In this document: in pieces, positions 1 through 64,000 of the stretch | Numbering within the stretch: position 1 is the stretch's first letter | Layout: each line of letters starts with the position of its first letter | Assembly (NCBI GenBank): GCA_963717445.1 | Contig: OY970334.1 | Span: 965,798-1,029,797 of the forward strand | Source of the DNA: an uncultured Bacteroidota bacterium | Lineage (GTDB): Bacteria; Bacteroidota; Ignavibacteria; UBA10030; UBA8401 | Direction of reading: 5' to 3' | DNA: 64,000 nt | The notes under the pieces: model-generated | Database searches by the model: none | What the model was told of the DNA's origin: nothing | The model's input: only the letters and a program-made list of their open reading frames with translations | Program-made: the position numbers and the translations under genes

Positions 1-1140
1 ATTTCCGCTGCGATTTTAAACCCGATATGAATCAATTGCCGGAACGACGTGCTGTAGCGTGCGCACGATTGATCATGTTTCAGCGCCAGAACAAAATCGG
101 CACTCCCCCATTTGTTGACCTCGGCGGGAGATGGAAGCAGTTCTTTTCGAATATCAATCACCGTGAGATATGGTTTTGCCAGCTCCTCAAAGCGAAGATA
201 CGACTGAGCGTAAACCTCTTTCGCGATATTGAGGCCTTCACCACCGGACTTTGCAAGACCGATAACCTCTTCGAGCCACGTCGTCCCCGCAGTTTTCAAG
301 TGAATTCCGGCATCAAGTTTTTTAATCGTTTTGTTGATCACGGGGTAGATGGAGAATTTGTCGCTTCCCGAATGGATACTGATCTTGAGCGTCTCGGGCA
401 GCCCGAATTCTGTGACAGCGTGAGCGATGACCGCGACATCCTGTTCAAATTCTACGGCAAATTGTGCGACATTGCCGATGTAATCGACCCCTTTAAGAAA
501 TTGTCCCGTAAATTTCGGAGCGACGGTCTGCAAGGGTACCTCTTCTTTTGAGAGCGCGGCAAGGATAAAGAACAACTCGACCGGAGTCTGCGGAGTGTTT
601 GTTTCATCGGTCGATACTTCTGTGATGAAATTTTCTTTTCCCTTTCGGGAAGCGATATAGCGGTAGATATTCCCCGCTTCCTTCACGGCAGAGAGATATT
701 TCTTTCCCACGGACACAATGTTTTCTGTGGTTACGTCAATTCCATTTTTGAGGCCCGGGATTTTAAGTGTGCCGATAAATCTCCGGCAGTACTTTGTGAA
801 CTCGGCAAGATCCCCGGGATCGGGTTCATGTCCGATAAAATCGGCCACGTCCAGTGTGAAGTAATTACTGGGTGTGATGAACAGATCCACGGTGTTAATG
901 CCGATGTGGTCGGCGTCAACGTAATACGGCGACTTCCAACCCAACTTTTTCACTGCATGGTCAGCCTCCAAACGAGTGTTCTGGGGTTGCGTTCCAATGA
1001 GAGTATGTTCTCGATTGGACTTGTTCCAAACGGGGACAACATCCACTCCATGTTCGCGTGCCTTGACAAACGCAGAAAGTTGTGCTACACCCTGATGTCC
1101 GAAACGATCACCAATTCCGATCGAGTATTTTTCAATTTTC
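1..1140 (-). CDS. uxaE: Tagaturonate/fructuronate epimerase UxaE-like (5' part only; the gene runs off the window start)
   Basis: My own reverse-strand translation from ATG at 1140 gives MKIEKYSIGIGDRFGHQG...KISIHSGSDKFSIYP...LKTAGTTWLEEV...FRQLIHIG. These blocks match motifs I recall from Thermotoga UxaE (SLHSGSDKFSVYP, KTAGTSYLEAV, RQLIHV). It is not in the ORF track because there is no stop codon inside the window. The plus-strand ORFs 27..551 and 828..1145 are antisense to it. Confidence 0.5.
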
Positions 1141-1239
1141 ATTAACTTGCGTCCTTTTGTTTAATACATGGTCCTAACGTCTTCTATTTTTCACTCTCAG
1201 CTTGTCAAATGAGCTGTCATGCATTCGCGGGAATATCGC

Positions 1240-2325
1240 TCACCGCTTGATTCTCGCACTCCCTCCGCCCATGACATGCTTGATCTCTTCCATTGTCACC
1301 ATACTTGTATCTCCCCGTGTGCTCTGCAATAGCGCGCCATGTGCTGCGCCCATTTCAACGCATTCATGCGGCGGCATTCCATGAAGGAAACCATAAACAA
1401 ACCCGCTGCAGAAACCATCGCCGCCGCCGACCCGGTCCTCTATTTCGAGATGGGAAAACTTGCGCGATTCGTGGAATGCTCCGTCGTAATACATGATTGC
1501 GGACCAATTGTTGACGAGGCCGCTCACCACTTCACGGAGCGTCGTCCCGACAGCCTGGACGTTTGGAAATGTCTCGACCACTCTTTTTACCATCTTCTTA
1601 TAGCCTTCGACGGGAAGGGATTTTAAATGTTCGTCGGTCCCCTCAACGTTAAAACCGAGCACTTTTTGGAAATCCTCTTCATTGCCGATGAGTACGTCGA
1701 TGAACGGCACGAGCTTTTTTGTCTCTTCGATTGCTTTCTTGCTTGACCAAAGCTTGCTGCGGAAATTCAGATCGTAACTCACAACCGTCCCGGCTTCGTG
1801 TGCCGCTTTCATTGCCTCGCACGCAACTTCCGCACAACTGTCGCTCAGTGCAGTGAAGATTCCGCCGGTATGAAACCAACGCGCTTTTCGACTACTGAAA
1901 ATCCGTTTCCAATCAACGTCAGAAGGCTTCATGTGTGCGACAGCCGTATGGCCGCGGTCGTACATCGTTACGCTGGCGCGCACACCTATGCCAACCTCAG
2001 TAAAATTCAACCCGATCCGATCTGTACGCCCGGATCCGTCATAAGGGACCCAGACGACTTCGCTTACATCCATACCGCTTGCACGAGCGTGGTTCTTGAT
2101 AAAGGCACCCAGAGGATTATCGACGAGGCGGGAGATCCATCCCGTTCTCATTCCATATCGGGCAAGAGCGTACGCAACATTATATTCCCCGCCGCCGGCA
2201 TACGCCTCGAACACCGGCGTCAGCTCTATGCGCTGGTGACCGGGAGGGCTTAAACGAATCATGCACTCGCCGAGGGAGAGAAGGTCGAATTCTGTTTCCG
2301 ATGCTGAATGAATTTGCAATGCCAT
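1240..2325 (-). CDS. kdgK: 2-dehydro-3-deoxygluconokinase (PfkB family sugar kinase)
   Basis: PfkB/ribokinase-like sequence, including GGGDGFCSGFVYG and GAAHGAL near the C-terminus. An internal ATG (MALQIHSASE) was verified at 2323-2325; the track ORF is over-extended upstream. Confidence 0.75.
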   Translation of the reverse strand: MALQIHSASETEFDLLSLGECMIRLSPPGHQRIELTPVFEAYAGGGEYNVAYALARYGMRTGWISRLVDNPLGAFIKNHARASGMDVSEVVWVPYDGSGRTDRIGLNFTEVGIGVRASVTMYDRGHTAVAHMKPSDVDWKRIFSSRKARWFHTGGIFTALSDSCAEVACEAMKAAHEAGTVVSYDLNFRSKLWSSKKAIEETKKLVPFIDVLIGNEEDFQKVLGFNVEGTDEHLKSLPVEGYKKMVKRVVETFPNVQAVGTTLREVVSGLVNNWSAIMYYDGAFHESRKFSHLEIEDRVGGGDGFCSGFVYGFLHGMPPHECVEMGAAHGALLQSTRGDTSMVTMEEIKHVMGGGSARIKR

Positions 2326-2506
2326 TGTGTTATCCAAGATTATAAATGTGAAACAGGTGAAAAATCGCCTCTCGCCAAGTCGCCGGCGAAGCCGACCCTT
2401 CGGGAAAAAGCTCAAGAACTATTTTTTGAATCATTTTGCGATTTTGGGTGATCCATACTTTTGGAATTATCCGGAAACCTCGATATTTGATTCGCCGGCA
2501 CCTGCA

Positions 2507-3784
2507 TCATTTCAATCGATAGAGGAGTTGACCGGCGTTTTCGACGACCAGCAGGCCGCCGTTTTGTCTTGCTTTCCATTCGGGAACGTTGATCGAGCGG
2601 TAATCAGCGTAACCGAGGTTGACGGCTCGGCAAACTTCTTCGGGGATCGAAGTTGCAAGCGTAACGTTGATGCGTGGTAATTCCACCCCATTCTCGAAGG
2701 TACCGATACCCCGCACGTTCGTCGAATGAGCAAGGATGAGTTTCGAGGTTCCCGAAAACCGGTCCCACTGTCGAACGAAGTAGTCGCGGATATGATACCC
2801 GACTTTGCGAATTTCCTTGCCGTGCACGTGAGAAATTTCTTTGATATGAGGGGCGTAGATGATCACTTCTCCGCCGTCAGCAATGATCGGCTCGTGCTTG
2901 TACATTACTTTCCCGGCCACCCAAATGTCGTCATATATCGTTGGCGCAAGACCGAGGACCGTGTTATAAGCATGGTCGACATATCTGATATGAACTTTCG
3001 AAGAACAATCTGCCGCTTTCCCCCAAGCCTCTTCGGGCGAGCCGATAAAGAGGGACGTCACAGCGTGATCATCGACGACGAAAGCAAAACATATCCGAGG
3101 CACGGAAATCATTGAGGCAGATTTATCGATGACCCGCCGGACAGGAGTATCTTTCACGCCGTTGACAACCGGGTTTGTGATGAGAGCTCCGATCCAATGG
3201 AATGTTTGGATAATCTCTTCGCCACCGATTCCCGGGAAAAAATATTTGTTCCCTCCGGCGAAGCCGACCGTCTCATGTGGAACAACCGGACTAATGAGAA
3301 TGATCTGATCGTAATCAAAAATGCGTTTGTTGATGGTGATATCCACTGCGTCGGTGAACAATCCCTCGGAGAGCCCGGACATCTCCGAAGCCGAGATTCT
3401 CCCGATCGTCCTGAGCTGTGCCGGATCGTTGTGTGAATGATTGAAGAATTTTGTCTTTGTGTGTATGGATTTATATTCTTCAGCGGTGATCCCTACAAGG
3501 CGGAGAATAATCTCCATCTCCAGCGGACGATGTGTGCCGGTTGCTATGAGATAATCGAGGGCACTCACTTTGGGTTCGAGGATATGTCCAAGCGTTTTAA
3601 AAAATACGGGAAGTTCCGCATGCCGGGTGGTGTCCGGTATGATAACTAAGATACGCCGTCCGTTCAATTGAAGTGATGAGAGTGCTCGCTCACTGAGGCT
3701 GTAGATTTCTTCTTCCATTTTCTGACGCGGGATAGCTTCGTTCCCGATGATCATCATTCCGCTACACCTTTCCGATTTCAACAC
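2507..3784 (-). CDS. LarA-like (DUF2088) nickel-pincer-nucleotide-dependent 2-hydroxyacid racemase/epimerase homolog
   Basis: A ~415 aa protein with ATGTHRP, PHETVGFAGGNKYFFPGIGG and QTFHW blocks. Their spacing fits the LarA catalytic His / NPN-binding Lys / His arrangement. The true start may be the internal MMIIG (~3757). The track start overlaps the upstream dehydrogenase by 23 nt. Confidence 0.6.
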   Translation of the reverse strand: MLKSERCSGMMIIGNEAIPRQKMEEEIYSLSERALSSLQLNGRRILVIIPDTTRHAELPVFFKTLGHILEPKVSALDYLIATGTHRPLEMEIILRLVGITAEEYKSIHTKTKFFNHSHNDPAQLRTIGRISASEMSGLSEGLFTDAVDITINKRIFDYDQIILISPVVPHETVGFAGGNKYFFPGIGGEEIIQTFHWIGALITNPVVNGVKDTPVRRVIDKSASMISVPRICFAFVVDDHAVTSLFIGSPEEAWGKAADCSSKVHIRYVDHAYNTVLGLAPTIYDDIWVAGKVMYKHEPIIADGGEVIIYAPHIKEISHVHGKEIRKVGYHIRDYFVRQWDRFSGTSKLILAHSTNVRGIGTFENGVELPRINVTLATSIPEEVCRAVNLGYADYRSINVPEWKARQNGGLLVVENAGQLLYRLK

Positions 3785-4919
3785 GGAAACCGATTGTCCT
3801 GAGCGGCTGCTGGAGGGCCGTTAACGAAGAGGGCAATGTAACAACTGTGTTAAAAAATTCGCGCCTCATGCGGTATTCGGCCCGCAAGCCTGCAAAAAAC
3901 GATCGGCGTTCATCAGGCAACACATTCGCAATCAGACGCAATGCGCGGTCATCGCACTCAATATCATAGCATTGGCTCACAATTTTTCTTAACACTTCTT
4001 CATGGGATTCGGTGCCTTGCGGCACAATAACATGTTCAACCGCCGGTTTGGGCAGCGAATTCCCCTGCGTCCACGTTTCCGGCTGGCCGAAGAATTTGCA
4101 TGCGACCGAGTACATCATTTTCACCGCAGCAAGTTTTCCGTCGAATGAATATCCTGCGATATGTGAAGTGGCAATATCAACTTTCTCCATAAGATCGATA
4201 TCAATCAGCGGCTCCCCTTCCCACACATCAAGGAGCGCGCCTCCGAGGTGTTTGCATTCAATCGCTTCTTTCAGCGCCTCTCCATCTACAACGGCACCAC
4301 GTGCCGTATTAAACAGGATTGCTCCTTTTTTCATTTTATTGATACGTGTGCCGTCAAAGAGATGAAACGTTGGATCGCTCCCCGACTTTGTGAAAGGGAC
4401 ATGAAGAGTGATGAAATCCGCTTCCATCAATTTGTCCAGAGGTGCGTAGGAAGGATCCGCCGTCACGCGGGCAAGAGGAGGATCGTTCTGCAGCACATTC
4501 ATTCCCAACGCCCTCGCATTCCTGACGATCTTGCTTCCCACATTTCCAACACCAACCACGCCGAGAGCTTTCCCGGAGAGGGTGAACCCCTTCCGTTTTG
4601 CCAGCGTAAGAACTGCCGACGTGAAATACTCTGCAACTGAATTTGCATTCGAACCGGGCGCACTCGCAAAACCGATTCCCCGCAATCGGAGATATTCAAG
4701 ATCAACATGGTCCGTGCCGATCGTAGCCGTCCCGACAAATTTGACCTTGCTCCCATCGAGCAAATCTTTTGTCACCTTCGTTTCCGAACGAATAATGATC
4801 ATGTCGGCGTCGCGGAGAGTCTCCTTCGTAATTTCCTTAGTCCCTAATGCTTGAACTTCGCCGAATTGACGAAATGCTTCCCCAACGAGCGGGTTATTTT
4901 TATCTACGACTACGCGCAT
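3762..4919 (-). CDS. PdxB-family D-isomer-specific 2-hydroxyacid dehydrogenase (erythronate-4-phosphate dehydrogenase-like, with C-terminal dimerisation domain)
   Basis: Strong blocks in common with E. coli PdxB: KFVGTATIGTDHVD, GVVGVGNVG, LDVWEGEP, VDIATSHIAGYSFDGK. ATG (MRVVVDKNN) verified at 4917-4919. Confidence 0.7.
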   Translation of the reverse strand: MRVVVDKNNPLVGEAFRQFGEVQALGTKEITKETLRDADMIIIRSETKVTKDLLDGSKVKFVGTATIGTDHVDLEYLRLRGIGFASAPGSNANSVAEYFTSAVLTLAKRKGFTLSGKALGVVGVGNVGSKIVRNARALGMNVLQNDPPLARVTADPSYAPLDKLMEADFITLHVPFTKSGSDPTFHLFDGTRINKMKKGAILFNTARGAVVDGEALKEAIECKHLGGALLDVWEGEPLIDIDLMEKVDIATSHIAGYSFDGKLAAVKMMYSVACKFFGQPETWTQGNSLPKPAVEHVIVPQGTESHEEVLRKIVSQCYDIECDDRALRLIANVLPDERRSFFAGLRAEYRMRREFFNTVVTLPSSLTALQQPLRTIGFRVEIGKV

Positions 4920-4984
4920 GATACCTTCCAACTTACGACTTCTTACTGCATACCAACTACCCAACAACCGCTACGCAAAAAAGG

Positions 4985-5767
4985 TTAAATCGTCATACTT
5001 GTGAATCCGCCGTCGACCGGGACGACTGCGCCTGTAACAAATGAGGAGGCCTTTTCGGAGGCCAGCCAAAGAAGCGCACCCGACAATTCGTTGGGTTCTC
5101 CATATCTTGCCATCGGAGTATGGGAGAAAATCGATTTGCGCCGTTCTTCGGTCAGTATTTTGCGATTCTGTTCAGCGGGGAAAAAGCCGGGCATAATGGC
5201 ATTAACGCGAATCTTATGTTGTGCCCACTCCTTTGCTAGAAAACGGGTCATGTTGTTTACGCCCGCTTTCGAGATAGAATATGTGAAAACCCGGGATAAC
5301 GGCGGTCCCGAAGAAACCGACGAGATATTAATGATGCTCCCTCCGCTTTTCTGTTCGATCATTTGTTTGGCAAAAACACGGCACGAGAGAAAAACTCCCT
5401 TTAAGTTCGTGTCGAGAATGTTATTCCATTCTTCATCGGAGATATCAAAAACTGGGGTAGGTGAATTGACACCGGGTGCGTTGACAACGATATCAATTTT
5501 TCCCCAGAGGGAAACGATTGCATTCTTGCCTTTTTCAACGCCCGCTTCCGATGCGGTATCAACTTGGACAGCTTTTGCCGTCCCGCCCGCCTGCTCGATA
5601 GCCCGAACCACTTTCTCCGCACCGGCTGCGTTGTTATGGTAGCCGACTGCCACTTTCGAGGAAGCCTGTCCCAACGCTTGTGCCATGCTGCCTCCCAGAA
5701 CTCCGCTCCCCCCGATAACAACCGCAACCTTCCCCTCAAGGCTGAATAAATTATCTACATACGACAT
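4985..5767 (-). CDS. kduD: SDR oxidoreductase, KduD / gluconate-5-dehydrogenase-like
   Basis: FSLEGKVAVVIGGSG, NAPG, IINISS, YSISKAG, WAQHKIRVNAIMPG and VVPVDGG are collinear with E. coli KduD. The Rossmann TGxxxGxG and YxxxK motifs are present. Confidence 0.6.
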   Translation of the reverse strand: MSYVDNLFSLEGKVAVVIGGSGVLGGSMAQALGQASSKVAVGYHNNAAGAEKVVRAIEQAGGTAKAVQVDTASEAGVEKGKNAIVSLWGKIDIVVNAPGVNSPTPVFDISDEEWNNILDTNLKGVFLSCRVFAKQMIEQKSGGSIINISSVSSGPPLSRVFTYSISKAGVNNMTRFLAKEWAQHKIRVNAIMPGFFPAEQNRKILTEERRKSIFSHTPMARYGEPNELSGALLWLASEKASSFVTGAVVPVDGGFTSMTI

Positions 5768-5817
5768 ATGTTACTCTTTGAATATTGTGTTTATGTTTTT
5801 TTCGCCGTCCAATGAGC

Positions 5818-7089
5818 TCAAAGTTTAACCGGCTTGACGTTGGCGGTCAGTAGCGACATCAAGCCGAGGGCCAGCAAATACGCAGAGCCGCAAATGATAA
5901 AGAGTATCATATAGCTGCCTGTCGCTTGAACGATGTATCCAGCAGCCGTCAAGAAAATCATACCTCCCACAGAGCCGGCAAATGCGCCGAGTCCCACAAC
6001 TGAACCTACCACTTTTTTGGGGAACATATCTGACGCCGTTGTGAATATATTCGCCGACCATCCCTGGTGTGCGGCTGTCGCCAAACCAATGATCCCGACC
6101 GCCAGCCACATATTGGAAACGTTAGCGGCAACAACAACCGGGACAACGAGGAGCGCAAAAATCAACATGGTCACTCTTCGCGCTCTATTGACTGCCATTC
6201 CACGCTTGATCATTGCTCCGGAAAGATATCCACCGCCGATACTCCCTATACTTGTCATCGTATAAATAACAATGAGCGGCAAACCAATCCCGGAAAGCGT
6301 GATGCCGAAGTTGTTATTTAAATACAACCCCAACCAATAGAGATAGAACCACCACACCGGGTCGGTAAGAAACTTGCCGACCACGAATGCCCATGTCTGG
6401 CGATACTTGAGAAGCCGTAACCAAGGAACTTTCTCAGACGGTGAATCCGGTGGATCGCTGAGGATGTACGCCATCTCTTCTTGCGAAACTCTTTTCGCCG
6501 CTTCAGGCTTTTCATAAAATATGATCCACAAAACAAGCCAGACGAAACCGGTCGCACCGGTTGCAATAAATGCCGACTGCCAGCCGTACGTCACCGTCAA
6601 CCAGGGAACCACGGCAGGAGCCACAACCGCGCCGATGTTCGCCCCCGAATTAAAAATTCCGGTGGCCAGTGCCCGTTCTTTTTTCGGAAACCATTCTGCG
6701 GTCGCTTTGATCGCAGAAGGAAAATTCCCCGACTCACTCAGGCCGAGAAAAAAGCGAGCGACGCCAAAACCGAACACCGTGCTCGCGAGGGCATGTGCCA
6801 TTGCGGCAATGCTCCAGCCAGTGATCGAAATTGCATAGCCTATCTTTGTACCATATTTATCGACAAACCATCCGAAGACCCCAAGACCGATGGCATAGGC
6901 AGCTTGAAAGGCTGTTCCGATGTAGCCATACTCAATGGAACTCCAGCCGATTTCCTTTTGCAGTGTCGGCGCAAGGATACCGAGGATATTTCTGTCGAGA
7001 TAATTGATCGTCGTTGCAAAAAAAAGTAAACCGCATATCGTCCATCGATGTCGGCCGATATTCTGATTTACTTCTAATGTTCCGGTCAT
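5818..7089 (-). CDS. exuT: MFS transporter, hexuronate (ExuT)-like
   Basis: A 12-TM hydrophobic profile. The N-terminal RWTICGLLFFATTINYLDRNILGILAP block is typical of the ExuT/anion:cation symporter family. Location is inside the uronate operon. Confidence 0.65.
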   Translation of the reverse strand: MTGTLEVNQNIGRHRWTICGLLFFATTINYLDRNILGILAPTLQKEIGWSSIEYGYIGTAFQAAYAIGLGVFGWFVDKYGTKIGYAISITGWSIAAMAHALASTVFGFGVARFFLGLSESGNFPSAIKATAEWFPKKERALATGIFNSGANIGAVVAPAVVPWLTVTYGWQSAFIATGATGFVWLVLWIIFYEKPEAAKRVSQEEMAYILSDPPDSPSEKVPWLRLLKYRQTWAFVVGKFLTDPVWWFYLYWLGLYLNNNFGITLSGIGLPLIVIYTMTSIGSIGGGYLSGAMIKRGMAVNRARRVTMLIFALLVVPVVVAANVSNMWLAVGIIGLATAAHQGWSANIFTTASDMFPKKVVGSVVGLGAFAGSVGGMIFLTAAGYIVQATGSYMILFIICGSAYLLALGLMSLLTANVKPVKL

Positions 7090-7156
7090 GCGCGTTCTTC
7101 ATTTCCAGGGTGAAAGACATCTTCCACGAAGCTATCGGTCTATTATTCCTTCGGTC

Positions 7157-7990
7157 TTACAAAAGCTCTCTCATCGGCACGGCGTCCATATCCGAAAATT
7201 CCTGATTTTCTCCTCCCATCGCCCAGATGAACGAGTAGTTCCTTGTTCCCGCCGCTGAATGGATCGACCATGGGGGAGAAATGACGGCTTGTTGATTTCT
7301 CATAATCAGCGCCCTCGTTTCGTTCGGTTTGCCCATCAAGTGGACAACAAAAGACTCCTCATCAAGCCCAAAATAGAGGTAGACTTCCATCCTGCGCTGG
7401 TGCGTATGGCTCGGCATTGTATTCCATACGGAACCGTCGTTCAATGCTGTCAAGCCCATGACCAACTGGCTGCTTTTGATACCTTCGGGGTGGACGTATT
7501 TCGTTATCGTTCTGGCATTGGCATTATGGGACGATCCGAGGGGCGATTTCGTTGAGTCGTTGAAGCGTGCGTGGGCGACGGGATAGGCCGCATGCGAGGG
7601 GTACGAGACGAAATAAAACAATGACGGCTTATTCGGGTCGGCACTCGCGCATTCGATCTCCCGAACCCCTCTCCCGACATACAGCAGGTCTCTAAATGCC
7701 ATCGCGTAAGCTGTGCCGTCCACATATAATTTCCCATCCCCTCCGATATTGATGATGCCGACTTCGCGTCTCTCAGCAAAGAAATCCGCAGCCATCTCTT
7801 TCTTCGATGATTCCAATTTCAACCTCGTCGCCAACGGGACGGCAGATCCGACGATCACACGATCGACGTCCGAGTAGATCATCGTTACAACATTCGGCGC
7901 AAATAAGTTATCGATAACAAAGGACCGTCTAAGCTCAGCCGTTGTCATCCGTTGATACGCTTCATCGTTCGGTGCAAATCGTACTTCCAT
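7157..7990 (-). CDS. kduI: 5-dehydro-4-deoxy-D-glucuronate isomerase
   Basis: Collinear with E. coli KduI: NVVTMIYSDVDRVIVG, RREVGIINIGG, NTMPSHTHQRRMEVYLYF, AVISPPWSIHSAAGT, IWAMGGENQ. Confidence 0.85.
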   Translation of the reverse strand: MEVRFAPNDEAYQRMTTAELRRSFVIDNLFAPNVVTMIYSDVDRVIVGSAVPLATRLKLESSKKEMAADFFAERREVGIINIGGDGKLYVDGTAYAMAFRDLLYVGRGVREIECASADPNKPSLFYFVSYPSHAAYPVAHARFNDSTKSPLGSSHNANARTITKYVHPEGIKSSQLVMGLTALNDGSVWNTMPSHTHQRRMEVYLYFGLDEESFVVHLMGKPNETRALIMRNQQAVISPPWSIHSAAGTRNYSFIWAMGGENQEFSDMDAVPMRELL

Positions 7991-8135
7991 AATTATTCCA
8001 TATCATCTTTCAAGCGACCGCGATGGTTCCATCGTTCCGCCAAACAAACACTTAAGATACAAAAAATCACACTTTTTTGCTCTGTTACTCGCATCATAGA
8101 TATCGAACACAGTTTCCTTCCACAACATTATCCGA

Positions 8136-9545
8136 TCACGTAAATTCAAAATATTTTTTCGCATTGTTGTAACAGATGTCCTTCACAAACGCGCCGACAA
8201 GCCCGACATCGTCCGGGATAATTCCTTCGTCCATCTCCCGGCCAAGGATGTCGCATACCAGACGCCGGAAATACTCGTGCCTGGGATATGAGAGAAAACT
8301 GCGTGAGTCCGTGATCATCCCGACGAACTGGCTGAGTAATCCCATGTTGGAGAGGGCTTCGATTTGCCTTGTTATGCCATCTTTCTGATCGAGGAACCAC
8401 CATGCCGCGCCATATTGCATTTTACCCGGAACGGAACCGTCCTGGAAATTCCCGATCATGGTGGCGTACACTTCGTTATCGCGGGGGTTGACATTATAGA
8501 GGATGGTCTTTGCGAGCTTGCTTTCTTTATCGAGGCGGTCTAGGAGCTTTGCCATCGGCCGGGCGATTGGTTCGTCGCCAATTGAATCGAATCCCGTGTC
8601 GCGACCGAGTGTTCGCATCATTCGCGTATTGGTATTTCTCAATGCGCCGACGTGATATTGCTGAACCCATTTGTATTCACAATTTATGACTCCCAATTCA
8701 TACAGCATGGCCGACTTAAACGCTGCAACCTCGGCTGAATTCAGCGTTTTCTTCTGGAGCAATTTCTTGAAGATTGTTTTGATCTGAGCATCAGTATAGT
8801 CTTCCGCATATATCGTCTCCATACCATGGTCGGACGTTCTGCATCCATGGCGTGCGAAATAATCGAACCGTGAACGAAGGGCATCGAGAAATCGATCAAA
8901 CGATGTAATGTCGAGGTTTGCAGCGCGCGAAAGAGATTTCACATACCCGGCAAATGCCTTGCTGTCTTCAACCGCGAAAGCTTTATCCGGGCGAAATGCG
9001 GGGAACATCCGAGTGCTACCGGAGATTTTCGAATACTGTTCGTGATATTCGAGGGAGTCAATGGGATCATCGGTGGTGCACACCACTTCCACATTCATCT
9101 GTTTTAAAATCCCTTGTGCAAAGAATTGAGGCGTTGCAAGTTTTCGATTGCACTCATCCCAAATGCTCTTCGCGGTCATTGCGTCGAGCAAGCGATCGGA
9201 GATCCCGAACGGGCGCTTCAATTCCATGTGCGTCCAGTGGTAGAGGGGATTCCTGAGCGTCTTGGGAACGGTTTCAGCCCACTTTTGAAACTTGTCCCAA
9301 TCACCTGCGTCTCCTGTTACGAAGCGCTCGTTGACGCCGCTCGCCCTCATTGCGCGCCACTTGTAGTGGTCTCCGTTCAACCAGACTTGTGTCAAGTTCT
9401 CAAACTGCCTATTCTCGGCGATTTCTTTTGGAGAGAGATGACAATGATAATCGATAATCGGCATTGTTTCGGCGTAGTCGTGGTACAGCGTTTCTGCCCT
9501 TTTTGTCTTTAGAAGAAAATTTCTATGAACGAATTCTTTTTTCAT
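8136..9545 (-). CDS. uxaC: Glucuronate isomerase
   Basis: 469 aa. The N-terminal IIDYHCHLSPKEIAENRQFENLTQVWLNGDHYKWRAMRASGV block is the UxaC signature. Confidence 0.85.
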   Translation of the reverse strand: MKKEFVHRNFLLKTKRAETLYHDYAETMPIIDYHCHLSPKEIAENRQFENLTQVWLNGDHYKWRAMRASGVNERFVTGDAGDWDKFQKWAETVPKTLRNPLYHWTHMELKRPFGISDRLLDAMTAKSIWDECNRKLATPQFFAQGILKQMNVEVVCTTDDPIDSLEYHEQYSKISGSTRMFPAFRPDKAFAVEDSKAFAGYVKSLSRAANLDITSFDRFLDALRSRFDYFARHGCRTSDHGMETIYAEDYTDAQIKTIFKKLLQKKTLNSAEVAAFKSAMLYELGVINCEYKWVQQYHVGALRNTNTRMMRTLGRDTGFDSIGDEPIARPMAKLLDRLDKESKLAKTILYNVNPRDNEVYATMIGNFQDGSVPGKMQYGAAWWFLDQKDGITRQIEALSNMGLLSQFVGMITDSRSFLSYPRHEYFRRLVCDILGREMDEGIIPDDVGLVGAFVKDICYNNAKKYFEFT

Positions 9546-9588
9546 CGTAATGTCTTTCCATTTTGCCGCCCTGTATGACGGGGCAGAC

Positions 9589-10863
9589 TCAAAAAATTAC
9601 CCGGATTGGATTATTAAGTTCCTCTGCGATCGATTTGAGGTACGAACGAAATTCTTCGAGGCTCGTAATCCCGTTCTGTTCCTGCTGCCATGCGGCAGCA
9701 AAATAGTATGTCAATTTACCTCCGCGGGGGCGCAGGATGACAAGATAACTGACATTGTCGGCACGTCGTTCGATTTTCTCCGAACCTTTATAGAACACTG
9801 CAATTCCCATGTTGTCACCAGCACGGGATTGCTTCCCAAACAATCCGAAGTACTGCCAACCTTTGTCCGGTCGACCGGTCGACTCGACGAGCGTTGTGTT
9901 CTCATGTTTTGCGAGACCGGTGCAAAGGTTCGACGGATTTGGAGAAATCTGTTCCTTGCACATCGTCAACCGGCTCCCGGCAGTGATCGAATAACTCGAT
10001 ATAAGATTATATTTTTTCCCTGCGACATTCCAGCCATAATATACAGCCCGTACATCGGAACGAACGGGGCCGTTTGCGGCAATAATACAAAATACACTGT
10101 CGGTGCTCGAAACGGTGACGACATCCGTTCCGCTTTGCATCGCAAGAGAACCAATACCTAGCGATGTACCAACCTTGAAATTATCCATTCCCCAATACAA
10201 CATAGATTCGTACGATTCGTTGTTGTTGGCAACGAGATCGTGTACCCCCGCGGTGTTTAGTACCATGTCCGCCACCTTCTTACCGAAAATATCAGTCCGG
10301 TTGCGCTCGTCCAAATAAAATCGATATCCTATTTTATCCGACTCCCATGTGGGCCCCTCGTGCTGGAATAACCCGTCGTGGTCAACGTGAACTGCGGGCA
10401 CTCGGACCGAATCGATGCGAACAAACCTTCCTTTCGCGTACTTTCCGTTCACGAACTCATAGTCCACCTTGATCGACATATCCGCCTGGGTCCGTTTCCT
10501 GTACTCTTTCTTTGGCAGTGCGTGCGGCCCCCATCGCAAAACGATTAATTTCTGCTCGTTCGGCGCGAAATCAGTGACGAACGTGAGCAGGTCGGGGGAT
10601 CCATTGCGGTCGGTATCATCAAACTGGCTTGGTAGTTCAACTCCTCCCGAATAGACCGTGCATGAACGCGGGTCAAAAGTCGGAACCTCCTTCTCGATCG
10701 ACGCAACGTCAATTGATATTGCTTCATCAATCCGCGCAATTGCCAAGGTATTCGAAGCATGTACGACGAGAGAATCGGGCAATGGTCGATGTGCACCATC
10801 TTTTGCGTAAGCAGTGAAGAGCGACAAACAGAGAGCAAGGGTGAGGGCAACAAAGTATTTCAT
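9589..10863 (-). CDS. Secreted DUF4861-like protein, a family I recall being co-located with kduI/kduD in Bacteroidota pectin loci
   Basis: Signal peptide MKYFVALTLALCLSLFTAYA (ATG verified at 10861-10863). About 420 aa with no catalytic motif I recognise. The family call is from memory of genomic context. Confidence 0.4.
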   Translation of the reverse strand: MKYFVALTLALCLSLFTAYAKDGAHRPLPDSLVVHASNTLAIARIDEAISIDVASIEKEVPTFDPRSCTVYSGGVELPSQFDDTDRNGSPDLLTFVTDFAPNEQKLIVLRWGPHALPKKEYRKRTQADMSIKVDYEFVNGKYAKGRFVRIDSVRVPAVHVDHDGLFQHEGPTWESDKIGYRFYLDERNRTDIFGKKVADMVLNTAGVHDLVANNNESYESMLYWGMDNFKVGTSLGIGSLAMQSGTDVVTVSSTDSVFCIIAANGPVRSDVRAVYYGWNVAGKKYNLISSYSITAGSRLTMCKEQISPNPSNLCTGLAKHENTTLVESTGRPDKGWQYFGLFGKQSRAGDNMGIAVFYKGSEKIERRADNVSYLVILRPRGGKLTYYFAAAWQQEQNGITSLEEFRSYLKSIAEELNNPIRVIF

Positions 10864-11105
10864 TGTTTTCCTTTCGAATGCCAGTAAGAAAACCGGACAG
10901 TCAACCGGGGTTTCTCGATTCAAGAAGATGTCGGGCATCTTATCTCAAAAATTGTGCTCAGCTAAAAATTTACTCCGGTCAATTGATGAGATGATCGACA
11001 TCTCGCAAAATACTCTAACGCCATGCTCTTCGAGTGCCAGTCGAGACGACTGACACCCGAAGGAATCATGACCGTTTCAAAACGTTGAACAACTGAACGT
11101 GCAAT

Positions 11106-13130
11106 TTATTTCAACAGCATCATTTTCTTTATAAATATAACTCCCGGCGATGACAATCGGTAGAAATAAATTCCCGATGACATGCTCGACGCGTTGAAAT
11201 TCGCCGTATAGAAGCCCGGCTGCATCACCCCATTGACCAGCGTAGCAACCCTTCTTCCAAGAACATCGAAAATTTCCAGAGTGATTTGGGATGCCTTTGG
11301 AACAGCGTAAGCGATCTGGGTTGAGGGGTTGAACGGGTTCGGATAATTCTGCGCCAACGAGAATTCTTTCGGCAACAGTGATTGAGCATCCGCCACACCC
11401 GTCACCTTGTTTCCCTTGCCGCTGACGGCCACGGAATCCGGTGATCCGAGAGCGTCGTACACCAACTTGATATAGCCGGATTGGCTGCTCGTGTCGGCGG
11501 GTGTAAACGTGATGACGAGATATGCATTGGCTCCAGAGTTGACGGCCACCGATCCAGATGCGGCAGCAAATGCCGAGTTTGATGAAGTGACCGTAAAGTG
11601 GACAGTACCTGGCCCAACATTCGTAAGTTGAATGCTGTCCTTCTTCGATGAAAGAAGGTTCACAGTACCGAATTTAATCTCGTGTCCGGAGACCGTAACA
11701 GGGGTCGTTGTCAGGGTCGGTGTGCCCCAGCGTGGATCGCCAGCGACTATACCATCTGTCGTTGTCATGCTCGCGAGCAATGACGCAGTACCTGCGATAT
11801 TGCAATTCAAAGTATCGAAATAATACTCGACATGCCTCCGGTTGTAGTCATACGTCCAATGCCCCGGAGAATCTTTCGTGAAATTCGGATCGTTGCCATT
11901 TTTTTGTTTCCCATCGCCTCCGAGTGACCGAGGCTCATAGATCCAACGGATCATCTTTGTCATAAGTGGAGGAGTGTTGTTGAGCGTAATGGCGACCTGT
12001 TTGAAACCCTTGGTAGTGTCCTTACCCTGCGCGGCCAACGTTGTGTTCATCCCCCAGGTGAGCCATGGCCCTTCACTTTGATAATAAGGACCGTTCGGGA
12101 GAGGAAGATTTAACATGGCCTGACCTGAATCCGACACCGCATAGTAGTTGTTGGAAATGTTCCATTTTGCGGCGAGGTTTCGATTTGTCAGCACCCATGC
12201 CATTCTCGGCTGCAAGTTGACTGTATCAAGTTCGCCGGGATCGCTGAATTCGACTTGTCGAATGTATGCCGTATCAGCTCCGAGGGCGAAATGGTCGACA
12301 AGCAAGTTGTTCGTTATCTGGAGTATACCTGCGCCCGTCGAGTCAACCCTCCCGAGGGAGAGAAACCCATGGTACGAGACACTATTGACGATGGTGTTAT
12401 GATTAAAAATAAAGTTCTTAATCGGGCCGAGTGTTGACTGGTAATGCCTGACCACTCGGTCTTGCAGGTTGACGAACGTGCAGTTCTCGATATCGCACGT
12501 ATCGACAATATTGTTTCTTAGGTCGATCCCTTTGCCGGCTCCGAAATTGGACGTTCCCTCAAACCCCATGTCTGCGAAGATGGAGTTGGTCACCTTGACG
12601 ACATGCGGTTGTCCGTCTGTTCTAAGCAAATTACCATTGACGGACTTCAAGATGCAGCTATCAACGTAAATGCTGCCGCCGCTGCCGGAGGCGTTCAGGT
12701 CGATGAGACCTCCCTGCAGGTGGTCGAGGTTGGAATCGACCGGTTCGTAGTATCCCGTGATGATAATGTGCTTAAGATAAATAGCGCCACCTGCAAGATT
12801 TGCAAACTCTCCAGGGGGGTTTCCGTTTGTCCCCGGATACAGATAGACCGTAGGATCGTAGTGGCCGCTACTCCCGTACTCACAACGAAAACTGAGGGTC
12901 TTGTTTGCAAATGCAAGTTGCGCGTTGAGGAGATAGACTCCATCTTTCTTTAATACGTAGACGCGTGTTCCGCCCTGAAAAGCGGCGCTTGAGGTGTCCT
13001 GGAAAATCAGCGTGTTGAGATACTGATTTCCCGACCCCACGTAGTCCTGCAAGACTAAATCCTGAGCGAACAAAGCCATCGGAAGCATCAGAACCATCAA
13101 AGCAGGAAAAATGTAACTGAGCTTAAGCAT
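11106..13130 (-). CDS. Secreted right-handed beta-helix protein (pectate-lyase-like fold) with type A T9SS C-terminal sorting domain
   Basis: Signal peptide MLKLSYIFPALMVLMLPMALFAQ (ATG verified at 13128-13130). Repeated N/G/T-rich beta-helix turns. The C-terminus reads LAQNYPNPFNPSTQIAY...GIYFYRL...IKKMMLLK. Confidence 0.6.
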   Translation of the reverse strand: MLKLSYIFPALMVLMLPMALFAQDLVLQDYVGSGNQYLNTLIFQDTSSAAFQGGTRVYVLKKDGVYLLNAQLAFANKTLSFRCEYGSSGHYDPTVYLYPGTNGNPPGEFANLAGGAIYLKHIIITGYYEPVDSNLDHLQGGLIDLNASGSGGSIYVDSCILKSVNGNLLRTDGQPHVVKVTNSIFADMGFEGTSNFGAGKGIDLRNNIVDTCDIENCTFVNLQDRVVRHYQSTLGPIKNFIFNHNTIVNSVSYHGFLSLGRVDSTGAGILQITNNLLVDHFALGADTAYIRQVEFSDPGELDTVNLQPRMAWVLTNRNLAAKWNISNNYYAVSDSGQAMLNLPLPNGPYYQSEGPWLTWGMNTTLAAQGKDTTKGFKQVAITLNNTPPLMTKMIRWIYEPRSLGGDGKQKNGNDPNFTKDSPGHWTYDYNRRHVEYYFDTLNCNIAGTASLLASMTTTDGIVAGDPRWGTPTLTTTPVTVSGHEIKFGTVNLLSSKKDSIQLTNVGPGTVHFTVTSSNSAFAAASGSVAVNSGANAYLVITFTPADTSSQSGYIKLVYDALGSPDSVAVSGKGNKVTGVADAQSLLPKEFSLAQNYPNPFNPSTQIAYAVPKASQITLEIFDVLGRRVATLVNGVMQPGFYTANFNASSMSSGIYFYRLSSPGVIFIKKMMLLK

Positions 13131-13296
13131 AACATCCTCCTTGGTGTGACATGGAATAAATCGTGAGCTATGTGGAACCGAATTCATTTTAGCCAAATTG
13201 TTTCTACCTATGAACATCGAATATTGAACGATGCACTTTGAGCGATCACCTCCTCCCAGCAATGTTGAATTCAGTGAATACTTGCTATGGTTCGTT

Positions 13297-16200
13297 CTAC
13301 AACGAAACCCTCACTCCGAAGTCCACGGTTACGCCATACAGCTCGGCCGTGCGTGGAATCTGCCAAGAAGTAAAATTATCCTTGAACGACGTTGTCTCCT
13401 GGCGATTGGTGAGATTGTTGACATTGAGAATCAAAGAAAATTTTTCACTCAGTTTCTGCTTCAGCGCGAGATCCAATTTCGTAAATGGGTCGACATAGAC
13501 GTCTGCTTGGCCATCTTGAGAATATGATTGGATGTACTGGCCCTGGAAGAATACCGACACCCGTCCGGAAAATCCACCGATGTCATATCCGAGGGCTACG
13601 TTACCGTAGAAATTGGGCTGGCCTTCCGACTCTCTTTTCAGGTCTATCGCAACATGATGGAATACGCTTGAGATAACCGGATTATTGCGAACATATGTTG
13701 TCTCCGAGGTGGCGATTATTTGGCTTCCAATGATGTAGGTCTCGGATCTCGTGATCGATGCGTTGTACGACAGCGTAATATTGCTGAGGTAGCCGGGAAG
13801 GAAACCAAAATTTATCTGATGCTCGAATTCGAACCCCCATGCGTACGAGGTTTTATCCGAATTGTATGGCATGGTCAGGATATGAATTGAGCGCTGACTG
13901 ATGATTGAAGCGAACGGCGCTGTAGTCTGCCACGTCAACCCCATCTTTTGAAACAATGAATCAACCCCATCGATGCTCACGTTGTTCATCTCATGATAGA
14001 GATTGTCGATGACTTTGTAGAACCCGGAGACGGATATGAGACCGATCGTATTGCTGTACACCTGAGTGTTCAATTCGTAATTCCATGCTTTTGTATCCTT
14101 CAGATTAGGATTACCGAGATCGAATATCTCACCGCCGGCTCCGGAGATATTGAAAGAAGGGAGACGGAAATTAAAATCTGGTCTGGCCAACGCCTTGTAG
14201 GCAGCAGCCCGTATTGTCAAGAAATCTGTCGGCGTGACCGACATCTGAGCATTCGGAAGCCAGATGGTTTCAGAATAATGGGTCGTAGAATCCTGGAGCG
14301 GTTGAGGCGTGATCTGCTGTATCCCGATTGTCGAAATTGCACCGTCGGTGAATTTTGCGCCATAGTCGTCCGATTCTTGCTCAAGGCGTACACCGGCGAT
14401 CAGGGTCATCGCCTGACCAATGTTGAATGTGTTCATGAGATATCCTGCGCTTACTCTCTCCTGCACGTTGTAGTCGCCGAGCTCAGCCAGCGCACTCGGA
14501 CCGAATTCGGGGGAACCGCTCACTGTCGCATTTTTCACCAACTGGTACCAGAGTTTTAAAGCATCCACATTGATGAGGGGCGTCATCTTGTACAAACCGA
14601 GAAGGTTGCGGGACGGGGCCGGATAATCGACGAAATCCGATAACGAGGGAGACGAAGATGATCGATTGTAGTAATAGTTTGCAAAACGGCTCGATTCCAA
14701 CATTGTCGTGTCGACGCCGATCGTTGAAAACCCATGGAGGTAGTTGTTGTCATCGAGTTCTTCCTTATTCATCCATCGCGTTCCATCTCTGTACTTTGCT
14801 CCCATTTTCAAATCGCCTGAGAGCTGGTCAAACAATGAGTATGTTTTTGTGACGTTGACGTAAGCGGTTCTCTCTTTATCGAAGTTATTTTGCTGATAAT
14901 AGACAGAGGTAGAGCAAGCGGCGGCCGAAAAGTTATTGAGAGCATAAGGAATGATGTTAAGTTCCGGGTGGTCGTGGCCGGAAGGAACTCCTCCCGGAAC
15001 CACTCCCGGCGTTTCTGTAAACTTCATCGCGAAATCGTACGGATTGTCAACGCGCGATTCGGCGTACGAAGCGCTCCAGTCAACATCGAACCCGCCGAGA
15101 AAATTTTTCCCCTGCAGGGCGGCATTGTCGGTGCTCGTCGTGAGCTCAGTGTAACGGTAGTTATAGTCCCAGGAACCGCCTCCACCCGTAACACCTGGAT
15201 ACACCCGGTCATAGAGCATGATATTTCTGCCGGTGCTGCTGTAGAGTCCGGATAACTTTACCGATCCACTGTCGGGCGTGTTGACGTCGAAGATCGCTTG
15301 ACCGCCATTCCTCGTCCTCACCTCATCAGTGAAATCGACTGTAAAGGGAGCCATTTCGTAATCGACGTTCCACGGCGAAGTGGGATTGTTAATGGGCTTG
15401 TAGTACGCATAACTGTATGTGATATCCTCTTTGCTCCTAATCTTTCTCTCGGTATTGCCCTGTAGCTGCACACCGAGAACATCATCCAAAAACCTCTCGC
15501 CGTACCGACCAGTGATGTCGTACTGTCTCGCCGAATTCATTAGACGATTATAGTCCCCCATGAGATCAAAAACGATTTCCCGCTCCGAAGGAGCTTTCCG
15601 GGTCACCAGATTAATAGAGCCGGCGATCGCGTCTCCATCCTGGTCGGGTGTGAGGGTTTTGTGAAGCTCAATGCCAGCAAGTTCTCCCTGCGAGATGGTG
15701 CTGAGGTCAACATCTCTCGATGTGGAATCGGTCGACGGTATCTTTACTCCATCCACAGTAATGTTGCTGAATCTCGAGCTGAGGCCCCGAAGGACGACTT
15801 TGGTCGCTTCACCGCCCGATCGAATCAGCGAGACTCCCGGCAAGCGGCCAATCGCCTCAGCCGCATTCGCGTCGGGCAGCTCCTTGATCTTCTCTTCCGA
15901 AACGACATTGACAATGGTTTTGGAGGAAACCTGCTCATTAATTGCCGCAACTTGGCCGCGCATTTGCGCAGTGATCACGACCGCCTGCCTCTGCAGTATT
16001 ATCTGGCTGAGACGCACGTTCAACTGTACTTCGTTCTTCGTAGAGAAATCCACTTCGGCGTATTTCGTTTCGTATCCTATGCACGATACTTTAACCGTGA
16101 AGGAGCGATGCGGAATCGCAGTAATACGGTATTCTCCTTCGATATCCGTTGAAGAGCCGAGCGACGTCCCTTCGAGAATGACATTGATTCCGATGAGCTT

Positions 16201-16314
16201 CTCATTCGTCAGGGAATCCGTTACCACGCCCTGCAGCGTCGACTGCCCAAAAGCGACGAGAGGCATTAACGATAAAGCTAAGGCGATGAGCTTTAATGCG
16301 GGAAGTATTTTCAT
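13297..16314 (-). CDS. TonB-dependent outer-membrane receptor (CarboxypepD_reg + plug + barrel)
   Basis: Signal peptide MKILPALKLIALALSLMPLVAFGQ (ATG verified 16312-16314). Plug-domain blocks DANAAEAIGRLPGVSLIR and TKVVLRGLSS are present, followed by a ~800 aa barrel. No SusD-like gene follows it. Confidence 0.8.
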   Translation of the reverse strand: MKILPALKLIALALSLMPLVAFGQSTLQGVVTDSLTNEKLIGINVILEGTSLGSSTDIEGEYRITAIPHRSFTVKVSCIGYETKYAEVDFSTKNEVQLNVRLSQIILQRQAVVITAQMRGQVAAINEQVSSKTIVNVVSEEKIKELPDANAAEAIGRLPGVSLIRSGGEATKVVLRGLSSRFSNITVDGVKIPSTDSTSRDVDLSTISQGELAGIELHKTLTPDQDGDAIAGSINLVTRKAPSEREIVFDLMGDYNRLMNSARQYDITGRYGERFLDDVLGVQLQGNTERKIRSKEDITYSYAYYKPINNPTSPWNVDYEMAPFTVDFTDEVRTRNGGQAIFDVNTPDSGSVKLSGLYSSTGRNIMLYDRVYPGVTGGGGSWDYNYRYTELTTSTDNAALQGKNFLGGFDVDWSASYAESRVDNPYDFAMKFTETPGVVPGGVPSGHDHPELNIIPYALNNFSAAACSTSVYYQQNNFDKERTAYVNVTKTYSLFDQLSGDLKMGAKYRDGTRWMNKEELDDNNYLHGFSTIGVDTTMLESSRFANYYYNRSSSSPSLSDFVDYPAPSRNLLGLYKMTPLINVDALKLWYQLVKNATVSGSPEFGPSALAELGDYNVQERVSAGYLMNTFNIGQAMTLIAGVRLEQESDDYGAKFTDGAISTIGIQQITPQPLQDSTTHYSETIWLPNAQMSVTPTDFLTIRAAAYKALARPDFNFRLPSFNISGAGGEIFDLGNPNLKDTKAWNYELNTQVYSNTIGLISVSGFYKVIDNLYHEMNNVSIDGVDSLFQKMGLTWQTTAPFASIISQRSIHILTMPYNSDKTSYAWGFEFEHQINFGFLPGYLSNITLSYNASITRSETYIIGSQIIATSETTYVRNNPVISSVFHHVAIDLKRESEGQPNFYGNVALGYDIGGFSGRVSVFFQGQYIQSYSQDGQADVYVDPFTKLDLALKQKLSEKFSLILNVNNLTNRQETTSFKDNFTSWQIPRTAELYGVTVDFGVRVSL

Positions 16315-16406
16315 AGTGCTCTCCGTAAAAGTATTGGCGCCAATCTGTAGAGCGCCAACGATAAGGTGAATTGATGATAACTCTCCTCCTCGCCTCTTAT
16401 CTTCCA

Positions 16407-17963
16407 TCACTTCAAAAGAATCATTTTCTTTACTATCACGGTTTCGTTTGTCTCCAAACGATAGAAATAGATGCCGCTTGGAAAGTCACGGCTTGAAAAA
16501 ATCACTTCATGAACTCCCGCAACCTGACGTTCTTTTGCGAGCATTGCAACCTTTTGTCCCAACTCATTAAATACCTCGAGTGTTACATAACTGTTCACTG
16601 GCAACTGATAACTGATTATCGTGCTTGGATTGAACGGGTTGGGAAAATTCTGCGACAGAGATGGCGAACGGGGCGACATCATCTGCCGGTCGTTCGAGAC
16701 ACGAGTCACATAGTCCGATTCAAATGCGCCAAGATCGGGAGCGCTCCCGTTGAACGGCAACCCGACGTTGGTACCTGCATCGATCAGGTCGCTCCCCTCG
16801 GCAAGATGCATAAAAAGGATATCCGGCAAACTTCCATCCGGCTTGCGCGGCCCGGTAACTCCGGCAGTATCCAGACTCACAAAATCCGTGTCTGTCACTG
16901 AAAACGGAGGCAGCCAACTGTTCGTCGCCTGCACGGCGCTTGCCAGCACTGAAACCCCGCCCGTCCCCGCCGAGATACAGTTCTTGATCGTGAGGATTGA
17001 GCCGGTCTTCAGCGCTTCGTTGATGTGGTAATTTGTCCCGTTCCTGTAGCCGGTACAGTTCAGGAGCGTCATCGATCCTCGGTTGTTATTCTGGTCGAAT
17101 CCTTTCACGCGATTGTCGAAGGCGAGACAATTTATCAATGTCATGTTGTGGCGGAGACTATCGGCATTGGAGTTGTCGCCTCCACCCATTTTGAAGCCGT
17201 TGCCGTTGCCGACGCTCGCCGCACCGCTCTTGAGATATCCGTTGTGAAATGTCCAACACATTTCAAAGGTCGTGAAGACGCTGTCCGAGGGACGCAAATA
17301 TCCGTCGCAACCGTCATCTGAATTTTGCCAGGAGCGGCAGCCATAGAAATAATTGTTGGTACCCACGTCAAGCTTTGGAGCAAAACCATCGGCGTTTCCT
17401 TGGCTTGGGTCGGCATTATAGTAGGAATCGCAATTGATGACCCGGTTGTTCGAAGCTCCGCCCCCCAATTGGAGCCCGGTATCTTCGTTTTCGCTGAACG
17501 AACAGTTCTCGATAATATTGTTCGAGCCGCTGATGATCATGCCGTTATCGCCAGCCCTCCAAATATCGAACCCTTTGATGTACCAGTAATTCTTGCTAAG
17601 GTTGATGCCCCTGTTGCTGCCGGAAATCGCCATGGCGCTGAAATCAAGGAATGGCCGCTCCCCGGGATATGCAAAGAGATAGTACATTGCACTGCTTGTT
17701 CCGCTCTTCGGGGTATTGATAGTGCTCGTCAATGAGTATGTACCCCCGCGGACGTACACCGTATCCCCAGCATGCATAATGGACAAAGCTTTGGTGATCG
17801 TCTGCAATGGTGCGTCAATGGTGCCGGCACTCGTATCACTCCCCGAAATTGAAACGTAGAGTTGAGCCTCCATGATATTGAGCATCAGAAGCAAGGCAAT
17901 ACCGACAATAGCGGATCGGGTCGCCAGCAAACTCATCCCCGTTTTTCCACGCGTTGGTTTCAT
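16407..17963 (-). CDS. Pectate-lyase-like beta-helix protein (DUF1565 / PL9-like N-terminus) with type A T9SS C-terminal domain
   Basis: N-terminal TIDAPLQTITKALSIMHAGDTVYVRGGTYS is followed by beta-helix NxxxxN repeats. The C-terminus reads LSQNFPNPFNPSTIISY...GIYFYRL...VKKMILLK. It overlaps the downstream TonB receptor by 4 nt. Confidence 0.6.
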   Translation of the reverse strand: MKPTRGKTGMSLLATRSAIVGIALLLMLNIMEAQLYVSISGSDTSAGTIDAPLQTITKALSIMHAGDTVYVRGGTYSLTSTINTPKSGTSSAMYYLFAYPGERPFLDFSAMAISGSNRGINLSKNYWYIKGFDIWRAGDNGMIISGSNNIIENCSFSENEDTGLQLGGGASNNRVINCDSYYNADPSQGNADGFAPKLDVGTNNYFYGCRSWQNSDDGCDGYLRPSDSVFTTFEMCWTFHNGYLKSGAASVGNGNGFKMGGGDNSNADSLRHNMTLINCLAFDNRVKGFDQNNNRGSMTLLNCTGYRNGTNYHINEALKTGSILTIKNCISAGTGGVSVLASAVQATNSWLPPFSVTDTDFVSLDTAGVTGPRKPDGSLPDILFMHLAEGSDLIDAGTNVGLPFNGSAPDLGAFESDYVTRVSNDRQMMSPRSPSLSQNFPNPFNPSTIISYQLPVNSYVTLEVFNELGQKVAMLAKERQVAGVHEVIFSSRDFPSGIYFYRLETNETVIVKKMILLK

Positions 17964-18138
17964 CGAACAAATCCCTTTCGCTCTATCATAAAAAAGAATG
18001 CGCGTTGCATCCCGAACAGGTACATCTCGTGATATTCATTGCCATACTATTTCGCCAACGATATTTTAGATTTTTAGAATGACCAGAATTTCTTGTCAGG
18101 GACACACATCGAGTTGGCATAAAAAGCCATTTTTCCCT

Positions 18139-18165
18139 TAATCGTTTACTTTATCGGTAACGTAA
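18139..18165 (-). promoter_or_regulatory. Conserved upstream motif, copy 1 (TAATCGTTTACTTTATCGGTAACGTAA), ~175 bp upstream of the PL9-like / TonB receptor / beta-helix operon
   Basis: Direct sequence identity with the copies at 20623-20649 and 44742-44775. All three lie upstream of minus-strand transcription units for secreted pectinolytic or T9SS proteins. Confidence 0.45.
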
Positions 18166-18244
18166 TATCGTGCAAGAATCTCCTGCGCGTGCCCGGTTTC
18201 CGGACATAACCCCTATTATTGATGATTACACCAATACGACCCCG

Positions 18245-18283
18245 TCGCTCGCAAGAATTAGTTAGGTCAATTCTTGCGAGCGA
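18245..18283 (-). terminator. Perfect 15-bp stem / 9-nt loop hairpin downstream of the 18342..20516 gene
   Basis: TCGCTCGCAAGAATT-agttaggtc-AATTCTTGCGAGCGA lies 60 nt past the stop codon. Confidence 0.45.
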
Positions 18284-18341
18284 ACGTCGGGCGCAAACGA
18301 CTGTCTCGCACCCAGAAGCGACCGACCCGATAGTCGAGCTG

Positions 18342-20516
18342 CTACTTCATCAACATCATTTTTTTCACTTCATCTCTGCTCATCGAATGAAGCACATAAA
18401 AATAAGTCCCACTCGGGAGGTTTCTTGCGTCGAAGGTAACGGTGTAGATCTGGTTCGGCTGCGCGACTTGGCTGAACAAGGTTGCGACTTCCTGTCCAAC
18501 AACATTGTATATTTTCAGCGTCGTGCGTTCAGCATTCTTCGCCGCAAAGCTGAATTTCGTGCTCGGATTGAATGGATTAGGATAGTTCTGCGAAAGTGCA
18601 AAATCTTTTGCACTCAATGTCGTGGTTACCTCCACTGCATTGCTGTACGTAAACCTTCCGTCATGATCAATCTGTTTTAGGCGGTACGAATACGTACTTG
18701 CCGCTGAGTTTACATCGGAGAAACTATAACTATGCGCCACATTGGATGTCCCGGCACCATCGACAAATCCTATCTTCGCCCAAGAGCCATTACTATTTTT
18801 CTGGACTTCAAAGCCGCTGTTGTTGATTTCGGAGGCTGTTGTCCATGCCAATTCTACGTTGCGCCCATTTGCCGAACCGGTAAATGAAGTGAGCTCGACG
18901 GGAAGAACATATGTTAGGTTTTCATCTGCACCAATGTACGGATATGTGGCATTCCTTGTATCGCCATCAATATCTGTCGTAATTCCTGAAATTGGCGTGC
19001 CAATGTAGTTTGTATTTACAGCGCTTAAATTTAGATGCAGATCTTCTGAACCAGCCGTTGTACTGAGAAAATCAGTTGGAAATTGATGTGAATTTGGATC
19101 CATACTTGCGACAAAGCCACCTCCCGTGGTAGCACCTTGCAGATTACTCAATGTTTGATAATCTGTTGAGGCAGGACTAAAACTACTACCGGTACCTGCG
19201 GTATAGACCGTCCCACTCGCCGCACAATCAAAATTGTTGTAATTTGAAGCAGTAACGGTTCCATTATTGAAGTACGCGCAATAACTCTTCACGTTAGCGT
19301 TTGAATAGGTATTCTTTAGAATATTATTCTTCATTGTGACTGATGTTGGCGACCCGGTAAAGTAACAACAACCGTTGTTATAATAATAAGTACTAGTTGT
19401 CGTTGTAATGAACACAGAATTGAAATATACATTGTAAACTCCAACCCCATTAACATAGATACCCATAATACGAGTACTAGCAGTATAGCCCGGGGTGAGA
19501 CCACCGCCGTCACCAATTGCGTAAACCATATTGTTATATACCTTCATCACTTCTGAAGCGGTGTTGCACGAAAGGTACATACCCGCAGCATATGTGCTAG
19601 CGACCGTACTATTATTATTTATATCATGGAGTTTGTTATTGTATACATTGATAGTACCATAGCCATATCTTATATATATTGCATAGGCGTTTCTTGCAGT
19701 CGTGCCGCTATAAGTAGCATTTCTGACTTCACAACCAAAAATAGATAGCCCGGTTTGATATTGACCACTTATACCATAGACATCGGCATCAGCTGATCCC
19801 CCCCCGATATTATTCGACAATGCTGAACCTACCACACAATTTTCAACCGTGCAATTAGCGTCAAGAACTGTTGTCGCTTGACCTTTCAAATAAATGCCAT
19901 ACCAGCAATTTGCTACGGTAATGTTATTGTAGGTATTAGTGGAGTTGAGAGCGCTCGCATTGCCATTTGTCTGATTAACACCATAAGTGACGTTGGTATT
20001 GGAACTGCTTAATGTAACAGTGCAATTTTTTATTGTGTTATTTTGCGATCCAGTAGTGGCATTATTTGCAATATAGTACCCATATTCCATCAGTTGGGTC
20101 GCCCCAGAGTTTATTCCATTTTCCTGAAGATCTATCCCATCAAAGGTAATGTAGCTTACGCCGTTGATTTTTATGATATAGTCTGAAGTACCAGTACCTG
20201 TCCCGGCGGTTATGAGCGGGTTTGCCCCTGATCCTGTTTTCTTAAAAAGTATAGGATTCCCCGATGTTCCCGTTGCCGTAATATTTCCAGCAGTTGGTGA
20301 TCCAAAAGTTTCTGTCCAATTATCAGGGACATCAAATTCGACCCCACCACTTCCAACGCCAGAAGTATTTAATGCGGTGATTGCCGCAGCAATGCTTGTG
20401 TAATCACCACCACTACTCGCAATTGTTTTGATCCCAGTTAGTTGTGCGTTGGTGATTGATACTCCTATGCACAGAATCAGAACGATTGCAAAGAGAAAAT
20501 GCAACATTGTTTTCAT
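18342..20516 (-). CDS. Large secreted N/T/S/G/Y-rich beta-helix-like protein with type A T9SS C-terminal domain; unknown function
   Basis: It has a signal peptide. Near the C-terminus there is an LPVELTSFTGSANGRNVELAWTTASEINNSGFEVQ domain and then LSQNYPNPFNPSTKFSF...GTYFYVL...VKKMMLMK. The gene is markedly AT-rich, about 38-40% GC against ~52-58% for its neighbours by my eye estimate. Confidence 0.6.
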   Translation of the reverse strand: MKTMLHFLFAIVLILCIGVSITNAQLTGIKTIASSGGDYTSIAAAITALNTSGVGSGGVEFDVPDNWTETFGSPTAGNITATGTSGNPILFKKTGSGANPLITAGTGTGTSDYIIKINGVSYITFDGIDLQENGINSGATQLMEYGYYIANNATTGSQNNTIKNCTVTLSSSNTNVTYGVNQTNGNASALNSTNTYNNITVANCWYGIYLKGQATTVLDANCTVENCVVGSALSNNIGGGSADADVYGISGQYQTGLSIFGCEVRNATYSGTTARNAYAIYIRYGYGTINVYNNKLHDINNNSTVASTYAAGMYLSCNTASEVMKVYNNMVYAIGDGGGLTPGYTASTRIMGIYVNGVGVYNVYFNSVFITTTTSTYYYNNGCCYFTGSPTSVTMKNNILKNTYSNANVKSYCAYFNNGTVTASNYNNFDCAASGTVYTAGTGSSFSPASTDYQTLSNLQGATTGGGFVASMDPNSHQFPTDFLSTTAGSEDLHLNLSAVNTNYIGTPISGITTDIDGDTRNATYPYIGADENLTYVLPVELTSFTGSANGRNVELAWTTASEINNSGFEVQKNSNGSWAKIGFVDGAGTSNVAHSYSFSDVNSAASTYSYRLKQIDHDGRFTYSNAVEVTTTLSAKDFALSQNYPNPFNPSTKFSFAAKNAERTTLKIYNVVGQEVATLFSQVAQPNQIYTVTFDARNLPSGTYFYVLHSMSRDEVKKMMLMK

Positions 20517-20622
20517 AACAATCCTCCTTCGACTAAGTAAAAATATTGTTGATTAGCAAAACACTTTCGTAATTCCACACACTTCTTTTGCGATAACCTA
20601 AGATGCTCCAACTTCCTTTCCA

Positions 20623-20649
20623 TAATCGTTTACTTTACCGGTAACTTAA
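20623..20649 (-). promoter_or_regulatory. Conserved upstream motif, copy 2 (TAATCGTTTACTTTACCGGTAACTTAA), ~110 bp upstream of the low-GC T9SS protein gene
   Basis: A 22/23-nt match to copy 1. It sits between a terminator-like palindrome (20673-20693) and the start codon at 20516. Confidence 0.45.
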
Positions 20650-20670
20650 AATAGACAAACAAATATCACA

Positions 20671-20693
20671 CCGGTTCGACAATTGTCGAAACC
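20671..20693 (-). terminator. Near-perfect palindrome GGTTCGACAA|TTGTCGAA(A)CC immediately after the stop of the 1277-aa gene, followed on the transcribed strand by a T-rich tract
   Basis: Read directly. On the minus strand the hairpin is followed by ...TATTTGTTTGTCTATTTT. Confidence 0.45.
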
Positions 20694-23600
20694 TACTTAA
20701 GCAACATCATCTTCTTTACTGCAACAAAATCTCCAGCATGGATCCGGTAAAAATAGACCCCCGATGCTCGACCGTCCTGGGTGGAAAAGGTCACGGTGTA
20801 GCTCCCCGGCTGCTGCATCTTGTTGACAAGCGTCGCCACTTCCCGCCCCAGCACATCGTAGACAATAAGTGAAACCCTGCTCGCCTTCGGCAACTGATAA
20901 AATATCTTTGTCGAAGGGTTGAAGGGGTTGGGATAATTCTGCGCCAGGCTGTATTCTTTTGGAATGTTGGAAAGCTCGTCCTCGACCGACGTGATCGCGC
21001 CCAATTTCCCTATCGCGAAATAACCGAAGCTTGTTATGCCTGCACGAGAGAGTGTGTACGGTTGAGTAGTGAATTGATAGGAATAGATTCCCGTTCCAAC
21101 CTCAGCGGTATCCGGAAGGTGCACAATCAGATCATTTGTTGTCCGACTCGCTGCGAACGTCGTGTCCTCTTGCGACGCCATCCAGCCGAATTGAAGTGTC
21201 GCATTGCTGCCGCCCGGAGTCTTTTCGGTGATGTCCCATTTCAGCTTCACACGACCGTTGCCGCTCCTCGTCCCTCCGACAGAATCTGGAACAACGGACA
21301 CAGAAAAGGTGTCGACGGTCCCAGCATTCGTGATCCAGACGGGAGAATACGCAGCCGCAGTCCCGACGGGGAAAAGTGTTTGGGCCGCGCCGACTCCATA
21401 CCGTGTTACGCTTCCACCGCTGTCTGTCGCAATATACCGGAATGTCGATGCGCCGTTGATCGCGACTGCTGCCAGATTCTTCGATCCGACAAAAAATTTT
21501 CCTACGGTCAGCGCAAGAGTTCCGTTGACTGTCGTTTTTGAAGAAAGTCTCACCCCAAGTGTGTCGCTGATCGTGAGATTATTTACGGTATCCGGAAGAA
21601 GTACGCCGGTTTTTTGAGGAGCAAGGCCGTCGAAAGTATAGTTCGCGCTCTTGCTCAGCGTCTTCACACCCATGGTGGCCAGAGAACTGTCCAACCCGTT
21701 CACATGGCCCGATTCCAGCGTTGCCCCGGGCGAGAGCGTGAACGTTCCGGTTCCACCCAGCACGCTCGTGCCCATGGTGAGAGTTGTGCCGCCGCTGACT
21801 TCAAGCGGAAGTCCCCCTCCGCCGTATGTCACGTTCGAGAGCGTCAACGTCTGACTGCCGGCTTTTGCGAAGACAAGCTTCGCAAATCCGCCACGCGTGG
21901 TCAGCGTCGAATTGGCTGTCGTCGCATTAGAGAGAGAAAGATTCCCTGCGTATAAACACCAGACAGTGTTCCCGGATCCAGCCTGGTTCCCCTCGCTGAT
22001 TGAGAAATTGCCGCCGGTAACTGAAACGTTTCCGAAATGATACACGCTGTCGCTCGTAGCAAGGCTAGTTCCCTGCACTCCAAAATTACCCCCTTGCACA
22101 ATGACGTCGCCGTTAATCGTCAGCGCACTGTTAGAATTGCCGAAAAGGTACACTTGCCCGGTATTGGTATTAACCACTTTGAAATACCCGCCAAGAGTGT
22201 CTCCTCCAAAACCGAGAATCGTGTTCGCAGTTTGGTTGGGGCAATTCCATTCGACATTGTAGAAATTCTGATTTGTCCCGCCGGCGAACGAGGTCGCACC
22301 CCTGATCCCGCTGATACGTAGAAGCGATCCGTTGCTCCATGTTGCTGTCGGGATCGTGCCGCCGTTCTGAGCATGTTCATACATCCCACCGTTACCGACA
22401 ACAAGCGTAGCTCCGGTAGCGAGCGTTAGAGTTCCGGCGTTCACGAGAGAGCCGAGGACTGTAAGGTCCGTCCCCGTCCCGTCCGCGACAACGAGCGTTT
22501 TCGCCGAATCGATTTTCAGCGTTCCGCCCGTGTTCACCGTAATTTGATCCGCATACTCGCTGTCGGAGACGTCAACGGTGTGGCCGGTTTGAATAGAAAT
22601 GATACTATCGCTCGCACTCGGGGCGACCGGTGCCGGGTAAACCCAAATTGTTCCGTTGTTCCGCTCCCATGTGTTTACATCCGACCAAAGGCCCGACTGA
22701 TGCGAACGATAGTCTCCGTCTCCCGCAACGAACCCGGTAAAATTACCGACGGCAAAAGCACCGAATGCCGTGATGCCGCCGCGCGCAACGGTGTACGGCG
22801 CCGTGGCGAGCTGCGAGGTATAACTTCCTGTGCCGACTTGTGTCGTATCCGACAAGCGAAAGATTTTCGCATTCCCGGCGCGGTCCACAGAGAAGATCGG
22901 ATCTTCCAGAGAGGAAACCCAACCGAACTTTAGCGCGGCATTACTCCCGCCTTGAGTATTTTCAGCGATGTTCCATTCCACTTTTACTCTCCCCCCTCCA
23001 TTTTTTGTTCCCCCCAGAGTATCCAAAACTACACCAGCGGTGATTGTGTCGACCGTGCCTGTGTTTGTGATCCAGAACGGTGCGTACCCTCCCGATATGC
23101 CGACGGGGAAACCTATCTGCGAGGATCCAACACTGTTCACCCTGAGCGTACCGCCGCTGTCCGTCGCGACGTAACTGTTCGTAGATCCCCCCGCCGTAGA
23201 ATTTGCAATGATATTCTTTGTGCCGATTTCCAAAATGCCGTTGGTGAGCGTAAGTGTGCCGTTGATGGTATCGGACTTCGGGAGTGTGACACCTGCGGGA
23301 TTATTGATCGTGAGATTCTTGACAGTCGTCGGCATTAACGAGCCCATCACCTGCGCAGCCATCCCGTTGAATGTGTAGCTTGCTGCACTGCTAAGCGTCT
23401 TAACACCCGTATTTGAAAGCGTGCTGTCCAACCCTCCGGTGTGTCCAGATTCGAGCGTCGCCCCTGTGTCGAGAACAAAAGTCCCGGAGCCACCAAGAAC
23501 ACTTGTCCCCATAGTTAGCGTTGAAACCTTGCTGACTTCTACCGGGCAGCCGCCTGCAAACGCTACTCCAGAGAGGGTCATCGTCTGTTTGCCCGCCTTC

Positions 23601-24526
23601 GCGAAAACAAATTTCGCACCGGCTGCATTTGAGTTCTGAGTCGTTGCGTTTGACATCGAGAAATTGCCGTAGAGGTTCCAAACAGCCGTCCCGGTTCCTC
23701 CTTGGCTCCCGCGCGAGACTGAGAAGTTCGTGTAAGAGTTGTTTGCCGGATTTCCAGTGACAGTAATGTTGCCCGCCACATTGATGATAATAGTAGTTCC
23801 TGCATTGCTTGTACCGTTCGATGTAACGCCGACAAGCGCCGATGAGGTTGAGGCGCTACCATCGACGGTCAGATTGCCGCCGATGTTCACCGTATCCGAT
23901 ACGCCGGAGGCGTTGGGCGCGCACAATTGCCACCTCCCTGACCCAGTGTTCTGCACCGTGATGTTGCCGGCAATATTCAAAGTGCCCCCCGCTGTGTTCC
24001 ATCCGAGGTTCAAGTTACCAGACCATGAGGGGCAATTGACCGTCAAGTTGTAAAACGCCTGAGTCGCATTAAGTCCAGTTGTCGAACTCGTGATGCCGGT
24101 GATCAAACACGTTGAGCCCGTTTTCCACGTTGCCGTAGGAATACCTTGTCCGGAGTTTGACGGATGTGCAAACTCGTACGTTGCCCCGCTATCTACCGTT
24201 ATCGAGCCAGAGACCACGTTGATGTACGCCTGATCTTTTACGTATCCATTGACAACGATTGCCGATTTTCTGAGAGTGTCAGGATTTCCGGCAGTCAACG
24301 TCACTATGTGCCCGTCCTGGATTGTAATCGTGCCTGCATTACTATCCGGAGGAGCAACAGCCGCATTCCAGGCAGAACCATCAAAGGTCTGCCACGTCGC
24401 CGCGACATTCCAATTACCCGATCCCGAAGATCGAAAGTCTCCCGCGACTTGACCTAAAGCCGGCATCGCTGCACAAAGAATGACAACGAATGTCAATCCT
24501 GCCAGAAAAGTAAAATTCGTTTTCAT
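20693..24526 (-). CDS. 1277-aa secreted protein built from an internally duplicated ~550-600 aa module, with type A T9SS C-terminal domain; unknown function
   Basis: Module 1 starts GDFRSSGSGNWNVAATWQTFDGSAWNAA and module 2 starts GDGDYRSHQSGLWSDVNTWERNNGTIW. The two modules are collinear, for example KFVFAKAGKQTMTLSGV against KLVFAKAGSQTLTLSNV. The C-terminus reads LAQNYPNPFNPSTKIFY...GVYFYRI...VKKMMLLK. Confidence 0.65.
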   Translation of the reverse strand: MKTNFTFLAGLTFVVILCAAMPALGQVAGDFRSSGSGNWNVAATWQTFDGSAWNAAVAPPDSNAGTITIQDGHIVTLTAGNPDTLRKSAIVVNGYVKDQAYINVVSGSITVDSGATYEFAHPSNSGQGIPTATWKTGSTCLITGITSSTTGLNATQAFYNLTVNCPSWSGNLNLGWNTAGGTLNIAGNITVQNTGSGRWQLCAPNASGVSDTVNIGGNLTVDGSASTSSALVGVTSNGTSNAGTTIIINVAGNITVTGNPANNSYTNFSVSRGSQGGTGTAVWNLYGNFSMSNATTQNSNAAGAKFVFAKAGKQTMTLSGVAFAGGCPVEVSKVSTLTMGTSVLGGSGTFVLDTGATLESGHTGGLDSTLSNTGVKTLSSAASYTFNGMAAQVMGSLMPTTVKNLTINNPAGVTLPKSDTINGTLTLTNGILEIGTKNIIANSTAGGSTNSYVATDSGGTLRVNSVGSSQIGFPVGISGGYAPFWITNTGTVDTITAGVVLDTLGGTKNGGGRVKVEWNIAENTQGGSNAALKFGWVSSLEDPIFSVDRAGNAKIFRLSDTTQVGTGSYTSQLATAPYTVARGGITAFGAFAVGNFTGFVAGDGDYRSHQSGLWSDVNTWERNNGTIWVYPAPVAPSASDSIISIQTGHTVDVSDSEYADQITVNTGGTLKIDSAKTLVVADGTGTDLTVLGSLVNAGTLTLATGATLVVGNGGMYEHAQNGGTIPTATWSNGSLLRISGIRGATSFAGGTNQNFYNVEWNCPNQTANTILGFGGDTLGGYFKVVNTNTGQVYLFGNSNSALTINGDVIVQGGNFGVQGTSLATSDSVYHFGNVSVTGGNFSISEGNQAGSGNTVWCLYAGNLSLSNATTANSTLTTRGGFAKLVFAKAGSQTLTLSNVTYGGGGLPLEVSGGTTLTMGTSVLGGTGTFTLSPGATLESGHVNGLDSSLATMGVKTLSKSANYTFDGLAPQKTGVLLPDTVNNLTISDTLGVRLSSKTTVNGTLALTVGKFFVGSKNLAAVAINGASTFRYIATDSGGSVTRYGVGAAQTLFPVGTAAAYSPVWITNAGTVDTFSVSVVPDSVGGTRSGNGRVKLKWDITEKTPGGSNATLQFGWMASQEDTTFAASRTTNDLIVHLPDTAEVGTGIYSYQFTTQPYTLSRAGITSFGYFAIGKLGAITSVEDELSNIPKEYSLAQNYPNPFNPSTKIFYQLPKASRVSLIVYDVLGREVATLVNKMQQPGSYTVTFSTQDGRASGVYFYRIHAGDFVAVKKMMLLK

Positions 24527-24582
24527 GTCGATGCTCCTTCTTGTCTGGTGTGTGTTTTTTTGCGTTTTAAGTTCTAAGTTAT

Positions 24583-24645
24583 ACGTTTTACGTTTTACGC
24601 TTTACGTCTTACGTCTTACGTATAACATATAACGTACAACGTAAA
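24583..24645. repeat. In-phase heptanucleotide tandem array (ACGTNNN)x9
   Basis: Read directly: ACGTTTT ACGTTTT ACGCTTT ACGTCTT ACGTCTT ACGTATA ACATATA ACGTACA ACGTAAA. It ends 1 nt before the stop codon of the CE8 gene and lies upstream of the 1277-aa gene, whose start is at 24526. Confidence 0.85.
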
Positions 24646-24646
24646 A

Positions 24647-25933
24647 CTATCCAGTAGTAAAATGCCACGTCGGGCCTCGAAGCGTATCGGCCCCGTCAAT
24701 CTCGTCGATCCGCCAATAATATGTCGTATGTGCGCTAAGCCCCACAGCTTCGAATGAAGCAAGCTTCTGATTTTTCATGAACAACGGAGCTGCTTCCTTC
24801 CCGAAATAAACGTCGTGCGATTCTGCGTTCCGCGCCGGAATCCATCGCAGACTGACTTCCGTCCCTTCCACATCATAAGCTGCATCACGTGGAAATGGGA
24901 AAGCGACATTGGCAAGAACTGAGGGCATTTCTGCTTCAGGATTCCATCTGCTTCCGAACGTCCATTCTGCAGTTACTTGCGCAGGAGTCGGAGAACCCTC
25001 CGCAGTTGAAAGGTTGTCCTTGAACCAGGCAAAATCTCCCCCCTCGCGATGACAGTTGTAAAAGTAATGACGGGATCCCCAAACCCAAGGCACCAGGTTC
25101 GGAGAATTGAGCGGCGCATAGATCGGCTCGTCTGCCATGTTCCTTGAAAAAATGCAGTCAAGCAAATAGAATTGCGCGTCGCGGTGATGGCGACCCAACG
25201 GAAATCCGGGAACGCCGTCAAATTGAGAATACCTGATAACAAACTTCTGGTCCTTGTTTGAACTCCCGTCGTGCCAGATGCTCGCACTTAGGTTGTGGCC
25301 GTAAAACCGGCTATCGGTGATGTAACACCATCCACGAGGGCAGACAAAATCGACCCATCCCTCGAAGTAACAGTTTGCATGGTAGTACATACCTTCCGCG
25401 CGGTTCCACAAACTCATCGTGTCGCCGCCGTCGGCGATCACGTTGCAGTTCAGAAAAATTATGCGTGTCGCATTGAAGCCGCGAACTGCAAATTGGTGCT
25501 CGTGGTTACCGTAGAGACTTCCGTAATTGTTGTACACGGTAAGATTCGCCATGGTGATGTCCGTTACCCCATTTCCGATATTGACAACCGCCGAACCCCA
25601 ATCGGCACTGTCGAAACTTCCCTCACGATGGTTGTTGGGAATTTTCGTCCAATTCGCACGTAACTCCGCGTACACAATGCGGGTGCTGTCCCTCTCTTCG
25701 CCGACAAGGGCAATATTGCTTTTTGTTATAAAGAGCTTCTCCTTATAAATGCCTTTCTTAATGAGGATGATGATCAGCTGCTCGGCGTTTTGGGGGACCG
25801 AATTCAGCGCTTCCTGAATGGAGTGAAACTGACCTGTTCCGTCCTGCGCGACAACGATATCCGCACGTTCGGTGGCCGTTACATAAACGCGACCGGCAAA
25901 GAAAAAGAACACCGCTAGAAAAACTCGTTTCAT
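24647..25933 (-). CDS. Pectinesterase (carbohydrate esterase family 8)
   Basis: Signal peptide MKRVFLAVFFFFAG (ATG verified 25931-25933). Contains IVVAQDGTGQFHSIQEAL, the classic pectin methylesterase N-terminal block, then beta-helix repeats. Confidence 0.75.
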   Translation of the reverse strand: MKRVFLAVFFFFAGRVYVTATERADIVVAQDGTGQFHSIQEALNSVPQNAEQLIIILIKKGIYKEKLFITKSNIALVGEERDSTRIVYAELRANWTKIPNNHREGSFDSADWGSAVVNIGNGVTDITMANLTVYNNYGSLYGNHEHQFAVRGFNATRIIFLNCNVIADGGDTMSLWNRAEGMYYHANCYFEGWVDFVCPRGWCYITDSRFYGHNLSASIWHDGSSNKDQKFVIRYSQFDGVPGFPLGRHHRDAQFYLLDCIFSRNMADEPIYAPLNSPNLVPWVWGSRHYFYNCHREGGDFAWFKDNLSTAEGSPTPAQVTAEWTFGSRWNPEAEMPSVLANVAFPFPRDAAYDVEGTEVSLRWIPARNAESHDVYFGKEAAPLFMKNQKLASFEAVGLSAHTTYYWRIDEIDGADTLRGPTWHFTTG

Positions 25934-25945
25934 GTTCGCCGTCAT

Positions 25946-27802
25946 TTATCGGATGATGACTTCATCTTTTTTCACTTCCGGATCCAGCTCAACAGCCTGT
26001 TTCATTTTTGATAAGTCTGTTTCACTGATACCGATATTTTTCGTTTTACTTCCGCTTGCCTTTAGAAAAAGCTTTGCAGCCGGCGGAAATGAAATCTTCT
26101 TAAGTTGAACTGAATCGGCATTGTTTACGGTAAATGCCGGACCATTCGAAAATGACAACCGGACATTATTCATTTCGATATGTTCCGCATCCTGCAGCAA
26201 ACAACCTGTCGTAGAATTGATGGCGATGCCGTTTAGACGGACGTTCTTTACCGGCATTTCCGGCAACCCGCGAACGAACACTGCACCCCTTGCACCATCG
26301 CACGTAATATTTTGAATCTGAAAGTCGCGAAATTCCGGTGTGCGAATGACGTCCGGATTATTATCATTGTTTTGATCGTAGTACATATCGAAAAGAATCG
26401 CTTCGTTGACGATATCTTTCATCCGGATGCCGTCCACGTACACTTTTTCAACCACTCCACCTCGATCGCCAGCCGATTTGAAACGAAGACCGATATCGGT
26501 GCCGATGAACGTGCAGTTCTTGACTGAAATATTTCGTGCCCCGCCATACGACTCGGAACCGATCACGAACCCGCCATGGCCGTCGTAGACAATGCAGTCT
26601 GCAACAACGATGTTTTCGCATGCCGGGCTTCCAGAATTCGCATCGCTCGCCTTGCCCGGCTTCACACAGATAGCGTCATCCCCCACGCTCATCACTGTAT
26701 TGTAAAGGAGAAGGTTTCTGGTCGAGTTAATATCGATGGCGTCTGTGTTCTGCCCCCATGACGGGTTGTTCACGGTGACATTGCGGATGACAACCTCTTC
26801 ACATCGTGTCGGAGCCAGCGTCCATCCAGGCGCGTTAGTGAAGGTTGAACCGTCGAACAAGACTCGCTTGCAGTCATCCAACGCAACCATCACCGGCCGA
26901 AGGAATTCTCTTGCCCCTGCGATTTGCACCGGGGAAGGCTTCTTGTTGACTTTCTTCAAATCTTTCAGATAATCTTCTCCGTTCATCGCCTCTTTCGAAG
27001 GCCACCACATTTTTCCATCCGAAGTTACGGCCCCCCCCGATGCCACTAATTCTTTCCACTGCCGGTCCGTCAATTTCTCTTTCTTAACGGGATGCCAGTA
27101 CTGTCCGTTGCCGTCGATCAAACCTCTTCCGGTAATAGCAACATCGTGAAGACCGCTGCCATAGATCATCGGTACACATTTCTCCGAGATCTTCGGCCGT
27201 TTGAACATCGGATAGTCTTCGAACCGTTTGCTGAACAGAATCACGGCGCCACTGTCGAGATGAAATTCAATGTTGCTCTCCAATCTGATTGGGCCTGTAA
27301 GCCACATCCCCGGGGGGATCTCCACCACTCCACCCCCCTTAGCCAAACAGTGTTGAATCGTAGAAGCGATGGCGTCGGTATTCATGGTATTGCCGTCGCC
27401 GACTGCCCCAAAGTCCGTGATCGTAAGCCGGGTATTTGGAATGTCCGGAATTTCTATTTCCGGCATAGTGAAGGGAAGATTAGATGTATACGCCTTCACT
27501 GCAGGATCCGTCCCAGCGTCAATAGGACTTGGCACCGTGAAAAAAATCAAGACGATTATTGGAAGCCACCTCAACAATGCCTCGCTGGTTGCCCTTCGAC
27601 GCGTGGCACAAAACAACTGCGCCACTTGGTCAGAGTGAACAGATTCCTTGTTCATCCTGAGTAAGTGATCCTCGCCGAGTCGAGTCTTCGACCGCTCGAA
27701 GAGCGGGAGAACGCATCGAAGGATGGCTTTTCGTATTTTTGAGATGGCATCCGGTTTCATCAAAAGATTTCTTTTCATCGTAATTCCTTTTAGATGTGGC
27801 AC
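25946..27802 (-). CDS. Glycoside hydrolase family 28 (polygalacturonase-like)
   Basis: GH28 blocks NTDAIDI, GDDAICVK, GHGGFVIGSE and RFKS are present. The track start is a GTG and includes a ~100-aa N-terminal extension. The true start is probably an internal ATG before the hydrophobic segment WLPIIVLIFFTVP. Confidence 0.75.
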   Translation of the reverse strand: MPHLKGITMKRNLLMKPDAISKIRKAILRCVLPLFERSKTRLGEDHLLRMNKESVHSDQVAQLFCATRRRATSEALLRWLPIIVLIFFTVPSPIDAGTDPAVKAYTSNLPFTMPEIEIPDIPNTRLTITDFGAVGDGNTMNTDAIASTIQHCLAKGGGVVEIPPGMWLTGPIRLESNIEFHLDSGAVILFSKRFEDYPMFKRPKISEKCVPMIYGSGLHDVAITGRGLIDGNGQYWHPVKKEKLTDRQWKELVASGGAVTSDGKMWWPSKEAMNGEDYLKDLKKVNKKPSPVQIAGAREFLRPVMVALDDCKRVLFDGSTFTNAPGWTLAPTRCEEVVIRNVTVNNPSWGQNTDAIDINSTRNLLLYNTVMSVGDDAICVKPGKASDANSGSPACENIVVADCIVYDGHGGFVIGSESYGGARNISVKNCTFIGTDIGLRFKSAGDRGGVVEKVYVDGIRMKDIVNEAILFDMYYDQNNDNNPDVIRTPEFRDFQIQNITCDGARGAVFVRGLPEMPVKNVRLNGIAINSTTGCLLQDAEHIEMNNVRLSFSNGPAFTVNNADSVQLKKISFPPAAKLFLKASGSKTKNIGISETDLSKMKQAVELDPEVKKDEVIIR

Positions 27803-29334
27803 TATTCATCGCTCCTCACAGTTTTCGCATCCCGCAACAGCCAACGAAACAAATTCTCCGCTGCCTTATAGTTCTCGAACTCACCCGGTAATTTCCTGTT
27901 ACCATAGTATTCGTTGTAAAACCACGGGTCTCCGACCGCAACAACGCTTCCGTTCCCAAATTTCGAATAGCCGATGATCACGTCTCCTTTGTCTGCCAGA
28001 ATCGGCTCTGCATTTCCCGAGAGTTTCAATGTTGAAATCTCTTTGAGATAAATCTTGTTGACGCCGTTGAACATCGGATGCAATGGAAGATTGGCAAAAG
28101 CACCCATGTCGAAATTGTTTCCTTGAACTCGATTACGGCTATCTTCGTTGAAATGGATTCCAAATTGTTCCGCAAGCATATTGAGATGCTGGAATTCGGC
28201 GTTCCCTTTGTCGTTTCCAAACAAGAGAAGAATCCCTCCGTTGCGTACCCATTCAACGATGGCCCTCCTCGCCGATGCTTCGATATAGTTGGGATGAGCG
28301 CTCTCTAACGGAGTGTCCGGGTCGACAATCATGTAGATACTTGCACGCGACAAATTTTCCGGGGTCGGCTCGACCTCAAGAGTGTCGACATCGGCTCCCA
28401 ATTCCATAATCGTTTTTCCCAGCTCGGAAAACCCGGAGTTGGCCGTATCTTCCCATACATAGTGATAGCGAATAGGTAGGTTATCTGGACCGGCCTTCCT
28501 TTCATTGTTGAAGAAATAATCGAGGAGGACGAGCTTACCCTTCCCGACATCCGGCGAGAGGTCCGTCGTCAACAACATCGATTCAACCGAAAGATGGAGC
28601 TCCTTGATACCGTCAACGACCAAACTTGCAATCGTCTTCGCCCCCTCAAACGTGAAATGAGTATTATCCTGCTTACCATCCGGCAAGGCTTTGTATTTTC
28701 CGGGTGGAACCCAAAGAAAAAGGCTTTTCGATTTTTCGGGACCAAGATCGCCGATCAATGCAATGCTCTTAGCATCTAGGTCAATCAGCGGAACTTGTTC
28801 CTCCTTTGCGACTTGCCGAACAACTTCAGAATATTCTTTATGTGTCTCAAGCGCCTTGTTATCTCGATCAAATTTTCTTCGAGCGACAGGCGTGAGAAGA
28901 AGCGGGAGTGCGCCTTTCATTCGAGTCTCATGGACGAATTTTAGAAGATTATTCCTGTACTCGGTTTCGGGAGCTGCATATCTGGAAGTATCATTTTTCT
29001 TTTCGTCGTTATGTCCGAACTGGATGAAGACGTAATCACCCGGCTTAAGCTTGTCGAGAACAATTTGCCATCGTCCCTGATTGAGGAAACTCCTCGTGCT
29101 CCTCCCGTTCACCGCATGGTTCTCGATAGCCACACGGTGGTCGAAGAACATCGGAAATACCTGTCCCCATCCCCGTTCAGGGTTATCGACGAGCGGTTTG
29201 TCTGCCATCGTTGAGTCGCCCACGAGAAATATCCTTACAGCAGAACCGGAGAAGAGAAACCCGCACAGCACGACGGCACTCATGACGAGAACGGCGAAAC
29301 AGAAGAAAAGCTTTTCCGAGGTTCGATGTTTCAT
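27802..29334 (-). CDS. SGNH/GDSL hydrolase, rhamnogalacturonan acetylesterase-like (CE12), fused to a ~250-aa C-terminal domain of unclear function
   Basis: Signal peptide/TM, then IFLVGDSTMADK...GWGQ, the block I/II of an SGNH esterase. The C-terminal half has a GATase1-like / DUF4350-like appearance. ATG at 29334. Confidence 0.6.
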   Translation of the reverse strand: MKHRTSEKLFFCFAVLVMSAVVLCGFLFSGSAVRIFLVGDSTMADKPLVDNPERGWGQVFPMFFDHRVAIENHAVNGRSTRSFLNQGRWQIVLDKLKPGDYVFIQFGHNDEKKNDTSRYAAPETEYRNNLLKFVHETRMKGALPLLLTPVARRKFDRDNKALETHKEYSEVVRQVAKEEQVPLIDLDAKSIALIGDLGPEKSKSLFLWVPPGKYKALPDGKQDNTHFTFEGAKTIASLVVDGIKELHLSVESMLLTTDLSPDVGKGKLVLLDYFFNNERKAGPDNLPIRYHYVWEDTANSGFSELGKTIMELGADVDTLEVEPTPENLSRASIYMIVDPDTPLESAHPNYIEASARRAIVEWVRNGGILLLFGNDKGNAEFQHLNMLAEQFGIHFNEDSRNRVQGNNFDMGAFANLPLHPMFNGVNKIYLKEISTLKLSGNAEPILADKGDVIIGYSKFGNGSVVAVGDPWFYNEYYGNRKLPGEFENYKAAENLFRWLLRDAKTVRSDE

Positions 29335-29337
29335 GTA

Positions 29338-30405
29338 TTATTTAGCCTCAACAGCGATTTTTTTCTGTAGCGAGAGGGGGTTGCACGTTTCTCTCAGAGT
29401 TAAACTCGCGGGGATCACGATGTGACGTTCTTTTTGTTTTTCATGACTCTTGATGACGTTGAGAATCGTGCGAACCGCCGTTATACCGAGTTCCCGTGTC
29501 GGCTGGTTCACGCAACTCAAAGCGGGCGAAAGCAAATGACTCATATCACTGTCTCCGAAGCACATGATGTCGATATCATCAGGAATTTTCAGCGCCAGTT
29601 TTTTTGCCGCTTCGTAGACTCCGAGCGCCACAGGATATGTTGCGGCAAAAATGAATTCCGGCAGCGTCCCCTTGTCATAGAGTTGCATGAATCCGTCGTA
29701 GCCATCTTTTGTTCCGAAGCCGCCGGGGACTATCCACTCCTGGCGAATCGGAATATTATGGCTTTTCAGCGCCTCTTCGAACCCAAGGAGGCGATTCTTG
29801 CCGATATTGATCCATGGATTCCCACCCCCGATAAATCCGAGCTTCCGGTGGCCTGCGTTGACGATCGCATGTTCCACGGCGTTGCGCGTCCCCTGCCGGT
29901 CGTCAATCAGGACCGAGTCGAAACCAAAAAGCTTCGGCTCCGGCATGCGGTCGACAAAAAGGAGAGGAACGCCCATCTTCTTCACCCATTGAAAGATGTC
30001 GAGGTTTTTCGTTTCCTGGGAAATTGAGATGATGATTCCGTCGACCCTCATTGAGATGAGCGTCTCGATATGCTTCCTCTCCCGTTCTTCGTTTTCCTGC
30101 GAAACGGTTAAGATCGTTTCGTAATTATTCTCAAACGCGGTGTTGTACACCGCCTCGATCAGCGATCCGAAGAAAAAGTGTGCAATTTTCGGGACCACGA
30201 AGCCGAGCATGTTCGAACGGCGCGCCGAGAGATTGCGTGCCATATAGTTCGGGCTGTAGCCCAATTCTTTGGCGATGCGCCTTACTTTCTTGGCAGTCTC
30301 ATCGGAAATATCGGAGTGACCTCGCAAGGCCTTTGAGACCGTTACCCTTGAAACTTTGAGCTTCCTGGCTATATCATCCAATGTAACATGGGCACTGCGT
30401 TTCAC
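29338..30405 (-). CDS. LacI-family transcriptional regulator
   Basis: N-terminal HTH VTLDDIARKLKVSRVTVSKALRG followed by a periplasmic-binding-protein-like sugar-binding core. Confidence 0.85.
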   Translation of the reverse strand: MKRSAHVTLDDIARKLKVSRVTVSKALRGHSDISDETAKKVRRIAKELGYSPNYMARNLSARRSNMLGFVVPKIAHFFFGSLIEAVYNTAFENNYETILTVSQENEERERKHIETLISMRVDGIIISISQETKNLDIFQWVKKMGVPLLFVDRMPEPKLFGFDSVLIDDRQGTRNAVEHAIVNAGHRKLGFIGGGNPWINIGKNRLLGFEEALKSHNIPIRQEWIVPGGFGTKDGYDGFMQLYDKGTLPEFIFAATYPVALGVYEAAKKLALKIPDDIDIMCFGDSDMSHLLSPALSCVNQPTRELGITAVRTILNVIKSHEKQKERHIVIPASLTLRETCNPLSLQKKIAVEAK

Positions 30406-30447
30406 GTGTAGCCTCCTTTGAAATTAATCGTACGAGATGTGTAATAT

Positions 30448-31671
30448 TCATTTGCCTCCCCGGAGTGTACTGGGCGCTTGTCCTTTTTCGATTTCTATGG
30501 CGGCAAGAAGAAATGCGCCGATGCCCCGCAGGTCGTTTGTTCTCCTCGGCACGCCGGTATAATATTCATAGCTTCCGTTGCGGTACGGCTGATTTCCAAG
30601 TCCAACGCTCCCGCATACCTCATGCAAACCGATATCACCGTTCTCATCGGTCGTCGTGAAATGTTTCACTATCCCTTCAAAGGACTCCCGCGCCGCCGCG
30701 TAGAACTTCTTGTTTAGGTATCCTTTATTTGCACCTTTCGCAAAAACATAGGTGAACATTGCAGACGCCGACGCCTCCTGAAAATTTTTCGTTTTTCCCG
30801 GCTTATCAACTACTTGCCACCATAATTTTGAATCTGCATCGCGGAATGCCAGGATTGCGTCCGCCAATCGGCGGAGAATGCCGATCAGTTTTTCGCGTTG
30901 AGGATGATCCTCCGGAAAATAATCGAGCACATCCACCAGTCCCATCGCATACCAACCCATTGCACGTCCCCAAAAACTCGGCGAGGTACCGCTTTTGGGA
31001 TTTGCCCACCGTTGCTGTTTACTTTCATCCCAGCCATGGTAGAGAAGTCCGGTCGCAGAATCGCGGACATGCTTTTCCATCCAAATAAACTGATGTGCGA
31101 TATCATCAAAGTCCTCGGGCTCGTTGTAGTATGCTGCGTAGATTGCATAGAATGGTTCTGCCATGTAAAGACCGTCAAGCCACATCTGGTTTGGATAAAT
31201 TTTCTTGTGCCAGAACCCGCCTTCGTGAGTTCGCGGCTGTTCGCGGAGCTGCATCCGCAGCGCGTCGACAGCATTCTTGTACTTCTGCTCCCCAGTGCTT
31301 TTCTGAAGATAGAGCAATTGCCTTCCCGAAGCGATGAGATCAAGGCTGTAGTCTGTCATCGTATATGTTCTTATCCTGCCATCATCATCAAGGAAATAAT
31401 CGAGATTTTGTCGCATGCGGTCAAAATATTTTTTATTTCCCGTTGTCTGCCACATTTGATACAATGCCTCAAAAATCACCGCCTGGTCGTAATTCCATTT
31501 CAGTGTTCTTTTTTCCGGCACGGCAAATATCGTATCGGGATTTGCCGCAAGGAAACTTTCGGCAATTCTCACCGACCAGGGAACTGCACTTTTGTTCTCG
31601 CCGCCGGGTGCAAGACCCCCGCACAGCAGGAGAAACACAAATATCGAACGTATGGTCCTCTTTGACTTCAT
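30448..31671 (-). CDS. Unsaturated rhamnogalacturonyl / glucuronyl hydrolase (GH105, YteR-like)
   Basis: Signal peptide, then the YteR-like alpha6/alpha6 core: NYDQAVIFEALYQMW, WLDGLYMAEPFY, WGRAMGWYAMGLVDVLDY. Confidence 0.75.
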   Translation of the reverse strand: MKSKRTIRSIFVFLLLCGGLAPGGENKSAVPWSVRIAESFLAANPDTIFAVPEKRTLKWNYDQAVIFEALYQMWQTTGNKKYFDRMRQNLDYFLDDDGRIRTYTMTDYSLDLIASGRQLLYLQKSTGEQKYKNAVDALRMQLREQPRTHEGGFWHKKIYPNQMWLDGLYMAEPFYAIYAAYYNEPEDFDDIAHQFIWMEKHVRDSATGLLYHGWDESKQQRWANPKSGTSPSFWGRAMGWYAMGLVDVLDYFPEDHPQREKLIGILRRLADAILAFRDADSKLWWQVVDKPGKTKNFQEASASAMFTYVFAKGANKGYLNKKFYAAARESFEGIVKHFTTTDENGDIGLHEVCGSVGLGNQPYRNGSYEYYTGVPRRTNDLRGIGAFLLAAIEIEKGQAPSTLRGGK

Positions 31672-31676
31672 CTATA

Positions 31677-33446
31677 TTATCGCATGAGGAGAAGTTTGAT
31701 AGACTGCTCTTGACCGCCGGCATTTAGCCTGCAAATGTACACTCCACTTGCCCAGCGATCCGCTGAAACCAGCACGCTGTATTCGCCCGGACCGCGAACA
31801 CCCTGGTCGAGGAGGGAGATTTTCCTTCCGAGGATATCGAAAAACTCCAGTACTGCATGCATCGTTGCAGAGAGTCGATACCGGACTATTGTCGCAGGGT
31901 TAAATGGATTCGGATAATTTTGATACAGCTCAAAAGCGGCTGGAACCAAGCTTCGTCCGGCGGGCACAGCAGTTGGCGTGCCGGCCAGTTCGTTGAGATA
32001 TTCTTCGAGTTTGGTGTATCCGCTCGCGTCAACGATATTCCGGTCTAAAGGATCGTACGGGTTCAAGCCGTGTGCGATTTCCCATGTATCGGGCATGCCG
32101 TCATGATCAGAATCGGGCGGAGCAGGGAGCGAATTAAGCACCGGCCAGCCCCCGACATCGCTTTGGGAATCAATGATACCATGAGGAACGGTTGTATCAA
32201 GACCGTTGCTTATTTCATACGCATGAGTATGGCCGCTGTATGTTGCGGTCCGATGTGCAACTTCGTACACAATTCGGCTATCTATCGTGTCGCGCTTCGG
32301 GAGCGTGGCGCCCGCATTCGCTAACACGAGCGTATATGCATCCTGCGGCGAATTTGTTGTCACTTCGGGAAAAGGAAATGGAGTAAATGCTTGTGCGGTG
32401 CTCATCCTGAAACCGGAGTATTGCGGCGCAACCCCTTTCCAGTTGTCGTAGGTGACCGCTGTGTCCCCGTCAACATAATTTCCGGCGATGTAAAACGTAC
32501 CTGTTGAATCACCCGATCCGTATGGGTTAAAAATTCTGCTCTTCACATCGGCTTTCGTAGCGGGTCCGTATTTGTAATAATTGTTAACGATATTGATTTC
32601 GCTCTCCTCACCTCCATACGAACTGTTAAAGCCCCAGTTGTAAATCACGTTGTTCCGGAAATCGAGATTCTGCGAAGAGTCTGTGCCCGAGCCTGCCGGA
32701 GTTGGTCCGGAGAAGCGCGGGTTTCTGCTCGAGTGGTGAGCGAATAAATTGTGATGGTACGTCGAATTGAAACCTCCCCAAATTCCGCCGTAGCCGTGAG
32801 CTCCCTTTGGATCGTAACTATTATAAAGGCTTTCGCTGATAAGACACCACTGGATCGTGAGACTGTCATATCCGTAAAATGAAAGGGATTCGTCGAGACT
32901 CCAACTTGCAGAGCAATGGTCAACGATAATATCTTTCTTGTTGTGTGAAATTTGACTATACCCGTTGATCGCATCGTCAACAGGCTTGCCGGCTCCCTGA
33001 TCGCCGAACCGGGATCGGATGTATCGGATAATAACTTGATTCGCGCTGACGTTGAACGTGAAATTTCTCAGGCAGATTCCGTCTCCCGGAGCAGTCTGGC
33101 CGGCTACCGTGATTGAATCTTTCGTAATTTTCAAAGGCTCAACCAGTGCGATAGTGCCTGAAACGCGGAAGACAACGGTCCTCGCCCCGCTCTGATTGAT
33201 TGCCCATCGAAGTGTGCCGACAACGTTGGTGGCGGTCGTGTCGAGTAGCGTCGTTACTTCCAGCACTTTCCCGCCACGTCCGCCCCATGTGTACATTCCG
33301 CCCCCCTCCGCTCCGGGAAAGGCAAGTTGCTGCGGAAAGACCGATGGCACAGCAACGCACAACAGCATCACTGACGGCAACAAAATCCTGAACCTATTAC
33401 GACAAACCATGGTTTCCTTCATTTGAGAAACAAAGAGGTGCAACAC
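31677..33446 (-). CDS. Pectate lyase (PL1-like) with type A T9SS C-terminal domain
   Basis: AFPGAEGGGMYTWGGRGGKV...TLRWAIN...RTVVFRVSGTI...VAGQTAPGDGI is the PL1 N-terminal signature. The C-terminus reads LYQNYPNPFNPATIVRY...GVYICRL...IKLLLMR. The true start is probably an internal ATG (MKETMV or MVCRNRF, ~33410-33422). Confidence 0.75.
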   Translation of the reverse strand: MLHLFVSQMKETMVCRNRFRILLPSVMLLCVAVPSVFPQQLAFPGAEGGGMYTWGGRGGKVLEVTTLLDTTATNVVGTLRWAINQSGARTVVFRVSGTIALVEPLKITKDSITVAGQTAPGDGICLRNFTFNVSANQVIIRYIRSRFGDQGAGKPVDDAINGYSQISHNKKDIIVDHCSASWSLDESLSFYGYDSLTIQWCLISESLYNSYDPKGAHGYGGIWGGFNSTYHHNLFAHHSSRNPRFSGPTPAGSGTDSSQNLDFRNNVIYNWGFNSSYGGEESEINIVNNYYKYGPATKADVKSRIFNPYGSGDSTGTFYIAGNYVDGDTAVTYDNWKGVAPQYSGFRMSTAQAFTPFPFPEVTTNSPQDAYTLVLANAGATLPKRDTIDSRIVYEVAHRTATYSGHTHAYEISNGLDTTVPHGIIDSQSDVGGWPVLNSLPAPPDSDHDGMPDTWEIAHGLNPYDPLDRNIVDASGYTKLEEYLNELAGTPTAVPAGRSLVPAAFELYQNYPNPFNPATIVRYRLSATMHAVLEFFDILGRKISLLDQGVRGPGEYSVLVSADRWASGVYICRLNAGGQEQSIKLLLMR

Positions 33447-33465
33447 CTCTTCCTAGCTCATGATG

Positions 33466-34998
33466 TTACTTTACCAGCATCATGCGCTTGATATCAACCG
33501 AACTGCCGGCTTGAATTCTGCAAAGGTAAATTCCCGAGCTGAGCCTCGACGCATCGAACGACAAAGAATAAACTCCTGCACTTTCATAACCGGAGAACAA
33601 GGTCATTACCTCCTGCCCGAGAATATTGAAGACCTTCGCTGTAACAAAAGCAACTCGCGGAATGCCGTACGATATTTTTGTCGACGGGTTGAAGGGGTTA
33701 GGATAATTCTGGTCGACAAAAAATCTTTGCGGGAGCGACGCCCGATCCGCCGGAACGAGCGTGACCGGGATCTTCAAGATTCCCCCCCCGTATGAGATTG
33801 TCGCATTCGGGCCGAGTGTGAAAGGAATCGTATTGTCGAACTGGCCCGCCGTCAGAGTGAGAATCCCGTTGATGGTCGTTGCCTGAGAAAGCGTAACGCC
33901 CATTGCGTTATTGATCGTCAGGTTGTTGACTGTGGCAGGCATGAGCAATCCCGTCACCTGCGCCGAATCGCCATCAAACGTGTAATTGGCAGCACTGCTC
34001 AATATCTTTGCCCCTCCGTTGTTGAGGTTCCCCTCGAAACCTTTTGGAGATCCTGTGATCAATGTCCCGCCAGCTTCAAGCGTGAAACGAATATAGGCGC
34101 TTGCGCCGAAAGAGCTGGTATCCATATCGACGATCGCACCGTTTCGAATGTCGAAATAGATGTTCGACATTGAGCCGACTGAGCCGGCCTTGACAAACGA
34201 TTGCAATTTCGTTCCATTGATTATTAACGAGTCGGGTTTCGTCGAATCGGAATTTGTAGTAAATGTTCCACCGAGTGCGCCAATATTTCCTCCAACAAAC
34301 CAGTTACACGTAGCTCCGCTTCCATTCGCGAGCTGGAATTTTCCGTTTGAGATAATGCTGCCTTTGAGATTGACTACCACAGTGTCTATACCACTTGAAC
34401 CAGTCGCAGTAAGGTAGCCGGTTGAATCATCGATGACTATGTCGCCGTCAATAGTAACTGTCTCGAACGTTGGTGCAACTCCACTCGCTGTGAAACGGAA
34501 CGCTTGCGAGTTTGATTTCATAACCCTCACGGTTCCCCCGATTGTATTCCCGTTCATCGCAAGGTTTAATCCCGCACTCTGACCAGGGCAGTTCCATGTC
34601 AGGTTGTAGAAATTTTGATTGCCGTTTGAAGGTGCTTTGCTCGTGACGCTATCGATGAGGCAGGTCGAACCTGTGCCCCACGTTGCCTTGGGAAGCATGC
34701 CGCCGTTGATGTCATGCTCATAAATTCCATTGTTGCCGAATACGACCTTCGAAGAATCGAATGTGCCAATTCTTCCGCTGAACGATCTCAGCGTGCCTGT
34801 GATTGTGACAGGAACATCCAAATAGATGGAGTCAGTGCTCTGAATGGTGATCGTCCCCGAACCTGTCGGAACGTTTCCCCCTGTCCATGTCGCCGACGCG
34901 CTCCAGTTCCCGCCTCCCGTTCCGTTGCTTGTCTGCGCAACGCCGAAACCGTAGCAGAGGAGCAAGAGCATTCCTGCAATAAGTTGCGTTCGTTTCAT
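33466..34998 (-). CDS. Secreted protein, a single copy of the module duplicated in 20693..24526, with type A T9SS C-terminal domain
   Basis: NGTGGGNWSASATWTGGNVP...KATWGTGSTCLIDSVTS...QNFYNLTWNCPGQSAGLNL parallels ...ATWKTGSTCLITGITSS...QAFYNLTVNCPSWSGNLNL in the 1277-aa protein. The C-terminus reads VDQNYPNPFNPSTKISY...GIYLCRI...IKRMMLVK. Confidence 0.6.
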   Translation of the reverse strand: MKRTQLIAGMLLLLCYGFGVAQTSNGTGGGNWSASATWTGGNVPTGSGTITIQSTDSIYLDVPVTITGTLRSFSGRIGTFDSSKVVFGNNGIYEHDINGGMLPKATWGTGSTCLIDSVTSKAPSNGNQNFYNLTWNCPGQSAGLNLAMNGNTIGGTVRVMKSNSQAFRFTASGVAPTFETVTIDGDIVIDDSTGYLTATGSSGIDTVVVNLKGSIISNGKFQLANGSGATCNWFVGGNIGALGGTFTTNSDSTKPDSLIINGTKLQSFVKAGSVGSMSNIYFDIRNGAIVDMDTSSFGASAYIRFTLEAGGTLITGSPKGFEGNLNNGGAKILSSAANYTFDGDSAQVTGLLMPATVNNLTINNAMGVTLSQATTINGILTLTAGQFDNTIPFTLGPNATISYGGGILKIPVTLVPADRASLPQRFFVDQNYPNPFNPSTKISYGIPRVAFVTAKVFNILGQEVMTLFSGYESAGVYSLSFDASRLSSGIYLCRIQAGSSVDIKRMMLVK

Positions 34999-35086
34999 AA
35001 GATGTCTCCTTAAAAAGATTTCAAAAAAAATCGTTTTGTTTAGAGTGATTTTGCTCCGATATAAAAAATCATGCCGCGCATTTCCT

Positions 35087-36574
35087 TTACCAAGGAATGC
35101 CGTAGGAAAAATCGGCTACAATGGTATGCCGGATGTCTCCATTGATGCTGATGGCGTCCGCCCATGTATCGGTGTACTTCATGTTCGAATACTCATACGC
35201 GAGATTGACAGTCCCCCCAGCGATCATGACGCCGACGCCGAAAGAATAGACCGAATAGGTCACCGGTTCTCCTTCAAGAGGATTTCCTTCCGGCTCGTAC
35301 ACTTCGGCTTCTTCTCTAGCACCACCACGCAGCATAAGCCAGGAGAACGCAGAGAATTCAAACCCTGCGTGAAAAAGATTTGCCGACAACCACGGATTTG
35401 TCGTCGACCCTGTGGAATTGGTGAACGTCGTCGAAGCGTATGGTCGAATTTCATATCCCATACCGAGCAACAAGTTTTCCCTGAGAGCGATGGATATCCC
35501 GAGCGTACCGCGGAAGGGAATAACAGTTTTATCCTGGCCGCTGATGATCTCGGTCCTCGATGAGCCTGTAGTGTCAGTTTGAATTTCGGTATTGAATTTC
35601 CGCGTGATCGTTGTTGGAACTTTTGCCGAGAAGCCCAGGGTTACATAGCGGCTATGGTATAATCCGCTGAACGTGATTTCTTGGCCGCTGTAATCCAACG
35701 TCCCGGTGGAGATGACCCGGTTATAGATTGAATCCAGCCGGAAATACGAACTATAAAATATCAGCTTTCCCCGGTCGACTCGCGACTCAAAATCATTGCT
35801 GCTTCCGCTCAGAATCATTCCGCTCACGCCGATTGAAATCTTCTCGGAAAGCGCCGCGGAAAGAGCGAGGCCGTAGCCGTAAATCGAACCTACGCGCGAT
35901 TGGATATTCTGATACCATTGAACCGGTATCGCCAGTGAGTCGCTATTGTTGGCAGGAATAGTCAACGTACCGTTCTTCACGGAAAGTATGGATGGAGATA
36001 AAACATTGTTGTTCTGGAAATACCAGTCGAGGTCCGCATATTCGACCGAACCGATCCCTACGCCGAACTTCATTCCATTGAAAGTAAAGGGGAAGCCCGC
36101 AAAGCCCTGAACGGAAGGTATTTTCGACTTCGCATGAGACCAGTTTGGACCGATGTTGTCATACGGACGTTGAACCGTATCCCCCGCGTTGTACGTTGTT
36201 CCAGTATCGTACTTTGGGGTACTAATATAACCGGTCAATCCTTCCATAAGGAGGCTGAAGTTCGAGTAATATTTCAGGGGGGAGTATTGTTGCGTCTGCT
36301 CTTCACTCGACGAAAGTTGGTAATCACCGATTGAGACCTGAAGTCCCTGGAGCGACTGCAACGAAGCAGGATCGCTGAACATCAGACTGACATCGTTCCC
36401 TAGGCCGATAACGATGCCCCCGGCTCCGCGCGAAGCAGCCGACTGCGGGGTAAAATGGTCAAGCCCCTGAATCGTCAACGGCTGGCCGAAGCCCTGCGCA
36501 AAGATATTCGGCACAGCAAGGAATAACAGCAACAACATCTCGAAAAATAGGAATATCGAAAAGCATCGCTTCAT
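35087..36574 (-). CDS. Outer-membrane beta-barrel protein, FadL/PorV-like
   Basis: Signal peptide, then AASRGAGGIVIGLGNDVSLMFSDPASL, the FadL/PorV-type N-terminal motif. The rest alternates amphipathic strands and ends FSYGIPW. Its start codon shares a base with the stop of the upstream barrel gene. Confidence 0.45.
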   Translation of the reverse strand: MKRCFSIFLFFEMLLLLFLAVPNIFAQGFGQPLTIQGLDHFTPQSAASRGAGGIVIGLGNDVSLMFSDPASLQSLQGLQVSIGDYQLSSSEEQTQQYSPLKYYSNFSLLMEGLTGYISTPKYDTGTTYNAGDTVQRPYDNIGPNWSHAKSKIPSVQGFAGFPFTFNGMKFGVGIGSVEYADLDWYFQNNNVLSPSILSVKNGTLTIPANNSDSLAIPVQWYQNIQSRVGSIYGYGLALSAALSEKISIGVSGMILSGSSNDFESRVDRGKLIFYSSYFRLDSIYNRVISTGTLDYSGQEITFSGLYHSRYVTLGFSAKVPTTITRKFNTEIQTDTTGSSRTEIISGQDKTVIPFRGTLGISIALRENLLLGMGYEIRPYASTTFTNSTGSTTNPWLSANLFHAGFEFSAFSWLMLRGGAREEAEVYEPEGNPLEGEPVTYSVYSFGVGVMIAGGTVNLAYEYSNMKYTDTWADAISINGDIRHTIVADFSYGIPW

Positions 36575-37611
36575 TATATTTGCGCTCCCAGGCTGATGCG
36601 ATGAGCGCTTCCCAGATATGTCCCCATCGATCCGTAGCTGTAATCGAGAGAGAGTTTTACAGAACCAACAGCTTGCTTCACTCCACCACCGACCGTCAAT
36701 CCTTCATAATCGTAATTGAACTTATACCCTGCTCTCAGTGCAAAAACGCCGGCGAACTCATACTCCACTCCGAGGTGTTCTTGCTGTTCGTAATCATTCG
36801 GCTGGTAGAGGTCAAAGGCGACGCCAATACGATTCTCCTCGTCGGTAGCCAGCAATGCATCTTTTCCAATCAGGTCTGCTGCAACTCCCCACCGGAAGAG
36901 GAGAGGAACAGGGCTGGATTGTATTGCATACGTGACGTTCGGTCCAAAATTCTGAACGGACGCGCCGATTTGAACCGATCGAAAACCAGTGTTGTATCGA
37001 ATTCCAAAATCGTAGATCACTCCGCTGGCCCACGTTTTCACTTCCTCAAACGAACCCTGACTTACCTGGGCCAAAACCATCTGCCCATTGTATAAAGATT
37101 CATGAGCATATTTTACCGTCAACCCTGTTGAAAATTTGTCGGTGAGGCTTCGCGCATAGCTCAACCCCACAAGATAACTGAACGGGTGGAACGTGTTCCC
37201 GGTCAATCCCGGGTTGACTTCCTGATTGATATACGGACGCGTGGCAACAGCTTCATCAAATTCTCCATAATCAACGTATTGAATCTGGAGGCCGAGCGCG
37301 CCAAGATTCCCGATCGGTGTAGCGTATGACAACGCTCCCTGACGCGTATCAAAAATCCATTGGATAAAGGTCGACGAAAATTCCTGAGTTTCCACGAGCG
37401 CCAGACCGCTCGGGTTCCAAAAAACTGCGTCGGCCCCTGACGCCCAGACACTGTATGCGTCGCCTAATGCAGTTGCTCTCGCAACGGGCATCACTTCCAA
37501 AAATTGCATCGAAGTGCTTCCGACTTTTTGTGAGAATGCATTAGACGATAACATGGCTAAAGCGACAATCGGCAAGGAGTTTTTTATCATTCTGTTCATC
37601 GTTGCGATCAT
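36574..37611 (-). CDS. Outer-membrane beta-barrel protein, FadL/PorV/PorP-SprF-like; candidate partner of the adjacent type-B sorting-domain protein
   Basis: Signal peptide, then ARATALGDAYSVWASGADAVFWNPSGLA. About 345 aa and ends in an aromatic-rich strand. It lies 5 nt downstream of the type-B sorting-domain gene. Confidence 0.45.
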   Translation of the reverse strand: MIATMNRMIKNSLPIVALAMLSSNAFSQKVGSTSMQFLEVMPVARATALGDAYSVWASGADAVFWNPSGLALVETQEFSSTFIQWIFDTRQGALSYATPIGNLGALGLQIQYVDYGEFDEAVATRPYINQEVNPGLTGNTFHPFSYLVGLSYARSLTDKFSTGLTVKYAHESLYNGQMVLAQVSQGSFEEVKTWASGVIYDFGIRYNTGFRSVQIGASVQNFGPNVTYAIQSSPVPLLFRWGVAADLIGKDALLATDEENRIGVAFDLYQPNDYEQQEHLGVEYEFAGVFALRAGYKFNYDYEGLTVGGGVKQAVGSVKLSLDYSYGSMGTYLGSAHRISLGAQI

Positions 37612-37615
37612 CCGA

Positions 37616-39859
37616 TCAATGAATTATCACAAATTTACCATGCGCTCTCTCCCCGGTCGCTGCATCATCCACGGTAAAGAAGTAAACGCCGGAGGCCATC
37701 AGTTGATTATTCCTCGTGATCTGGAACCATTCCTGAGAATACCCTGACGTTGGCGGAGTATCATGCAGAATCGTCTGGACGAGCGCGCCGCTGTAAGAAA
37801 AAATTCTGATCGTACACTTTTGCGTCAGACCGAAAAATCCGATCATGTCGTTGAAGTCACCGTTGGTTGATGTTCCGACAGCGCCGTTTGTCACGATAAG
37901 CGGATTTGGAACAACCCACACTTTGCCGAGCGTTGTCGCTGCCGGACTTTGCGTGTTGTGCAATGTAAGATTCGTTACTCCGCTTCTCATCCCGAGCGCA
38001 TCGACCGAGTAGATAATATAGTACGCGTCTTCGCCGGCATTGCTATCGCGGTCATAGAGCAAGTAGGTGGAATCTCGCCAGTAGCGTGGATCTTTTTTCC
38101 CAACGCTGTCCATCAAAGTCCAGGGGCCAAGTGCGCTTATAGAACGATATGCCAGGTAATAGCTGAAAGGAGCATGCAGTTTCTGAGTCGTGAATGATTC
38201 CACCTCGTCTCCCCAGAGAATCCTGTTGACCCCGGCGCTTGTATTTTCTACTGTGAACACCGGTGCAGGCACCGGTATAGGAATCGAATTTGCGTACTGC
38301 CCGGTCTGGGGCGTGAACCGCGGATCGAATTGAACCGAATCATACTTCACCGGTTTGGCTGAACCCGTGTACATTTGTATCGCCCTGTCGGCCACATCTC
38401 TGATTGATACAACGCCGGGAGTGACATACCAGGGCAGTTCGTGAGTCTGAAGATATGTGCTTCCAATGACAGGAGGATTGCCGCCGGCAGACCCGTAGGT
38501 CAGTATGTTGTACCAGCTCGAGACGGGGTGAAAAACGTTCCCCGATGTCTCGACACCGCCTCCCATGTCGATGTAGACTGTATCACCGGCATCCCCTGCG
38601 CCATAACCCACTACCTCCGCAATTGTAAAGTGAAGATGTTCATTCGGTGGAAAAGTGTACGGCCCGAAAACATATCCGTGAACTACTGGTTGCTTCCAAC
38701 CAAGATTTGAGGATGGTTTAGCCCTTCCTTTCCAATACGCCCAGTCGTTTGCATTACCTGGGTAGAAACTTGTCGAATCCGCTGTCCCGCCGAATGCTTG
38801 AGTCTTGCGCGTAACAATATCGGTCCATGATTCTATCTTTGTGATATCGACATTCCGATTTTCGTAGCGATTGGTATATGGCTGTTTGAGCCGGTTCGTT
38901 TCATCCCACACGTAAGCACTGTCTGCCGCCGCTGGATAATTCGTCTGACCTCGCACAGCAAGATGATCATGATCATAGTACAATGGAAGGAAACCCACCG
39001 CCTGCGGCGAGTCCAACCCACCCCGATCACCGGGTTCGGACCAGAGGTCAAAAAAATCAGGGTCGGGTTTGCCGATTCTCTCTTGATTGTATGACATCCA
39101 ACGCTTCAAATCAAAGCGAGCGTACATATCCTTTGCTCGCATATCATTGCTTTCCGACCATTCGTTGTATAACCTCTCGTACCCGAACATCGAGGGGCAC
39201 AGTCCGTATCCCCATCCAACAAATGCATCGGTGATAGGGTCGGAGTTTGTGCTTACCAAATCGTATTCATAAATAATGAAACAGTTGTATCCCGGATAAC
39301 TCCATGCCCTGCTCGTTCGCGTCACTGAAATATTGAGGGGAGTGGTCCACGTCGCCACGATAATTTCCTCAGCCTCGTTGGGATTGTATGCCGGATTCAG
39401 TGATCCGTTTTCTAAGACCGGAAAATTTTCCGTGCGGGATATCGATCCTGGAAAACTGTAAACGCCCGCAACCGGAACCGTTTGACCGTCGCCCGCAGTC
39501 GCAATGGCACCACACGCGACAGTTTGGCGCGTTCCGTCAAGTGCCCCTGCAAGGTAAAGCCCGCCTCCCATGGAATTGTGCTGCCCCGCATATTCTCTTT
39601 TGTTGATGATGAGTCGGGAATTCGGCGGCCATTCCATCGATGAAAAACCGGCGGTCATTCCTGTTTGTCCGCCATCGAAAGCCCTTCCTAACTCACCGGT
39701 GTTATAGACAGTCTGATGAAGCATACTGCGGGTGTGAGTTTGGGGAGTCCGGTCTTGCGCACGCACAACCGAAACAAAGAGCGTCAGGAAAGCAAAAATC
39801 GTTGCTGATATTTTCATAGTCATGCCCTGCATCAGATTCCAGGCATACTCAAAATTCAA
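37616..39859 (-). CDS. 747-aa secreted protein of unknown function with type B T9SS C-terminal sorting domain
   Basis: Signal peptide MKISATIFAFLTLFVSVVRAQ. The C-terminus VVPNPLIVTNGAVGTSTNGDFNDMIGFFGL...CTIRIFSYSGALVQTIL...GVYFFTV fits the type B pattern PNxxxPNGDGxND...IFNRxG. No catalytic motif I recognise. The start overlaps the upstream TonB receptor by 11 nt. Confidence 0.55.
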   Translation of the reverse strand: MNFEYAWNLMQGMTMKISATIFAFLTLFVSVVRAQDRTPQTHTRSMLHQTVYNTGELGRAFDGGQTGMTAGFSSMEWPPNSRLIINKREYAGQHNSMGGGLYLAGALDGTRQTVACGAIATAGDGQTVPVAGVYSFPGSISRTENFPVLENGSLNPAYNPNEAEEIIVATWTTPLNISVTRTSRAWSYPGYNCFIIYEYDLVSTNSDPITDAFVGWGYGLCPSMFGYERLYNEWSESNDMRAKDMYARFDLKRWMSYNQERIGKPDPDFFDLWSEPGDRGGLDSPQAVGFLPLYYDHDHLAVRGQTNYPAAADSAYVWDETNRLKQPYTNRYENRNVDITKIESWTDIVTRKTQAFGGTADSTSFYPGNANDWAYWKGRAKPSSNLGWKQPVVHGYVFGPYTFPPNEHLHFTIAEVVGYGAGDAGDTVYIDMGGGVETSGNVFHPVSSWYNILTYGSAGGNPPVIGSTYLQTHELPWYVTPGVVSIRDVADRAIQMYTGSAKPVKYDSVQFDPRFTPQTGQYANSIPIPVPAPVFTVENTSAGVNRILWGDEVESFTTQKLHAPFSYYLAYRSISALGPWTLMDSVGKKDPRYWRDSTYLLYDRDSNAGEDAYYIIYSVDALGMRSGVTNLTLHNTQSPAATTLGKVWVVPNPLIVTNGAVGTSTNGDFNDMIGFFGLTQKCTIRIFSYSGALVQTILHDTPPTSGYSQEWFQITRNNQLMASGVYFFTVDDAATGERAHGKFVIIH

Positions 39860-42800
39860 GAATCAGTCCGAAATTATAGGACCGTGGTGAATTGTCATAA
39901 ATCAAAAACGACTGATCGACGGGGAACGAAGTGGCTTTTATCGAATTCGTCGCATTCCAATAGAGCACGCCGTGCTGCGGGTCGTTGATCGTATAGTTTT
40001 CGTACGGCTGAATATTTGGGTTCGTCTCTCCCGCATTCGTTGCTGCAAACAGGTAATCGTAATTAAGAATCTTGTCGTTGAAGACGTTGAACACCTCAAT
40101 GTAAATCGTTCCCTTCGTACCGAAGAAATCATCGATCGTTCTCGTCAATCGCAAATTTGTGTTATATTCCGCCGGCGTCCGAGCACCGTTAATAAGCGTG
40201 ACATCTTTGGAAGAAGTGTAGGGACGACCACTCCGGGCAAAAGAACTAAGAGAAAGGGTAAAATTTTCAAGCGGACGCCCGCCGAACATCTCCGGCCCAA
40301 ACTCCTGCGGCGTGGTGTATTCGAGTGTGATGATAAGATTGTTCGTCCTGTCGAAATCGAGAAGGATATCCCTGCTGGGAACGTCGGACAAATCCGTCGT
40401 CACCTCGCCGAGCGAATCTTTTCTGAAAATCGGCGGCGCGCCTGAAACTGTTGCGCTTTTGCCCGTCGCAACGCTATACTGATAGCCGATCGTTCCCGTA
40501 AAGTTTCCTTTTCTTTTTGCTAATGTTGCACGGAATCCTCTGATATCGGCATAGTCCCTATTGTAGTATGTGTTGTACGTAACTGCGCTTGTGACGTCGG
40601 TGAAGGTCGCCTGCTCGATAAGGTTTTTCACATCTTTGTAGTACCCGCTCACGTCGAGCGTGAACCCCTCCCCCAACCCTTGCATGACCCCGATATCGTA
40701 ACTGTTGGTCGTCTCGGGCTCGAGCCGGGGATTTCCCAGCGTGACAGGAGTATTGAATTGTGGTTGCACCGTTGTCGCAACGATGTATTGAAATGAAGGC
40801 CTTTGCATGAACGAGCCGTAGTTGAGATGAAAAACCGTGTTAACGGAAACGGGAAACGAAATGCCGGCCCGGGGTTGCAACCGTCCTATGAGGGGTGTTC
40901 TTGCTCTTTCGGCATCCACGATACTTCTCGCAACGACATGGCCGGAGTCGTTCACGATAGCGAACGGGTCGAACTCATTCACAAAGTAATCTTGGTTTGA
41001 ATTCCACATATCGAACCGCAAGCCGATGTTCGCAATCATCCCTTCAAATTCCATCTTGTCTTGGACATACAGTGCCCCTTCGACCGGCTTGGCAGAGTAA
41101 TTTGCTTGCTGGAGTGTGGAGCTGGTGTTGATATTGTCGTCAGCTTGGATTGAGTACGAATTGACCTGGATGCCGCCATTGAGCAGATGCGACTTCGTCA
41201 CTTGACTTGTGAGAGAAGCTTCGAAAGAGACTGTCAGCGTTTTCTCATCTCTGAAGTCGTCGTTTCCTTTCAGGTACGTGAAAAGGTCTGGCCCGGTTAC
41301 AGGAGCCGTGATGACTGTGTTTGTGTTTTCCGGATTCACGATGAGGGAATCGGGAAGTGAGCTAGGCCATGGAGTAGAACCGAGGTTCAGCTTTGTTGAA
41401 AGAGCATTCATTTTCAGTTCGTAAAACGTGCTGGGGCTAAGGGTTTTCGAGAAACGTGCCCCCATTTGCCCGTTCTCCGTTTCTTGATATTCGATGCCGA
41501 GCGTCCTATCCCACAACCAGTTGTAGAAGCCGAGGCCATCGGAACTCGGGAAAACATTTGTGTTGCCCATGGAATAGCCGCCACTGACGAGCAACACCGC
41601 ACCCCCTCCAAAATCGGTAGAGATGTTTCCCATGAACTGCCGGTCTACGTCAGGTTGCTGGGTTGGGAATTCCGGATTGACGACGTTTGAACGCATCGCA
41701 ACGAACATCGTCATCATATCGTTGAGCGGACCGCCCGAGCTTCCTTCCACAGAGTAATCGATGTTATTTCCATAGTCTTGGAAGAGGTCTCTTTTCATCT
41801 GCATACGCCAGAGCGTGTACGCTACTTGAAGCATCACGGCCGTATCCTGAGCGTAACGGTTTATAAGTCCCGAACCCATGCTTGAGATCAGCGGTTGGTT
41901 GCTGTTTTCAGGATCACCGGTCAACCAAAAATTCTTGTTGAGTAACTTTGAGAGATACGGATTGCCGGTCGTATCATAAACGCTTGGCCCAAAGGTCTTT
42001 CGCCCCGGCGCTCGAACCCGAGCCTCAACAGTCGTCCTCCATTTGTCCGGCTTTCCTTCCTTCATCGTGATATTGACAACTCCGGACTGGGCGTTTCCAT
42101 ACTGGGCCCCGAACCCGCTCGTGACAACTTCTACCTCCTCCACTGCGCTCAAGATGGGAATGAATGCCGATGTGGCGTCAAACGGGTTGACAATTCCCAT
42201 CCCTTGCAGTGTGTAATATTCTTCGCCGGTCCGACCGCCACGAAAATGGCCATCGGTAACATCGGCAGCGAGGCCGATGACATCTGTAACATCCCTCATC
42301 CCGGCAATTTGTTTCACATCATCGGTCCGGACAATTTCGCTCGTGGAAGTTTTTTCAGGTTGAACGTCGGGCCTCGTTGCAACCACTTCTACAACTCCTT
42401 GCGTCAGGGTTGTCGATGAGAGAGAGAAATCGACCGTCGTCGTTCTATCGGAGTTAATGATAACTCCATGCTCAAGCACCTTCTGGTAGCCGACGATTGA
42501 GGCCTCAACGTCATAGACGCCCGGAACTAAATTCAAAATAAAGTATGATCCATCGACATGTGTTGCCGCTCCCAATTTTGTGCCGACGATAACGACATTG
42601 CAGCCGATGAGCGGTTCCTTCGTATCGCGGTCGACAATAGTCCCTGAAAGTTTCCCGACAGTTTGGGCAGAAAGTGAACCGGCGGTGAAAATCAGAATGG
42701 CAATGATGCAGAGGAGAATCCGATTCTTCTCAAGGCCATAGCAACACCGACGGTAAATCATTAAACCATTGGCACGATGCATCGTTCGAACACCATCCAT

Positions 42801-42869
42801 GCTCATAGTTCGTTTTCTCCGGGGGGAGTCATTGTATCGTGACGGCTCCGTGGTTGATGTTCGGACCAT
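39849..42869 (-). CDS. TonB-dependent outer-membrane receptor (CarboxypepD_reg + plug + barrel)
   Basis: Signal peptide, then TVGKLSGTIVDRDTKEPLIGCNVVIVGTKLGAATHVDGSYFI (CarboxypepD_reg-like), a plug, and a long barrel ending ...NFGLILEF with a C-terminal aromatic. The track start is over-extended; the real start is probably MIYRR or MSMDG. Confidence 0.8.
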   Translation of the reverse strand: MVRTSTTEPSRYNDSPRRKRTMSMDGVRTMHRANGLMIYRRCCYGLEKNRILLCIIAILIFTAGSLSAQTVGKLSGTIVDRDTKEPLIGCNVVIVGTKLGAATHVDGSYFILNLVPGVYDVEASIVGYQKVLEHGVIINSDRTTTVDFSLSSTTLTQGVVEVVATRPDVQPEKTSTSEIVRTDDVKQIAGMRDVTDVIGLAADVTDGHFRGGRTGEEYYTLQGMGIVNPFDATSAFIPILSAVEEVEVVTSGFGAQYGNAQSGVVNITMKEGKPDKWRTTVEARVRAPGRKTFGPSVYDTTGNPYLSKLLNKNFWLTGDPENSNQPLISSMGSGLINRYAQDTAVMLQVAYTLWRMQMKRDLFQDYGNNIDYSVEGSSGGPLNDMMTMFVAMRSNVVNPEFPTQQPDVDRQFMGNISTDFGGGAVLLVSGGYSMGNTNVFPSSDGLGFYNWLWDRTLGIEYQETENGQMGARFSKTLSPSTFYELKMNALSTKLNLGSTPWPSSLPDSLIVNPENTNTVITAPVTGPDLFTYLKGNDDFRDEKTLTVSFEASLTSQVTKSHLLNGGIQVNSYSIQADDNINTSSTLQQANYSAKPVEGALYVQDKMEFEGMIANIGLRFDMWNSNQDYFVNEFDPFAIVNDSGHVVARSIVDAERARTPLIGRLQPRAGISFPVSVNTVFHLNYGSFMQRPSFQYIVATTVQPQFNTPVTLGNPRLEPETTNSYDIGVMQGLGEGFTLDVSGYYKDVKNLIEQATFTDVTSAVTYNTYYNRDYADIRGFRATLAKRKGNFTGTIGYQYSVATGKSATVSGAPPIFRKDSLGEVTTDLSDVPSRDILLDFDRTNNLIITLEYTTPQEFGPEMFGGRPLENFTLSLSSFARSGRPYTSSKDVTLINGARTPAEYNTNLRLTRTIDDFFGTKGTIYIEVFNVFNDKILNYDYLFAATNAGETNPNIQPYENYTINDPQHGVLYWNATNSIKATSFPVDQSFLIYDNSPRSYNFGLILEF

Positions 42870-44439
42870 ATTGTATATCTATGTTCGATTTTGACCCGGT
42901 CAAGTTCATCAGAATTACGTCTCTCGTTTTTCGTCCGTCGGCATAAACCATGGGCAATATTCCGCCGAACGTTTGCATACCGTTCACATTGATCTTTGAA
43001 CAATCAAGAATAGAAAGGAGCGGTCCCCATTCCGGCCGTACAGCAATGTTTCTGAACTCAATCATATCGGCATCACTACAGGCGATCCCTTTGGTCGAAA
43101 CGATAGCGATGCTGTCGAACGTGACATCCTCAACCGGCATTTCCGGTAGACCCAGAATTTCGATCGCTGCTTTCTTTCCGTACGAGCACGAAATATTCGA
43201 ATAATGAATGTCTCTGATTCTCGGTGTAGCGTTTGTCACCGCTTCGGCGGGAAGCCGGCTCCCTGTGTAGAGCATATTGATTCGGAGTGCCTCTTGCTGG
43301 ACAGTATCCGCAGAGAGGTTACGGAACCACATTTTTTCGACCGTCCCGCCGCGCCCTCGCGCAGTCTTGATTCGGACAATGCGTTCAGTTCCATGAAAAC
43401 GGCAATCAAAGGCATAAACGTTGCGAATGCCCCCCAACGTCTCGCTCCCGATGACGATACCTCCGTGTCCTTGTAGTCCTACACAATGACGTATGACGAC
43501 ATCCTCTGTCGGAACGTCCACGCGCATGCCATCTTTATCCCGCCCTGATTTAATCGCTATGCAATCGTCGCCCGTGCAGAATTCGCAATATTCAATCAAG
43601 ACATTCTTGCATGAAGAGGGATCGACACCATCGCCGTTCGGCGTGCGGCCGTATGGCCCATCCGTAATAATCTTCACTTTACGAACGATGATGTTCTCGC
43701 AGTATGTAGGAGTGATGGTCCAAAAAGCGCCGTAAAGAAATGTGACACCCTCGACCAGAATATTGCTGCAATTCATCGGCTGGAAAAATGCAGGCCGCAG
43801 AACTCTTCCGTCGGTTCCGTCAAACACCCGTTCTCGAATCGGCACATTCTTGTCGACCATCATCGCGAGTTCCTGTGAACCTTTCTTGGAATTCTTCCAA
43901 TTCCACCAAGGCTTTCCCTGGCCATTGAGGGTGCCCTCTCCCGTGATCGCAATGTTGGTTTTGTGATCGGCGTAGATGAAAGCGGAATATTTGTAGCATT
44001 CCGTGTCCTCATGTCGCGAGAATACAGCGGGCAGATAATCGTTCGGATCCTGACTAAAAAGAAGTTCAGCCCCCTTTGCAATGTAAAGGTCAACGTTGCT
44101 CTCCAGGTGAATGGCTCCCGTTAACCATCGCCCCGCTGGAACAACGACCCTTCCTCCCCCCGCTTTGGAAGCGGCGTTGATCGCTTTGCGAATTGCTTCC
44201 GTGTTTTTTACCACGCCCCCTTCCTTTGCACCAAATTCTCTGATATTGTAAATTCTATCCGCGAAAAAAGGGCGAGCAATTTGAGGCATTTCAAACGGAG
44301 CCTCAATGGGAAGGATTTGGTCGGGAGCGCCCGAGAGAAGAATTCCGGGCTGTTGGGCTAATGCTTGAACGAATCCGTAGAAGAAAAGCGAGGTCGCCAG
44401 ACGAGAGTGGAGATATTGTGTCCGGTGCAGAATCATCAT
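42829..44439 (-). CDS. Glycoside hydrolase family 28 (polygalacturonase / rhamnogalacturonase-like)
   Basis: NGDGVDP, GDDCIAIKSG, GHGGIVIGSE and RIKT are present. It has a signal peptide. Confidence 0.75.
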   Translation of the reverse strand: MMILHRTQYLHSRLATSLFFYGFVQALAQQPGILLSGAPDQILPIEAPFEMPQIARPFFADRIYNIREFGAKEGGVVKNTEAIRKAINAASKAGGGRVVVPAGRWLTGAIHLESNVDLYIAKGAELLFSQDPNDYLPAVFSRHEDTECYKYSAFIYADHKTNIAITGEGTLNGQGKPWWNWKNSKKGSQELAMMVDKNVPIRERVFDGTDGRVLRPAFFQPMNCSNILVEGVTFLYGAFWTITPTYCENIIVRKVKIITDGPYGRTPNGDGVDPSSCKNVLIEYCEFCTGDDCIAIKSGRDKDGMRVDVPTEDVVIRHCVGLQGHGGIVIGSETLGGIRNVYAFDCRFHGTERIVRIKTARGRGGTVEKMWFRNLSADTVQQEALRINMLYTGSRLPAEAVTNATPRIRDIHYSNISCSYGKKAAIEILGLPEMPVEDVTFDSIAIVSTKGIACSDADMIEFRNIAVRPEWGPLLSILDCSKINVNGMQTFGGILPMVYADGRKTRDVILMNLTGSKSNIDIQYGPNINHGAVTIQ

Positions 44440-44741
44440 TGATTGTCACTCTCACGCTGTACCAAGGTTCATTAGGCCTGTTGCTTAATGGTAAAAAATG
44501 AATCTTTATGATTTGCTTTGTGGGATCGGGACCCGCTCGTTGTGGAGATGAATGAGTCGCGCTTACATTACTATTATAGGCTGCCCCATATAGTAGCTAC
44601 TATGTTGAGAATTGTGATGTAGGCTGGAGCATCTCCCTATGAGCAATACAGAATGATTTTACTACGCTATGACTGCCGGACAACTCGCGAAAAAGAGAAT
44701 ATTGAGGGTTTCGATGAAAGTTTTGGAAATTATGGGCAAAC

Positions 44742-44784
44742 TTTACTTTATCGTTTACTTTACCGTTTACTTGCTTGGCAAGCA
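44742..44784 (-). promoter_or_regulatory. Conserved upstream motif, tandem degenerate copies (TTTACTTTATCG TTTACTTTACCG TTTACTTGC) followed by the palindrome TGCTTGGCAAGCA, ~300 bp upstream of the GH28 gene at the head of the 24.6-44.4 kb gene array
   Basis: Read directly from the sequence. It shares the ATCGTTTACTTTACCG core with copies 1 and 2. Confidence 0.4.
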
Positions 44785-45162
44785 TACAAAAGATTTTATT
44801 GTATGTCAAGTCTTTTTTTAAAAAATCACTTTTTTTATAGCTATCGGAAATCCACAGCGGGGACAACCGGACCCATGCAAACATGGATTGTTTTGAGGGG
44901 GCAAATCAATATGAGCTTGGTTTTTAACGCCCTAATGTCCATGTGATTTCGAGCGGGCATACTGCAGCACGATGAAAGAAGTGAACGATGACTGTCCAGA
45001 AGAAGCTTGAAGCCTTTCGACGTTCTCGACTTGAGGTGCGTTCAAATATCTATACTTCTTATCGTAATAGGATCAGTCATACCAAAAGCAATAATTTTAC
45101 ACGGCCATATTTCAATACATCCTCACAATGTCCACGCTCAAAAATGGTACTGTTCGAATGTA

Positions 45163-45804
45163 TTACTTCGTCGATGCATAATACCCGCACACCGTATTCA
45201 CCACGCATTCTTCGCATTTTGGATTTGTCGGACGGCAAATTTCCCGGCCGAGAAAAGAAAACGCCATCCCCGCATCATTCCAATTTTCCCGGGGGAGAAC
45301 TTCCATGAGCTGGTTCTCAATTTTTTTGGGGTCCGTTCCGGCTGCAACGCCGAGCCTCGGCGCGACACGAAGAACATGCAAGTCTACAATAATTCCTTCC
45401 GCTTCGCCTCCCGATTCACGGATGATGACGTTGGCGGACTTTCTTCCTATACCGGGAAGCGAAGTCAACGCATCCATTGTTGCCGGAATTTTATCGTCGC
45501 TGCCGACAGTTTTCGCAAGAGTCATGAGCCACTTCGTTTTGTTCGCAAAATTCCGGACTTTTCCGATGAATTTAATCAACTCATGAGATTTCGCTTTCGC
45601 GAGCTCTTTCATCGATGGGAATGCTTTAAACAACGCCGGCGCGAGTTCATTGATATGCTTATCGGAATCCTGCGCGGAAAGAATCACCATCACAAGCAAT
45701 TGGTAGCGGTTGTTGTAATCAAGCGGATGCTTTTTCCCTTTATATTTTTTAAAGAGAAGCTGAAGTGCGTCAGCCCAATTCACAATACGGGATTGTTTAG
45801 CCAT
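45163..45804 (-). CDS. nth: Endonuclease III (DNA glycosylase / AP lyase)
   Basis: HhH-GPD blocks LLVMVILSAQDSD and LPGIGRKSANVII, plus the C-terminal 4-Cys [4Fe-4S] cluster CxxxxxxCxxC...C. ATG verified at 45802-45804. Confidence 0.85.
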   Translation of the reverse strand: MAKQSRIVNWADALQLLFKKYKGKKHPLDYNNRYQLLVMVILSAQDSDKHINELAPALFKAFPSMKELAKAKSHELIKFIGKVRNFANKTKWLMTLAKTVGSDDKIPATMDALTSLPGIGRKSANVIIRESGGEAEGIIVDLHVLRVAPRLGVAAGTDPKKIENQLMEVLPRENWNDAGMAFSFLGREICRPTNPKCEECVVNTVCGYYASTK

Positions 45805-45885
45805 AACACGCGTTCCTTTCAAATGTTAATGAAATCTATTGGCCCCATTCTTCCCTTGAAGAGGAGGGATAAAGGGAGGGCTCCT

Positions 45886-48702
45886 TTATCCCGCCCATTG
45901 CGTTCCGCAAATATATTTGAAGGCACAGGTTCGGCATTCATGTTCAATATTCTTCGTCGGTTCAAATGGACGATCGATATTTGTAATCTCATCCAACAAT
46001 CCGAAAATGACTTTTTCAAGCAAGATAATTTTCTCGCCGACGGAGTCCGGTTCATCATACAGAGGCTCCTCGATCTTCTCGTCAATTTTCTGTTTACCGA
46101 GAAATAGGAACGCAGGGATGATCTCATGAACACGCATCCCAGCCGCTTTGGCATACAGCATCGCATACAAAGGAAGTTGGAAGGAACCGATAGACTCGCT
46201 CCACGAATCCCGCTCTTCCAGGCGGAGCTTCTTGAAATTTATTCTTGAATATTTTTCATTGCTTCCGGTTTTGTAATCTAGAATATAAACTTTTCCACCC
46301 CGCCGTTCCACACGATCTAATTTCCCTTCGAATTGATATCCGTTCATTGAAGACTCCAGCTTCAATTCAAGGTCAAGCAAAGTAACATTCTCTTTCAGTA
46401 CGGGGATTTGATAATAAATCAGGAAGTCCTTCACATGGGATGCGATTTGCTTCTTTAAAAGATAGATCGAGCCCAGAAGGTTGCTCCCATATTCTTTCGT
46501 AAAAAGTTCATCGATAGTCCGCTCAAGGGTGCTGACATTCAATGCATCTTTTTCCAGCTTTTTATTTCTCAATGTTCGAAAGTATCCAGCAAGAGCTGCA
46601 TGGACGAAAATTCCGACATCTGCCTGCTCCAATTCGCCGGAGACTTCTTCCCGTTCACGCAACTGTAATACGTATCCATAATAAAATCTCAATTGACACT
46701 TCAAATATGTATCCAACGCAGTTGCGTTAAACGAAAAATCTTTCAGGGATGAGACGATGCTTTCTGTTTTCGGAATTGCCGCGGGTAAAGCGTTTGCAAG
46801 CTGAATGCGGTAACGGAGGGTTTGAAGAACGCCGTTTGCGTCAACGGTCTTTTCCCGCTGTTCCTTTTCCCACAGCAGTTTTTCAACATACCTGCTTTTC
46901 TCTTTCTTCCCATCCTGGATGAAAAAGAAATGCACTTCCTTCGCGCCCTGCAGCAATACGCCGAAATAATATTCAGCCATTCGTTCCCTGTCCCGGTATG
47001 TCGACAATCCGAGCGTTTCACGCAGTTTCATCGGCAGGAGAACATCGTGTCCTTTATTGCCGGGAAGGATATCGTCATTGGCATCGAGAATAAAAACCCT
47101 GTCGAATTGCAGATTACGCGTTTCTAAAAATCCGAGCACCTGCAGTCCATGAAGGGGCGTTCCGGTAAACGGAACTTCCGCAGCAGCAACATAATTTCGA
47201 AGGAACGATACATACTCGATAAATTCATCGAACCGGCGATCGCACACCAACGACGTTGAAACGGCGTCAAGGCATTCGACCATCGCTTCCGCAAACGGAC
47301 GGAAAAATGGATGAAGCTGTGCCGTGCTGTGGACATTGATATAACTCAGAACACCTGTCGTTGTCGATGCGAACATTCCGATATTTTCCACCGTATCGAA
47401 CATACGCAATGTATTTGCGTGAATGGAAATTAAATGATCCTTCAACGACTCTGCCGGTACGCTTTCACCCATTCCCGCCATCCGCCTCGCAGCCCGCTCA
47501 AAAAGTGAAGCATTGCCCTCTAATTCTTCCAGCAAGAAAAATCCCGCCGAATGTTCCTTGAGAAACAATTCTTCAATGGTGTTGAAGAGGATGCGCGTGA
47601 TGTCCGAGCGCGAGCCATAGCGAATATTTTTTGTGTATGGATGAAGAACAAATTTCACATATTGGGAAACGGAATAGCGCCCTTCGTACTTCGAGATAAT
47701 CAATTCCATCAGTGTATCGAGAAAACCGTACACGGGCGTTCGAGTCAACGGATATCCGAGAGAAATATTGTATTCATTGTCCGGGATGAGTGCGAGGGTT
47801 TGGTGAAACACCGGAAAGAGTGTCTCCGCTGCCGGCAGTACGATTGCGGTGCGGTCGAACGAAAATCCATCTTGTTTTTTTAACTCATCGACCTTTTTGG
47901 TAAGGGCAAAAACCTGGCCGTGAGTATCGGCGCTTCGATAGAAAGAGAAAGAAGGCTGCGACAATGGCTGCAACGGCGCTTCCAGCGACAAACCGAGTTC
48001 TTTGAGCCGATTGCCGATGCCCGGGCCGTTCTGGAATATCTGTACAACATTATCGAGCGAGCTGAAATGCTTAACAATGATTTTTTCAGAAGTCGTGAAG
48101 GCAAAAAATCCTGCAAAAATAATCTTCGAGCGATCGCTGAAATCAATCGTCGCAATGTTCGTAGCAACAGCCCGGTATTTCATCGAGCGGGTAGTAAAAT
48201 TTCTATCGTCAGCGAGAGAGTAGAATTGTTCGTAAAAAGTGAGAAGTGAGGTGAGCCCGCTGAAGGTAATTCCGGAAAGCGCATCCCGGACCCTCGACAA
48301 AGGGATGTTTGCGATCCACAGCTCTTCCAACTCGCCGAAGATTTTCACCCCGAGCGGCAAAAACGAATCGAACGAGGTGAAATGATCTCCACCGATTCGC
48401 TCGGTGTCGGCTAAATAAATCTCATGGAGTACCGCTGCAGCATCCAACGCCTCCAATGTTCTTTCGGAGAATTTCAACTTGTCCCGGTAAAGAACGTCGA
48501 TAAAATTATCAATCGAGAAAATCCTTGGCGGAATAAAACTTCCACCCACCCTCTGCGCCAGTTTCTTGCGAAGTGCGTGAGCAGGCCGTTTTCCCGGAAA
48601 TACGATAATGTTCTCCGAAAAATCCCGGCCCGTCTGAGTGAGAAGGGGAACAATTTCGTCGATCAAATTCTTCTGAGCCGAAACAAGAGAAACCACGCTC
48701 AT
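45886..48702 (-). CDS. addB: AddB/RexB-type helicase-nuclease subunit (PD-(D/E)XK nuclease, no functional Walker A)
   Basis: About 940 aa. The C-terminal nuclease has an Fe-S Cys cluster (...ECRTCAFKYICGTQW). There is no GxGKT motif. It is immediately downstream of the UvrD-like addA gene. Confidence 0.6.
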   Translation of the reverse strand: MSVVSLVSAQKNLIDEIVPLLTQTGRDFSENIIVFPGKRPAHALRKKLAQRVGGSFIPPRIFSIDNFIDVLYRDKLKFSERTLEALDAAAVLHEIYLADTERIGGDHFTSFDSFLPLGVKIFGELEELWIANIPLSRVRDALSGITFSGLTSLLTFYEQFYSLADDRNFTTRSMKYRAVATNIATIDFSDRSKIIFAGFFAFTTSEKIIVKHFSSLDNVVQIFQNGPGIGNRLKELGLSLEAPLQPLSQPSFSFYRSADTHGQVFALTKKVDELKKQDGFSFDRTAIVLPAAETLFPVFHQTLALIPDNEYNISLGYPLTRTPVYGFLDTLMELIISKYEGRYSVSQYVKFVLHPYTKNIRYGSRSDITRILFNTIEELFLKEHSAGFFLLEELEGNASLFERAARRMAGMGESVPAESLKDHLISIHANTLRMFDTVENIGMFASTTTGVLSYINVHSTAQLHPFFRPFAEAMVECLDAVSTSLVCDRRFDEFIEYVSFLRNYVAAAEVPFTGTPLHGLQVLGFLETRNLQFDRVFILDANDDILPGNKGHDVLLPMKLRETLGLSTYRDRERMAEYYFGVLLQGAKEVHFFFIQDGKKEKSRYVEKLLWEKEQREKTVDANGVLQTLRYRIQLANALPAAIPKTESIVSSLKDFSFNATALDTYLKCQLRFYYGYVLQLREREEVSGELEQADVGIFVHAALAGYFRTLRNKKLEKDALNVSTLERTIDELFTKEYGSNLLGSIYLLKKQIASHVKDFLIYYQIPVLKENVTLLDLELKLESSMNGYQFEGKLDRVERRGGKVYILDYKTGSNEKYSRINFKKLRLEERDSWSESIGSFQLPLYAMLYAKAAGMRVHEIIPAFLFLGKQKIDEKIEEPLYDEPDSVGEKIILLEKVIFGLLDEITNIDRPFEPTKNIEHECRTCAFKYICGTQWAG

Positions 48703-51700
48703 GAAACGCTCCTCGTTTTTTTCAAATCGACGTATGCAATACATCCCCCCACTTCCTTGGCGGGGTAGATTTCTTTCAGTATGAGCATGTAATTTCGAAC
48801 CTGAATAATATAATCGCTTTCGGTTTCGTCCCCGCCGGTTTTGAAATCGACAACCGTTACACTCTTCGGATCGATAACAATTCTATCCGCCCGGTACAGT
48901 GCGCCCTCCCGGTTTGTGAGATCTTGTTCGAGCAGCACGACTCTCCCTTCTTTGCGGATGAAGCACTCGTGTAGATTGGGTTCTTCCAAAAATCGGCAAA
49001 TCAATTTTTTTACCTCCTCAATTGAATCCGGGGCGGGCATTTCATGGCTGACCCCTACAACTGCAGCGTCCACTTGCACTTCGAGGTCGTCGTTGAGAAA
49101 CTCAATGGTCGAAAAGACACGATGGATGAAATCGCCCCTCTTCGCTTCCTGCCTGCCGACGCTCTCATACGTTTGCACCAAAAGAGGTTTTCTTATGGTA
49201 TGGTGAAACGGCAAGAAGAGGTTTTCCTCTTGAACATCGCTCACAATGACCGGGGGTTTTGAAGCGGGTTCATATCCCTTTTGAGGAAGAAATTTGGTGG
49301 GTTCTTTACGCTCTTTCTTATAAACCCCGACAACATACATTTCATTTTCAGCTCTCGTAAAGGCAACATACAGTTTGTTAAATGTATCCACTGTTTCCTT
49401 GAATTGCTCTTCCTTCAATAATACTCTGACCTGCTCAACGTTATCAGCGATCTTCTTGTTCACTTTCAAGATCGATACGGCATCTTCATCTTCACGCAGC
49501 AAAAAACTTTTTCCCCGGGGGATGCTATCATAAAGCAAAACAATCACAACGGGGAATTCCATTCCTTTCGCCTTATGGATAGTCATCACCTGCAAAGCAT
49601 CAATGTCTTTGGGGACGTCGATCTTCCAGACATCGTCGTTGGTGTCATCCTCGGAATATTCAAGAAAGTTTTTTGTGGTGTTTGCTCCCCGTTGTTCGAA
49701 CGCTCGTATCACTTCAAGCAGTTTTACCAAAGACGCTTCTTCATCGGGCGATGTGTAAAATACGTTAAAAATTTTGTATGCCTCCGATACCAAATCATAC
49801 AGAGGAAGATATCCCACAACATTGAAGAGATGCTCAAAATATTCATTCCACACTTTTTGGAAACGATCCCGAAATGCCGTATAGAGCGGATCGCGGCCCC
49901 GTATCCTTGCGTTAACAATGAATTGCGCAATCTCATTTCGGGCTGCGCCGCCTCTTCGTTTCGCCATGACGTTATTGAACACATCCCCGAGAATAAACGT
50001 TGCGAAGGAGAGATCGTCAACGGGGGAATCAAGAAACCGGAGCAGTGCAATAAACTCACCGGCGCTCTTTCGGCGCCTCACGTCAAGCGTGCTGTGCGAA
50101 ATGATCGGGATTCTTTGCTCGTTGAGCCATCCGCTCACTTCGATAACATTGTTGTTGTTCGGCGTAAGAATCGCGATTTCGTTAAAACGGTATCCGCGAG
50201 CATGGCAGTCATCGACGATGCTCAGCAGCTTAAGTTTTTCGGGTGGATCGACTCCGTCTTCTTGAACAACATCGACCTCGACGTATCCTTTGCCGGTATG
50301 GTCCGGAGTGACATGTTGTTCATACGTCGACAGTCCGCTCGCTGCCGCTTCATCGCGAAAACCTTCGCCGGGGATGATCGTGTGAAATACATCTTTAGTG
50401 AACGTAACGATCTTTTCCAGACTTCGATAATTCAGGTCGAGCGAATTCACCTCGTGATGAGCCGAGGGAAACGGGTTCACTTCCGTCAATTGCTTCATAA
50501 TTCTCCAATCGGCATCGCGGAAACCGTAGATCGATTGCTTCGTATCCCCGACAACAAAAAGGCTCCCTCCCTTGGAGAGCGATTCTTCAATCAACGGGAA
50601 TAAATTCCTCCATTGGATTTGCGACGTATCCTGGAACTCATCGATGAGATAATGATAAATCGTTTCGCCGATCTTAAAATATATTTCCGGCACACTCTCA
50701 ACGTTGAGATGCCCGGCGAGTGTCCGATTGACGTCATCGATGAAGACCTGGCCGTTTTGTTTCTTCAATTTCTCGATCGTTTGCTGGAGCAGCGTGTAGG
50801 TCTCGGCATACGGCTGATAATACGATTCAACATACTGAAGAAAAAATTGACCGAGAAGCTCGTTCAATTGCCGGTGTTCGTTGTCAATTTCCCCGATCCA
50901 TCGTTCGTACGCTGCCGTTTCGGCCTTCCCTTTCGGCTTATTGACTGGACTTGCCCGTTGCTTTCTCTCGATCAACGCATGAATGTTATCTGTCCGAATC
51001 AATTCAAGGTCATCGGCAAAGAGGCTGCCGACAGCCAGCCCGGATTTTTTTATCTCCGCTTGGACCTTTAGCGCTTGGGCTTTGATTCGTTCTCGAAGGG
51101 AGAACAGCGTCGATGATGAACTGTTTGAGCTGAGAGGTTTCGTCTGTGCGGCGACGGCTTTATATATTTTTTTAACCTCGCCGGTAAGATGTCCGTACGG
51201 ATTCCACAAAAAAGTACTTTCCCCTCTTCTGCTTTCCGATATCAGTTCGACGATTTTTTCAACAACCCGCGCTTGGCCGGAATTTTCCTTTACCTCCTTC
51301 GAAAAAATGTCGAATGCCTGGTCAAAAAAACTGTCGGCACTCATGAGAATCTCAAAATCGGGGTGATAGCCGTACTCAAGCGACGATGATTTAAAAACAG
51401 TTGACATGAAACTGTCGACTGTTTTTACTTGAAAATCGGAGTAGTTGTCAAGAATTCCATCGATCAATCGACTTGCTTTCAATTCGATATCCGCACGATC
51501 CATCGAAATAAGGTTGCCCAGTTCGCGCAGCGTCTTTTCATCTCCAAATGACGCGAGCTTCAGCAGCGTGAGAATCCGCTGCTTCATCTCCGCGGCAGCG
51601 TTATTGGTGAAGGTTATCGCAAGAACACTTTGGAGGGCATTGTGACGGGTTTTGTCCGACAATAAAATTTGTACATACCGGTGTGTGAGCGCATACGTTT

Positions 51701-51779
51701 TCCCCGCCCCCGCAGATGCAGTCAATACAGTTGCCGATGGCAAAAGAATGTCGGTTTCCTTGTTAATGCCGGAAGGCAT
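48699..51779 (-). CDS. addA: AddA/RexA-type UvrD-family helicase with C-terminal nuclease
   Basis: Walker A TASAGAGKTYALT and the UvrD motif AITFTNNAAAEMKQRI. The C-terminus has a RecB-like nuclease (DFKTGG...YxxQ). Confidence 0.7.
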   Translation of the reverse strand: MPSGINKETDILLPSATVLTASAGAGKTYALTHRYVQILLSDKTRHNALQSVLAITFTNNAAAEMKQRILTLLKLASFGDEKTLRELGNLISMDRADIELKASRLIDGILDNYSDFQVKTVDSFMSTVFKSSSLEYGYHPDFEILMSADSFFDQAFDIFSKEVKENSGQARVVEKIVELISESRRGESTFLWNPYGHLTGEVKKIYKAVAAQTKPLSSNSSSSTLFSLRERIKAQALKVQAEIKKSGLAVGSLFADDLELIRTDNIHALIERKQRASPVNKPKGKAETAAYERWIGEIDNEHRQLNELLGQFFLQYVESYYQPYAETYTLLQQTIEKLKKQNGQVFIDDVNRTLAGHLNVESVPEIYFKIGETIYHYLIDEFQDTSQIQWRNLFPLIEESLSKGGSLFVVGDTKQSIYGFRDADWRIMKQLTEVNPFPSAHHEVNSLDLNYRSLEKIVTFTKDVFHTIIPGEGFRDEAAASGLSTYEQHVTPDHTGKGYVEVDVVQEDGVDPPEKLKLLSIVDDCHARGYRFNEIAILTPNNNNVIEVSGWLNEQRIPIISHSTLDVRRRKSAGEFIALLRFLDSPVDDLSFATFILGDVFNNVMAKRRGGAARNEIAQFIVNARIRGRDPLYTAFRDRFQKVWNEYFEHLFNVVGYLPLYDLVSEAYKIFNVFYTSPDEEASLVKLLEVIRAFEQRGANTTKNFLEYSEDDTNDDVWKIDVPKDIDALQVMTIHKAKGMEFPVVIVLLYDSIPRGKSFLLREDEDAVSILKVNKKIADNVEQVRVLLKEEQFKETVDTFNKLYVAFTRAENEMYVVGVYKKERKEPTKFLPQKGYEPASKPPVIVSDVQEENLFLPFHHTIRKPLLVQTYESVGRQEAKRGDFIHRVFSTIEFLNDDLEVQVDAAVVGVSHEMPAPDSIEEVKKLICRFLEEPNLHECFIRKEGRVVLLEQDLTNREGALYRADRIVIDPKSVTVVDFKTGGDETESDYIIQVRNYMLILKEIYPAKEVGGCIAYVDLKKTRSVS

Positions 51780-51939
51780 AGCACCCTGCTTGAAATGAGA
51801 CCTTCATCTTCAAAGTTTCTAAAACAAAATATCCAAACTTCGGACAGTTTGGACATTCAACAAAAACTATGCGGACGCTGGATCAATTTTCTTCAATGAG
51901 CCGAAGAGATGGATCGATGGATTTGCACTCGGATGAGAG

Positions 51940-52356
51940 TCAAATTGAATATTTTGCCACGATCCACTCGGGGATAACTTCCGCCCTCCCCGTTTTCTGA
52001 TTCACCATCGTATAATGAACATAGCCATCGCATGAAAGCTTGTTGTTTTCTTTTTTAACGATTTCGAATCGCACCTTCACACCGTCCTTAAGGACTTCTT
52101 CGATCCACGTTCGGACAATAATCTTTTCCCCCAGTCCCAGGGGGCGTTTGTGTTCGACATGAGTGGTATTCACAACCCAGCTGTAACCGAGCGCAATGAA
52201 TTCTGCCATATTCATTTTGTAGCAGCGTTCCATCTGATCATATCGGGCCGCAAGGACGTAATCCAAATATCTCGTGTTGTGGACGTGTTGGTTCATGTCG
52301 ATGTCGTCCGGGCGAACCTGGAGCTCGGTTTCAAATTTAGAATGCTGGAGAGCCAT
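51940..52356 (-). CDS. Acyl-CoA thioesterase, hotdog fold (YbgC / 4HBT-like)
   Basis: About 138 aa. ATG verified at 52354-52356. The protein begins MALQHSKFETELQVRPDDIDMNQHVHNTRYLDYV, the 4HBT catalytic region. Confidence 0.65.
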   Translation of the reverse strand: MALQHSKFETELQVRPDDIDMNQHVHNTRYLDYVLAARYDQMERCYKMNMAEFIALGYSWVVNTTHVEHKRPLGLGEKIIVRTWIEEVLKDGVKVRFEIVKKENNKLSCDGYVHYTMVNQKTGRAEVIPEWIVAKYSI

Positions 52357-52612
52357 GGAGTTCCTTGTGCAAACACGATACGAACAATTCGGAGGAAAAT
52401 CAATCCGTCGGACATATCCACGAAGCTCACGAACAAACACGAAGAGAATATGATTAAAGGATGTTATCTATTAGACCCTCTAGGCGAAAAAATTATAAAC
52501 CGCATAATACAGATTTAACCCTTCGTGTTTCTTCGTGTCCTTAGTGGAAGACAAAAAAAGCTCCGGTTGATTGCGGCGCTCCGGAGCTTTCATTGTAAAA
52601 AACAAATGGAAA

Positions 52613-55600
52613 CTAATGTTTGTCCGGATACGGTGGAGGTGGAGGCAGTTTTGCCGGATGTGTTTTCATCTGGTCAAGAATAACTTCAATTGCCTTGTTG
52701 AGCTGTTCGTCGATTCCAGCGTATTCCTTTGCCGGATCATTATCGACAACAATATCCGGGTCTACGCCATGTCCTTCCATAATCCATTTTTTCCCTTCGA
52801 TATCGTAACGGGAGAATTCCGGCTTGTTCAGGAACCCGCCGTCCAGGAAAGGGAGCGAACCGCGAATGCCGACTACTCCTCCCCACGAACGTTTGCCGAC
52901 AATTGGACCGATCTTATATTGTTTGAAGCGATATGCGACAATATCACCGTCGGAAGCAGAGAATTCATCGAGAAGCAATACCTTCGGACCGACCATCGTT
53001 CCGCTCGGGTCTGCACTGAAGGAGGTATTTCGCGCAATATCGATCATTGCGATTTCCCGATGCAATCGTTCGATGATCATCGGCGAAACGAAGCCGCCGC
53101 CGTTGCCGCGTACGTCGACGATGAGCGCTTCTTTCGTCAACTGGGGATAATAGTACTTGACGAACTCGTCCAAGCCGTGGAATCCCATATCGGGAATATG
53201 AACGTAGCCGACTCTTCCGTTCGTCGCTTTTGAAACTTTCTCGATGTTCGACTGCACCCAATTAAAGTAGTACAGTTCATGCTCGTCGCCGGTCGGTACG
53301 ACAACTGTTTCGTGGCTCCCTTCTTCCTTCGGTTCATCGTTCAATGTCAGGGTGACTTGCTTGCCGACGGTCCCGACGAGAGATTCATAAATATTGTTCA
53401 TCTCATTCGTCGGCTTGCCGTTCACTGCAAGAATATATTCCCCCTCTTTAGCGTTGACACCGATTTCAGTGAGAGGAGAGCGAAGGGTATTATCCCAATT
53501 TTGTCCACGAAGGATTTTCACAATGCGATAGTATTGTGAAACCGGATCGCGTTCGATTTTTGCACCAAGCAGGCCGGTCTTAATCCGTTCAGCATGCGGC
53601 ATTTCTCCTCCGCCCACGTATGTATGCCCGGTGCTCAATTCGCCGATCATTTCCCCAAGAATATATGTCAAATCGGCGCGGTGGTTCACGTACGCAACCA
53701 ACGGCTCATAATTCTTGCGGACATTTTCCCAGTCAACACCGCTCATGTTGGGGGCGAAATAGAAATCCCGCATCTGCCGCCATGCTTCGTGGAAGATTTG
53801 GTTCCATTCCGCGTGATGGTCGACCTTCACTTTCATGTCCGAGAGATTTAGCTTCTCCTTTATTTCGATTTTGGAGGTCGGCAAATCGATAATCGCGTAG
53901 GAGCCTTCCTGTCCAACGAGCATCTTTTTCCCGTCGGCAGAAATCTCGAATCCGTTAAAATCCCCAAGCTCGTTCTCTTTCAATTTTTCAAAATCAAAAA
54001 AGAGCAATTTAGATTTCTCATCCTTGCTGCCGTTGCGGATATAATAGAGCTTGTCTCCTACCGATTGTAAGTTGCGATAATTGGCGGCCGAGATCGGCAA
54101 TCCTGCGATGCGCTGTTGCAAACCGTCAAGATCCACTTTGATCGTTGGTTTTGATTCTTCTTTTTCATCTTTCTTCTTGTCCGGCCTATCGGATTCTTTG
54201 CTGACCTCTTTAATGTTCACTTCATCGCTCTTCGGCTCGAATGGAGATTTTGTCTCCTTTGAAAGTGTGACAAAATAAATCTTTGCCATATCGGTATAGA
54301 TATGCTCCAGCTCGGTTTGGCTCAGTGTCGGATTAAAACTTCTATCCGAAATAAAGAAAAGAAATTTTCCGTCGGAACTAAATTCAGGAGAATACGACGA
54401 ATACCATCCGTCAGTAACGGCGTACGATTCTTTCTTTTCGAGCGAATAGAGATAAATATTGGTCATCGATGAGTCTTCTGCTTTTGCATAAGCAATCCAT
54501 TTGCTGTCCGGAGACCATGCATAGTCCGAGAACTCCCAAGCCGTAGCCTGCGCTACTGTGGTTATTTTCTTCGATTCGACCTCCACGTACTGCAGGCGCA
54601 ATTTCTTGTCGGCCCACATGATTTTTTTGCTGTCCGGAGACCAATATCCCTGATATTTGTACGTATCGCCGTTCTTGGTCAATTGCGTTCCCGGTGCACT
54701 CCCGTCCTGAGGCATGATATAAATCTCATCTTCGCCGGATGCGTCCGAGATGTAAGTAATCCACTTACCGTCGGGCGACCATTTGGAATTGCGCTCATGA
54801 ACACCGGATGTGTTCGTCAGGTTACGTGTGTTCCCGTACTTGACCGGCACGGTGAAAATTTCTCCCCTTGCCCCGAAAAGAGCCCTGTTGCCGTCGGGAG
54901 AGATTTCGTAATTCGTAATATTCTTACTTACATCGACAACGTTCGCCCGGCCGATGGCAAAGTCTTCATCAATATAAATTGTTACCTTCTCTGTTTTTTC
55001 TGTCGCGAGGTCAAAACGATAAATGTATCCCCCGTTTTCAAAAACTATAGCGCTATCCCCGAGCGAAGGGAATTTCACATCGAACTCAACAAAGTTTGTC
55101 AATTGCTTTGTTTCTTTGGATGTCAGGTCGTAGGCATAGAGATTCATGCGCTTGTTTTCATCGCGGTCCGACACAAAATAGATTTTGTTCCCGCTCCACA
55201 TCGGAATAATATCTTGCGCCGGATTATTGGTGAGGTCAGTCGTTTGCTTCGTGTCAAAGTCATACAACCATACATCGTCTGCCTGACCGCCGCGATATCG
55301 CTTCCACGTCCGGAACTCCCTAAATATTCTATTATAAACCATTTTCTTTCCATCCGGAGAAAAAGAACAGAACCCACCGCGGGGTAAGGGAAGTTGTTGA
55401 GGCAAACCGCCGTTGATGGAAGTTATGAAAAGTTGTCCCTTGAAATCATTCGGCTCGTTCATTCGAGAACGAAACACGATATGCGAACTATCTTTCCATG
55501 TCATCACGATATTATTCGGACCCATGCGGTCAGAAACATCGTCACGGTCGAGGGTTGCGGTAAATGTGAGCCGTTTCGGAACGCCTCCTTCTGCCGGCAT

Positions 55601-55888
55601 GAGATAGACCTCGGTATTGCCGTCATATTGTCCAGTGAAAGCGATCCATTTGCCGTCGGGCGAAAAGCGGGCAAACATCTCGTATCCTATGTCGCTGGTT
55701 AACTTGCGCGCAACGCCCCCAGTCGATGAAACAGTATATAAATCACCGGCGTAACTAAAAACAATCTTGTCACCGTGTATCGCAGGAAACCTCAATAAAC
55801 GCGCCTCCTGTTGGGTGAACGCCATAGAAGACACCGAAAGGACGAGAGAGAGCAAAAAGATGAGCCTTTTCATAGATAAAACCTTCAT
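52613..55888 (-). CDS. Tricorn-protease-like multidomain peptidase (beta-propellers + PDZ + S41 peptidase)
   Basis: 1091 aa. Has a signal peptide and repeated PD40 / WD-like propeller blades (FSPDGKWIAF, SPDGNRALF, SPDSKKIMW). The C-terminal S41 region includes GYVHIPDM...VDVRGNGGG. Confidence 0.75.
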   Translation of the reverse strand: MKVLSMKRLIFLLSLVLSVSSMAFTQQEARLLRFPAIHGDKIVFSYAGDLYTVSSTGGVARKLTSDIGYEMFARFSPDGKWIAFTGQYDGNTEVYLMPAEGGVPKRLTFTATLDRDDVSDRMGPNNIVMTWKDSSHIVFRSRMNEPNDFKGQLFITSINGGLPQQLPLPRGGFCSFSPDGKKMVYNRIFREFRTWKRYRGGQADDVWLYDFDTKQTTDLTNNPAQDIIPMWSGNKIYFVSDRDENKRMNLYAYDLTSKETKQLTNFVEFDVKFPSLGDSAIVFENGGYIYRFDLATEKTEKVTIYIDEDFAIGRANVVDVSKNITNYEISPDGNRALFGARGEIFTVPVKYGNTRNLTNTSGVHERNSKWSPDGKWITYISDASGEDEIYIMPQDGSAPGTQLTKNGDTYKYQGYWSPDSKKIMWADKKLRLQYVEVESKKITTVAQATAWEFSDYAWSPDSKWIAYAKAEDSSMTNIYLYSLEKKESYAVTDGWYSSYSPEFSSDGKFLFFISDRSFNPTLSQTELEHIYTDMAKIYFVTLSKETKSPFEPKSDEVNIKEVSKESDRPDKKKDEKEESKPTIKVDLDGLQQRIAGLPISAANYRNLQSVGDKLYYIRNGSKDEKSKLLFFDFEKLKENELGDFNGFEISADGKKMLVGQEGSYAIIDLPTSKIEIKEKLNLSDMKVKVDHHAEWNQIFHEAWRQMRDFYFAPNMSGVDWENVRKNYEPLVAYVNHRADLTYILGEMIGELSTGHTYVGGGEMPHAERIKTGLLGAKIERDPVSQYYRIVKILRGQNWDNTLRSPLTEIGVNAKEGEYILAVNGKPTNEMNNIYESLVGTVGKQVTLTLNDEPKEEGSHETVVVPTGDEHELYYFNWVQSNIEKVSKATNGRVGYVHIPDMGFHGLDEFVKYYYPQLTKEALIVDVRGNGGGFVSPMIIERLHREIAMIDIARNTSFSADPSGTMVGPKVLLLDEFSASDGDIVAYRFKQYKIGPIVGKRSWGGVVGIRGSLPFLDGGFLNKPEFSRYDIEGKKWIMEGHGVDPDIVVDNDPAKEYAGIDEQLNKAIEVILDQMKTHPAKLPPPPPYPDKH

Positions 55889-56248
55889 GATGGTGAACGA
55901 TAGTTGTGAGGCAACGTGTATACGGTGCGAGTGGGGAAAAGTTACATCAAATATTGGCGGACGACTTCATATGCTGCCGTATGGTATACTGTGATATTCT
56001 TCCAAAATATACTGTTCAAAAAAGTGTGGTGCAAATCTGCCTTTGCTCTATTATATTAAAGCACTGAACAATATTCTTACGCGCAGGCGCTGGCAAAGCC
56101 GTCACTTCAGAAAAAGCCGCCAATGTTTCATTCGTAATCTGTTCTACGCCTTGGCGACTTTGCGTGAATCAAACTTTCCGGATTTTTCAGAATGCTCATG
56201 ATGTACCTCTTTGCAAATTTCATTTTTGTCCTCACAAATTGAAAAGAC

Positions 56249-58069
56249 ATGATGATTCGCAATTTTATTTTAGCTCTATTCATTCTCCTGTCTGAGTTTT
56301 TCCTTTCCGATGCCGGATACTCCGCGTTTATCCATCCCGCAGACTCATTATTCCTTCGCGTTGTCGTTCCAGACAGCGACACGATTGTAACAACCGCATC
56401 GCGGCAGAGGGTTTCTGCTTCTACTCTTCCTACCGCAAGGGCATTCATTAACGGCAAAGAAACCAAGGTATATGCCAGCGGTGCTTTTTGCGGTATCGTC
56501 AATGTCCCGGTAGGTTCAACAACACTTCGGCTTGTCGCTCAGTCGGCAAACGGCGATTCCGTTTTCCAAAATTTTGTTGTGCAGAGGCCTGAGCCTCCCA
56601 AGACTTCGCCACGCGAACCCATATCCATGGACACTATCATGATGGAGCCGTCGCAGGATATATGGCTGGGCAAGGATGACGTTCTTGAAGTAAAATTCAA
56701 AGGCAGCCCGGGATACAAAGCTTTTTTTGACATTGCCGGTGTTGAGTCGGGCATTCCGATGACTGAGCTTCAGCCGGCAAAAGCGGGCGGGCTTGCCGGA
56801 ATCTACATCGGAAGCTACAAAGTGAAAGAAGATGATGAAGCGAAAGAAGTGCAGGTGAGATTTCGTATTCCAAAGAATTTTTTCACGAGTGAAAAGGCAT
56901 ACTCAAAAGGAAAAGTCTCAATTATACCGAAAGAGCTTCCCCGTGTCGCCGAGGTCGTCGGCCGGCGGCCATTCTTCAATGCCGGTATGGGAAGCGACCG
57001 CCTCGGCGGGGCGAAATTGGGCTTTCTTCGAGCCGGCGTTCGCGTCGTGGTCACGGGAAAAGTCGGAGACCAATACCGAGTGAGGCTCGGTGATGAAATG
57101 GAAGCATGGCTGCCTGAAGATTTCGCCCAACTCCTGCCGTTCGAAACGCCGCGTCCCCGTTCACTCATTGGCGCATTGACGGTGTCGGGCAATGACAAGG
57201 AAGATGTTATTACGGTTTCATTGGATGAGCGTCTTCCGTACCTAAGCCAGCAACTCGTCGATCCTGCGGCCATCGTCGTCGATATTTTCGGCGCTACGTC
57301 CAATACAAATTGGATCACGCACCAATTGTCCGGAAGCGGAATAAAGAACGTAACGTGGAGCCAGGTGGCAGCCGGGCAATATCGCCTCACCATCATGTTG
57401 AAATATCAACAGCATTGGGGCTACGATATTAGTTATGATAACGGGTCGATCATGCGCATTAGTGTACGTCGACCGCCGATTATTTCCTCGCCCGACTCCG
57501 CGCTCAATGGATTGACCATCGCGGTTGATGCCGGGCATGGAGGGGAAAATGACGGCGCACTTGGTTCAACGGGAAAAAAAGAAAAAGAGATAACGCTCTC
57601 GATCGCCCAGCACCTCGATTCACTCCTGAGAACAAAAGGAGTAAACGTGATTATGACGAGAACAAACGATGAGACCATATCGATGGCGGATCGGACGGAT
57701 AAAATTCTCAACTCCGGTGCACAATTGTTAGTCAGTATCCACGCCAATTCCGCCGGCAATTCGGCCGACCCGGAACTCTTAAAGGGAACAAGCGCATACT
57801 ACCGTCATATCGGTTTTCAACCGCTGGCAAACATCGTTTACGGTAAAATGCTTGAGTTGGGACTGGATCAGTTCGGAGTGGTAGGAAGTTTTAATTTTAC
57901 GCTTAACGCCCCGACCCAGCTTCCGAACGTCCTGGTAGAAACAGCCTTCATGTCAAACCCGGAAGATGAAATGCTGCTCCTCGACGATAATTTTAGAGCT
58001 CGTATCGCCGTTCAAATTGCAAAGGGACTTGAAGAGTTCGTCACAACGTATGCCGAAAGGAAAAAATAA
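56249..58069 (+). CDS. N-acetylmuramoyl-L-alanine amidase (Amidase_3, AmiC-like, with N-terminal AMIN-like domains)
   Basis: Signal peptide. The C-terminal Amidase_3 domain includes TIAVDAGHGGENDGALG, LVSIHANS and ETAFMSNPED. Confidence 0.8.
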   Translation: MMIRNFILALFILLSEFFLSDAGYSAFIHPADSLFLRVVVPDSDTIVTTASRQRVSASTLPTARAFINGKETKVYASGAFCGIVNVPVGSTTLRLVAQSANGDSVFQNFVVQRPEPPKTSPREPISMDTIMMEPSQDIWLGKDDVLEVKFKGSPGYKAFFDIAGVESGIPMTELQPAKAGGLAGIYIGSYKVKEDDEAKEVQVRFRIPKNFFTSEKAYSKGKVSIIPKELPRVAEVVGRRPFFNAGMGSDRLGGAKLGFLRAGVRVVVTGKVGDQYRVRLGDEMEAWLPEDFAQLLPFETPRPRSLIGALTVSGNDKEDVITVSLDERLPYLSQQLVDPAAIVVDIFGATSNTNWITHQLSGSGIKNVTWSQVAAGQYRLTIMLKYQQHWGYDISYDNGSIMRISVRRPPIISSPDSALNGLTIAVDAGHGGENDGALGSTGKKEKEITLSIAQHLDSLLRTKGVNVIMTRTNDETISMADRTDKILNSGAQLLVSIHANSAGNSADPELLKGTSAYYRHIGFQPLANIVYGKMLELGLDQFGVVGSFNFTLNAPTQLPNVLVETAFMSNPEDEMLLLDDNFRARIAVQIAKGLEEFVTTYAERKK

Positions 58070-58437
58070 TAACCAAAGTCGTCTCCATTGTCATCGCTTT
58101 GGCACACCAACAACCATTTATTTCAGGTCAAGGCGTGGCAGATATCGGTAGTGCTCAAGTTTGGTAAGGTGACGGACACCTTTCCGATTTGCCTTGCCAA
58201 ATATTTTGGAACAATGTGATTTTTGGAGTGAGGTGTCCGGCACCTCATGCGAGTACGCAAAATTGACCACTGCTCAGATATCTCTTCCCTTGAAACCCAC
58301 ACTAAAAATTCTTACCTTATCAACATACGATTACCGCGAACAAGCGCACTACAGCTTCTGCTGCACCCTCCCACCCATGGCACGTATGATTGGGATCGCC
58401 AAGGAATGAAAATCTTCTTATTGCATAGGACGCCACC

Positions 58438-60087
58438 ATGAACATCGTCCCGAGCCGTCTGGCTCAAAAACTTATCCTCTCCCTTACAATCATCGTTATT
58501 ATCGTAGCCGGCGTCTCCGGATTTCTCAATGTAAAAACGCAGGAACGCCAGCTTCTTGACGCGATGGTTCTAGGCGCCGACCAGCTTTCCAATGGAATTA
58601 CAAGCGCAACGTGGCATGCCATGCTGGCCGATGATCGCGAGGCGGCATACGAGGTAATGCAAACAATCGCGACCAAGCAGGGTATCGATAGAATTCGTAT
58701 TTTCAACCGAGACGGAAAAATAATGTTTTCGACAAGGCATGAGGAGAACGAACAGGTGGAAAAAAACGCCGAACCCTGTTCACCGTGCCATACCACATTG
58801 CACCCATTGTCAAAAGTCGACATTCCCTCACGCGCCAGAATTTTCGATAACCCGGACGGGAGCCGGAGACTCACGATGATCACCCCGATCTATAACGAAC
58901 CATCGTGCAGTCAAGGAGTCTGCCATGCACATCCGGCTGAAACAAAAGTGCTCGGAGTACTTGACGTCGCCCTTGACCTTGACCGCGTCGACAAAGAAGT
59001 CGCCAATGTGAGAAACAGCGTTTTTGCCGTCACCGGAGTTGAAATCCTGTTGATTGCCCTTTTCATCATCTTTTTTACCCGCAACTTCGTCGATATTCCG
59101 ATCCGAAAACTTATCGATGGCACGCGCGCTGTGAGCGCGATGAACCTCGATCAACCTATCGACATTAAGGCAAGCGAAGAATTGTCTGTCCTGGCCAAGT
59201 CATTTAACACGATGCGCGAGCGGTTGAAGCGATCGATCGACGAGAATGTGCAATTTACTCAAAGCCTCGAAACAAAAGTCGACGAGCGAACCGCACAATT
59301 GAAGGCTGCCCATCAAAAATTATTGCAAAGCGACCGGCTGGCATCTCTCGGCCAGCTCTCGGCCAGTGTAGCGCACGAAATCAACAACCCGCTCTCCGGC
59401 GTGCTCAACCTGTCAATGCTGATGCAGCGTATTCTGAAAGACAACGGCATCCCGCCGGATCGAATCGAAGAATTCCGCAAATATCTTTCACAAGTAGTCA
59501 ATGAGACATCGCGGGTCGGACACATCGTTTCCGATTTACTTGCGTTCTCCCGCAGATCGAAACCGCAAAGCAGTATTGCCGACCTGAACGGTATCGTCAA
59601 GACAACGCTCGCGCTTATTTCTCATAAACTAAAGTTGATGAACGTCGAAACCGAGCTTACGCTTGAACAACAACTTCCTGCCGTTCAGTGCGACGGATCT
59701 CAGATGCAGCAGGTCGTCCTCAACCTCGTGATGAACGGCGCTGAAGCAACACTGAGCAAGGGCGGCGGAAAAGTTTCAATCAACACACGGTCCGTCCCAA
59801 AAGAGAATTCTGTAATTCTCGAAGTACAAGATACCGGAGACGGTATTTCGCCGGAAAATCTGTCGAAAATTTTCGACCCGTTTTTTACGACAAAAGGCGA
59901 AGGCAAAGGAGTCGGACTCGGTCTGGCCGTTGTGTACGGAATCGTGGAAGCTCATCGCGGAGACATCGAGGTGAAAAGTAAACCCGGTGAAGGAACAACA
60001 TTCATCGTTACTCTTCCACTGTTGAATGAAGAACGACCCCAGATTCCGGGCACTGTGGCGACTTCGGAAATGGAACGCATGGGGTGA
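58438..60087 (+). CDS. Sensor histidine kinase (2 TM, periplasmic domain with CxxCH, HAMP, HisKA, HATPase_c)
   Basis: TM1 is at residues ~13-31 and TM2 at ~193-213. HisKA H-box [13 protein letters not shown]-, G1- and G2-boxes are present ([26 protein letters not shown]). The periplasmic loop carries C114-S-P-C-H118 and C157-x4-C-H163. Confidence 0.8.
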
Positions 60088-60665
60088 ACTACATTTACCT
60101 CGCCCCAATCGGCGCGGTCAACGGTGAGATACTTACTGCGCTGGAAACACCATTGTGGCACGCTTTCGGGTTTGAAGTTCGAAGAATGGCCACACTCGAA
60201 GAACCATCATACGCGTTCGATGCGCAGCGCAATCAGTATAGCTCAACAATGATCCTTCGCGACCTCGTGCGGCGATGCCCGGAGGACGCCATACGCGTTC
60301 TCGGTGTCACAGAAAATGACCTTTATATTCCAATGCTCAGCTTTATCTACGGTCAGGCACAATTACGGGGCACCGTTTCGATTATCTCGCTAGCCCGTTT
60401 GCGTCAAGAATTTTACACTTTACCGGCAAATGGTGCACTGTTGCTAGGTAGAGTCGCAAAAGAGGCACTCCACGAAATAGGACATACGTTTGGTTTGATT
60501 CACTGTCTCGACAAAGGATGCCCAATGTCACTTGCGACGAATATTCATCAACTCGACCTCAAGGGAATAAATTTTTGTGCAAGTTGTTCAATTTTAATAC
60601 GGGAGAATATTACTATGATAAGCAATCAAACTCCGATTCGCAGCCGCTCGGAGGATAAACCATGA
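60084..60665 (+). CDS. amzA: Archaemetzincin-like zinc metallopeptidase (peptidase family M54)
   Basis: HEIGHTFGLIHCLDKGCPM-x16-CASC matches the archaemetzincin signature HExxHxxGx3Cx4CxMx17CxxC almost exactly. There is a 4-nt ATGA overlap with the kinase stop, and another with the response regulator start. Confidence 0.75.
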   Translation: MNYIYLAPIGAVNGEILTALETPLWHAFGFEVRRMATLEEPSYAFDAQRNQYSSTMILRDLVRRCPEDAIRVLGVTENDLYIPMLSFIYGQAQLRGTVSIISLARLRQEFYTLPANGALLLGRVAKEALHEIGHTFGLIHCLDKGCPMSLATNIHQLDLKGINFCASCSILIRENITMISNQTPIRSRSEDKP

Positions 60666-62020
60666 AGCCGCAGTGGGAAATTCTAGTTGTCGACGATGAA
60701 GAGGTGATGCGTGAATCGCTCGCAGCCTGGCTGCGGGAAGACGGCTATGGCGTGGAGACCGCATCGTCAGGCCGAGAGGCAATTGAAAAAGCCGGTGGAA
60801 AAGATTTTGCCATCTATTTCATCGACCTGAAGATGCCGGGAGGGATCGACGGCATCGAAACGATGATGGAGATCCGCAAGATGCATACAGAAGCGCCGAT
60901 CATCATCATTACCGCTTATGCAACGGTGGATACTGCCATTACGGCGATGAAAGAGGGGGCACAAGAGTACATCGTCAAGCCGTGCAACCCGGAAGAGATT
61001 TCACTGCTCGTGAGCCGCATCATCAAAGTAAAGAACCTTCAGCGGGAAAATACTATTCTCAGGAAGAAATTAACACGGCAATACAGTTTTCAGGACATCA
61101 TCAGCAAAAGCCCGAAGATGCACGAAATTTTTCAACTCGTTCAGGAAATTGCGAGCCTCCGGAGTACGGTGCTCATCGAAGGAGAAAGCGGTACCGGCAA
61201 GGAATTGATTGCGCGCGCGATCCATTTCTCCGGCGATCGGGCGGCGAAGCCGTTCATCGGCGTCTCGTGTGCTGCGCTGGCAGAAACGCTTCTCGAATCG
61301 GAATTATTCGGCCATGAGAAAGGCTCCTTCACCGGCGCAACTTCTCAAAAAAAGGGAAAGTTCGAGATGGCAGGGGGGGGAACCATTTTTCTGGACGAGA
61401 TCGGAGACATCTCGGCGAAATTGCAGATGGACCTTCTCCGCGTCCTGCAAGAACGGAGTTTTTACCGTGTCGGCGGCTCGGAAGAAATTCAGGTTGACGT
61501 TCGCGTTATTGCTGCAACGAACACCAGTCTCCAGGAAGCGGTCGCTTCGGCAACATTTCGCGATGACCTTTTCTACCGGTTGAACGTCATCAATATTCAT
61601 ATTCCTCCTCTTCGCGAACGGCGTGAAGACATCCCCCTGCTCGCCCACCACTTTATCGAGCGGCTCTCGCATGAATTGGGAAAAGAGGTCGGGGACGTGA
61701 CCGAGGGGGCGTTGAAGGTTTTGCTCGACTATAATTGGCCCGGCAACGTCCGCGAGCTAGAAAACGCGGTCGAACGAGGGATCGTAACATGCAGAACACG
61801 CATTCTCACAGAAGATGATTTTGGATTCCTGAATCACGGCAACGGAGAGAAAAAAAAATGGACGGTGCCGGACAATATATCTCTCGAAGAAATGGAGAAA
61901 CAATTAGTCACGGCAACCCTTCAACGAACAAAAGGGAACATCAAAGAGGCGGCCGAAGTCCTTGGTATCGATCGTTCAACGCTGTACGAGAAGATTAAGA
62001 AATACAATATCCTACGGTAG
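60662..62020 (+). CDS. Sigma-54-dependent response regulator (REC + AAA+ + Fis-type HTH; NtrC/AtoC family)
   Basis: The REC domain has the phospho-acceptor DLKMPG. The AAA+ domain has GESGTGKE, the GAFTGA-type loop EKGSFTGA, and DEIGDIS. The C-terminal HTH reads AAEVLGIDRSTLYEKIKKY. Confidence 0.85.
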   Translation: MKPQWEILVVDDEEVMRESLAAWLREDGYGVETASSGREAIEKAGGKDFAIYFIDLKMPGGIDGIETMMEIRKMHTEAPIIIITAYATVDTAITAMKEGAQEYIVKPCNPEEISLLVSRIIKVKNLQRENTILRKKLTRQYSFQDIISKSPKMHEIFQLVQEIASLRSTVLIEGESGTGKELIARAIHFSGDRAAKPFIGVSCAALAETLLESELFGHEKGSFTGATSQKKGKFEMAGGGTIFLDEIGDISAKLQMDLLRVLQERSFYRVGGSEEIQVDVRVIAATNTSLQEAVASATFRDDLFYRLNVINIHIPPLRERREDIPLLAHHFIERLSHELGKEVGDVTEGALKVLLDYNWPGNVRELENAVERGIVTCRTRILTEDDFGFLNHGNGEKKKWTVPDNISLEEMEKQLVTATLQRTKGNIKEAAEVLGIDRSTLYEKIKKYNILR

Positions 62021-62132
62021 AAAAGCTGAGGGTGTAATGAAAAAGGCTTTTGCGTTGCGTGAGTTACTGTAACATTCATGTTAGGAAATCTGGTAGTGAC
62101 CTAGTTTGGATGATAGGCTTGATTGAGTTATC

Positions 62133-62200
62133 CTTCTTTCTCTGAAGCCAGAGAAAGAAGCAAAGTCCCGCTGTGCGGGATCCCGCCTTTCATATTTTTG
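62133..62200 (+). terminator. Tandem hairpins (12-bp perfect stem CTTCTTTCTCTG-aagc-CAGAGAAAGAAG, then TCCCGC-tgt-GCGGGA) followed by TTTCATATTTTT; candidate terminator of the kinase / metzincin / response-regulator operon
   Basis: Read directly. It lies 113 nt after the response regulator stop. Confidence 0.4.
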
Positions 62201-62541
62201 GAAAGCGGGAAGAGCTTCTCGGAATCGGAACGCTTGCGATGCCTCCCACCACACATGCCGGAGGAAACGGCTCCCACAGGCCTTCTCCACATGCCTGCCG
62301 TTTTCTCAACGCCCGCATCGCCCCCTACGCGCATTGCCGCCGATTCCGAGAGCTCGACACCTGCAATTTTTGAAATATATCGAAATCGTCGGTTGCGAGT
62401 GTGGGAAGGATTCAATCGAAGGGTTTCAATTTCGGTGCTCAAGCACAATTCTAAAATATTCAACAATCTTGACGAACCGAAATTGATGGCATGTGCGGAT
62501 GGGATTGAATCCGCGCGTTACGATCTCGAGAGATTTCTTTG

Positions 62542-62570
62542 GTTACTTTCTTTCTCGGAAAGAAAGTAAC
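62542..62570. repeat. Perfect palindrome GTTACTTTCTTTC-tcg-GAAAGAAAGTAAC (13-bp arms), related in sequence to the 62133-62160 hairpin
   Basis: Read directly. It lies ~290 bp upstream of the IS110 transposase ATG. Confidence 0.6.
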
Positions 62571-62857
62571 ATTGTCAATCCAACACGGTTATCGGACTGA
62601 GTCACGCCGGCTTTCTTCCTTCTCAAAATAAGTCTCTACCGTAAATCCCCCTCTGCTGCGGGAGGACGTATATCGGAGCGAGGGGAATAAATAATCCTCA
62701 CCGCAAGCGGCGAATTATTAGTCATGCCCGCCCAAAGGCATCCAGATTGTGGATTCTGGCTTTCGCCAGACCTTATGTTTAAAAAGAAGAAGCCTCAACA
62801 TTGTTTTGTATATTTGAGTTGTCGAAAAACAAACACACAAACAATGCGAGGCTTCTT

Positions 62858-63931
62858 ATGCAACCCAAATGTAGTGAAGTAGATTTTAGGGGTCAAGATA
62901 TCTATGTCGGTATCGATGTTGGAAAGAGAAGTTGGAAAGTCTGCATCGTGACTGAATACGTAGAACATAGGGTCTTTACTCAACCGCCCACCCCAGCGAT
63001 GTTGGCAAATTATCTTCATCGAACATTTCCAGGTGCCAGATACCATAGTGCGTATGAGGCAGGATTTTCCGGTTTTTGGGCGCACGAGGAACTCCAAGCG
63101 CTCGGAATCGACTCTCGGGTCGTTAACCCGGCCGACGTGCCGACAACGCAGAAGGAGAAATCCTTTAAGACCGATAGGATCGATGCCCGTAAACTTGCCC
63201 GGTCCTTACGCAGTGGTGAACTGAGACCGATTTATGTTCCACCGAAGGAGGCGCAAACATACCGGTCATTAGCCCGACTGCGGAGCGTGTTGGTTCGTGA
63301 TCAAACTCGTTGTAAAAATCAGATCACATCCCTGTTGCATTATTATGGAGTACCAATCGACGAGTTATGCATTCGGACGCACTGGTCAAGGGCGTATCTT
63401 CGTGTGCTTGAGACTACTTCCCTCCACACCGAGCAAGGCACAATGGCATTGCGTATTCTTCTAAGTCGATACTATGCTATTAGAACCCAGGTCTTGGCGC
63501 TCACAAAAGAGATTCGAACCTTGGCACACGAAGAGCCTTTTCGGGAATCTATCCGGGTCTTAGTGACTGTTCCCGGCATCAGTGTCATCACCGCCATGGT
63601 CTTGCTCACGGAACTCATCGATATCAATCGGTTTGCTTCGCTTGATCACCTTGCCAGTTATTGTGGCTTGGTTCCTGGTGAACGCTCCAGCGGCGAACGG
63701 GAAATCATCACCGGTATTACCCGGCGACGAAACCCCTTCCTACGCGCGATGCTTATTGAATCGGCGTGGTGCGCCGTACGCCATGACCCCGCATTGTTGG
63801 CAAAGTTTGGCTCATTAAGCAAACGCATGAACAAGAATCGAGCGATCGTTCGTATTGCACGGAAACTCTTGAACCGAATTCGTTTTGTGCTCGTGCACCA
63901 CACAGAGTATCAACGATCTTTGGCAGCGTAA
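62858..63931 (+). CDS. IS110-family transposase / recombinase (DEDD RuvC-like + Tnp domain)
   Basis: YVGIDVGKRSW N-terminus, KTDRIDA, and a C-terminal ASYCGLVPGERSSG block. ATG at 62858-62860; the track start at 62801 is a non-ATG extension. Confidence 0.8.
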   Translation: MQPKCSEVDFRGQDIYVGIDVGKRSWKVCIVTEYVEHRVFTQPPTPAMLANYLHRTFPGARYHSAYEAGFSGFWAHEELQALGIDSRVVNPADVPTTQKEKSFKTDRIDARKLARSLRSGELRPIYVPPKEAQTYRSLARLRSVLVRDQTRCKNQITSLLHYYGVPIDELCIRTHWSRAYLRVLETTSLHTEQGTMALRILLSRYYAIRTQVLALTKEIRTLAHEEPFRESIRVLVTVPGISVITAMVLLTELIDINRFASLDHLASYCGLVPGERSSGEREIITGITRRRNPFLRAMLIESAWCAVRHDPALLAKFGSLSKRMNKNRAIVRIARKLLNRIRFVLVHHTEYQRSLAA

Positions 63932-64000
63932 AACTGATATTCACAGTGCTCCGTTGGCATCATCACGGGGCGAGCGCTATGTCATTCCTGCAGCATCAGG

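Follow-up and report, generated by a model that had tools for sequence, protein, structure and literature searches.

GntE enzymes belong to the LarA superfamily of nickel-pincer enzymes and interconvert D-mannonate and D-gluconate. A 2012 prediction for Thermotoga first proposed this function, experimental proof followed in 2020 (PMC7583248; PMC6978723), and GntE2 of Thermotoga maritima has been shown experimentally to be an NPN-dependent D-gluconate/D-mannonate 2-epimerase (PMC7583248). In the GntE/Gnd route, which passes through 6-phosphogluconate dehydrogenase (6PGDH, Gnd), pectin-derived uronates are converted to ribulose-5-phosphate without net redox cost, a feature that has drawn attention for use in metabolic engineering (PMC6978723). 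PdxB, the 4-phosphoerythronate dehydrogenase of PLP synthesis, is documented in gamma-proteobacteria, to which a first-pass annotation of the DNA studied here had tied it, but it is also documented in Bacteroidetes (PMC6303947).

Here we analyzed a 64-kb stretch of DNA (the window) in which a LarA homolog and a PdxB homolog lie next to each other in a pectin/hexuronate operon. We consider it probable, though well short of certain, that these two genes, presumably co-transcribed, encode a GntE-type NPN epimerase and the lineage's ordinary 4-phosphoerythronate dehydrogenase. The epimerase function itself is not new, as the GntE class is already characterized and used in pectin-sugar breakdown. 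The first-pass annotation, which anticipated a mannonate/gluconate 2-epimerase, placed the pathway outside the textbook Uxa/Uxu pathways; the hexuronate route through GntE and Gnd has already been described (PMC7583248; PMC6978723).

Table 1. Features of the locus, with positions counted from the first letter of the window.
Feature	Position	Strand	Remarks
uxaE, tagaturonate/fructuronate epimerase	1..1142	-	start codon 1142-1140; cut by left window end; Pfam UxaE 185 bits
kdgK (Kin1), PfkB-family 2-keto-3-deoxygluconate kinase	1240..2325	-	likely start ATG 2325; Pfam PfkB
LarA-superfamily gene (larAH), predicted GntE-type (D-mannonate/D-gluconate 2-epimerase-like) nickel-pincer enzyme	2507..3757	-	416 aa
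spacer, 4 nt	3758..3761	-	separates pdxB stop (TAG 3764-3762) from larAH start (ATG 3757-3755)
pdxB, 4-phosphoerythronate dehydrogenase ortholog	3762..4919	-	385 aa; start ATG 4919, TAG stop at 3762-3764; three domains including PdxB-specific dimerization domain
SDR, probably fructuronate reductase/D-mannonate oxidoreductase	4985..5767	-	PRK08277 276 bits vs KduD 188 bits
MFS transporter, ExuT/galactonate-transporter-like	5818..7089	-	Pfam MFS_1 204 bits; TIGR00893 264 bits
kduI, 5-dehydro-4-deoxy-D-glucuronate isomerase	7157..7990	-	NF002091 402 bits, cutoff 250
uxaC, uronate isomerase	8136..9545	-	Pfam UxaC 692 bits; NF002794 636 bits
DUF4861 protein	9589..10938	-	Pfam DUF4861 311 bits
LacI-family regulator, candidate for locus	29338..30405	-	Pfam LacI and Peripla_BP domains

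The operon reads uxaC-kduI-MFS-SDR-pdxB-larAH-kdgK-uxaE on the minus strand (Table 1). The uxaE, kdgK, kduI, uxaC and MFS transporter genes named in the first-pass annotation were all recovered, but its "kduD-like" SDR is nearer to D-mannonate oxidoreductase/fructuronate reductase than to KduD. The score of this SDR against the NCBIfam D-mannonate oxidoreductase model PRK08277 lies just under the cutoff of 281 bits, and the equivalent SDR of other loci scores 380 bits. The top PDB match of KdgK is the KDG kinase of T. maritima (2AFB, E = 6.6e-70), and its amino-acid identity between loci is 83-95%. uxaE is syntenic in related loci, and the DUF4861 gene is the first of a conserved string in the closest loci (syntenic in L001, L004, L010 and L011). 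The LacI-family regulator is found within the surrounding pectin-utilization locus, and LacI genes also adjoin several related loci. Among the ORFs of at least 200 aa in the window, we found no UxuA/UxaA dehydratase and no larB, larC or larE.

The LarA-family and PdxB-family ORFs are both confirmed at the coordinates in Table 1; chance ORFs are excluded, and on the sequence evidence both genes of the pair are real. The LarA-family ORF covers 2507-3784 with a GTG start and 2507-3757 with ATG 3757, and the latter start is most likely because homologs begin with "MM...". The junction is a 4-nt spacer with the ATG start and a 23-nt overlap with the GTG start, in agreement with the earlier description of two genes that overlap or abut. 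A GGAAAGG purine run lies within the last pdxB codons.

The LarA homolog matches Pfam Lar_N (PF09861) with 74.4 bits (cutoff 23.3), and its PDB matches include 4NAR, 2YJG, 6D6Z and 5HUQ. The best solved relative is 4NAR, T. maritima GntE2 (E = 5.3e-63, 216 bits), with 37% identity over 375 aligned residues and near full-length coverage. In LarA, R75 and K184 (the covalent tether) bind the cofactor and H200 is the nickel ligand. The NPN-binding residues R45, K171 and H187 of the LarA homolog (416-aa numbering) align with R41, K164 and H180 of GntE2, and H161-K171-H187 corresponds to H174-K184-H200 of LarA, so that the spacing noted in the first-pass annotation (GGNK...TFHW) matches LarA and both the His/Lys/His triad and the NPN-binding residues are kept. 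The equivalents of the catalytic LarA residues D72, H108, H174 and K298 are also present (D42, H76, H161 and K283), and an alignment of 77 homologs shows no variation at D42, R45, H76, H161, K171, H187 or K283.

The substrate selectivity of the superfamily is reflected in the positions of LarA F175, F176, W358 and T359, which are usually E, V, A and H in the published GntE pattern; in GntE2 itself the first two are E and S. The LarA homolog has E162, T163, A343 and H344 at these positions, and over the 77 homologs they are E (100%), A/T/V/S/C, A (100%) and H (100%). A lactate racemase identity was rejected (NF033504, 58 bits against a cutoff of 460). The best NCBIfam match is the LarAH18 model (NF052594), and membership there was also rejected, with 162.9 bits against a cutoff of 500 and true members in L085 and L086 reaching 653-661 bits; no curated NCBIfam model was found for the homolog's own clade. 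With its GntE signature, its identity to GntE2 and the matching gene context, the most fitting identity for the LarA homolog is that of a GntE-type mannonate/gluconate 2-epimerase, as the first-pass annotation had suggested, and the 37% identity leaves room for another hexonate or a phosphorylated substrate.

The PdxB homolog contains the Pfam domains 2-Hacid_dh, 2-Hacid_dh_C and DUF3410, the last being the dimerization domain (38.8 bits, cutoff 31.4). Its full-length PDB matches are 3OET (2e-80), 5DT9 (2e-72) and 2O4C (4e-71), and the alignment to 2O4C spans residues 1-378. We compared it with the features that mark PdxB in Pseudomonas aeruginosa numbering, namely R44 of the R-S motif, Y258, R346, the catalytic R208/E237/H254 and the D-P-P cofactor loop. 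R44-S45, D146-P-P, R207, E236, H253, Y257 and R346 are present, the phosphate-anchor, catalytic and D-P-P residues show little or no variation across 142 homologs, and the PDXB subfamily determinants for 4-phosphoerythronate listed previously are all conserved (PMC6303947).

The score of the PdxB homolog against NF001309 is 405.3 bits, below the equivalog cutoff of 434. Two PdxB proteins from housekeeping contexts in this lineage reach 403.7 and 422.2 bits, and the value for a cluster-linked one is 412.4 bits; since the housekeeping homologs are also under the cutoff, this shortfall is a trait of the lineage and not of the window gene in particular. In a neighbor-joining tree, unlinked PdxB homologs nest among the linked ones; the linked copies share 127 conserved columns, and the unlinked ones match them at every one. 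One genome examined with a LarAH locus that lacks PdxB carries PdxB elsewhere on the same contig, this copy being one of the housekeeping homologs scored above, and among the matches listed no large contig carries two PdxB copies. Such a distribution points to a single gene that has moved and not to a paralog, as far as the compared sequences can tell. The PdxB-family gene thus looks like the ordinary vitamin-B6 enzyme, and we found no sign of a sugar-acid oxidoreductase function in its residues, scores, tree position or conserved columns.

To place the pair, we used a comparative set of 80 species-level loci with a LarA homolog. In these loci the LarA homolog follows an SDR of the mannonate-oxidoreductase type and precedes a PfkB kinase, with uxaC and uxaE near. 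A 6PGDH gene is found within or beside the gene string in at least 45 of the 80 loci; those nearest to the window are among them (L001, L004, L006, L007, L009-L011 and L013), and L012 has only a weak match to Gnd (33%). Outside L086, no dehydratase of the UxuA/UxaA family was found in the loci examined (±10 kb), and the GntE/Gnd route may therefore replace the dehydratase route in these loci. The survey shows this route, as predicted from its genes, to be widespread in uncultured Bacteroidota/Ignavibacteria, KSB1, Myxococcota and Gemmatimonadota.

Recurrence of the pair in other uronate loci, a point raised by the first-pass annotation, is borne out: adjacent pdxB and larAH genes are found in 33 of the 80 loci, and variant arrangements also occur. 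The two genes are ~2-8 nt apart in 27 of these 33 loci, overlap by 4-7 nt in three, and are separated by 35-44 nt in the remaining three. Taken together, ~35 species have PdxB beside the epimerase/Gnd module. Five gene arrangements occur among them, and two LarA subgroups are involved, since PdxB accompanies both GntE2-like and LarAH18-type epimerases. In three of the five arrangements it comes directly after Gnd (L017/L022/L026/L027; L086; L080), and a transketolase is also present in one cluster. A HAD-IA hydrolase adjoins the kinase or the epimerase in 10 loci, nine of which have no PdxB in the locus; similarity searches with this protein gave nothing informative. Many loci that carry Gnd have neither PdxB nor the HAD protein.

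Gene identities, residue conservation and synteny are what the sequences show, and the pathway read from them, with its activities, flux direction and co-transcription, would be as follows. UxaC would convert galacturonate and glucuronate to tagaturonate or fructuronate, UxaE would yield fructuronate, and the SDR would convert fructuronate to D-mannonate, supplying the substrate of the epimerase. The LarA homolog would then invert C2 of D-mannonate by transient hydride transfer to the NPN cofactor, giving D-gluconate. A sugar-acid kinase would phosphorylate D-gluconate to 6-phosphogluconate, from which 6PGDH would produce ribulose-5-phosphate. Four further genes, those for this kinase (Kin2), Gnd, KduD and Eda, would lie just past the left window edge, a placement taken only from synteny in the closest loci. 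Within the window, KduI and KdgK would serve a parallel branch for unsaturated uronates that leads to KDPG. PdxB would not be the partner oxidoreductase of the epimerase and would act as an ordinary 4-phosphoerythronate dehydrogenase.

The sole unexplained point is the recurring placement of pdxB in this operon. A purely housekeeping PdxB leaves unexplained its close proximity to the epimerase in the 27 loci and its recurrence beside Gnd in other arrangements and with a different LarA subgroup, and an essential biosynthetic gene within an inducible catabolic operon is odd. A tentative alternative, which we regard as possible but unlikely, is that PdxB with its normal chemistry is kept in the GntE/Gnd operon for damage control, consuming 4-phosphoerythronate (4PE) and so protecting 6PGDH. 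All uronate carbon would pass through 6PGDH and the non-oxidative pentose phosphate pathway, where erythrose-4-phosphate would be adventitiously oxidized to 4PE, a potent 6PGDH inhibitor, and co-induced PdxB would protect the obligatory step of the route. Inhibition of 6PGDH by 4PE has been reported, and B. subtilis (Bacillus subtilis) that does not remove 4PE is particularly sensitive to gluconate, whose point of entry is 6-phosphogluconate (PMC6449344). The five arrangements, the position directly after Gnd in three of them, the pairing with two epimerase types and the transketolase in one cluster are consistent with this role. So is the occurrence of the HAD-IA hydrolase mostly in loci that lack PdxB; this hydrolase could be an alternative answer to the 4PE problem in other versions of the operon. 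In the same reading, a further undescribed element would be Kin2, the PfkB paralog linked to Gnd, if it works as a gluconate or mannonate 6-kinase of the PfkB family. However, all of this support is circumstantial. The linked loci are phylogenetically related, and synteny by descent can account for a large part of the pattern; the HAD protein lacks informative relatives, and many Gnd loci have neither gene. In the literature searched, no paper links pdxB to uxaC.

The order of phosphorylation and epimerization may also differ from the one proposed above, although we think this rather improbable. Here the PfkB kinase would make 6-phosphomannonate and the LarA homolog would convert it to 6-phosphogluconate, which is the order in Lactobacillus suebicus. 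In L. suebicus extracts, mannonate was phosphorylated and 6-phosphomannonate then epimerized, and free mannonate was not epimerized (PMC6978723). A homolog of the Thermotoga candidate is present in the L. suebicus proteome, and the genes of the L. suebicus route are without assignment. Characterized GntEs have a high Km for free mannonate (17 and 9.4 mM), and in nearly all of the related loci a PfkB kinase gene comes immediately after that of the epimerase. On the other hand, GntE2, the closest characterized relative, epimerizes free D-mannonate with a kcat of ~200 per second (PMC7583248). The kinase that adjoins the epimerase in the window is a close ortholog of the T. maritima KDG kinase, and we identified no phosphate-binding feature in the epimerase.

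The D-2-hydroxyacid dehydrogenase family also contains 2-ketoaldonate and 2-keto-6-phosphogluconate reductases. Yet the reading that follows the first-pass annotation, in which a neofunctionalized PdxB-like protein would oxidize or reduce a sugar acid (gluconate or 6-phosphogluconate, for instance, or the 2-keto form of either) and be the redox partner of the LarA-type epimerase, is very improbable despite the tight, conserved junction and an NF001309 score slightly under the cutoff (405 vs 434), as the proposed 4-phosphate anchors for a four-carbon substrate and the dimerization domain are all kept, just as in the housekeeping orthologs of sister genomes, which share the sub-cutoff score and are separated from the linked copies by neither clade nor column.

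In annotation, hexonate 2-epimerase is the name that fits these "lactate racemase domain" genes, and the adjacent PdxB should keep its name and carry no sugar-acid dehydrogenase label. The linkage of PdxB, Gnd and the epimerase is a concrete lead on 4PE management. If the damage-control role is true, bacteria may cope with toxic 4PE through a co-expressed enzyme that consumes it and not through a phosphatase.

Among known systems, GntE2/LarAH20 of T. maritima (PDB 4NAR) has the same fold as the window enzyme and shares all NPN-binding and catalytic residues. The selectivity type is also shared: the catalytic His is followed by E and then a small residue, and helix 14 carries A-H. The Thermotoga gntE has the same operon position, between a fructuronate reductase and a sugar-acid kinase, together with uxaE and 6PGDH (PMC6978723). 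The window enzyme differs in that it is only 37% identical to GntE2 and its activity is a predicted one, its host belongs to a mesophilic Bacteroidota/Ignavibacteria-like lineage, the neighboring kinases are of the PfkB type, and pdxB is inserted directly upstream of the epimerase. Similar clusters with Kin1, Kin2, Gnd, UxaC and PdxB are found around the LarAH18 genes (NF052594, "nickel-dependent putative hexonate epimerase") of L085 and L086, but the window protein is only 27-31% identical to these and belongs to a different subgroup. The lactate racemase LarA of Lactiplantibacillus plantarum (5HUQ) shares the superfamily, the tethering Lys, the nickel-binding His and the catalytic His pair, whereas the overall similarity is very weak (E = 2e-3) and its bulky F, F and W are replaced by E, T and A. 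The known PdxB proteins of E. coli/Salmonella (3OET), Vibrio (5DT9) and P. aeruginosa (2O4C) match over all three domains and share the R-S motif, the D-P-P loop, the R/E/H triad and the C-terminal dimerization domain, as well as the Tyr and the dimerization-domain Arg proposed to bind phosphate. Unlike these, the window gene is tightly joined within a hexuronate catabolic operon and scores just below the NF001309 cutoff, like other PdxB homologs of its lineage. Finally, the L. suebicus route follows the same logic, in which UxaC, UxaE and fructuronate reductase lead to 6-phosphogluconate and 6PGDH with no dehydratase route (PMC6978723), but with phosphorylation and epimerization in the reverse of the order proposed here.

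The LarA-like gene (larAH) and the PdxB-type gene (pdxB) flagged as a pair are both real: each has strong family support, and they adjoin on the minus strand within a hexuronate operon. In the direction of transcription, this operon reads DUF4861-uxaC-kduI-MFS-SDR-pdxB-larAH-kdgK-uxaE, with uxaE cut by the left end of the window. As judged from sequence, the most probable start of larAH is ATG 3757, as its homologs begin with MM; this start leaves a 4-nt spacer after pdxB, and GTG 3784, if used instead, would give a 23-nt overlap. The SDR, previously labelled kduD-like, is nearer to D-mannonate oxidoreductase/fructuronate reductase than to KduD (profile scores of 276 vs 188 bits). The DUF4861 protein heading the string weakly matches the BT3233 polysaccharide-utilisation family, and its gene is syntenic in the closest loci. 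A non-coding gap of ~180 nt separates the larAH stop from the likely kdgK start, most other operon junctions being below 100 nt, and this gap has neither an Rfam match nor a convincing terminator. Rfam at the gathering threshold and a tRNA scan gave no matches across the whole window. A promoter and terminator consensus scan of positions 1-11200 found sites no more numerous than in shuffled sequence, and is therefore uninformative on where the operon begins or ends and on promoters within it.

Beyond the operon, the window holds a pectin-utilisation locus and then unrelated genes. The locus contains two GH28 genes, a pectinesterase, a GH88, a GDSL esterase, a LacI regulator, T9SS-sorted beta-helix proteins and a TonB-type receptor. 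It also holds three large ORFs without a Pfam domain, save a weak sorting tail on the 589-aa one, and these are surrounded by T9SS-sorted proteins, a PorV-like gene and a gene for a CarboxypepD_reg receptor-like protein. Downstream of the locus comes an AddAB-like helicase/nuclease pair, and an IS110-family transposase is found near the right window end.

Positions of the features in the window and, where a locus is named, in related epimerase loci of other genomes
Feature	Positions	Strand	Remark
KdgK-type PfkB kinase (Kin1)	1240-2325	-	
Non-coding gap	2326-2506		
larAH	2507-3757	-	416 aa
pdxB	3762-4919	-	385 aa; ORF from ATG 4919 to TAG 3764-3762
DUF4861 protein	9589-10938	-	
Large ORF	31677-33446	-	589 aa
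Large ORF	35087-36574	-	495 aa
Large ORF	37616-39859	-	747 aa
AddAB-like pair	45886-51779	-	
IS110-family transposase	62801-63931	+	
Kin2, locus L001	13859-14926		
Kin2, locus L040	4593-5714		
Region with the PdxB-family gene and Gnd, locus L080	about 6970-11250		
HAD-IA-like hydrolase, locus L072	2279-3172		297 aa

The closest solved structure to LarAH is 4NAR (E = 5e-63, 37% identity), which is GntE2/LarAH20 of Thermotoga maritima, an NPN-dependent D-gluconate/D-mannonate 2-epimerase whose activity, a 2012 prediction based on gene context, was demonstrated in 2020 (PMC7583248). The first-pass annotation had noted that the spacing of the His and Lys residues appeared to be kept, and alignment bears this out for all NPN-binding residues (LarA R75, K184 and H200, corresponding to R45, K171 and H187 in LarAH) and all catalytic residues (LarA D72, H108, H174 and K298, corresponding to D42, H76, H161 and K283), which are invariant among 77 homologs. 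At the four specificity positions of a 2024 survey, LarAH has E, T, A and H; the typical GntE pattern in that survey is E, V, A and H, and GntE2 has E and S at the first two. Membership of LarAH18 (163 bits, cutoff 500) and identity as a lactate racemase (58 bits, cutoff 460) were both ruled out by score. Homology, residues and synteny thus support the predicted 2-epimerase, and that interpretation is probably correct, but it is not the new route that had been proposed, since the GntE function is already described. The enzyme could instead act on 6-phosphomannonate, after a kinase. This kinase-first order has been shown biochemically in Lactobacillus suebicus (PMC6978723), and known GntEs have a high Km for free mannonate (PMC7583248).

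A scan of species-representative genomes for the epimerase gave 80 loci, from Bacteroidota/Ignavibacteria-type MAGs, KSB1, Myxococcota, Gemmatimonadota and others, onto which the window proteins and additional families were mapped. The conserved module runs from a mannonate-oxidoreductase-type SDR through the epimerase to a PfkB kinase, with uxaC and uxaE nearby. At least 45 of the 80 loci contain 6-phosphogluconate dehydrogenase (Gnd), which immediately precedes the epimerase in Myxococcota and KSB1 and elsewhere follows a second PfkB paralog, Kin2. The closest locus, L001 (epimerase 88% identical to LarAH), has the order DUF4861-UxaC-KduI-MFS-SDR-PdxB-LarAH-Kin1-UxaE-Kin2-Gnd-KduD-Eda, and because of this order the window operon very probably runs on leftward with Kin2-Gnd-KduD-Eda. 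L001 comes from assembly JBAUMC01, and L006, also from a close relative, from CAWGZY01.

The best PDB match of KdgK (Kin1) is 2AFB, the T. maritima KDG kinase (7e-70). When the window was compared with L014, L018, L022, L029, L037, L053 and L072, Kin1-type kinases were 84-87% identical at the amino acid level across loci whose epimerases are only 54-64% identical. Recent horizontal transfer was ruled out as the cause: synonymous third codon positions are saturated (identity about 0.42-0.48), as much as those of the epimerase, and the conservation therefore points to unusually strong purifying selection. Kin2, present in most mapped loci, is ~41% identical to the window kinase (2AFB at 3e-45) and almost always adjoins Gnd or the epimerase. 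In the Myxococcota loci, which are without KDG-forming genes, Kin2 is the sole kinase. It is a candidate 6-kinase of the PfkB family for gluconate or mannonate.

The pairing of pdxB with the LarA-like gene recurs, as a check of other uronate loci found. In 33 of 80 loci pdxB immediately precedes the epimerase gene, with spacings of ~2-8 nt in 27, overlaps of 4-7 nt in 3 and spacings of 35-44 nt in 3. The cultivable Ignavibacterium album (L075) has the order SDR-pdxB-larAH-kinase-gnd. Variant arrangements also occur: SDR-Gnd-PdxB-LarAH (L017, L022, L026 and L027), SDR-PdxB-Kin1-Kin2-LarAH18-Gnd with a transketolase (L085), Kin2-LarAH18-Gnd-PdxB-UxaC (L086) and Gnd-PdxB-sulfatase-LarAH (L080, an Anaerolineales MAG). 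The epimerases of L085 and L086 are true LarAH18 (653-661 bits) and share only 27-31% identity with the window enzyme; because PdxB is paired there with so distant an epimerase, its association is with the mannonate-to-6-phosphogluconate/Gnd module and not with one epimerase gene. Inherited synteny can explain much of the recurrence, and the variety of arrangements suggests selection behind the linkage. Replacement of Gnd by PdxB in a shared slot upstream of the epimerase was ruled out, as several loci read Gnd-PdxB-LarAH and in most loci with PdxB, Gnd lies downstream. We note that the PdxB-family gene of L080 (44% identity) sits next to Gnd, with the epimerase ~1.9 kb downstream, in a MAG labelled Chloroflexota, beyond the taxa described for the PDXB subfamily; it could reflect module transfer or a binning error. 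The literature searched yielded no paper that names both pdxB and uxaC, and the conserved linkage is apparently unreported so far.

One possible reason for the linkage is that PdxB is kept in the operon to consume 4-phosphoerythronate (4PE), protecting the Gnd route. 4PE arises adventitiously from erythrose-4-P and inhibits 6-phosphogluconate dehydrogenase, and gluconate is highly toxic to B. subtilis when 4PE is not removed (PMC6449344). If all uronate carbon passed through Gnd and the non-oxidative pentose phosphate pathway, exposure to 4PE would be maximal, and PdxB co-induced with the route would remove it. In line with this, a HAD-IA hydrolase lies beside the kinase or epimerase in 10 loci, 9 of which have no PdxB in the locus. 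The reading is reached by inference only, and we regard it as rather unlikely. The hydrolase gene follows the kinase or epimerase in these loci (L014-L016, L018, L022, L037, L063, L065, L072 and L078); it has no PDB match, and its HAD-IA/phosphoglycolate-phosphatase matches are only marginal.

The window PdxB itself aligns over its full length with three solved PdxBs (3OET, 2e-80; 5DT9, 2e-72; 2O4C, 4e-71). The PDXB subfamily is marked by a C-terminal dimerisation domain, a conserved cofactor-loop Asp followed by two prolines, and three phosphate anchors: R44 (in the R-S motif), Y258 and, in the dimerisation domain, R346 (PMC6303947). The window protein has every one of them together with the catalytic R/E/H triad, all invariant or nearly so among 142 homologs. 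Its score against NF001309 (405 bits) is just below the cutoff of 434, and same-lineage homologs from clearly non-uronate contexts score 404 and 422. Four PdxB homologs (P0233, P0204, P0194 and P0218) are unlinked to an epimerase cluster, with a two-component system, or a TMEM260-like gene and dcd on either side, as neighbours; P0233 shares a contig with L037, an epimerase locus with Gnd and without PdxB. In a neighbour-joining tree the unlinked copies nest among the linked ones, linked-unlinked identities (48-59%) are within the linked-linked range, and 54 linked copies share 127 conserved columns, none of which is consistently different in the unlinked ones. The tree and the column comparison thus reveal neither a paralog split nor specificity-determining positions. 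No large contig among the best 120 homologs carries two copies, weakly suggesting one pdxB per genome. Because residues, scores, tree, identities and columns do not set the linked copies apart, we read the window gene as probably the lineage's ordinary PdxB, relocated and not duplicated and diverged. That PdxB is the sugar-acid oxidoreductase partner of the epimerase is not supported, since residues, scores, tree and genomic context all speak against it. The family had also been tied to gamma-proteobacteria; it does occur there, but in Bacteroidetes too (PMC6303947).

The flagged observation is correct, and the conserved PdxB linkage is its one modestly interesting feature. Among window ORFs of at least 200 aa, neither a mannonate nor an altronate dehydratase turned up. 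From homology and synteny, we infer that hexuronate would be converted to fructuronate, D-mannonate, D-gluconate, 6-phosphogluconate and ribulose-5-P, and that in a parallel branch KduI and KdgK would take 5-keto-4-deoxyuronate to KDPG. The main route would be the Thermotoga GntE/Gnd route as described, in which gntE lies between fructuronate reductase and gluconate kinase (PMC6978723).

Follow-up and report, generated by a model that had tools for sequence, protein, structure and literature searches.

Gene content of the locus

The organism behind the window, by which we mean the whole 64,000-nucleotide stretch of DNA analysed, is an uncultured, Ignavibacteria-like bacterium belonging to the FCB group. 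The window exhibits 17 contiguous ORFs between positions 11106 and 44439, every one of them on the minus strand, and genes on the same strand (DUF4861, UxaC, KduI, MFS, SDR, PfkB) run on past 11106 to about position 1240. Together these genes make up a locus for the utilisation of pectin (homogalacturonan), some 43 kb long and lacking SusC/SusD. The genes are as follows, with family assignments based on Pfam, NCBIfam and PDB homology.

42829..44439, minus: GH28, 536 aa (PF00295, 131 bits); signal peptide, no CTD, no lipobox
39849..42869, minus: TBDR1006, divergent TonB-dependent receptor (PF13715, CarboxypepD_reg, 50.7 bits; partial NCBIfam TBDR matches)
37616..39859, minus: P747, 747-aa unnamed conserved surface-protein candidate (PorZ tail, E-value = 1e-4)
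36574..37611, minus: PorV/PorQ-family barrel, 345 aa, 14-strand (NF033709, 214 bits against a cut-off of 90)
35087..36574, minus: P495, FadL-superfamily outer-membrane barrel, fourth cassette gene (AF2 pLDDT 82; FadL fold by Foldseek)
33466..34998, minus: P510, T9SS type A cargo (TIGR04183, 38.5 bits)
31677..33446, minus: PL1-type pectate lyase (PelZ, E-value = 4.7e-35); type A CTD (TIGR04183, 28.7 bits)
30448..31671, minus: GH105 unsaturated (rhamno)galacturonyl hydrolase (PF07470, 353 bits); no CTD
29338..30405, minus: LacI-family regulator (PF00356, PF13377, PF00532)
27802..29334, minus: GDSL/SGNH esterase of the PaeY-like pectin acetylesterase type (PF13472, 65.6 bits) fused to DUF4350 (PF14258, 29.4 bits)
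25946..27802, minus: second GH28 (PF00295, 113 bits; NCBIfam galacturonidase and rhamnogalacturonidase models); no CTD
24647..25945, minus: CE8 pectin methylesterase (PF01095, 63.4 bits; PemA, E-value = 1.2e-11); no CTD
20693..24526, minus: P1277, T9SS type A cargo with two tandem P510-like modules (TIGR04183, 39.3 bits)
18342..20516, minus: P724, T9SS type A cargo (TIGR04183, 33.8 bits)
16407..17963, minus: PL9 pectate lyase (PF22842, Pel9A-like, 82 bits); type A CTD (TIGR04183, 42.1 bits)
13297..16410, minus: TBDR1037, Xanthomonas/Caulobacter-type TonB-dependent receptor (TIGR01782, 342 bits against a cut-off of 310)
11106..13262, minus: P718, T9SS type A cargo (TIGR04183, 41.1 bits) with an Ig-like domain (PF22544, 29.2 bits)
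9589..10938, minus: DUF4861 protein (PF16153, 311 bits; BT_3233 family, E-value = 3.7e-31)
8136..9545, minus: UxaC, glucuronate/galacturonate isomerase (PF02614, 692 bits)
7157..7990, minus: KduI-family isomerase (PF04962, 88.5 bits)
5818..7089, minus: MFS inner-membrane transporter (PF07690, 204 bits)
4985-5767, minus: SDR (Pfam match), KduD-like by context only
3762-4967, minus: 2-hydroxyacid dehydrogenase (Pfam match), specific role from context only
2507-3784, minus: LarA_N-like protein (Pfam match), specific role from context only
1240-2415, minus: PfkB sugar kinase (Pfam match), KdgK-like by context only

Among the recognisable enzymes only the PL1 and PL9 lyases carry T9SS tails. The former matches the pectate lyase structure 9buj (E-value = 4.9e-69) and the latter the NCBIfam PelN model (222 bits, E-value = 9e-66). 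The GH105 sequence aligns with YteR-type structures (E-values from 1e-98 to 6e-84) and the esterase fusion with PaeY in NCBIfam (E-value = 1.1e-26). Both GH28 proteins, CE8, the esterase fusion and GH105 exhibit a plain signal peptide without CTD and are thus most likely periplasmic. The 536-aa GH28, whose gene opens the receptor operon, also lacks a lipobox and is accordingly a presumed periplasmic galacturonidase; it matches the NCBIfam BT4155-like alpha-D-galacturonidase model with an E-value of 2.9e-99, under the equivalog cut-off. The listed GTG start of the second GH28 is probably too far upstream. The LacI regulator is kept in orthologous loci, and the MFS transporter, judged from its context, would carry hexuronate; similar MFS genes are present in alginate-type loci.

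The original prediction had placed a tightly packed pectin locus at 11106-44439, and its gene inventory stands in part. The CAZyme families (PL1, PL9-like, two GH28, CE8, GH105 and a CE12 fusion, namely the PaeY-like domain joined to DUF4350), the LacI regulator, the two TonB-dependent receptors (one full TIGR01782 member, one divergent) and the six type A tails (TIGR04183 above its cut-off in PL1, PL9, P510, P1277, P724 and P718) are all borne out. The pectin content is likewise confirmed, but the lower border is not, as same-strand genes extend down to 1240; the DUF4861 gene, beyond the predicted coordinates, is part of the same locus. Gaps of 0-90 bp do not hold throughout, five of them being 120-378 bp long. 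The predicted overlaps of starts and stops do occur: TBDR1006 and P747 overlap by 11 nt, and the stop of the PorV/PorQ-family barrel overlaps the start of P495 by 1 nt. A single type B tail had also been announced, and no protein matches the type B model. Finally, two of the four large proteins described as being of unknown function are identifiable as FadL-superfamily barrels (345 and 495 aa).

As predicted, family searches matched no SusD homologue among the ORFs scanned across the window, and no canonical lipobox was found among the N-termini of the locus proteins. This CAZyme content and the absent SusD support a pectin polysaccharide-utilisation locus that departs from the SusC/SusD paradigm. 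A scarcity of susCD in the CAZyme clusters of Ignavibacteriales has been reported previously (PMC10576277). The same searches matched no core T9SS genes within the window. The case for a T9SS in this genome is indirect and comes from the six canonical CTDs, the single PorV/PorQ-family gene and a published indication that T9SS genes may occur in Ignavibacteriota (PMC11285876).

Receptors, candidate partners and barrels

TBDR1006 exhibits an N-terminal CarboxypepD_reg domain, a TonB-box-like GVVEVVATRP, a plug (E-value = 0.47) and a barrel, and has no sequence match in the PDB. Its assignment to the SusC/RagA family was rejected: TIGR04056 covers only residues 73-186 and scores 37 bits, where its cut-off is 368. 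TBDR1037 matches the Pfam plug, barrel and N-terminal CarboxypepD_reg families. The P718 gene lies directly downstream of the TBDR1037 homologue in 7/7 loci with room for it (L010, L016, L019, L020, L021, L027 and L067).

P747, encoded directly behind TBDR1006, begins with a signal peptide and a large, mostly-beta N-terminal domain spanning about 80-500; an FN3 domain (about 535-635) and a long PorZ-like CTD (about 648-747) follow. Being mostly beta and devoid of a lipobox, it is not a SusD. Apart from the PorZ tail it matches no Pfam or NCBIfam family, although more than 600 homologues exist at 50-91% identity. Its AF2 model (pLDDT 80) finds only tandem FN3 matches by Foldseek, and the sole match of the family profile in the whole PDB is the PorZ CTD (5m11, E-value = 6.5e-4).

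The tail of P747 was also considered as type B and rejected (PF13585, 14.9 bits against a cut-off of 27; no TIGR04131 match); it resembles the PorZ CTD. For the P0306 tail, the matches to the tails of PorZ and PorU are stronger than that to the generic type A model. The PorZ CTD scores 26 bits on an HMM of P747 CTDs, whereas the HMM of canonical CTDs gives it 16 bits. The P747 CTDs still reach about 24 bits on the canonical type A HMM, so that the tail derives from type A and forms no class of its own. It is about 100 aa long, against about 75 aa in the other six; the retained CTDs of PorZ and PorU measure 96 and 108 aa, and cleaved CTDs 67-88 aa (PMC11285876). In P747 the CTD is more conserved (0.57) than the body (0.48), and in PL9 and PL1 it is less so (0.40 against 0.52-0.53). 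The difference is of modest size, and in P510, a cargo whose CTD is presumably cleaved, conservation is likewise higher in the CTD than in the body.

The 345-aa barrel scores 83.7 with the PorQ equivalog and 77.2 with the PorV equivalog, under the cut-off in either case; it further matches PF19572 (37.5 bits) and, in the PDB, PorV of F. johnsoniae (6h3i_F, E-value = 1.2e-6). P495 has no NCBIfam match, the BamG model included. Its best structural match is BamG (9hiv_F, E-value = 2.5e-18), followed by FadL homologues (1e-15 to 1e-18) and PorV (2.5e-6), and PF03349 is found in some of its homologues. The original prediction overlooked these PorV/PorQ-family and FadL-like barrels within the receptor operon, its most informative feature.

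Of the remaining type A cargo, P510 has no PDB match, and the two halves of P1277 are homologous to it (BLASTP E-values of 7e-45 and 1e-41). P724 has no PDB match either; its gene sits in a GC dip (GC 0.43).

Conservation of the cassette and the proposed role of P747

The order TBDR, 747-aa CTD protein, PorQ-like barrel and FadL-like barrel is kept, strand included, in genomes labelled Ignavibacteria, KSB1, Calditrichia and Rhodothermales. The TBDR lies upstream of P747 in 70/71 informative loci, the PorV-like barrel downstream of it in 65/66, and the FadL-like barrel is present in 61/62. P747 orthologues (at least 48% identity) are found amid pectin CAZymes in 40 of 47 loci. Paralogues at 41-47% identity adjoin PL6 and PL15/17-type lyases, MFS, SDR and GntR genes, an alginate-type content, and nine MAGs possess two cassettes each. 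Four distant relatives exhibit the succession CarboxypepD_reg-TBDR, P747-superfamily protein and PorV/PorQ-family barrel next to GHL10, GH2, LacI or DUF6298 genes. All five barrels compared score higher with the PorQ than with the PorV model.

We regard it as fairly probable that P747 is the surface partner of TBDR1006, exported by the T9SS with its CTD uncleaved and held on the cognate PorQ-like barrel. Retention of the CTD and the contacts of P747 with barrel and receptor are suggested by gene adjacency and a weak CTD similarity (E-value of about 1e-4).

P747 might instead be a surface-anchored enzyme that cuts the polymer at the mouth of the receptor, for instance a polyuronate lyase or hydrolase whose family is so far unrecognised, rather than serving as a non-catalytic lid; such an enzyme could equally be anchored by the PorQ-like barrel. 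The very high conservation between phyla (50-60% identity), the numerous invariant positions occupied by D, E, R, H, Y or W, the large domain of about 450 aa that matches no known fold, and the confinement of the close family to loci for pectin and alginate, both lyase substrates, are what one would expect of an enzyme. We nevertheless consider it unlikely, as P747 matches no CAZyme, Pfam or NCBIfam catalytic family and CTD-bearing lyases are already encoded in these loci. The superfamily moreover occurs beside GHL10 and GH2 genes with the core of its N-domain kept, a pattern more in keeping with a structural partner than with a single catalytic chemistry.

A second alternative takes the PorQ-like barrel, P747 and the FadL-like barrel as a locus-specific T9SS accessory, a private shuttle or attachment module for PL1, PL9, P510 and other CTD cargo, whose adjacency to the TBDR merely reflects co-regulation. 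PorV is a cargo shuttle and PorQ and PorZ are members of the attachment complex (PMC10202324; PMC5562754), the P747 tail is similar to that of PorZ, and CTD cargo genes come after the cassette in most pectin loci, P510 being the usual follower. However, the invariant partner in four distant branches is the TBDR and not a CTD cargo, several alginate-type cassettes have no such cargo directly behind them, and the stop of the TBDR overlaps the start of P747. The beta-propeller body of PorZ is also unmatched in P747. Such a module thus appears distinctly improbable.

That this is an ordinary CUT-type locus, its TBDRs acting alone as in Xanthomonas/Caulobacter beside unrelated passenger genes, is very improbable: TBDR1037 is a bona fide TIGR01782 receptor, and in Gammaproteobacteria receptors of this type need no SusD for their function (Blanvillain 2007, cited by PMC13543919), but order and strand are kept in 61-70 of 62-71 loci over several phylum-level lineages, the trio recurs in distant branches, and start and stop codons of the cassette overlap.

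Known systems and a proposed route for pectin

Like the SusC/SusD PULs of Bacteroidota (e.g. the homogalacturonan PUL of B. thetaiotaomicron), the locus groups a TonB-dependent outer-membrane importer with a regulator and with CAZymes that act on a single glycan. The receptor has a CarboxypepD_reg-like extension ahead of its TonB box, a surface partner (here the candidate P747) is encoded directly downstream, and the locus is multiplied within genomes, the copies differing in substrate. In contrast, the receptor lies outside the SusC/RagA family, and the partner is mostly beta with FN3 and CTD, whereas SusD is an alpha-helical TPR lipoprotein. Lipoproteins are absent here, surface placement presumably relying on the T9SS and a dedicated barrel rather than on lipidation, and the operon has one or two extra FadL-superfamily barrels.

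The pairing of a PorV/PorQ-family barrel with a putative T9SS-exported long-CTD protein recalls PorQ-PorZ and PorV-PorU of the P. gingivalis attachment complex, in which the protein stays attached to its barrel through the uncleaved CTD (PMC10202324, PMC11285876). Those pairs are secretion machinery encoded once per genome, whereas this one lies by a TBDR in a nutrient-uptake operon with many paralogous copies. As for SprB-SprF, the cargo gene adjoins the gene for its own barrel, a cognate PorP/SprF-like barrel being required for surface anchorage of type B CTD cargos (PMC9143113). The CTD here is of type A/PorZ-like and the barrel of PorV/PorQ type, and the known SprF-type cargos are adhesins rather than receptor partners. 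In BamG-BamH of the Bacteroidota BAM complex, a 14-strand FadL-fold barrel holds a surface-exposed protein via extracellular loops (PMC12578637). P495 resembles BamG in fold, falls outside the BamG equivalog model and sits in a glycan-uptake cassette.

The CUT loci of Xanthomonas/Caulobacter and the TBDR-CAZyme operons of marine Gammaproteobacteria likewise lack SusD and join a TBDR and CAZymes to an inner-membrane transporter and a LacI-type regulator, and TBDR1037 belongs to the same TIGR01782 subfamily. The receptors of those loci have neither a conserved surface partner nor a T9SS, whereas both receptors here have conserved CTD-bearing downstream partners. CTD-bearing, T9SS-exported polysaccharide-degrading enzymes are combined with TBDR import in the chitin locus of F. 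johnsoniae (T9SS-secreted ChiA) and for the Cytophaga cellulases. Those loci retain SusC/SusD-like pairs, unlike the present one.

The original interpretation, a SusC/SusD-free pectin locus whose receptors pair with non-SusD partners, is supported, P747 and P718 being the conserved downstream neighbours of the two receptors. Its further claim that the T9SS delivers the enzymes applies to PL1 and PL9 and fails for the two GH28, CE8, the esterase and GH105, which have no CTD.

In the route that we propose, the PL1 and PL9 lyases would be put on or outside the cell by the T9SS, and the two TBDRs would import unsaturated and saturated oligogalacturonides. De-esterification and trimming to monomers would follow in the periplasm, and the MFS transporter would take up the monomers for the KDG pathway. 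The core import device would be the translationally coupled cassette of TBDR1006, P747, the PorV/PorQ-family barrel and the FadL-like barrel. P747, exported via the T9SS, would be held at the surface because its CTD is kept and remains bound to the PorQ-like barrel of the neighbouring gene, in the manner of PorZ/PorQ and PorU/PorV; the PorZ CTD is retained for PorQ binding, and cognate PorV-like barrels may shield CTDs from cleavage (PMC10202324). The FadL-like barrel may be an additional membrane subunit peculiar to the branch for polyuronates (pectin and alginate). Polyuronate would be bound by the N-terminal domain of P747, which is invariant and rich in arginine, and P747 would capture glycan for the receptor as its partner or lid, the task that SusD performs as a lipoprotein in Bacteroides. 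The trio of TBDR, surface protein and PorQ-type barrel, apparently undescribed in the literature, thus seems to replace the SusD lipoprotein of Bacteroides.

Content and extent of the pectin locus

Between 11106 and 44439 of the window, 17 ORFs follow one another without interruption on the minus strand. They were assigned by Pfam, NCBIfam and PDB sequence searches.

ORFs of the pectin locus (assignments from Pfam/NCBIfam unless another source is given; CTD, T9SS C-terminal sorting domain)
42829-44439, minus strand, GH28
39849-42869, minus strand, TBDR1006, a divergent TonB-dependent receptor (TBDR) with a CarboxypepD_reg N-domain
37616-39859, minus strand, P747, 747 aa, no family
36574-37611, minus strand, PorV/PorQ-family barrel (NF033709, 214 bits against a cut-off of 90)
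35087-36574, minus strand, P495, 495 aa, no sequence family
33466-34998, minus strand, P510, 510 aa, function unassigned, type A CTD (NCBIfam)
31677-33446, minus strand, PL1-type lyase, type A CTD (PelZ, E-value = 4.7e-35; PDB 9buj, E-value = 4.9e-69)
30448-31671, minus strand, GH105 (YteR structures, E-values 1e-98 to 6e-84)
29338-30405, minus strand, LacI (Pfam)
27802-29334, minus strand, GDSL/PaeY-like esterase with DUF4350
25946-27802, minus strand, second GH28
24647-25945, minus strand, CE8
20693-24526, minus strand, P1277, 1277 aa, function unassigned, type A CTD (NCBIfam)
18342-20516, minus strand, P724, 724 aa, function unassigned, type A CTD (NCBIfam)
16407-17963, minus strand, PL9, type A CTD
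13297-16410, minus strand, TBDR1037, a TIGR01782-type TBDR (342 bits against a cut-off of 310)
11106-13262, minus strand, P718, 718 aa, Ig-like domain and type A CTD

PDB sequence searches with P718, P724, P510 and TBDR1006 gave no useful match, and scanning the window for Rfam families and tRNAs gave none. These ORFs fill the span that the original prediction had delimited. Beyond 11106 the same strand carries genes for DUF4861, UxaC, KduI, an MFS transporter (5818-7089), an SDR, a 2-hydroxyacid dehydrogenase, a LarA_N-like protein and PfkB, so that the functional unit extends from about 1240 to 44439. The genes were said to be packed with gaps of 0-90 bp; this applies to most junctions, with overlaps of 1-41 nt, except for five gaps of 120-378 bp. 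The upstream flank (45886-51779) contains AddAB-like helicase/nuclease genes unrelated to the locus, and this boundary is kept in the closest genome (L001) at 79% nucleotide identity. We are very probably dealing with a well-delimited pectin utilisation locus.

The GC content is even, at about 0.49-0.51, except that it falls to 0.43 over 18-20 kb and reaches 0.54 over 22-24 kb. The low-GC stretch contains the P724 gene (0.43, compared with about 0.50), and the widest gap of the locus, 378 bp, precedes this gene; the region (17964-20692) may be transcribed separately or may have been inserted later. Between the stop of P1277 and the start of P724 there is a perfect 16-bp palindrome, TTCGACAATTGTCGAA (20675-20690). 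It was the sole perfect 16-mer when the intergenic gaps were searched for a repeated LacI-operator-like palindrome, and no motif was shared among them. Within the hexuronate catabolic block (2507-4967), the LarA_N-like gene and the D-2-hydroxyacid dehydrogenase gene overlap by 23 nt. UxaB and UxaA, expected in such a block, were not seen in the window, and the overlapping pair may represent an alternative tagaturonate branch. Next to the locus, a 366-aa plus-strand ORF without a family match (45007-46107) overlaps a 219-aa minus-strand ORF (45163-45822); the region 44440-46107 is 79% identical to L001 at the nucleotide level, and something is therefore conserved there. The remaining neighbours (52613-63931) are unrelated: a tricorn-like S41 protease with PD40 repeats (52613-55888), an AMIN-amidase (56249-58069), a sensor kinase, an M54 peptidase and a sigma-54 response regulator (58438-62020), and an IS110-family transposase (62801-63931).

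The six type A CTDs originally predicted were all recovered. P510, PL1, P1277, P724, PL9 and P718 score 28.7-42.1 bits with TIGR04183/PF18962, against a cut-off of 23. A further tail, thought to be of type B, did not survive: its sole candidate, P747, obtains 14.9 bits with PF13585 (cut-off 27) and no match to TIGR04131 at E <= 0.01, and we rejected this assignment. P747 did not reach an E-value of 0.01 with the type A model (TIGR04183/PF18962) either. The reported absence of lipoproteins and of SusD is borne out, as none of the signal peptides of the locus is followed by a canonical lipobox and no scanned ORF of the window exhibits a SusD-family match. Among the recognisable enzymes, delivery by the T9SS is predicted for PL1 and PL9 only, which carry CTDs. 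A plain signal peptide without a CTD is found in the two GH28 enzymes, the esterase, CE8 and GH105; judging from these sequences, they are most simply taken as periplasmic. The earlier description is thus mostly right, being off on the type B tail, the gap sizes and the delivery of the enzymes. No core T9SS gene (SprA/Sov, PorK/L/M/N, PorU/V) was found within the 64-kb window. Twelve predicted signal peptides of the locus end in A/S/G/P-Q (e.g. those read downwards from 39859, 37611, 36574 and 34998), so that the mature proteins would begin with glutamine. This pattern has been described as the "Bacteroidetes Q-rule", which is reported not to be valid for the entire FCB group (PMC5837995).

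Family functions suggest the following pathway. PL1 and PL9 would depolymerise pectin outside the cell, import would be TonB-dependent, CE8 and the acetylesterase would de-esterify the products in the periplasm, and the GH28 enzymes and GH105 would trim them to monomers for uptake by the MFS transporter. UxaC, KduI, the KduD-like SDR and the KdgK-like PfkB would provide cytoplasmic catabolism, under the putative control of LacI.

P747 and the two barrels

The AlphaFold2 (AF2) model of P747 (mean pLDDT 80, pTM 0.80) exhibits a large, mostly-beta N-terminal domain (residues ~80-500), an FN3-like domain (~535-635) and a C-terminal beta-sandwich (~648-745). Residues ~35-80 are nearly invariant among 60 homologs, yet their pLDDT is about 50. 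This segment, conserved but not structured on its own, is accordingly a candidate for binding a partner.

When the P747-family profile was searched against the whole PDB, the sole match was the CTD of Porphyromonas gingivalis PorZ (5m11_A, E-value = 6.5e-4), a specific but weak similarity. The alignment runs from a PNP motif through "GL..C.I.I...G.L" to the C-terminal strand. P747 also matches the NCBIfam model of the PorZ tail (NF052228, E-value = 1e-4). The tail of a distant superfamily relative (P0306) matches the NCBIfam models of PorZ (1.8e-7) and PorU (1.7e-5), and the generic type A model at only 1.1e-3. In the reverse direction, the PorZ CTD scores 26.1 bits with an HMM of 73 P747-family tails versus 16.3 bits with one built from 65 canonical tails of those loci. 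The P747 tail is about 100 aa long versus about 75 aa for the six canonical ones; for comparison, PorZ and PorU of P. gingivalis have uncleaved CTDs of 96 and 108 aa, and the cleaved CTDs of this species measure 67-88 aa (PMC11285876). The mean pairwise identity of P747 is higher in the tail (0.57) than in the body (0.48), and the reverse is found for PL9 and PL1 (tails 0.40, catalytic bodies 0.52-0.53). P510 is patterned like P747 (tail 0.49, body 0.42), however, and this test of tail conservation is therefore suggestive only. As the canonical HMM still gives the P747 tails about 24 bits, they form a derived class of type A rather than an unrelated domain.

Two identities for the whole protein were rejected. 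P747 is not a PorZ ortholog, since the match is confined to the tail and Foldseek gave no propeller match to the two-beta-propeller, A-LPS-binding body of PorZ. It is not a SusD homolog either, being mostly beta, without a lipobox and without a SusD Pfam match.

The 345-aa barrel encoded next belongs to the PorV/PorQ family by its NF033709 score. It is an equivalog of neither PorQ (83.7 bits, cut-off 220) nor PorV (77.2 bits, cut-off 250). The AF2 model of P495 (mean pLDDT 82) is a 14-strand barrel of the FadL fold, and some P495 homologs carry PF03349. Foldseek against the PDB retrieves BamG of the Bacteroides thetaiotaomicron BAM complex (E-value = 2.5e-18) and FadL/TodX/TbuX (1e-13 to 1e-18), with a weaker match to PorV (2.5e-6). 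The identification of P495 as BamG was rejected because the NCBIfam BamG equivalog model is not matched. BamG is a membrane platform holding BamH (PMC12578637). By analogy, P495 could be a further membrane platform, perhaps serving the P510-type cargo that comes next in most pectin loci.

Conservation of the cassette

More than 600 homologs of P747 (50-91% identity) were found in Ignavibacteria, KSB1 and "Bacteroidota" MAGs. They have no Pfam domain and bear either no name or "T9SS C-terminal target domain-containing protein". Scanning genomes with a P747-family alignment gave 80 loci, from entries titled Ignavibacteriales, Ignavibacteriaceae, KSB1, Calditrichia and, in one case, Rhodothermales; the best of them, L001, is collinear with the window and 92% identical. 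Neighbours were counted by tblastn of the window proteins against the loci with enough flanking sequence. On the same strand as P747, a TBDR1006 homolog lies directly upstream in 70/71 loci, a PorV/PorQ-like barrel directly downstream in 65/66, and P495 next after this barrel in 61/62. The four genes thus form a conserved cassette. The P747 match is itself truncated in L040, the one locus that departs from this arrangement. Within the window, the TBDR1006 stop and the P747 start overlap by 11 nt, and the PorV-like stop and the P495 start by 1 nt.

Pectin CAZymes are found at most 10 kb away in 40 of the 47 loci with P747 orthologs of at least 48% identity. A paralogous branch (41-47% identity) resides instead in alginate-type loci, with PL6 (Chondroitinase_B) lyases bearing CTDs, Alginate_lyase and Hepar_II_III_C proteins, and MFS, SDR and GntR-like genes. 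Nine MAGs possess two cassettes apiece. The second importer of the locus, TBDR1037 with P718 and its canonical CTD, keeps its pairing in seven other loci. P1277 is the P510 module duplicated in tandem (20693-24526 against 33466-34998, 35-36% identity per half), and three to four tandem P510-like genes follow the cassette in KSB1, Calditrichia and some Ignavibacteria loci (L018, L019, L024, L026, L028 and L034); the P510-like proteins are an expanding family of T9SS cargo. Several cassette MAGs among L001-L080 have record titles naming Chitinophagaceae, Chitinophaga pinensis, Synechococcus, Chlorobiaceae or Deferribacteres. The sequences themselves have Ignavibacteria/KSB1 affinities that do not agree with these names, which look like mistakes of binning or naming.

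A profile search of 1.84 billion cluster representatives (50% identity) widened the family to 3222 matches at E <= 1e-3, 1066 at E <= 1e-10 and 72 at E <= 1e-30, with about 22 full-length superfamily clusters. Many of the matches, proteins of 600-800 aa, align best at profile positions ~510-731, the FN3 domain and CTD tail. In the four relatives that we inspected, core motifs of the N-domain (e.g. R-[ST]-x-x-W-S-x-P-x-Y-x-x-F-I-I and GP[YFW]-x-[LFI]-x-P-x-[DE]) are also kept between variable insertions. All four distant contexts exhibit the same order: a CarboxypepD_reg-Plug-barrel TBDR, the P747-superfamily protein and a protein of 313-354 aa, which in each case belongs to the PorV/PorQ family (NF033709, 162-194 bits). 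The PorQ equivalog score exceeds the PorV one in the window barrel and in all four distant barrels. Their neighbours are GHL10/GHL6 genes, GH2 with LacI and DUF6298, or dehydrogenases; the gene order is kept across lineages and substrates. A FadL-like fourth gene was not seen in the four distant contexts and seems specific to the polyuronate branch. In the GHL10-adjacent trio (L082, 10062-13293), the PorQ-like barrel is followed by small proteins of 302, 214 and 189 aa without assigned function instead of a FadL-like barrel, so that accessory genes differ between branches.

Known glycan-uptake systems and a proposed tether

The locus shares with the SusC/SusD-type PUL of the PULDB definition the co-located CAZymes for one glycan (two GH28, PL1, PL9, CE8, the PaeY-like esterase and GH105) and LacI. 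It has neither a SusC/RagA-family transporter nor an adjacent SusD/RagB lipoprotein (alpha-helical TPR, lipobox). TIGR04056 (SusC/RagA) matches only the N-terminal extension of the receptors; TBDR1006 obtains 37.3 bits and TBDR1037 65 bits, where 368 would be required. The locus is therefore PUL-like in its working but departs from the SusC/SusD type in both defining proteins. It falls within the looser definition of a CUT locus, having a TBDR (TBDR1037, TIGR01782, 342 against 310), CAZymes, an MFS transporter and LacI. It also resembles the T9SS-linked glycan systems of Flavobacteria and Cytophaga, although those still use SusC/D-like pairs. With the tethered PorQ-PorZ pair it shares the PorV/PorQ-family barrel, but P747 lacks the two beta-propellers of the PorZ body. 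The headline point of the original prediction, a locus without SusD, follows a known pattern, since susCD have been reported to be seldom present in CAZyme clusters of Ignavibacteriales (PMC10576277). A 2026 review of bacterial glycoside transporters deals only with SusC/D and gammaproteobacterial TBDTs, and the words Ignavibacteria, T9SS and FadL are absent from it. No description of a cassette of a TBDR with a PorV/PorQ-like barrel was found in the open-access full-text literature, to which the search was confined, and the cassette is thus apparently undescribed.

PorZ and PorU are T9SS substrates the CTDs of which are not removed; the PorZ CTD is kept to bind PorQ, and PorU stays on PorV (PMC10202324). 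The same review puts forward the hypothesis that CTDs are shielded from cleavage by cognate PorV-like barrels (PMC10202324), and type B cargos are likewise held by adjacent PorP/SprF-like barrels (PMC9143113). By analogy, P747 would cross the outer membrane via the T9SS, and its CTD, left uncleaved, would tether it to the PorQ-like barrel of the neighbouring gene, a contact to which we give an even chance. P747 would then serve TBDR1006 as a partner on the outside of the cell that captures oligo- or polyuronate and passes it on to the receptor, and would fill the functional slot that is taken elsewhere by SusD, a lipoprotein. A joint action of the cassette proteins in uptake is probable.

The chief interest of the locus lies in the conserved trio of a TBDR, a protein with a PorZ-like CTD and a PorQ-like barrel, to which the polyuronate branch adds a FadL-like barrel; we regard it as a variant form of TonB-dependent glycan import, with the tether as its plausible anchoring mechanism. 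More tentatively, we propose that the trio may constitute a separate and widespread class of outer-membrane glycan "utilisome" replacing SusC/SusD in Ignavibacteria, KSB1, Calditrichia and relatives, the partner being delivered by the T9SS and held non-covalently, by its uncleaved CTD and without a lipid anchor, on a dedicated barrel of the FadL superfamily.

If this is true, a superfamily with variable N-domains would mark PUL-like loci for many substrates where PUL prediction fails. Prediction in PULDB and dbCAN-PUL keys on the susC/susD pair, and consequently detects little in Ignavibacteria, Kapabacteria, KSB1 and Calditrichia, which are common polymer degraders of soils, sediments and bioreactors. 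In those lineages susCD are scarce or absent (PMC10576277), and a conserved marker trio would help to find and type their glycan-uptake loci. The role of PorV/PorQ-type barrels would widen from secretion machinery to permanent anchors for nutrient-uptake proteins, and the trio would represent a second, lipid-independent way to put a binding lid on a TonB-dependent transporter.

Follow-up and report, generated by a model that had tools for sequence, protein, structure and literature searches.

Organization of the locus and its candidate regulator

The window, a 64-kb stretch of DNA from an uncultured Ignavibacteria-like lineage, carries minus-strand pectin genes that are preceded by three copies of a short motif, all of them intergenic and pointing in the same direction as the genes downstream. 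Copy 1 (18139-18161, minus strand) lies 177 nt from the start codon of a gene for a Pel9A-like T9SS pectate lyase (16407-17963), which overlaps the gene of a TonB-dependent receptor (13297-16410). Copy 2 (20623-20647, minus strand) is located 108 nt from the start codon of gene 18342-20516, which encodes a T9SS-tailed protein of 724 amino acids. Both distances agree with the first-pass annotation of this DNA, in which the two copies were placed 110-180 bp from the first gene of a minus-strand unit. For copy 3 (44741-44771, minus strand), the distance to the start of gene 42829-44439 is about 300 nt; this copy heads a predicted operon (44439 down to 24647) that would begin with GH28, end with pectinesterase and include the gene of a LacI-family regulator.

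The regulator gene (29338-30405, minus strand) encodes a candidate repressor with matches to the Pfam families PF00356, PF00532 and PF13377 (LacI HTH and Peripla_BP_1/3). Its closest solved structures are those of CcpA (E = 4e-47) and PurR (E = 1e-40), and none of the NCBIfam equivalog cut-offs was reached. The hinge motif P-N-[FY]-x-A-R-N-L, with its leucine in ARNL, is invariant in seven orthologues. The protein thus possesses the N-terminal HTH domain, the leucine-bearing hinge helix and the periplasmic-binding-protein-like core expected of the LacI/GalR family. It is the only transcription factor identified by Pfam between positions 1240 and 45822, and no sigma or anti-sigma factor gene was found in the cluster.

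Motif copies within the window

An exact 22-mer (AATCGTTTACTTTAYCGGTAAC) is present twice on the plus strand (18140-18161 and 20624-20645), which substantiates the two near-identical copies originally reported at 18139-18165 and 20623-20649. The same sequence recurs with three mismatches at 44749-44770, within the tandem variant that constitutes copy 3, and gave no match in 100 dinucleotide-preserving shuffles. Read on the minus strand, copy 1 consists of two 12-bp units (G TTACCGATAA AG TAAACGATTA; exact match), copy 2 reads AG TTACCGGTAA AG TAAACGATTA (exact match), and copy 3 comprises 2.5 units (AG TAAACGGTAA AG TAAACGATAA AG TAAAG). Tandem Repeats Finder detected a repeat with a period of 12 bp and 2.6 copies at 44742-44772, in line with the earlier description of a third, tandemly degenerate copy heading the long gene array. 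When the window was scored with a weight matrix whose training sites were taken from other genomes only, copies 1, 2 and 3 reached 36.6, 40.5 and 39.9 bits, followed by two phase-shifted readings of copy 3 (13.4 and 11.3 bits) and a site of 9.6 bits; the best score among shuffled sequences was 12.8 bits. The judgement that the motif is unlikely to have arisen by chance is therefore upheld. Weaker sites were sought before the DUF4861, UxaC and KduI blocks, none of which yielded a score above shuffle level.

Several other features lie close to the motif copies. The hairpin upstream of copy 1 (18245-18282) is strong (-37 kcal/mol, z = -5.6) and has no U-tract, while a 16-bp palindrome upstream of copy 2 (20675-20690) forms an RNA hairpin no better than those of shuffled sequences (z = -1.3). 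Of the terminator-like hairpins previously proposed to precede each copy, the first is thus confirmed as a hairpin, and the second is not supported. The heptamer array (24558-24647) proved to be a period-7 microsatellite of its own that matches the motif neither within three mismatches of the core nor by weight matrix, and the corresponding gene junction of locus L057 lacks it. The notion that the heptamers at 24583-24645 share the motif core was consequently dropped, and the array was ruled out as a fourth operator. Two leader features were also discarded. One is a short reading frame of 35 aa in the leader of copy 2, which overlaps the main start codon and is not conserved in locus L051; the other is a possible conserved RNA within the GH28 leader of 300 nt, in whose alignment no conserved block was seen. 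The regions around copies 1 and 2 showed no more stable folding than shuffled sequences (z = +1.5 to +1.6), and no Rfam family matched at gathering score in the window.

Position of the motif relative to promoters

The GH28 operon is preceded by a sigma-70-type promoter (44781-44809, minus strand) composed of a TTGACA box (44809-44804), a 17-nt spacer and a TATGCT hexamer (44786-44781), with 10 of 12 matches in the promoter scan. Copy 3 begins 10 nt downstream of this -10 hexamer. In an alignment of GH28 upstream regions from six genomes (the window and loci L004, L011, L073, L076 and L094), conservation was confined to the TTGACA-N17-TATnnT promoter and the motif; at the promoter, it comprised the -35 box, an upstream A-tract and the spacer motif CTTTTGTAT. 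An extended -10 element (TGn) considered for this promoter was unsupported by the promoter scan. For the copy 2 unit, the best candidate is a tentative promoter at 20662-20689 (minus strand; TCGACA, 16-nt spacer, GATATT) with 9 of 12 matches and a TG before the -10 hexamer, past which the motif would start after about 16 nt; this candidate showed no conservation in L051. No convincing -35 box was found within 40 nt of copies 1 and 2.

Across loci, TTGACA with at most one mismatch occurred upstream of 31 of 54 sites. Twenty-one sites had a gap of 25-28 nt between this box and the motif, four a gap of 21 nt and a further four one of 34 nt, so that the motif started 21-28 nt past TTGACA in 25 of the 54 sites. 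Most sites begin 2-5 nt, or 11 nt, beyond a separate -10 hexamer, at offsets of 21-35 nt from TTGACA, and the motif spans the region from the -10 box to about +30. Since the gap is usually 21-28 nt, the motif extends over the -10 box and the start of transcription and thus occupies the position of a repressor site. LacI-family operators were taken to be located within promoter regions and to overlap the promoter, with a typical distance of 30-140 nt to the start codon. The three copies in the window (108, 177 and about 300 nt) are promoter-proximal in this sense, and the distance to the start codon varies among loci between 0 and about 300 nt.

Conservation of the motif in related loci

A genome collection of 596 Gb was scanned with the pattern CGTTTACTTTAYCGKTWAC, which retrieved 108 loci. 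About three quarters of these were chance or coding-sequence matches in unrelated taxa and were discarded on the basis of missing flank similarity and covering ORFs; by our estimate, about 35 matches to a 35-bit pattern are expected by chance in 596 Gb, compared to the 108 seen, in AT-rich taxa. The retrieved loci with similar flanks were orthologous pectin loci (67-76% identity for GH28, 73-85% for the TonB-dependent receptor and 87% for a 747-aa protein). In many Ignavibacteria-like metagenome-assembled genomes (MAGs), the motif precedes orthologous pectin and hexuronate genes, and it is retained between genomes whose proteins are 45-60% identical. Locus L051, for instance, carries AG TTACCGATAA AG TAAACGATTA within flanks resembling those of copy 2, downstream of a T9SS_1277 orthologue (81% identity), and the Pel9A orthologue of L058 has the same motif behind TTGACA-N17-TAAGTT. 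The members of the motif family are 22-34 bp long and have no flanking repeat, with similarity ending 2-5 nt beyond the motif. A search of the available literature yielded nothing relevant on this motif or on a pectin regulon in Ignavibacteria or Melioribacter.

Orthologues of the LacI-family protein were present in motif-bearing loci with identities of 46-90%. Those in L010, L018, L043, L053, L058, L084 and L104 (46-68% identity) lie within 8 kb of the motif, and LacI was the only regulator family found in all seven long motif-bearing loci. In the relatives L018, L143 and L148, the motif and the LacI gene adjoin uxaC, uxaA and uxaB.

A second set of loci was retrieved by similarity to the LacI-family protein, without use of the motif (80 loci, 800 kb, 9% intergenic). 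The two-unit pattern matched 53 times in this set, and 47 of the matches were intergenic, whereas dinucleotide shuffling of the intergenic sequence gave 0.46 ± 0.73. With the externally trained weight matrix, 23 site clusters were obtained in the LacI loci (about 0.1 in shuffles), 22 of them intergenic and all on the strand of the LacI gene. An iterative refinement of the matrix on the LacI loci went from 41 to 134 hits as it drifted to unspecific AT-rich sequence, and was abandoned, and fixed patterns and the matrix trained on the other data set were therefore used instead. Among 32 intergenic site clusters, 27 are oriented along the next gene, three lie between divergent genes and two at contig ends; none opposes the neighbouring gene.

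The next gene after the motif is the LacI orthologue itself in 12 of the LacI-retrieved loci as well as in L010 and L104, both from Melioribacteraceae MAGs. Together with the location of the window's regulator gene in the predicted operon behind copy 3, this arrangement is the one expected of an autoregulated factor. Other genes behind the motif encode TonB-dependent receptors, GH88, a GDSL esterase, DUF4861, an MFS transporter, a PelZ-like lyase, altronate dehydratase, KDPG aldolase and a BD-FAE esterase. Among the LacI-orthologue loci of at least 10 kb, only 12 of 37 contained a strong site within the fetched flanks.

Anatomy of the site

Each site is built from two to three 12-bp units with the consensus AGTwAnCGrTwA, arranged head to tail. 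The inner ten bases of a unit (TwAnCGnTwA) form a small palindrome centred on CG, to which the symmetry is confined. The central steps are highly conserved (C at 0.93-0.97, G at 0.90), and the AG ahead of each unit shows conservation on only one strand. The palindrome is broken by the conserved AG at -2/-1 and +22/+23. Self-identity at a shift of 12 (0.61) exceeds the dyad scores (0.57 and 0.49; ±8 positions). In some sites, such as those of L157 and L153, the AGTwA boxes are kept at their 12-bp phase and the CG is lost.

In the operators of the LacI family, a half-site carries a G at 5.5 and an A at 2.5-3.5 positions from the dyad. The left half of every unit reads AGTwAnC|G, which by its appearance we take to be a canonical half-site of this family (compare TGnAAnC|G in the operators of CcpA, PurR and LacI). 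From the geometry of LacI-family complexes, a steric conflict is expected between two dimers whose centres are 12 bp apart. The head-to-tail layout at 12 bp is the sole oddity of an otherwise standard arrangement of repressor and operator, and poses a small but real puzzle as to how LacI-family dimers would occupy overlapping sites. One conceivable solution, which we consider rather improbable, is that this LacI clade reads direct-repeat arrays of canonical half-sites (two to four AGTwA boxes per promoter at 12-bp intervals, always along the direction of transcription) instead of one palindrome. Such a mode of recognition would imply non-canonical binding, for example by an asymmetric dimer, through alternating registers or as a cooperative oligomer assembled head to tail.

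Proposed regulatory model and alternative explanations

The motif is likely to serve as operator in a local regulon of pectin and hexuronate genes, with the LacI-family protein encoded at 29338-30405 as its most probable repressor. We infer binding of this protein to the motif from their co-localisation and conservation, and the number of dimers per site, the inducer and the operon boundaries are equally to be read as predictions. When no inducer is present, the repressor would sit on its sites and block either the binding of RNA polymerase or promoter escape. It would thereby silence the GH28-to-pectinesterase operon, including its own gene, whose position in this operon would make the circuit negatively autoregulated. 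The gene of the 724-aa T9SS protein would be affected as well, as would a unit made up of the Pel9A-like lyase, the TonB-dependent receptor and a T9SS protein. A pectin-derived sugar acid is expected to release the repressor. The first-pass proposal of an operator for the locus-encoded LacI-family repressor is thereby favoured, given that the motif is conserved at orthologous pectin promoters, placed at or shortly past sigma-70-type promoters, enriched in intergenic DNA near LacI orthologues and found directly upstream of such orthologues. As to the suggested control of the pectinolytic secretome, the secreted enzymes are indeed among the putative targets, but the regulon appears to be wider and to extend to TonB-dependent receptors, cytoplasmic hexuronate catabolism and the repressor gene.

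The layout of the sites would also suit a different regulator encoded elsewhere, such as a response-regulator-type or other oligomeric protein that reads head-to-tail repeats, with the LacI gene being merely one of its targets. Such a protein would account for the higher self-identity at a shift of 12 than around either dyad, the strict orientation of the motif relative to the gene, the AG that spoils the palindrome, the persistence of the 12-bp phased AGTwA boxes beyond the loss of the central CG, and the many LacI-orthologue loci without a site in the fetched flanks. We nevertheless regard it as unlikely, because the loci share no other recurrent family of transcription factors, the left half of the unit fits the generic LacI-family half-site with a central CG in most sites, and a place downstream of the -10 box suits a repressor and not a typical direct-repeat activator. 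Moreover, overlapping LacI-family sites about 13 bp apart are on record (PMC4052901). It is very improbable that the motif is itself a promoter element, be it one recognised by an ECF or other alternative sigma factor or a series of reiterated -10-like hexamers (TAAAGT) acting on RNA polymerase, for instance through sigma-dependent pausing. The unit junction (TAAAGT or TAAGTT) does resemble a -10 hexamer and falls 17 nt after TTGACA, at the proper -10 spot, in the promoters with a 21-nt gap (L005, L058, L060 and L078), and the motif always points in the direction of transcription. Most sites, however, have a separate -10 hexamer before the motif, at an offset that varies; the locus encodes neither a sigma nor an anti-sigma factor, and a general polymerase signal would leave the conserved CG steps and the regulon-specific distribution unexplained. 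The alternative-sigma element initially considered is likewise at odds with the location of the motif at variable offsets downstream of a conserved TTGACA-N17-TAnnnT promoter.

Action at the RNA level, as a conserved 5' leader that is bound by protein or structured, would be compatible with the strict orientation, and most of the motif would be transcribed from the mapped promoters. The sequences fold no better than shuffles and match no Rfam family, though, and the distance to the start codon is highly variable. In addition, promoters with a 21-nt gap have the first unit over the -10 box, which places this unit outside the transcript; we therefore attach very little weight to an RNA element. 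A dispersed repeat, such as a REP or MITE fragment, or chance similarity without any regulatory role might be suspected from the exact 19-mer pattern, which matches unrelated genomes and coding regions in many phyla. These matches lack flank similarity and are of the kind to be expected from such a pattern in a collection of this size, whereas the true family is short, intergenic, free of repeat flanks, tied to pectin genes and conserved between genomes with protein identities of 45-60%. The scenario named at the outset as a refutation, a REP/MITE-like repeat in random orientation, conflicts with this gene-set specificity and with the absence of any cluster directed against its neighbouring gene (0 of 32), and we consider a repeat or chance origin to have a negligible probability.

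Collectively, the putative operators outline the regulon behind pectin use in an uncultured Ignavibacteria-like lineage as a map that is open to experimental test. A single LacI-type repressor appears to link its own gene with T9SS-secreted pectinases, SusC-like receptors and cytoplasmic hexuronate catabolism, and the 26-nt consensus AG TwAnCGrTAA AG TAAnCGrTwA AG can be used for annotating pectin regulons in related MAGs.

Comparison with known regulatory systems

E. coli CytR, a member of the LacI family that functions as an anti-activator with CRP, tolerates direct or inverted half-sites at flexible spacing. It recognises octamers, which are unrelated to the present motif.

With regard to regulon content, the closest counterparts considered are KdgR (BT0487) and UxaR (BT0824) of Bacteroides, which a comparative study (Ravcheev et al. 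2013, PMC3878776) describes as predicted LacI-family hexuronate regulators. Their predicted targets are given there as genes of glucuronate and galacturonate catabolism (uxaA, uxaB, uxaC, kdgK and kdgA) and a few extracellular enzymes. These predicted regulators belong to the same superphylum as the present lineage. Polysaccharide loci of gut Bacteroides, by contrast, are mostly controlled by hybrid two-component systems, whereas here one LacI-type regulon seemingly spans T9SS enzymes, receptors and catabolism.

The arrangement also resembles the local sugar regulons of the LacI/GalR family surveyed by Ravcheev et al. (2014, PMC4052901), in which the LacI gene lies within the catabolic locus, sites with a central CG are found in promoter regions, the repressor is autoregulated (72% of factors in the survey), several sites occur per regulon, and sites are called by conservation across orthologous loci. 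The surveyed sites are even palindromes of 16-22 nt, typically with a central CG, unlike the head-to-tail units described here, which are separated by a strand-specific AG and always oriented along the gene. Overlapping sites about 13 bp apart were recorded in the survey at 110 operons, for example those of E. coli GntR at gntKU; such an overlap lies within the zone of specific contacts, and dimers so spaced cannot interact (PMC4052901). If the direct-repeat reading were true, the present sites could offer a clean natural model for these unexplained LacI-family sites. As in the GntR-type overlap described there, two CG-centred sites with overlapping contacts are conserved in an orthologous group and have a structurally unexplained binding mode; the present sites differ from it in that the spacing is 12 and not 13 bp, a third or fourth half-site is possible, and the overlap is apparently the rule of the regulon.

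Motif copies in the window

A pattern search of the window located the exact 22-mer AATCGTTTACTTTAYCGGTAAC at 18140-18161 and 20624-20645 and a third copy with three mismatches at 44749-44770; the two near-identical copies and the degenerate tandem copy described in the first-pass annotation were thus recovered, and 100 dinucleotide-preserving shuffles yielded no match to the 22-mer. All copies are intergenic and located upstream of minus-strand genes. In gene orientation, copy 1 reads G TTACCGATAA AG TAAACGATTA (177 nt to the start codon), copy 2 AG TTACCGGTAA AG TAAACGATTA (108 nt) and copy 3 AG TAAACGGTAA AG TAAACGATAA AG TAAAG (about 300 nt), the last being resolved by Tandem Repeats Finder as 2.6 copies of period 12. 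The three copies were scored at 36.6-40.5 bits by a weight matrix trained exclusively on sites from other genomes, and the rest of the window gave no further score above shuffle level. Judged from sequence, they are predicted with high confidence to be operators, probably those of a LacI-family repressor of pectin and hexuronate genes.

The hairpins and the heptamer array reported together with the motif were reassessed. Upstream of copy 1, a strong hairpin is present (18245-18282; 17-bp stem, -37 kcal/mol in context, z = -5.6) 3' of the gene for a T9SS-tailed 724-aa protein (18342-20516), but the U-tract expected of the proposed terminator is absent; the structure is either a terminator lacking a U-tract or a transcript-stabilising element. 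Upstream of copy 2, the hairpin corresponds to a perfect 16-bp palindrome, TTCGACAATTGTCGAA (20675-20690), which is weak as an RNA structure. It directly follows the stop codon of gene 20693-24526, overlaps the best -35-like hexamer of the next gene and might be bound by another protein. The heptamer array is not a relative of the motif but a separate microsatellite (24558-24647; period 7, TTTTACG x9 followed by ACGTATA x4), which fills the interval from the pectinesterase stop codon to the beginning of a gene for a 1277-aa T9SS protein and is missing from the corresponding junction in L057, a locus from another genome. Promoter or leader repeats of this kind could change in length by slippage.

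Gene content of the cluster

The genes around the sites form a single pectin and hexuronate cluster on the minus strand (1240-44439), encoding two GH28 enzymes, a pectinesterase, a GH88 enzyme, a GDSL esterase, Pel9A-like and PelZ-like lyases, several proteins with T9SS C-terminal sorting domains, two SusC-like TonB-dependent receptors, PorV-like and PorZ-like proteins, the catabolic and transport functions DUF4861, UxaC, KduI, MFS transporter, KduD and KdgK, and one LacI-family protein (29338-30405). No second transcription factor was found from the cluster up to the endonuclease III gene (45163-45822). The gaps at 10938-11106 (before the DUF4861-UxaC block) and 7990-8136 (before the KduI block) carry no operator, so that the catabolic genes of the window may be transcribed by read-through from copy 1's promoter or be controlled differently; relatives have their own sites at the DUF4861, MFS transporter, UxaA and KDPG aldolase genes.

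Inside the pectin operon, at 36574-42869, the genes for a PorV-like and a 747-aa protein adjoin that of a SusC-like TonB-dependent receptor. The 747-aa protein is weakly similar to the PorZ C-terminus and shares 87% identity with its counterparts in relatives, and no SusD-like partner was detected there by Pfam, hinting that the PorV-like/747-aa pair represents dedicated T9SS accessory proteins of a substrate-specific locus. Two genes of the hexuronate catabolic block, at 2507-4967, encode a Lar_N-like protein and a 2-hydroxyacid dehydrogenase of PdxB type (with DUF3410), which may provide an alternative pathway step; related loci have the tagaturonate epimerase UxaE in their place. An IS110-family transposase gene (DEDD_Tnp_IS110 and Transposase_20) is located near the right window end (62801-63931).

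Distribution of the motif in other genomes

Searching 185,579 species genomes for the pattern CGTTTACTTTAYCGKTWAC returned 108 loci, the majority being chance or coding matches in unrelated taxa. The flanks ...TTAA GTwAmCGrTAAAGTAAACG At... recur in about 25 loci, whose MAGs are annotated as Ignavibacteria, Ignavibacteriales, Melioribacteraceae or Bacteroidota; tblastn with the window proteins identified these as orthologous pectin loci (identities: GH28, 67-76%; TonB-dependent receptor 39849-42869, 73-85%; 747-aa protein, 87%; 724-aa and 1277-aa T9SS proteins, up to 89% and 81%; LacI, 46-68% in seven loci). Downstream of the motif, these relatives carry the GH28 operon or genes for TonB-dependent receptors, T9SS cargo proteins, pectinesterase, Pel9A-like lyase, altronate dehydratase, KDPG aldolase and LacI itself. 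In Bacteroidia and Flavobacteriia genomes, the exact matches of loci L016, L029, L034, L050, L067 and L101 and of L013, L022, L033, L089 and L107 lie within two conserved coding sequences (e.g. ...LDVTDKVNE...), where they reflect protein conservation unrelated to the operator.

As an independent test, 80 metagenome loci (800 kb, 9% intergenic by crude gene calls) were selected solely for a LacI relative of 50-90% identity. The two-unit pattern TWANCGRTWAAGTWANCGRTWA (≤3 mismatches) matched 53 times; 47 matches were intergenic, compared with 0.46 ± 0.73 after dinucleotide shuffling of that intergenic DNA. The weight matrix derived from the other data set detected 23 site clusters at ≥16 bits (shuffles: about 0.1), of which 22 were intergenic and all lay on the LacI strand. 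Among 32 intergenic clusters, 27 were oriented along the next gene, three lay between divergent genes, two at contig ends and none was opposed. The next gene was a LacI orthologue 12 times and encoded a TonB-dependent receptor in six cases, the others specifying GH88, GDSL esterase, DUF4861, MFS transporter, PelZ-like lyase, altronate dehydratase, KDPG aldolase and BD-FAE esterase. A strong site was present in just 12 of the 37 LacI loci of ≥10 kb, retrieved with 10-kb flanks; in the window, LacI lies 14 kb downstream of the site nearest to it, a distance greater than that flank size.

Architecture of the site and promoter position

At the flanking positions left free by the search pattern, an AG recurs at -2/-1 (A 0.82, G 0.88) and +22/+23 (0.64 each); T.A comes after the second. 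The complete consensus, AG TwAnCGrTAA AG TAAnCGrTwA AG(TwA), is a 12-bp head-to-tail repeat (self-identity 0.61 at shift 12; background about 0.25-0.3), with dyad scores of 0.57 and 0.49 at the two CG steps and 0.54 at the inter-unit junction. Within each unit lies a palindrome of 10 bp, TwAnCGnTwA, whose left half, AGTwAnC|G, agrees with the general LacI-family half-site (G at 5.5 and A at 2.5-3.5 from the dyad; cf. the operators of CcpA, PurR and LacI); in the right half the outer G is missing, its place being taken by the AG of the following unit. The bare pattern AGTWA-N7-AGTWA gave 42 intergenic (41 on the LacI strand) versus six coding matches, and locus L157 has four AGTwA boxes in 12-bp phase with CG in the first unit only.

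In an alignment of GH28 upstream regions from six genomes, only an A-tract, TTGACA-N17-TATnnT and the operator are conserved. The leader between operator and GH28 start (window 44440-44740; L004, L011, L073, L076 and L094) is similar in length in all six (247-300 nt) but almost devoid of sequence conservation, a short TCCTC patch excepted. The window version of the conserved promoter (TTGACA 44809-44804, 17-nt spacer, TATGCT 44786-44781; 10/12 matches) ends 10 nt before copy 3. TTGACA (≤1 mismatch) occurs ≤40 nt upstream in 31 of 54 accepted sites; since its distance to the first unit is mostly 25-28 nt (21 sites), 21 nt (four) or 34 nt (four), the operator is predicted to cover the -10 box to about +30, a classic repressor position. 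At the 21-nt sites the first unit overlaps the -10 hexamer, an overlap that speaks against an action solely at the RNA level. No convincing -35 box precedes window copies 1 and 2, and their best candidate promoters (a weak TTGCAC-N16-TAAAGT and TCGACA-N16-GATATT, respectively) are uncertain.

Candidate regulator

The protein encoded at 29338-30405 is a canonical LacI-family member (HTH and hinge motif ARNL). Among solved structures, CcpA and PurR are the nearest to it, and its score stays below every NCBIfam equivalog cut-off. LacI is the sole regulator family common to all seven long motif-bearing loci (Pfam census, 106 genes). This particular protein is probably the one that binds the candidate operators, a degree of confidence held below that for the operator role because the head-to-tail architecture also allows another protein or a non-canonical binding mode. 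The only feature of possible specialist interest is the 12-bp phased half-site array.

In the literature covered by the search, no description of the present motif or regulon was found. In Bacteroides, KdgR (BT0487) and UxaR (BT0824) are predicted LacI-family hexuronate regulators (PMC3878776). A survey of 1,303 LacI-family factors describes their motifs as even palindromes, 16-22 nt long and mostly centred on CG, and lists 72% of the factors as autoregulated; 110 operons have overlapping sites about 13 bp apart, judged real by the survey authors and hard to square with known structures (PMC4052901). The present element fits in with these overlapping sites, with a spacing of 12 bp here and about 13 bp there.
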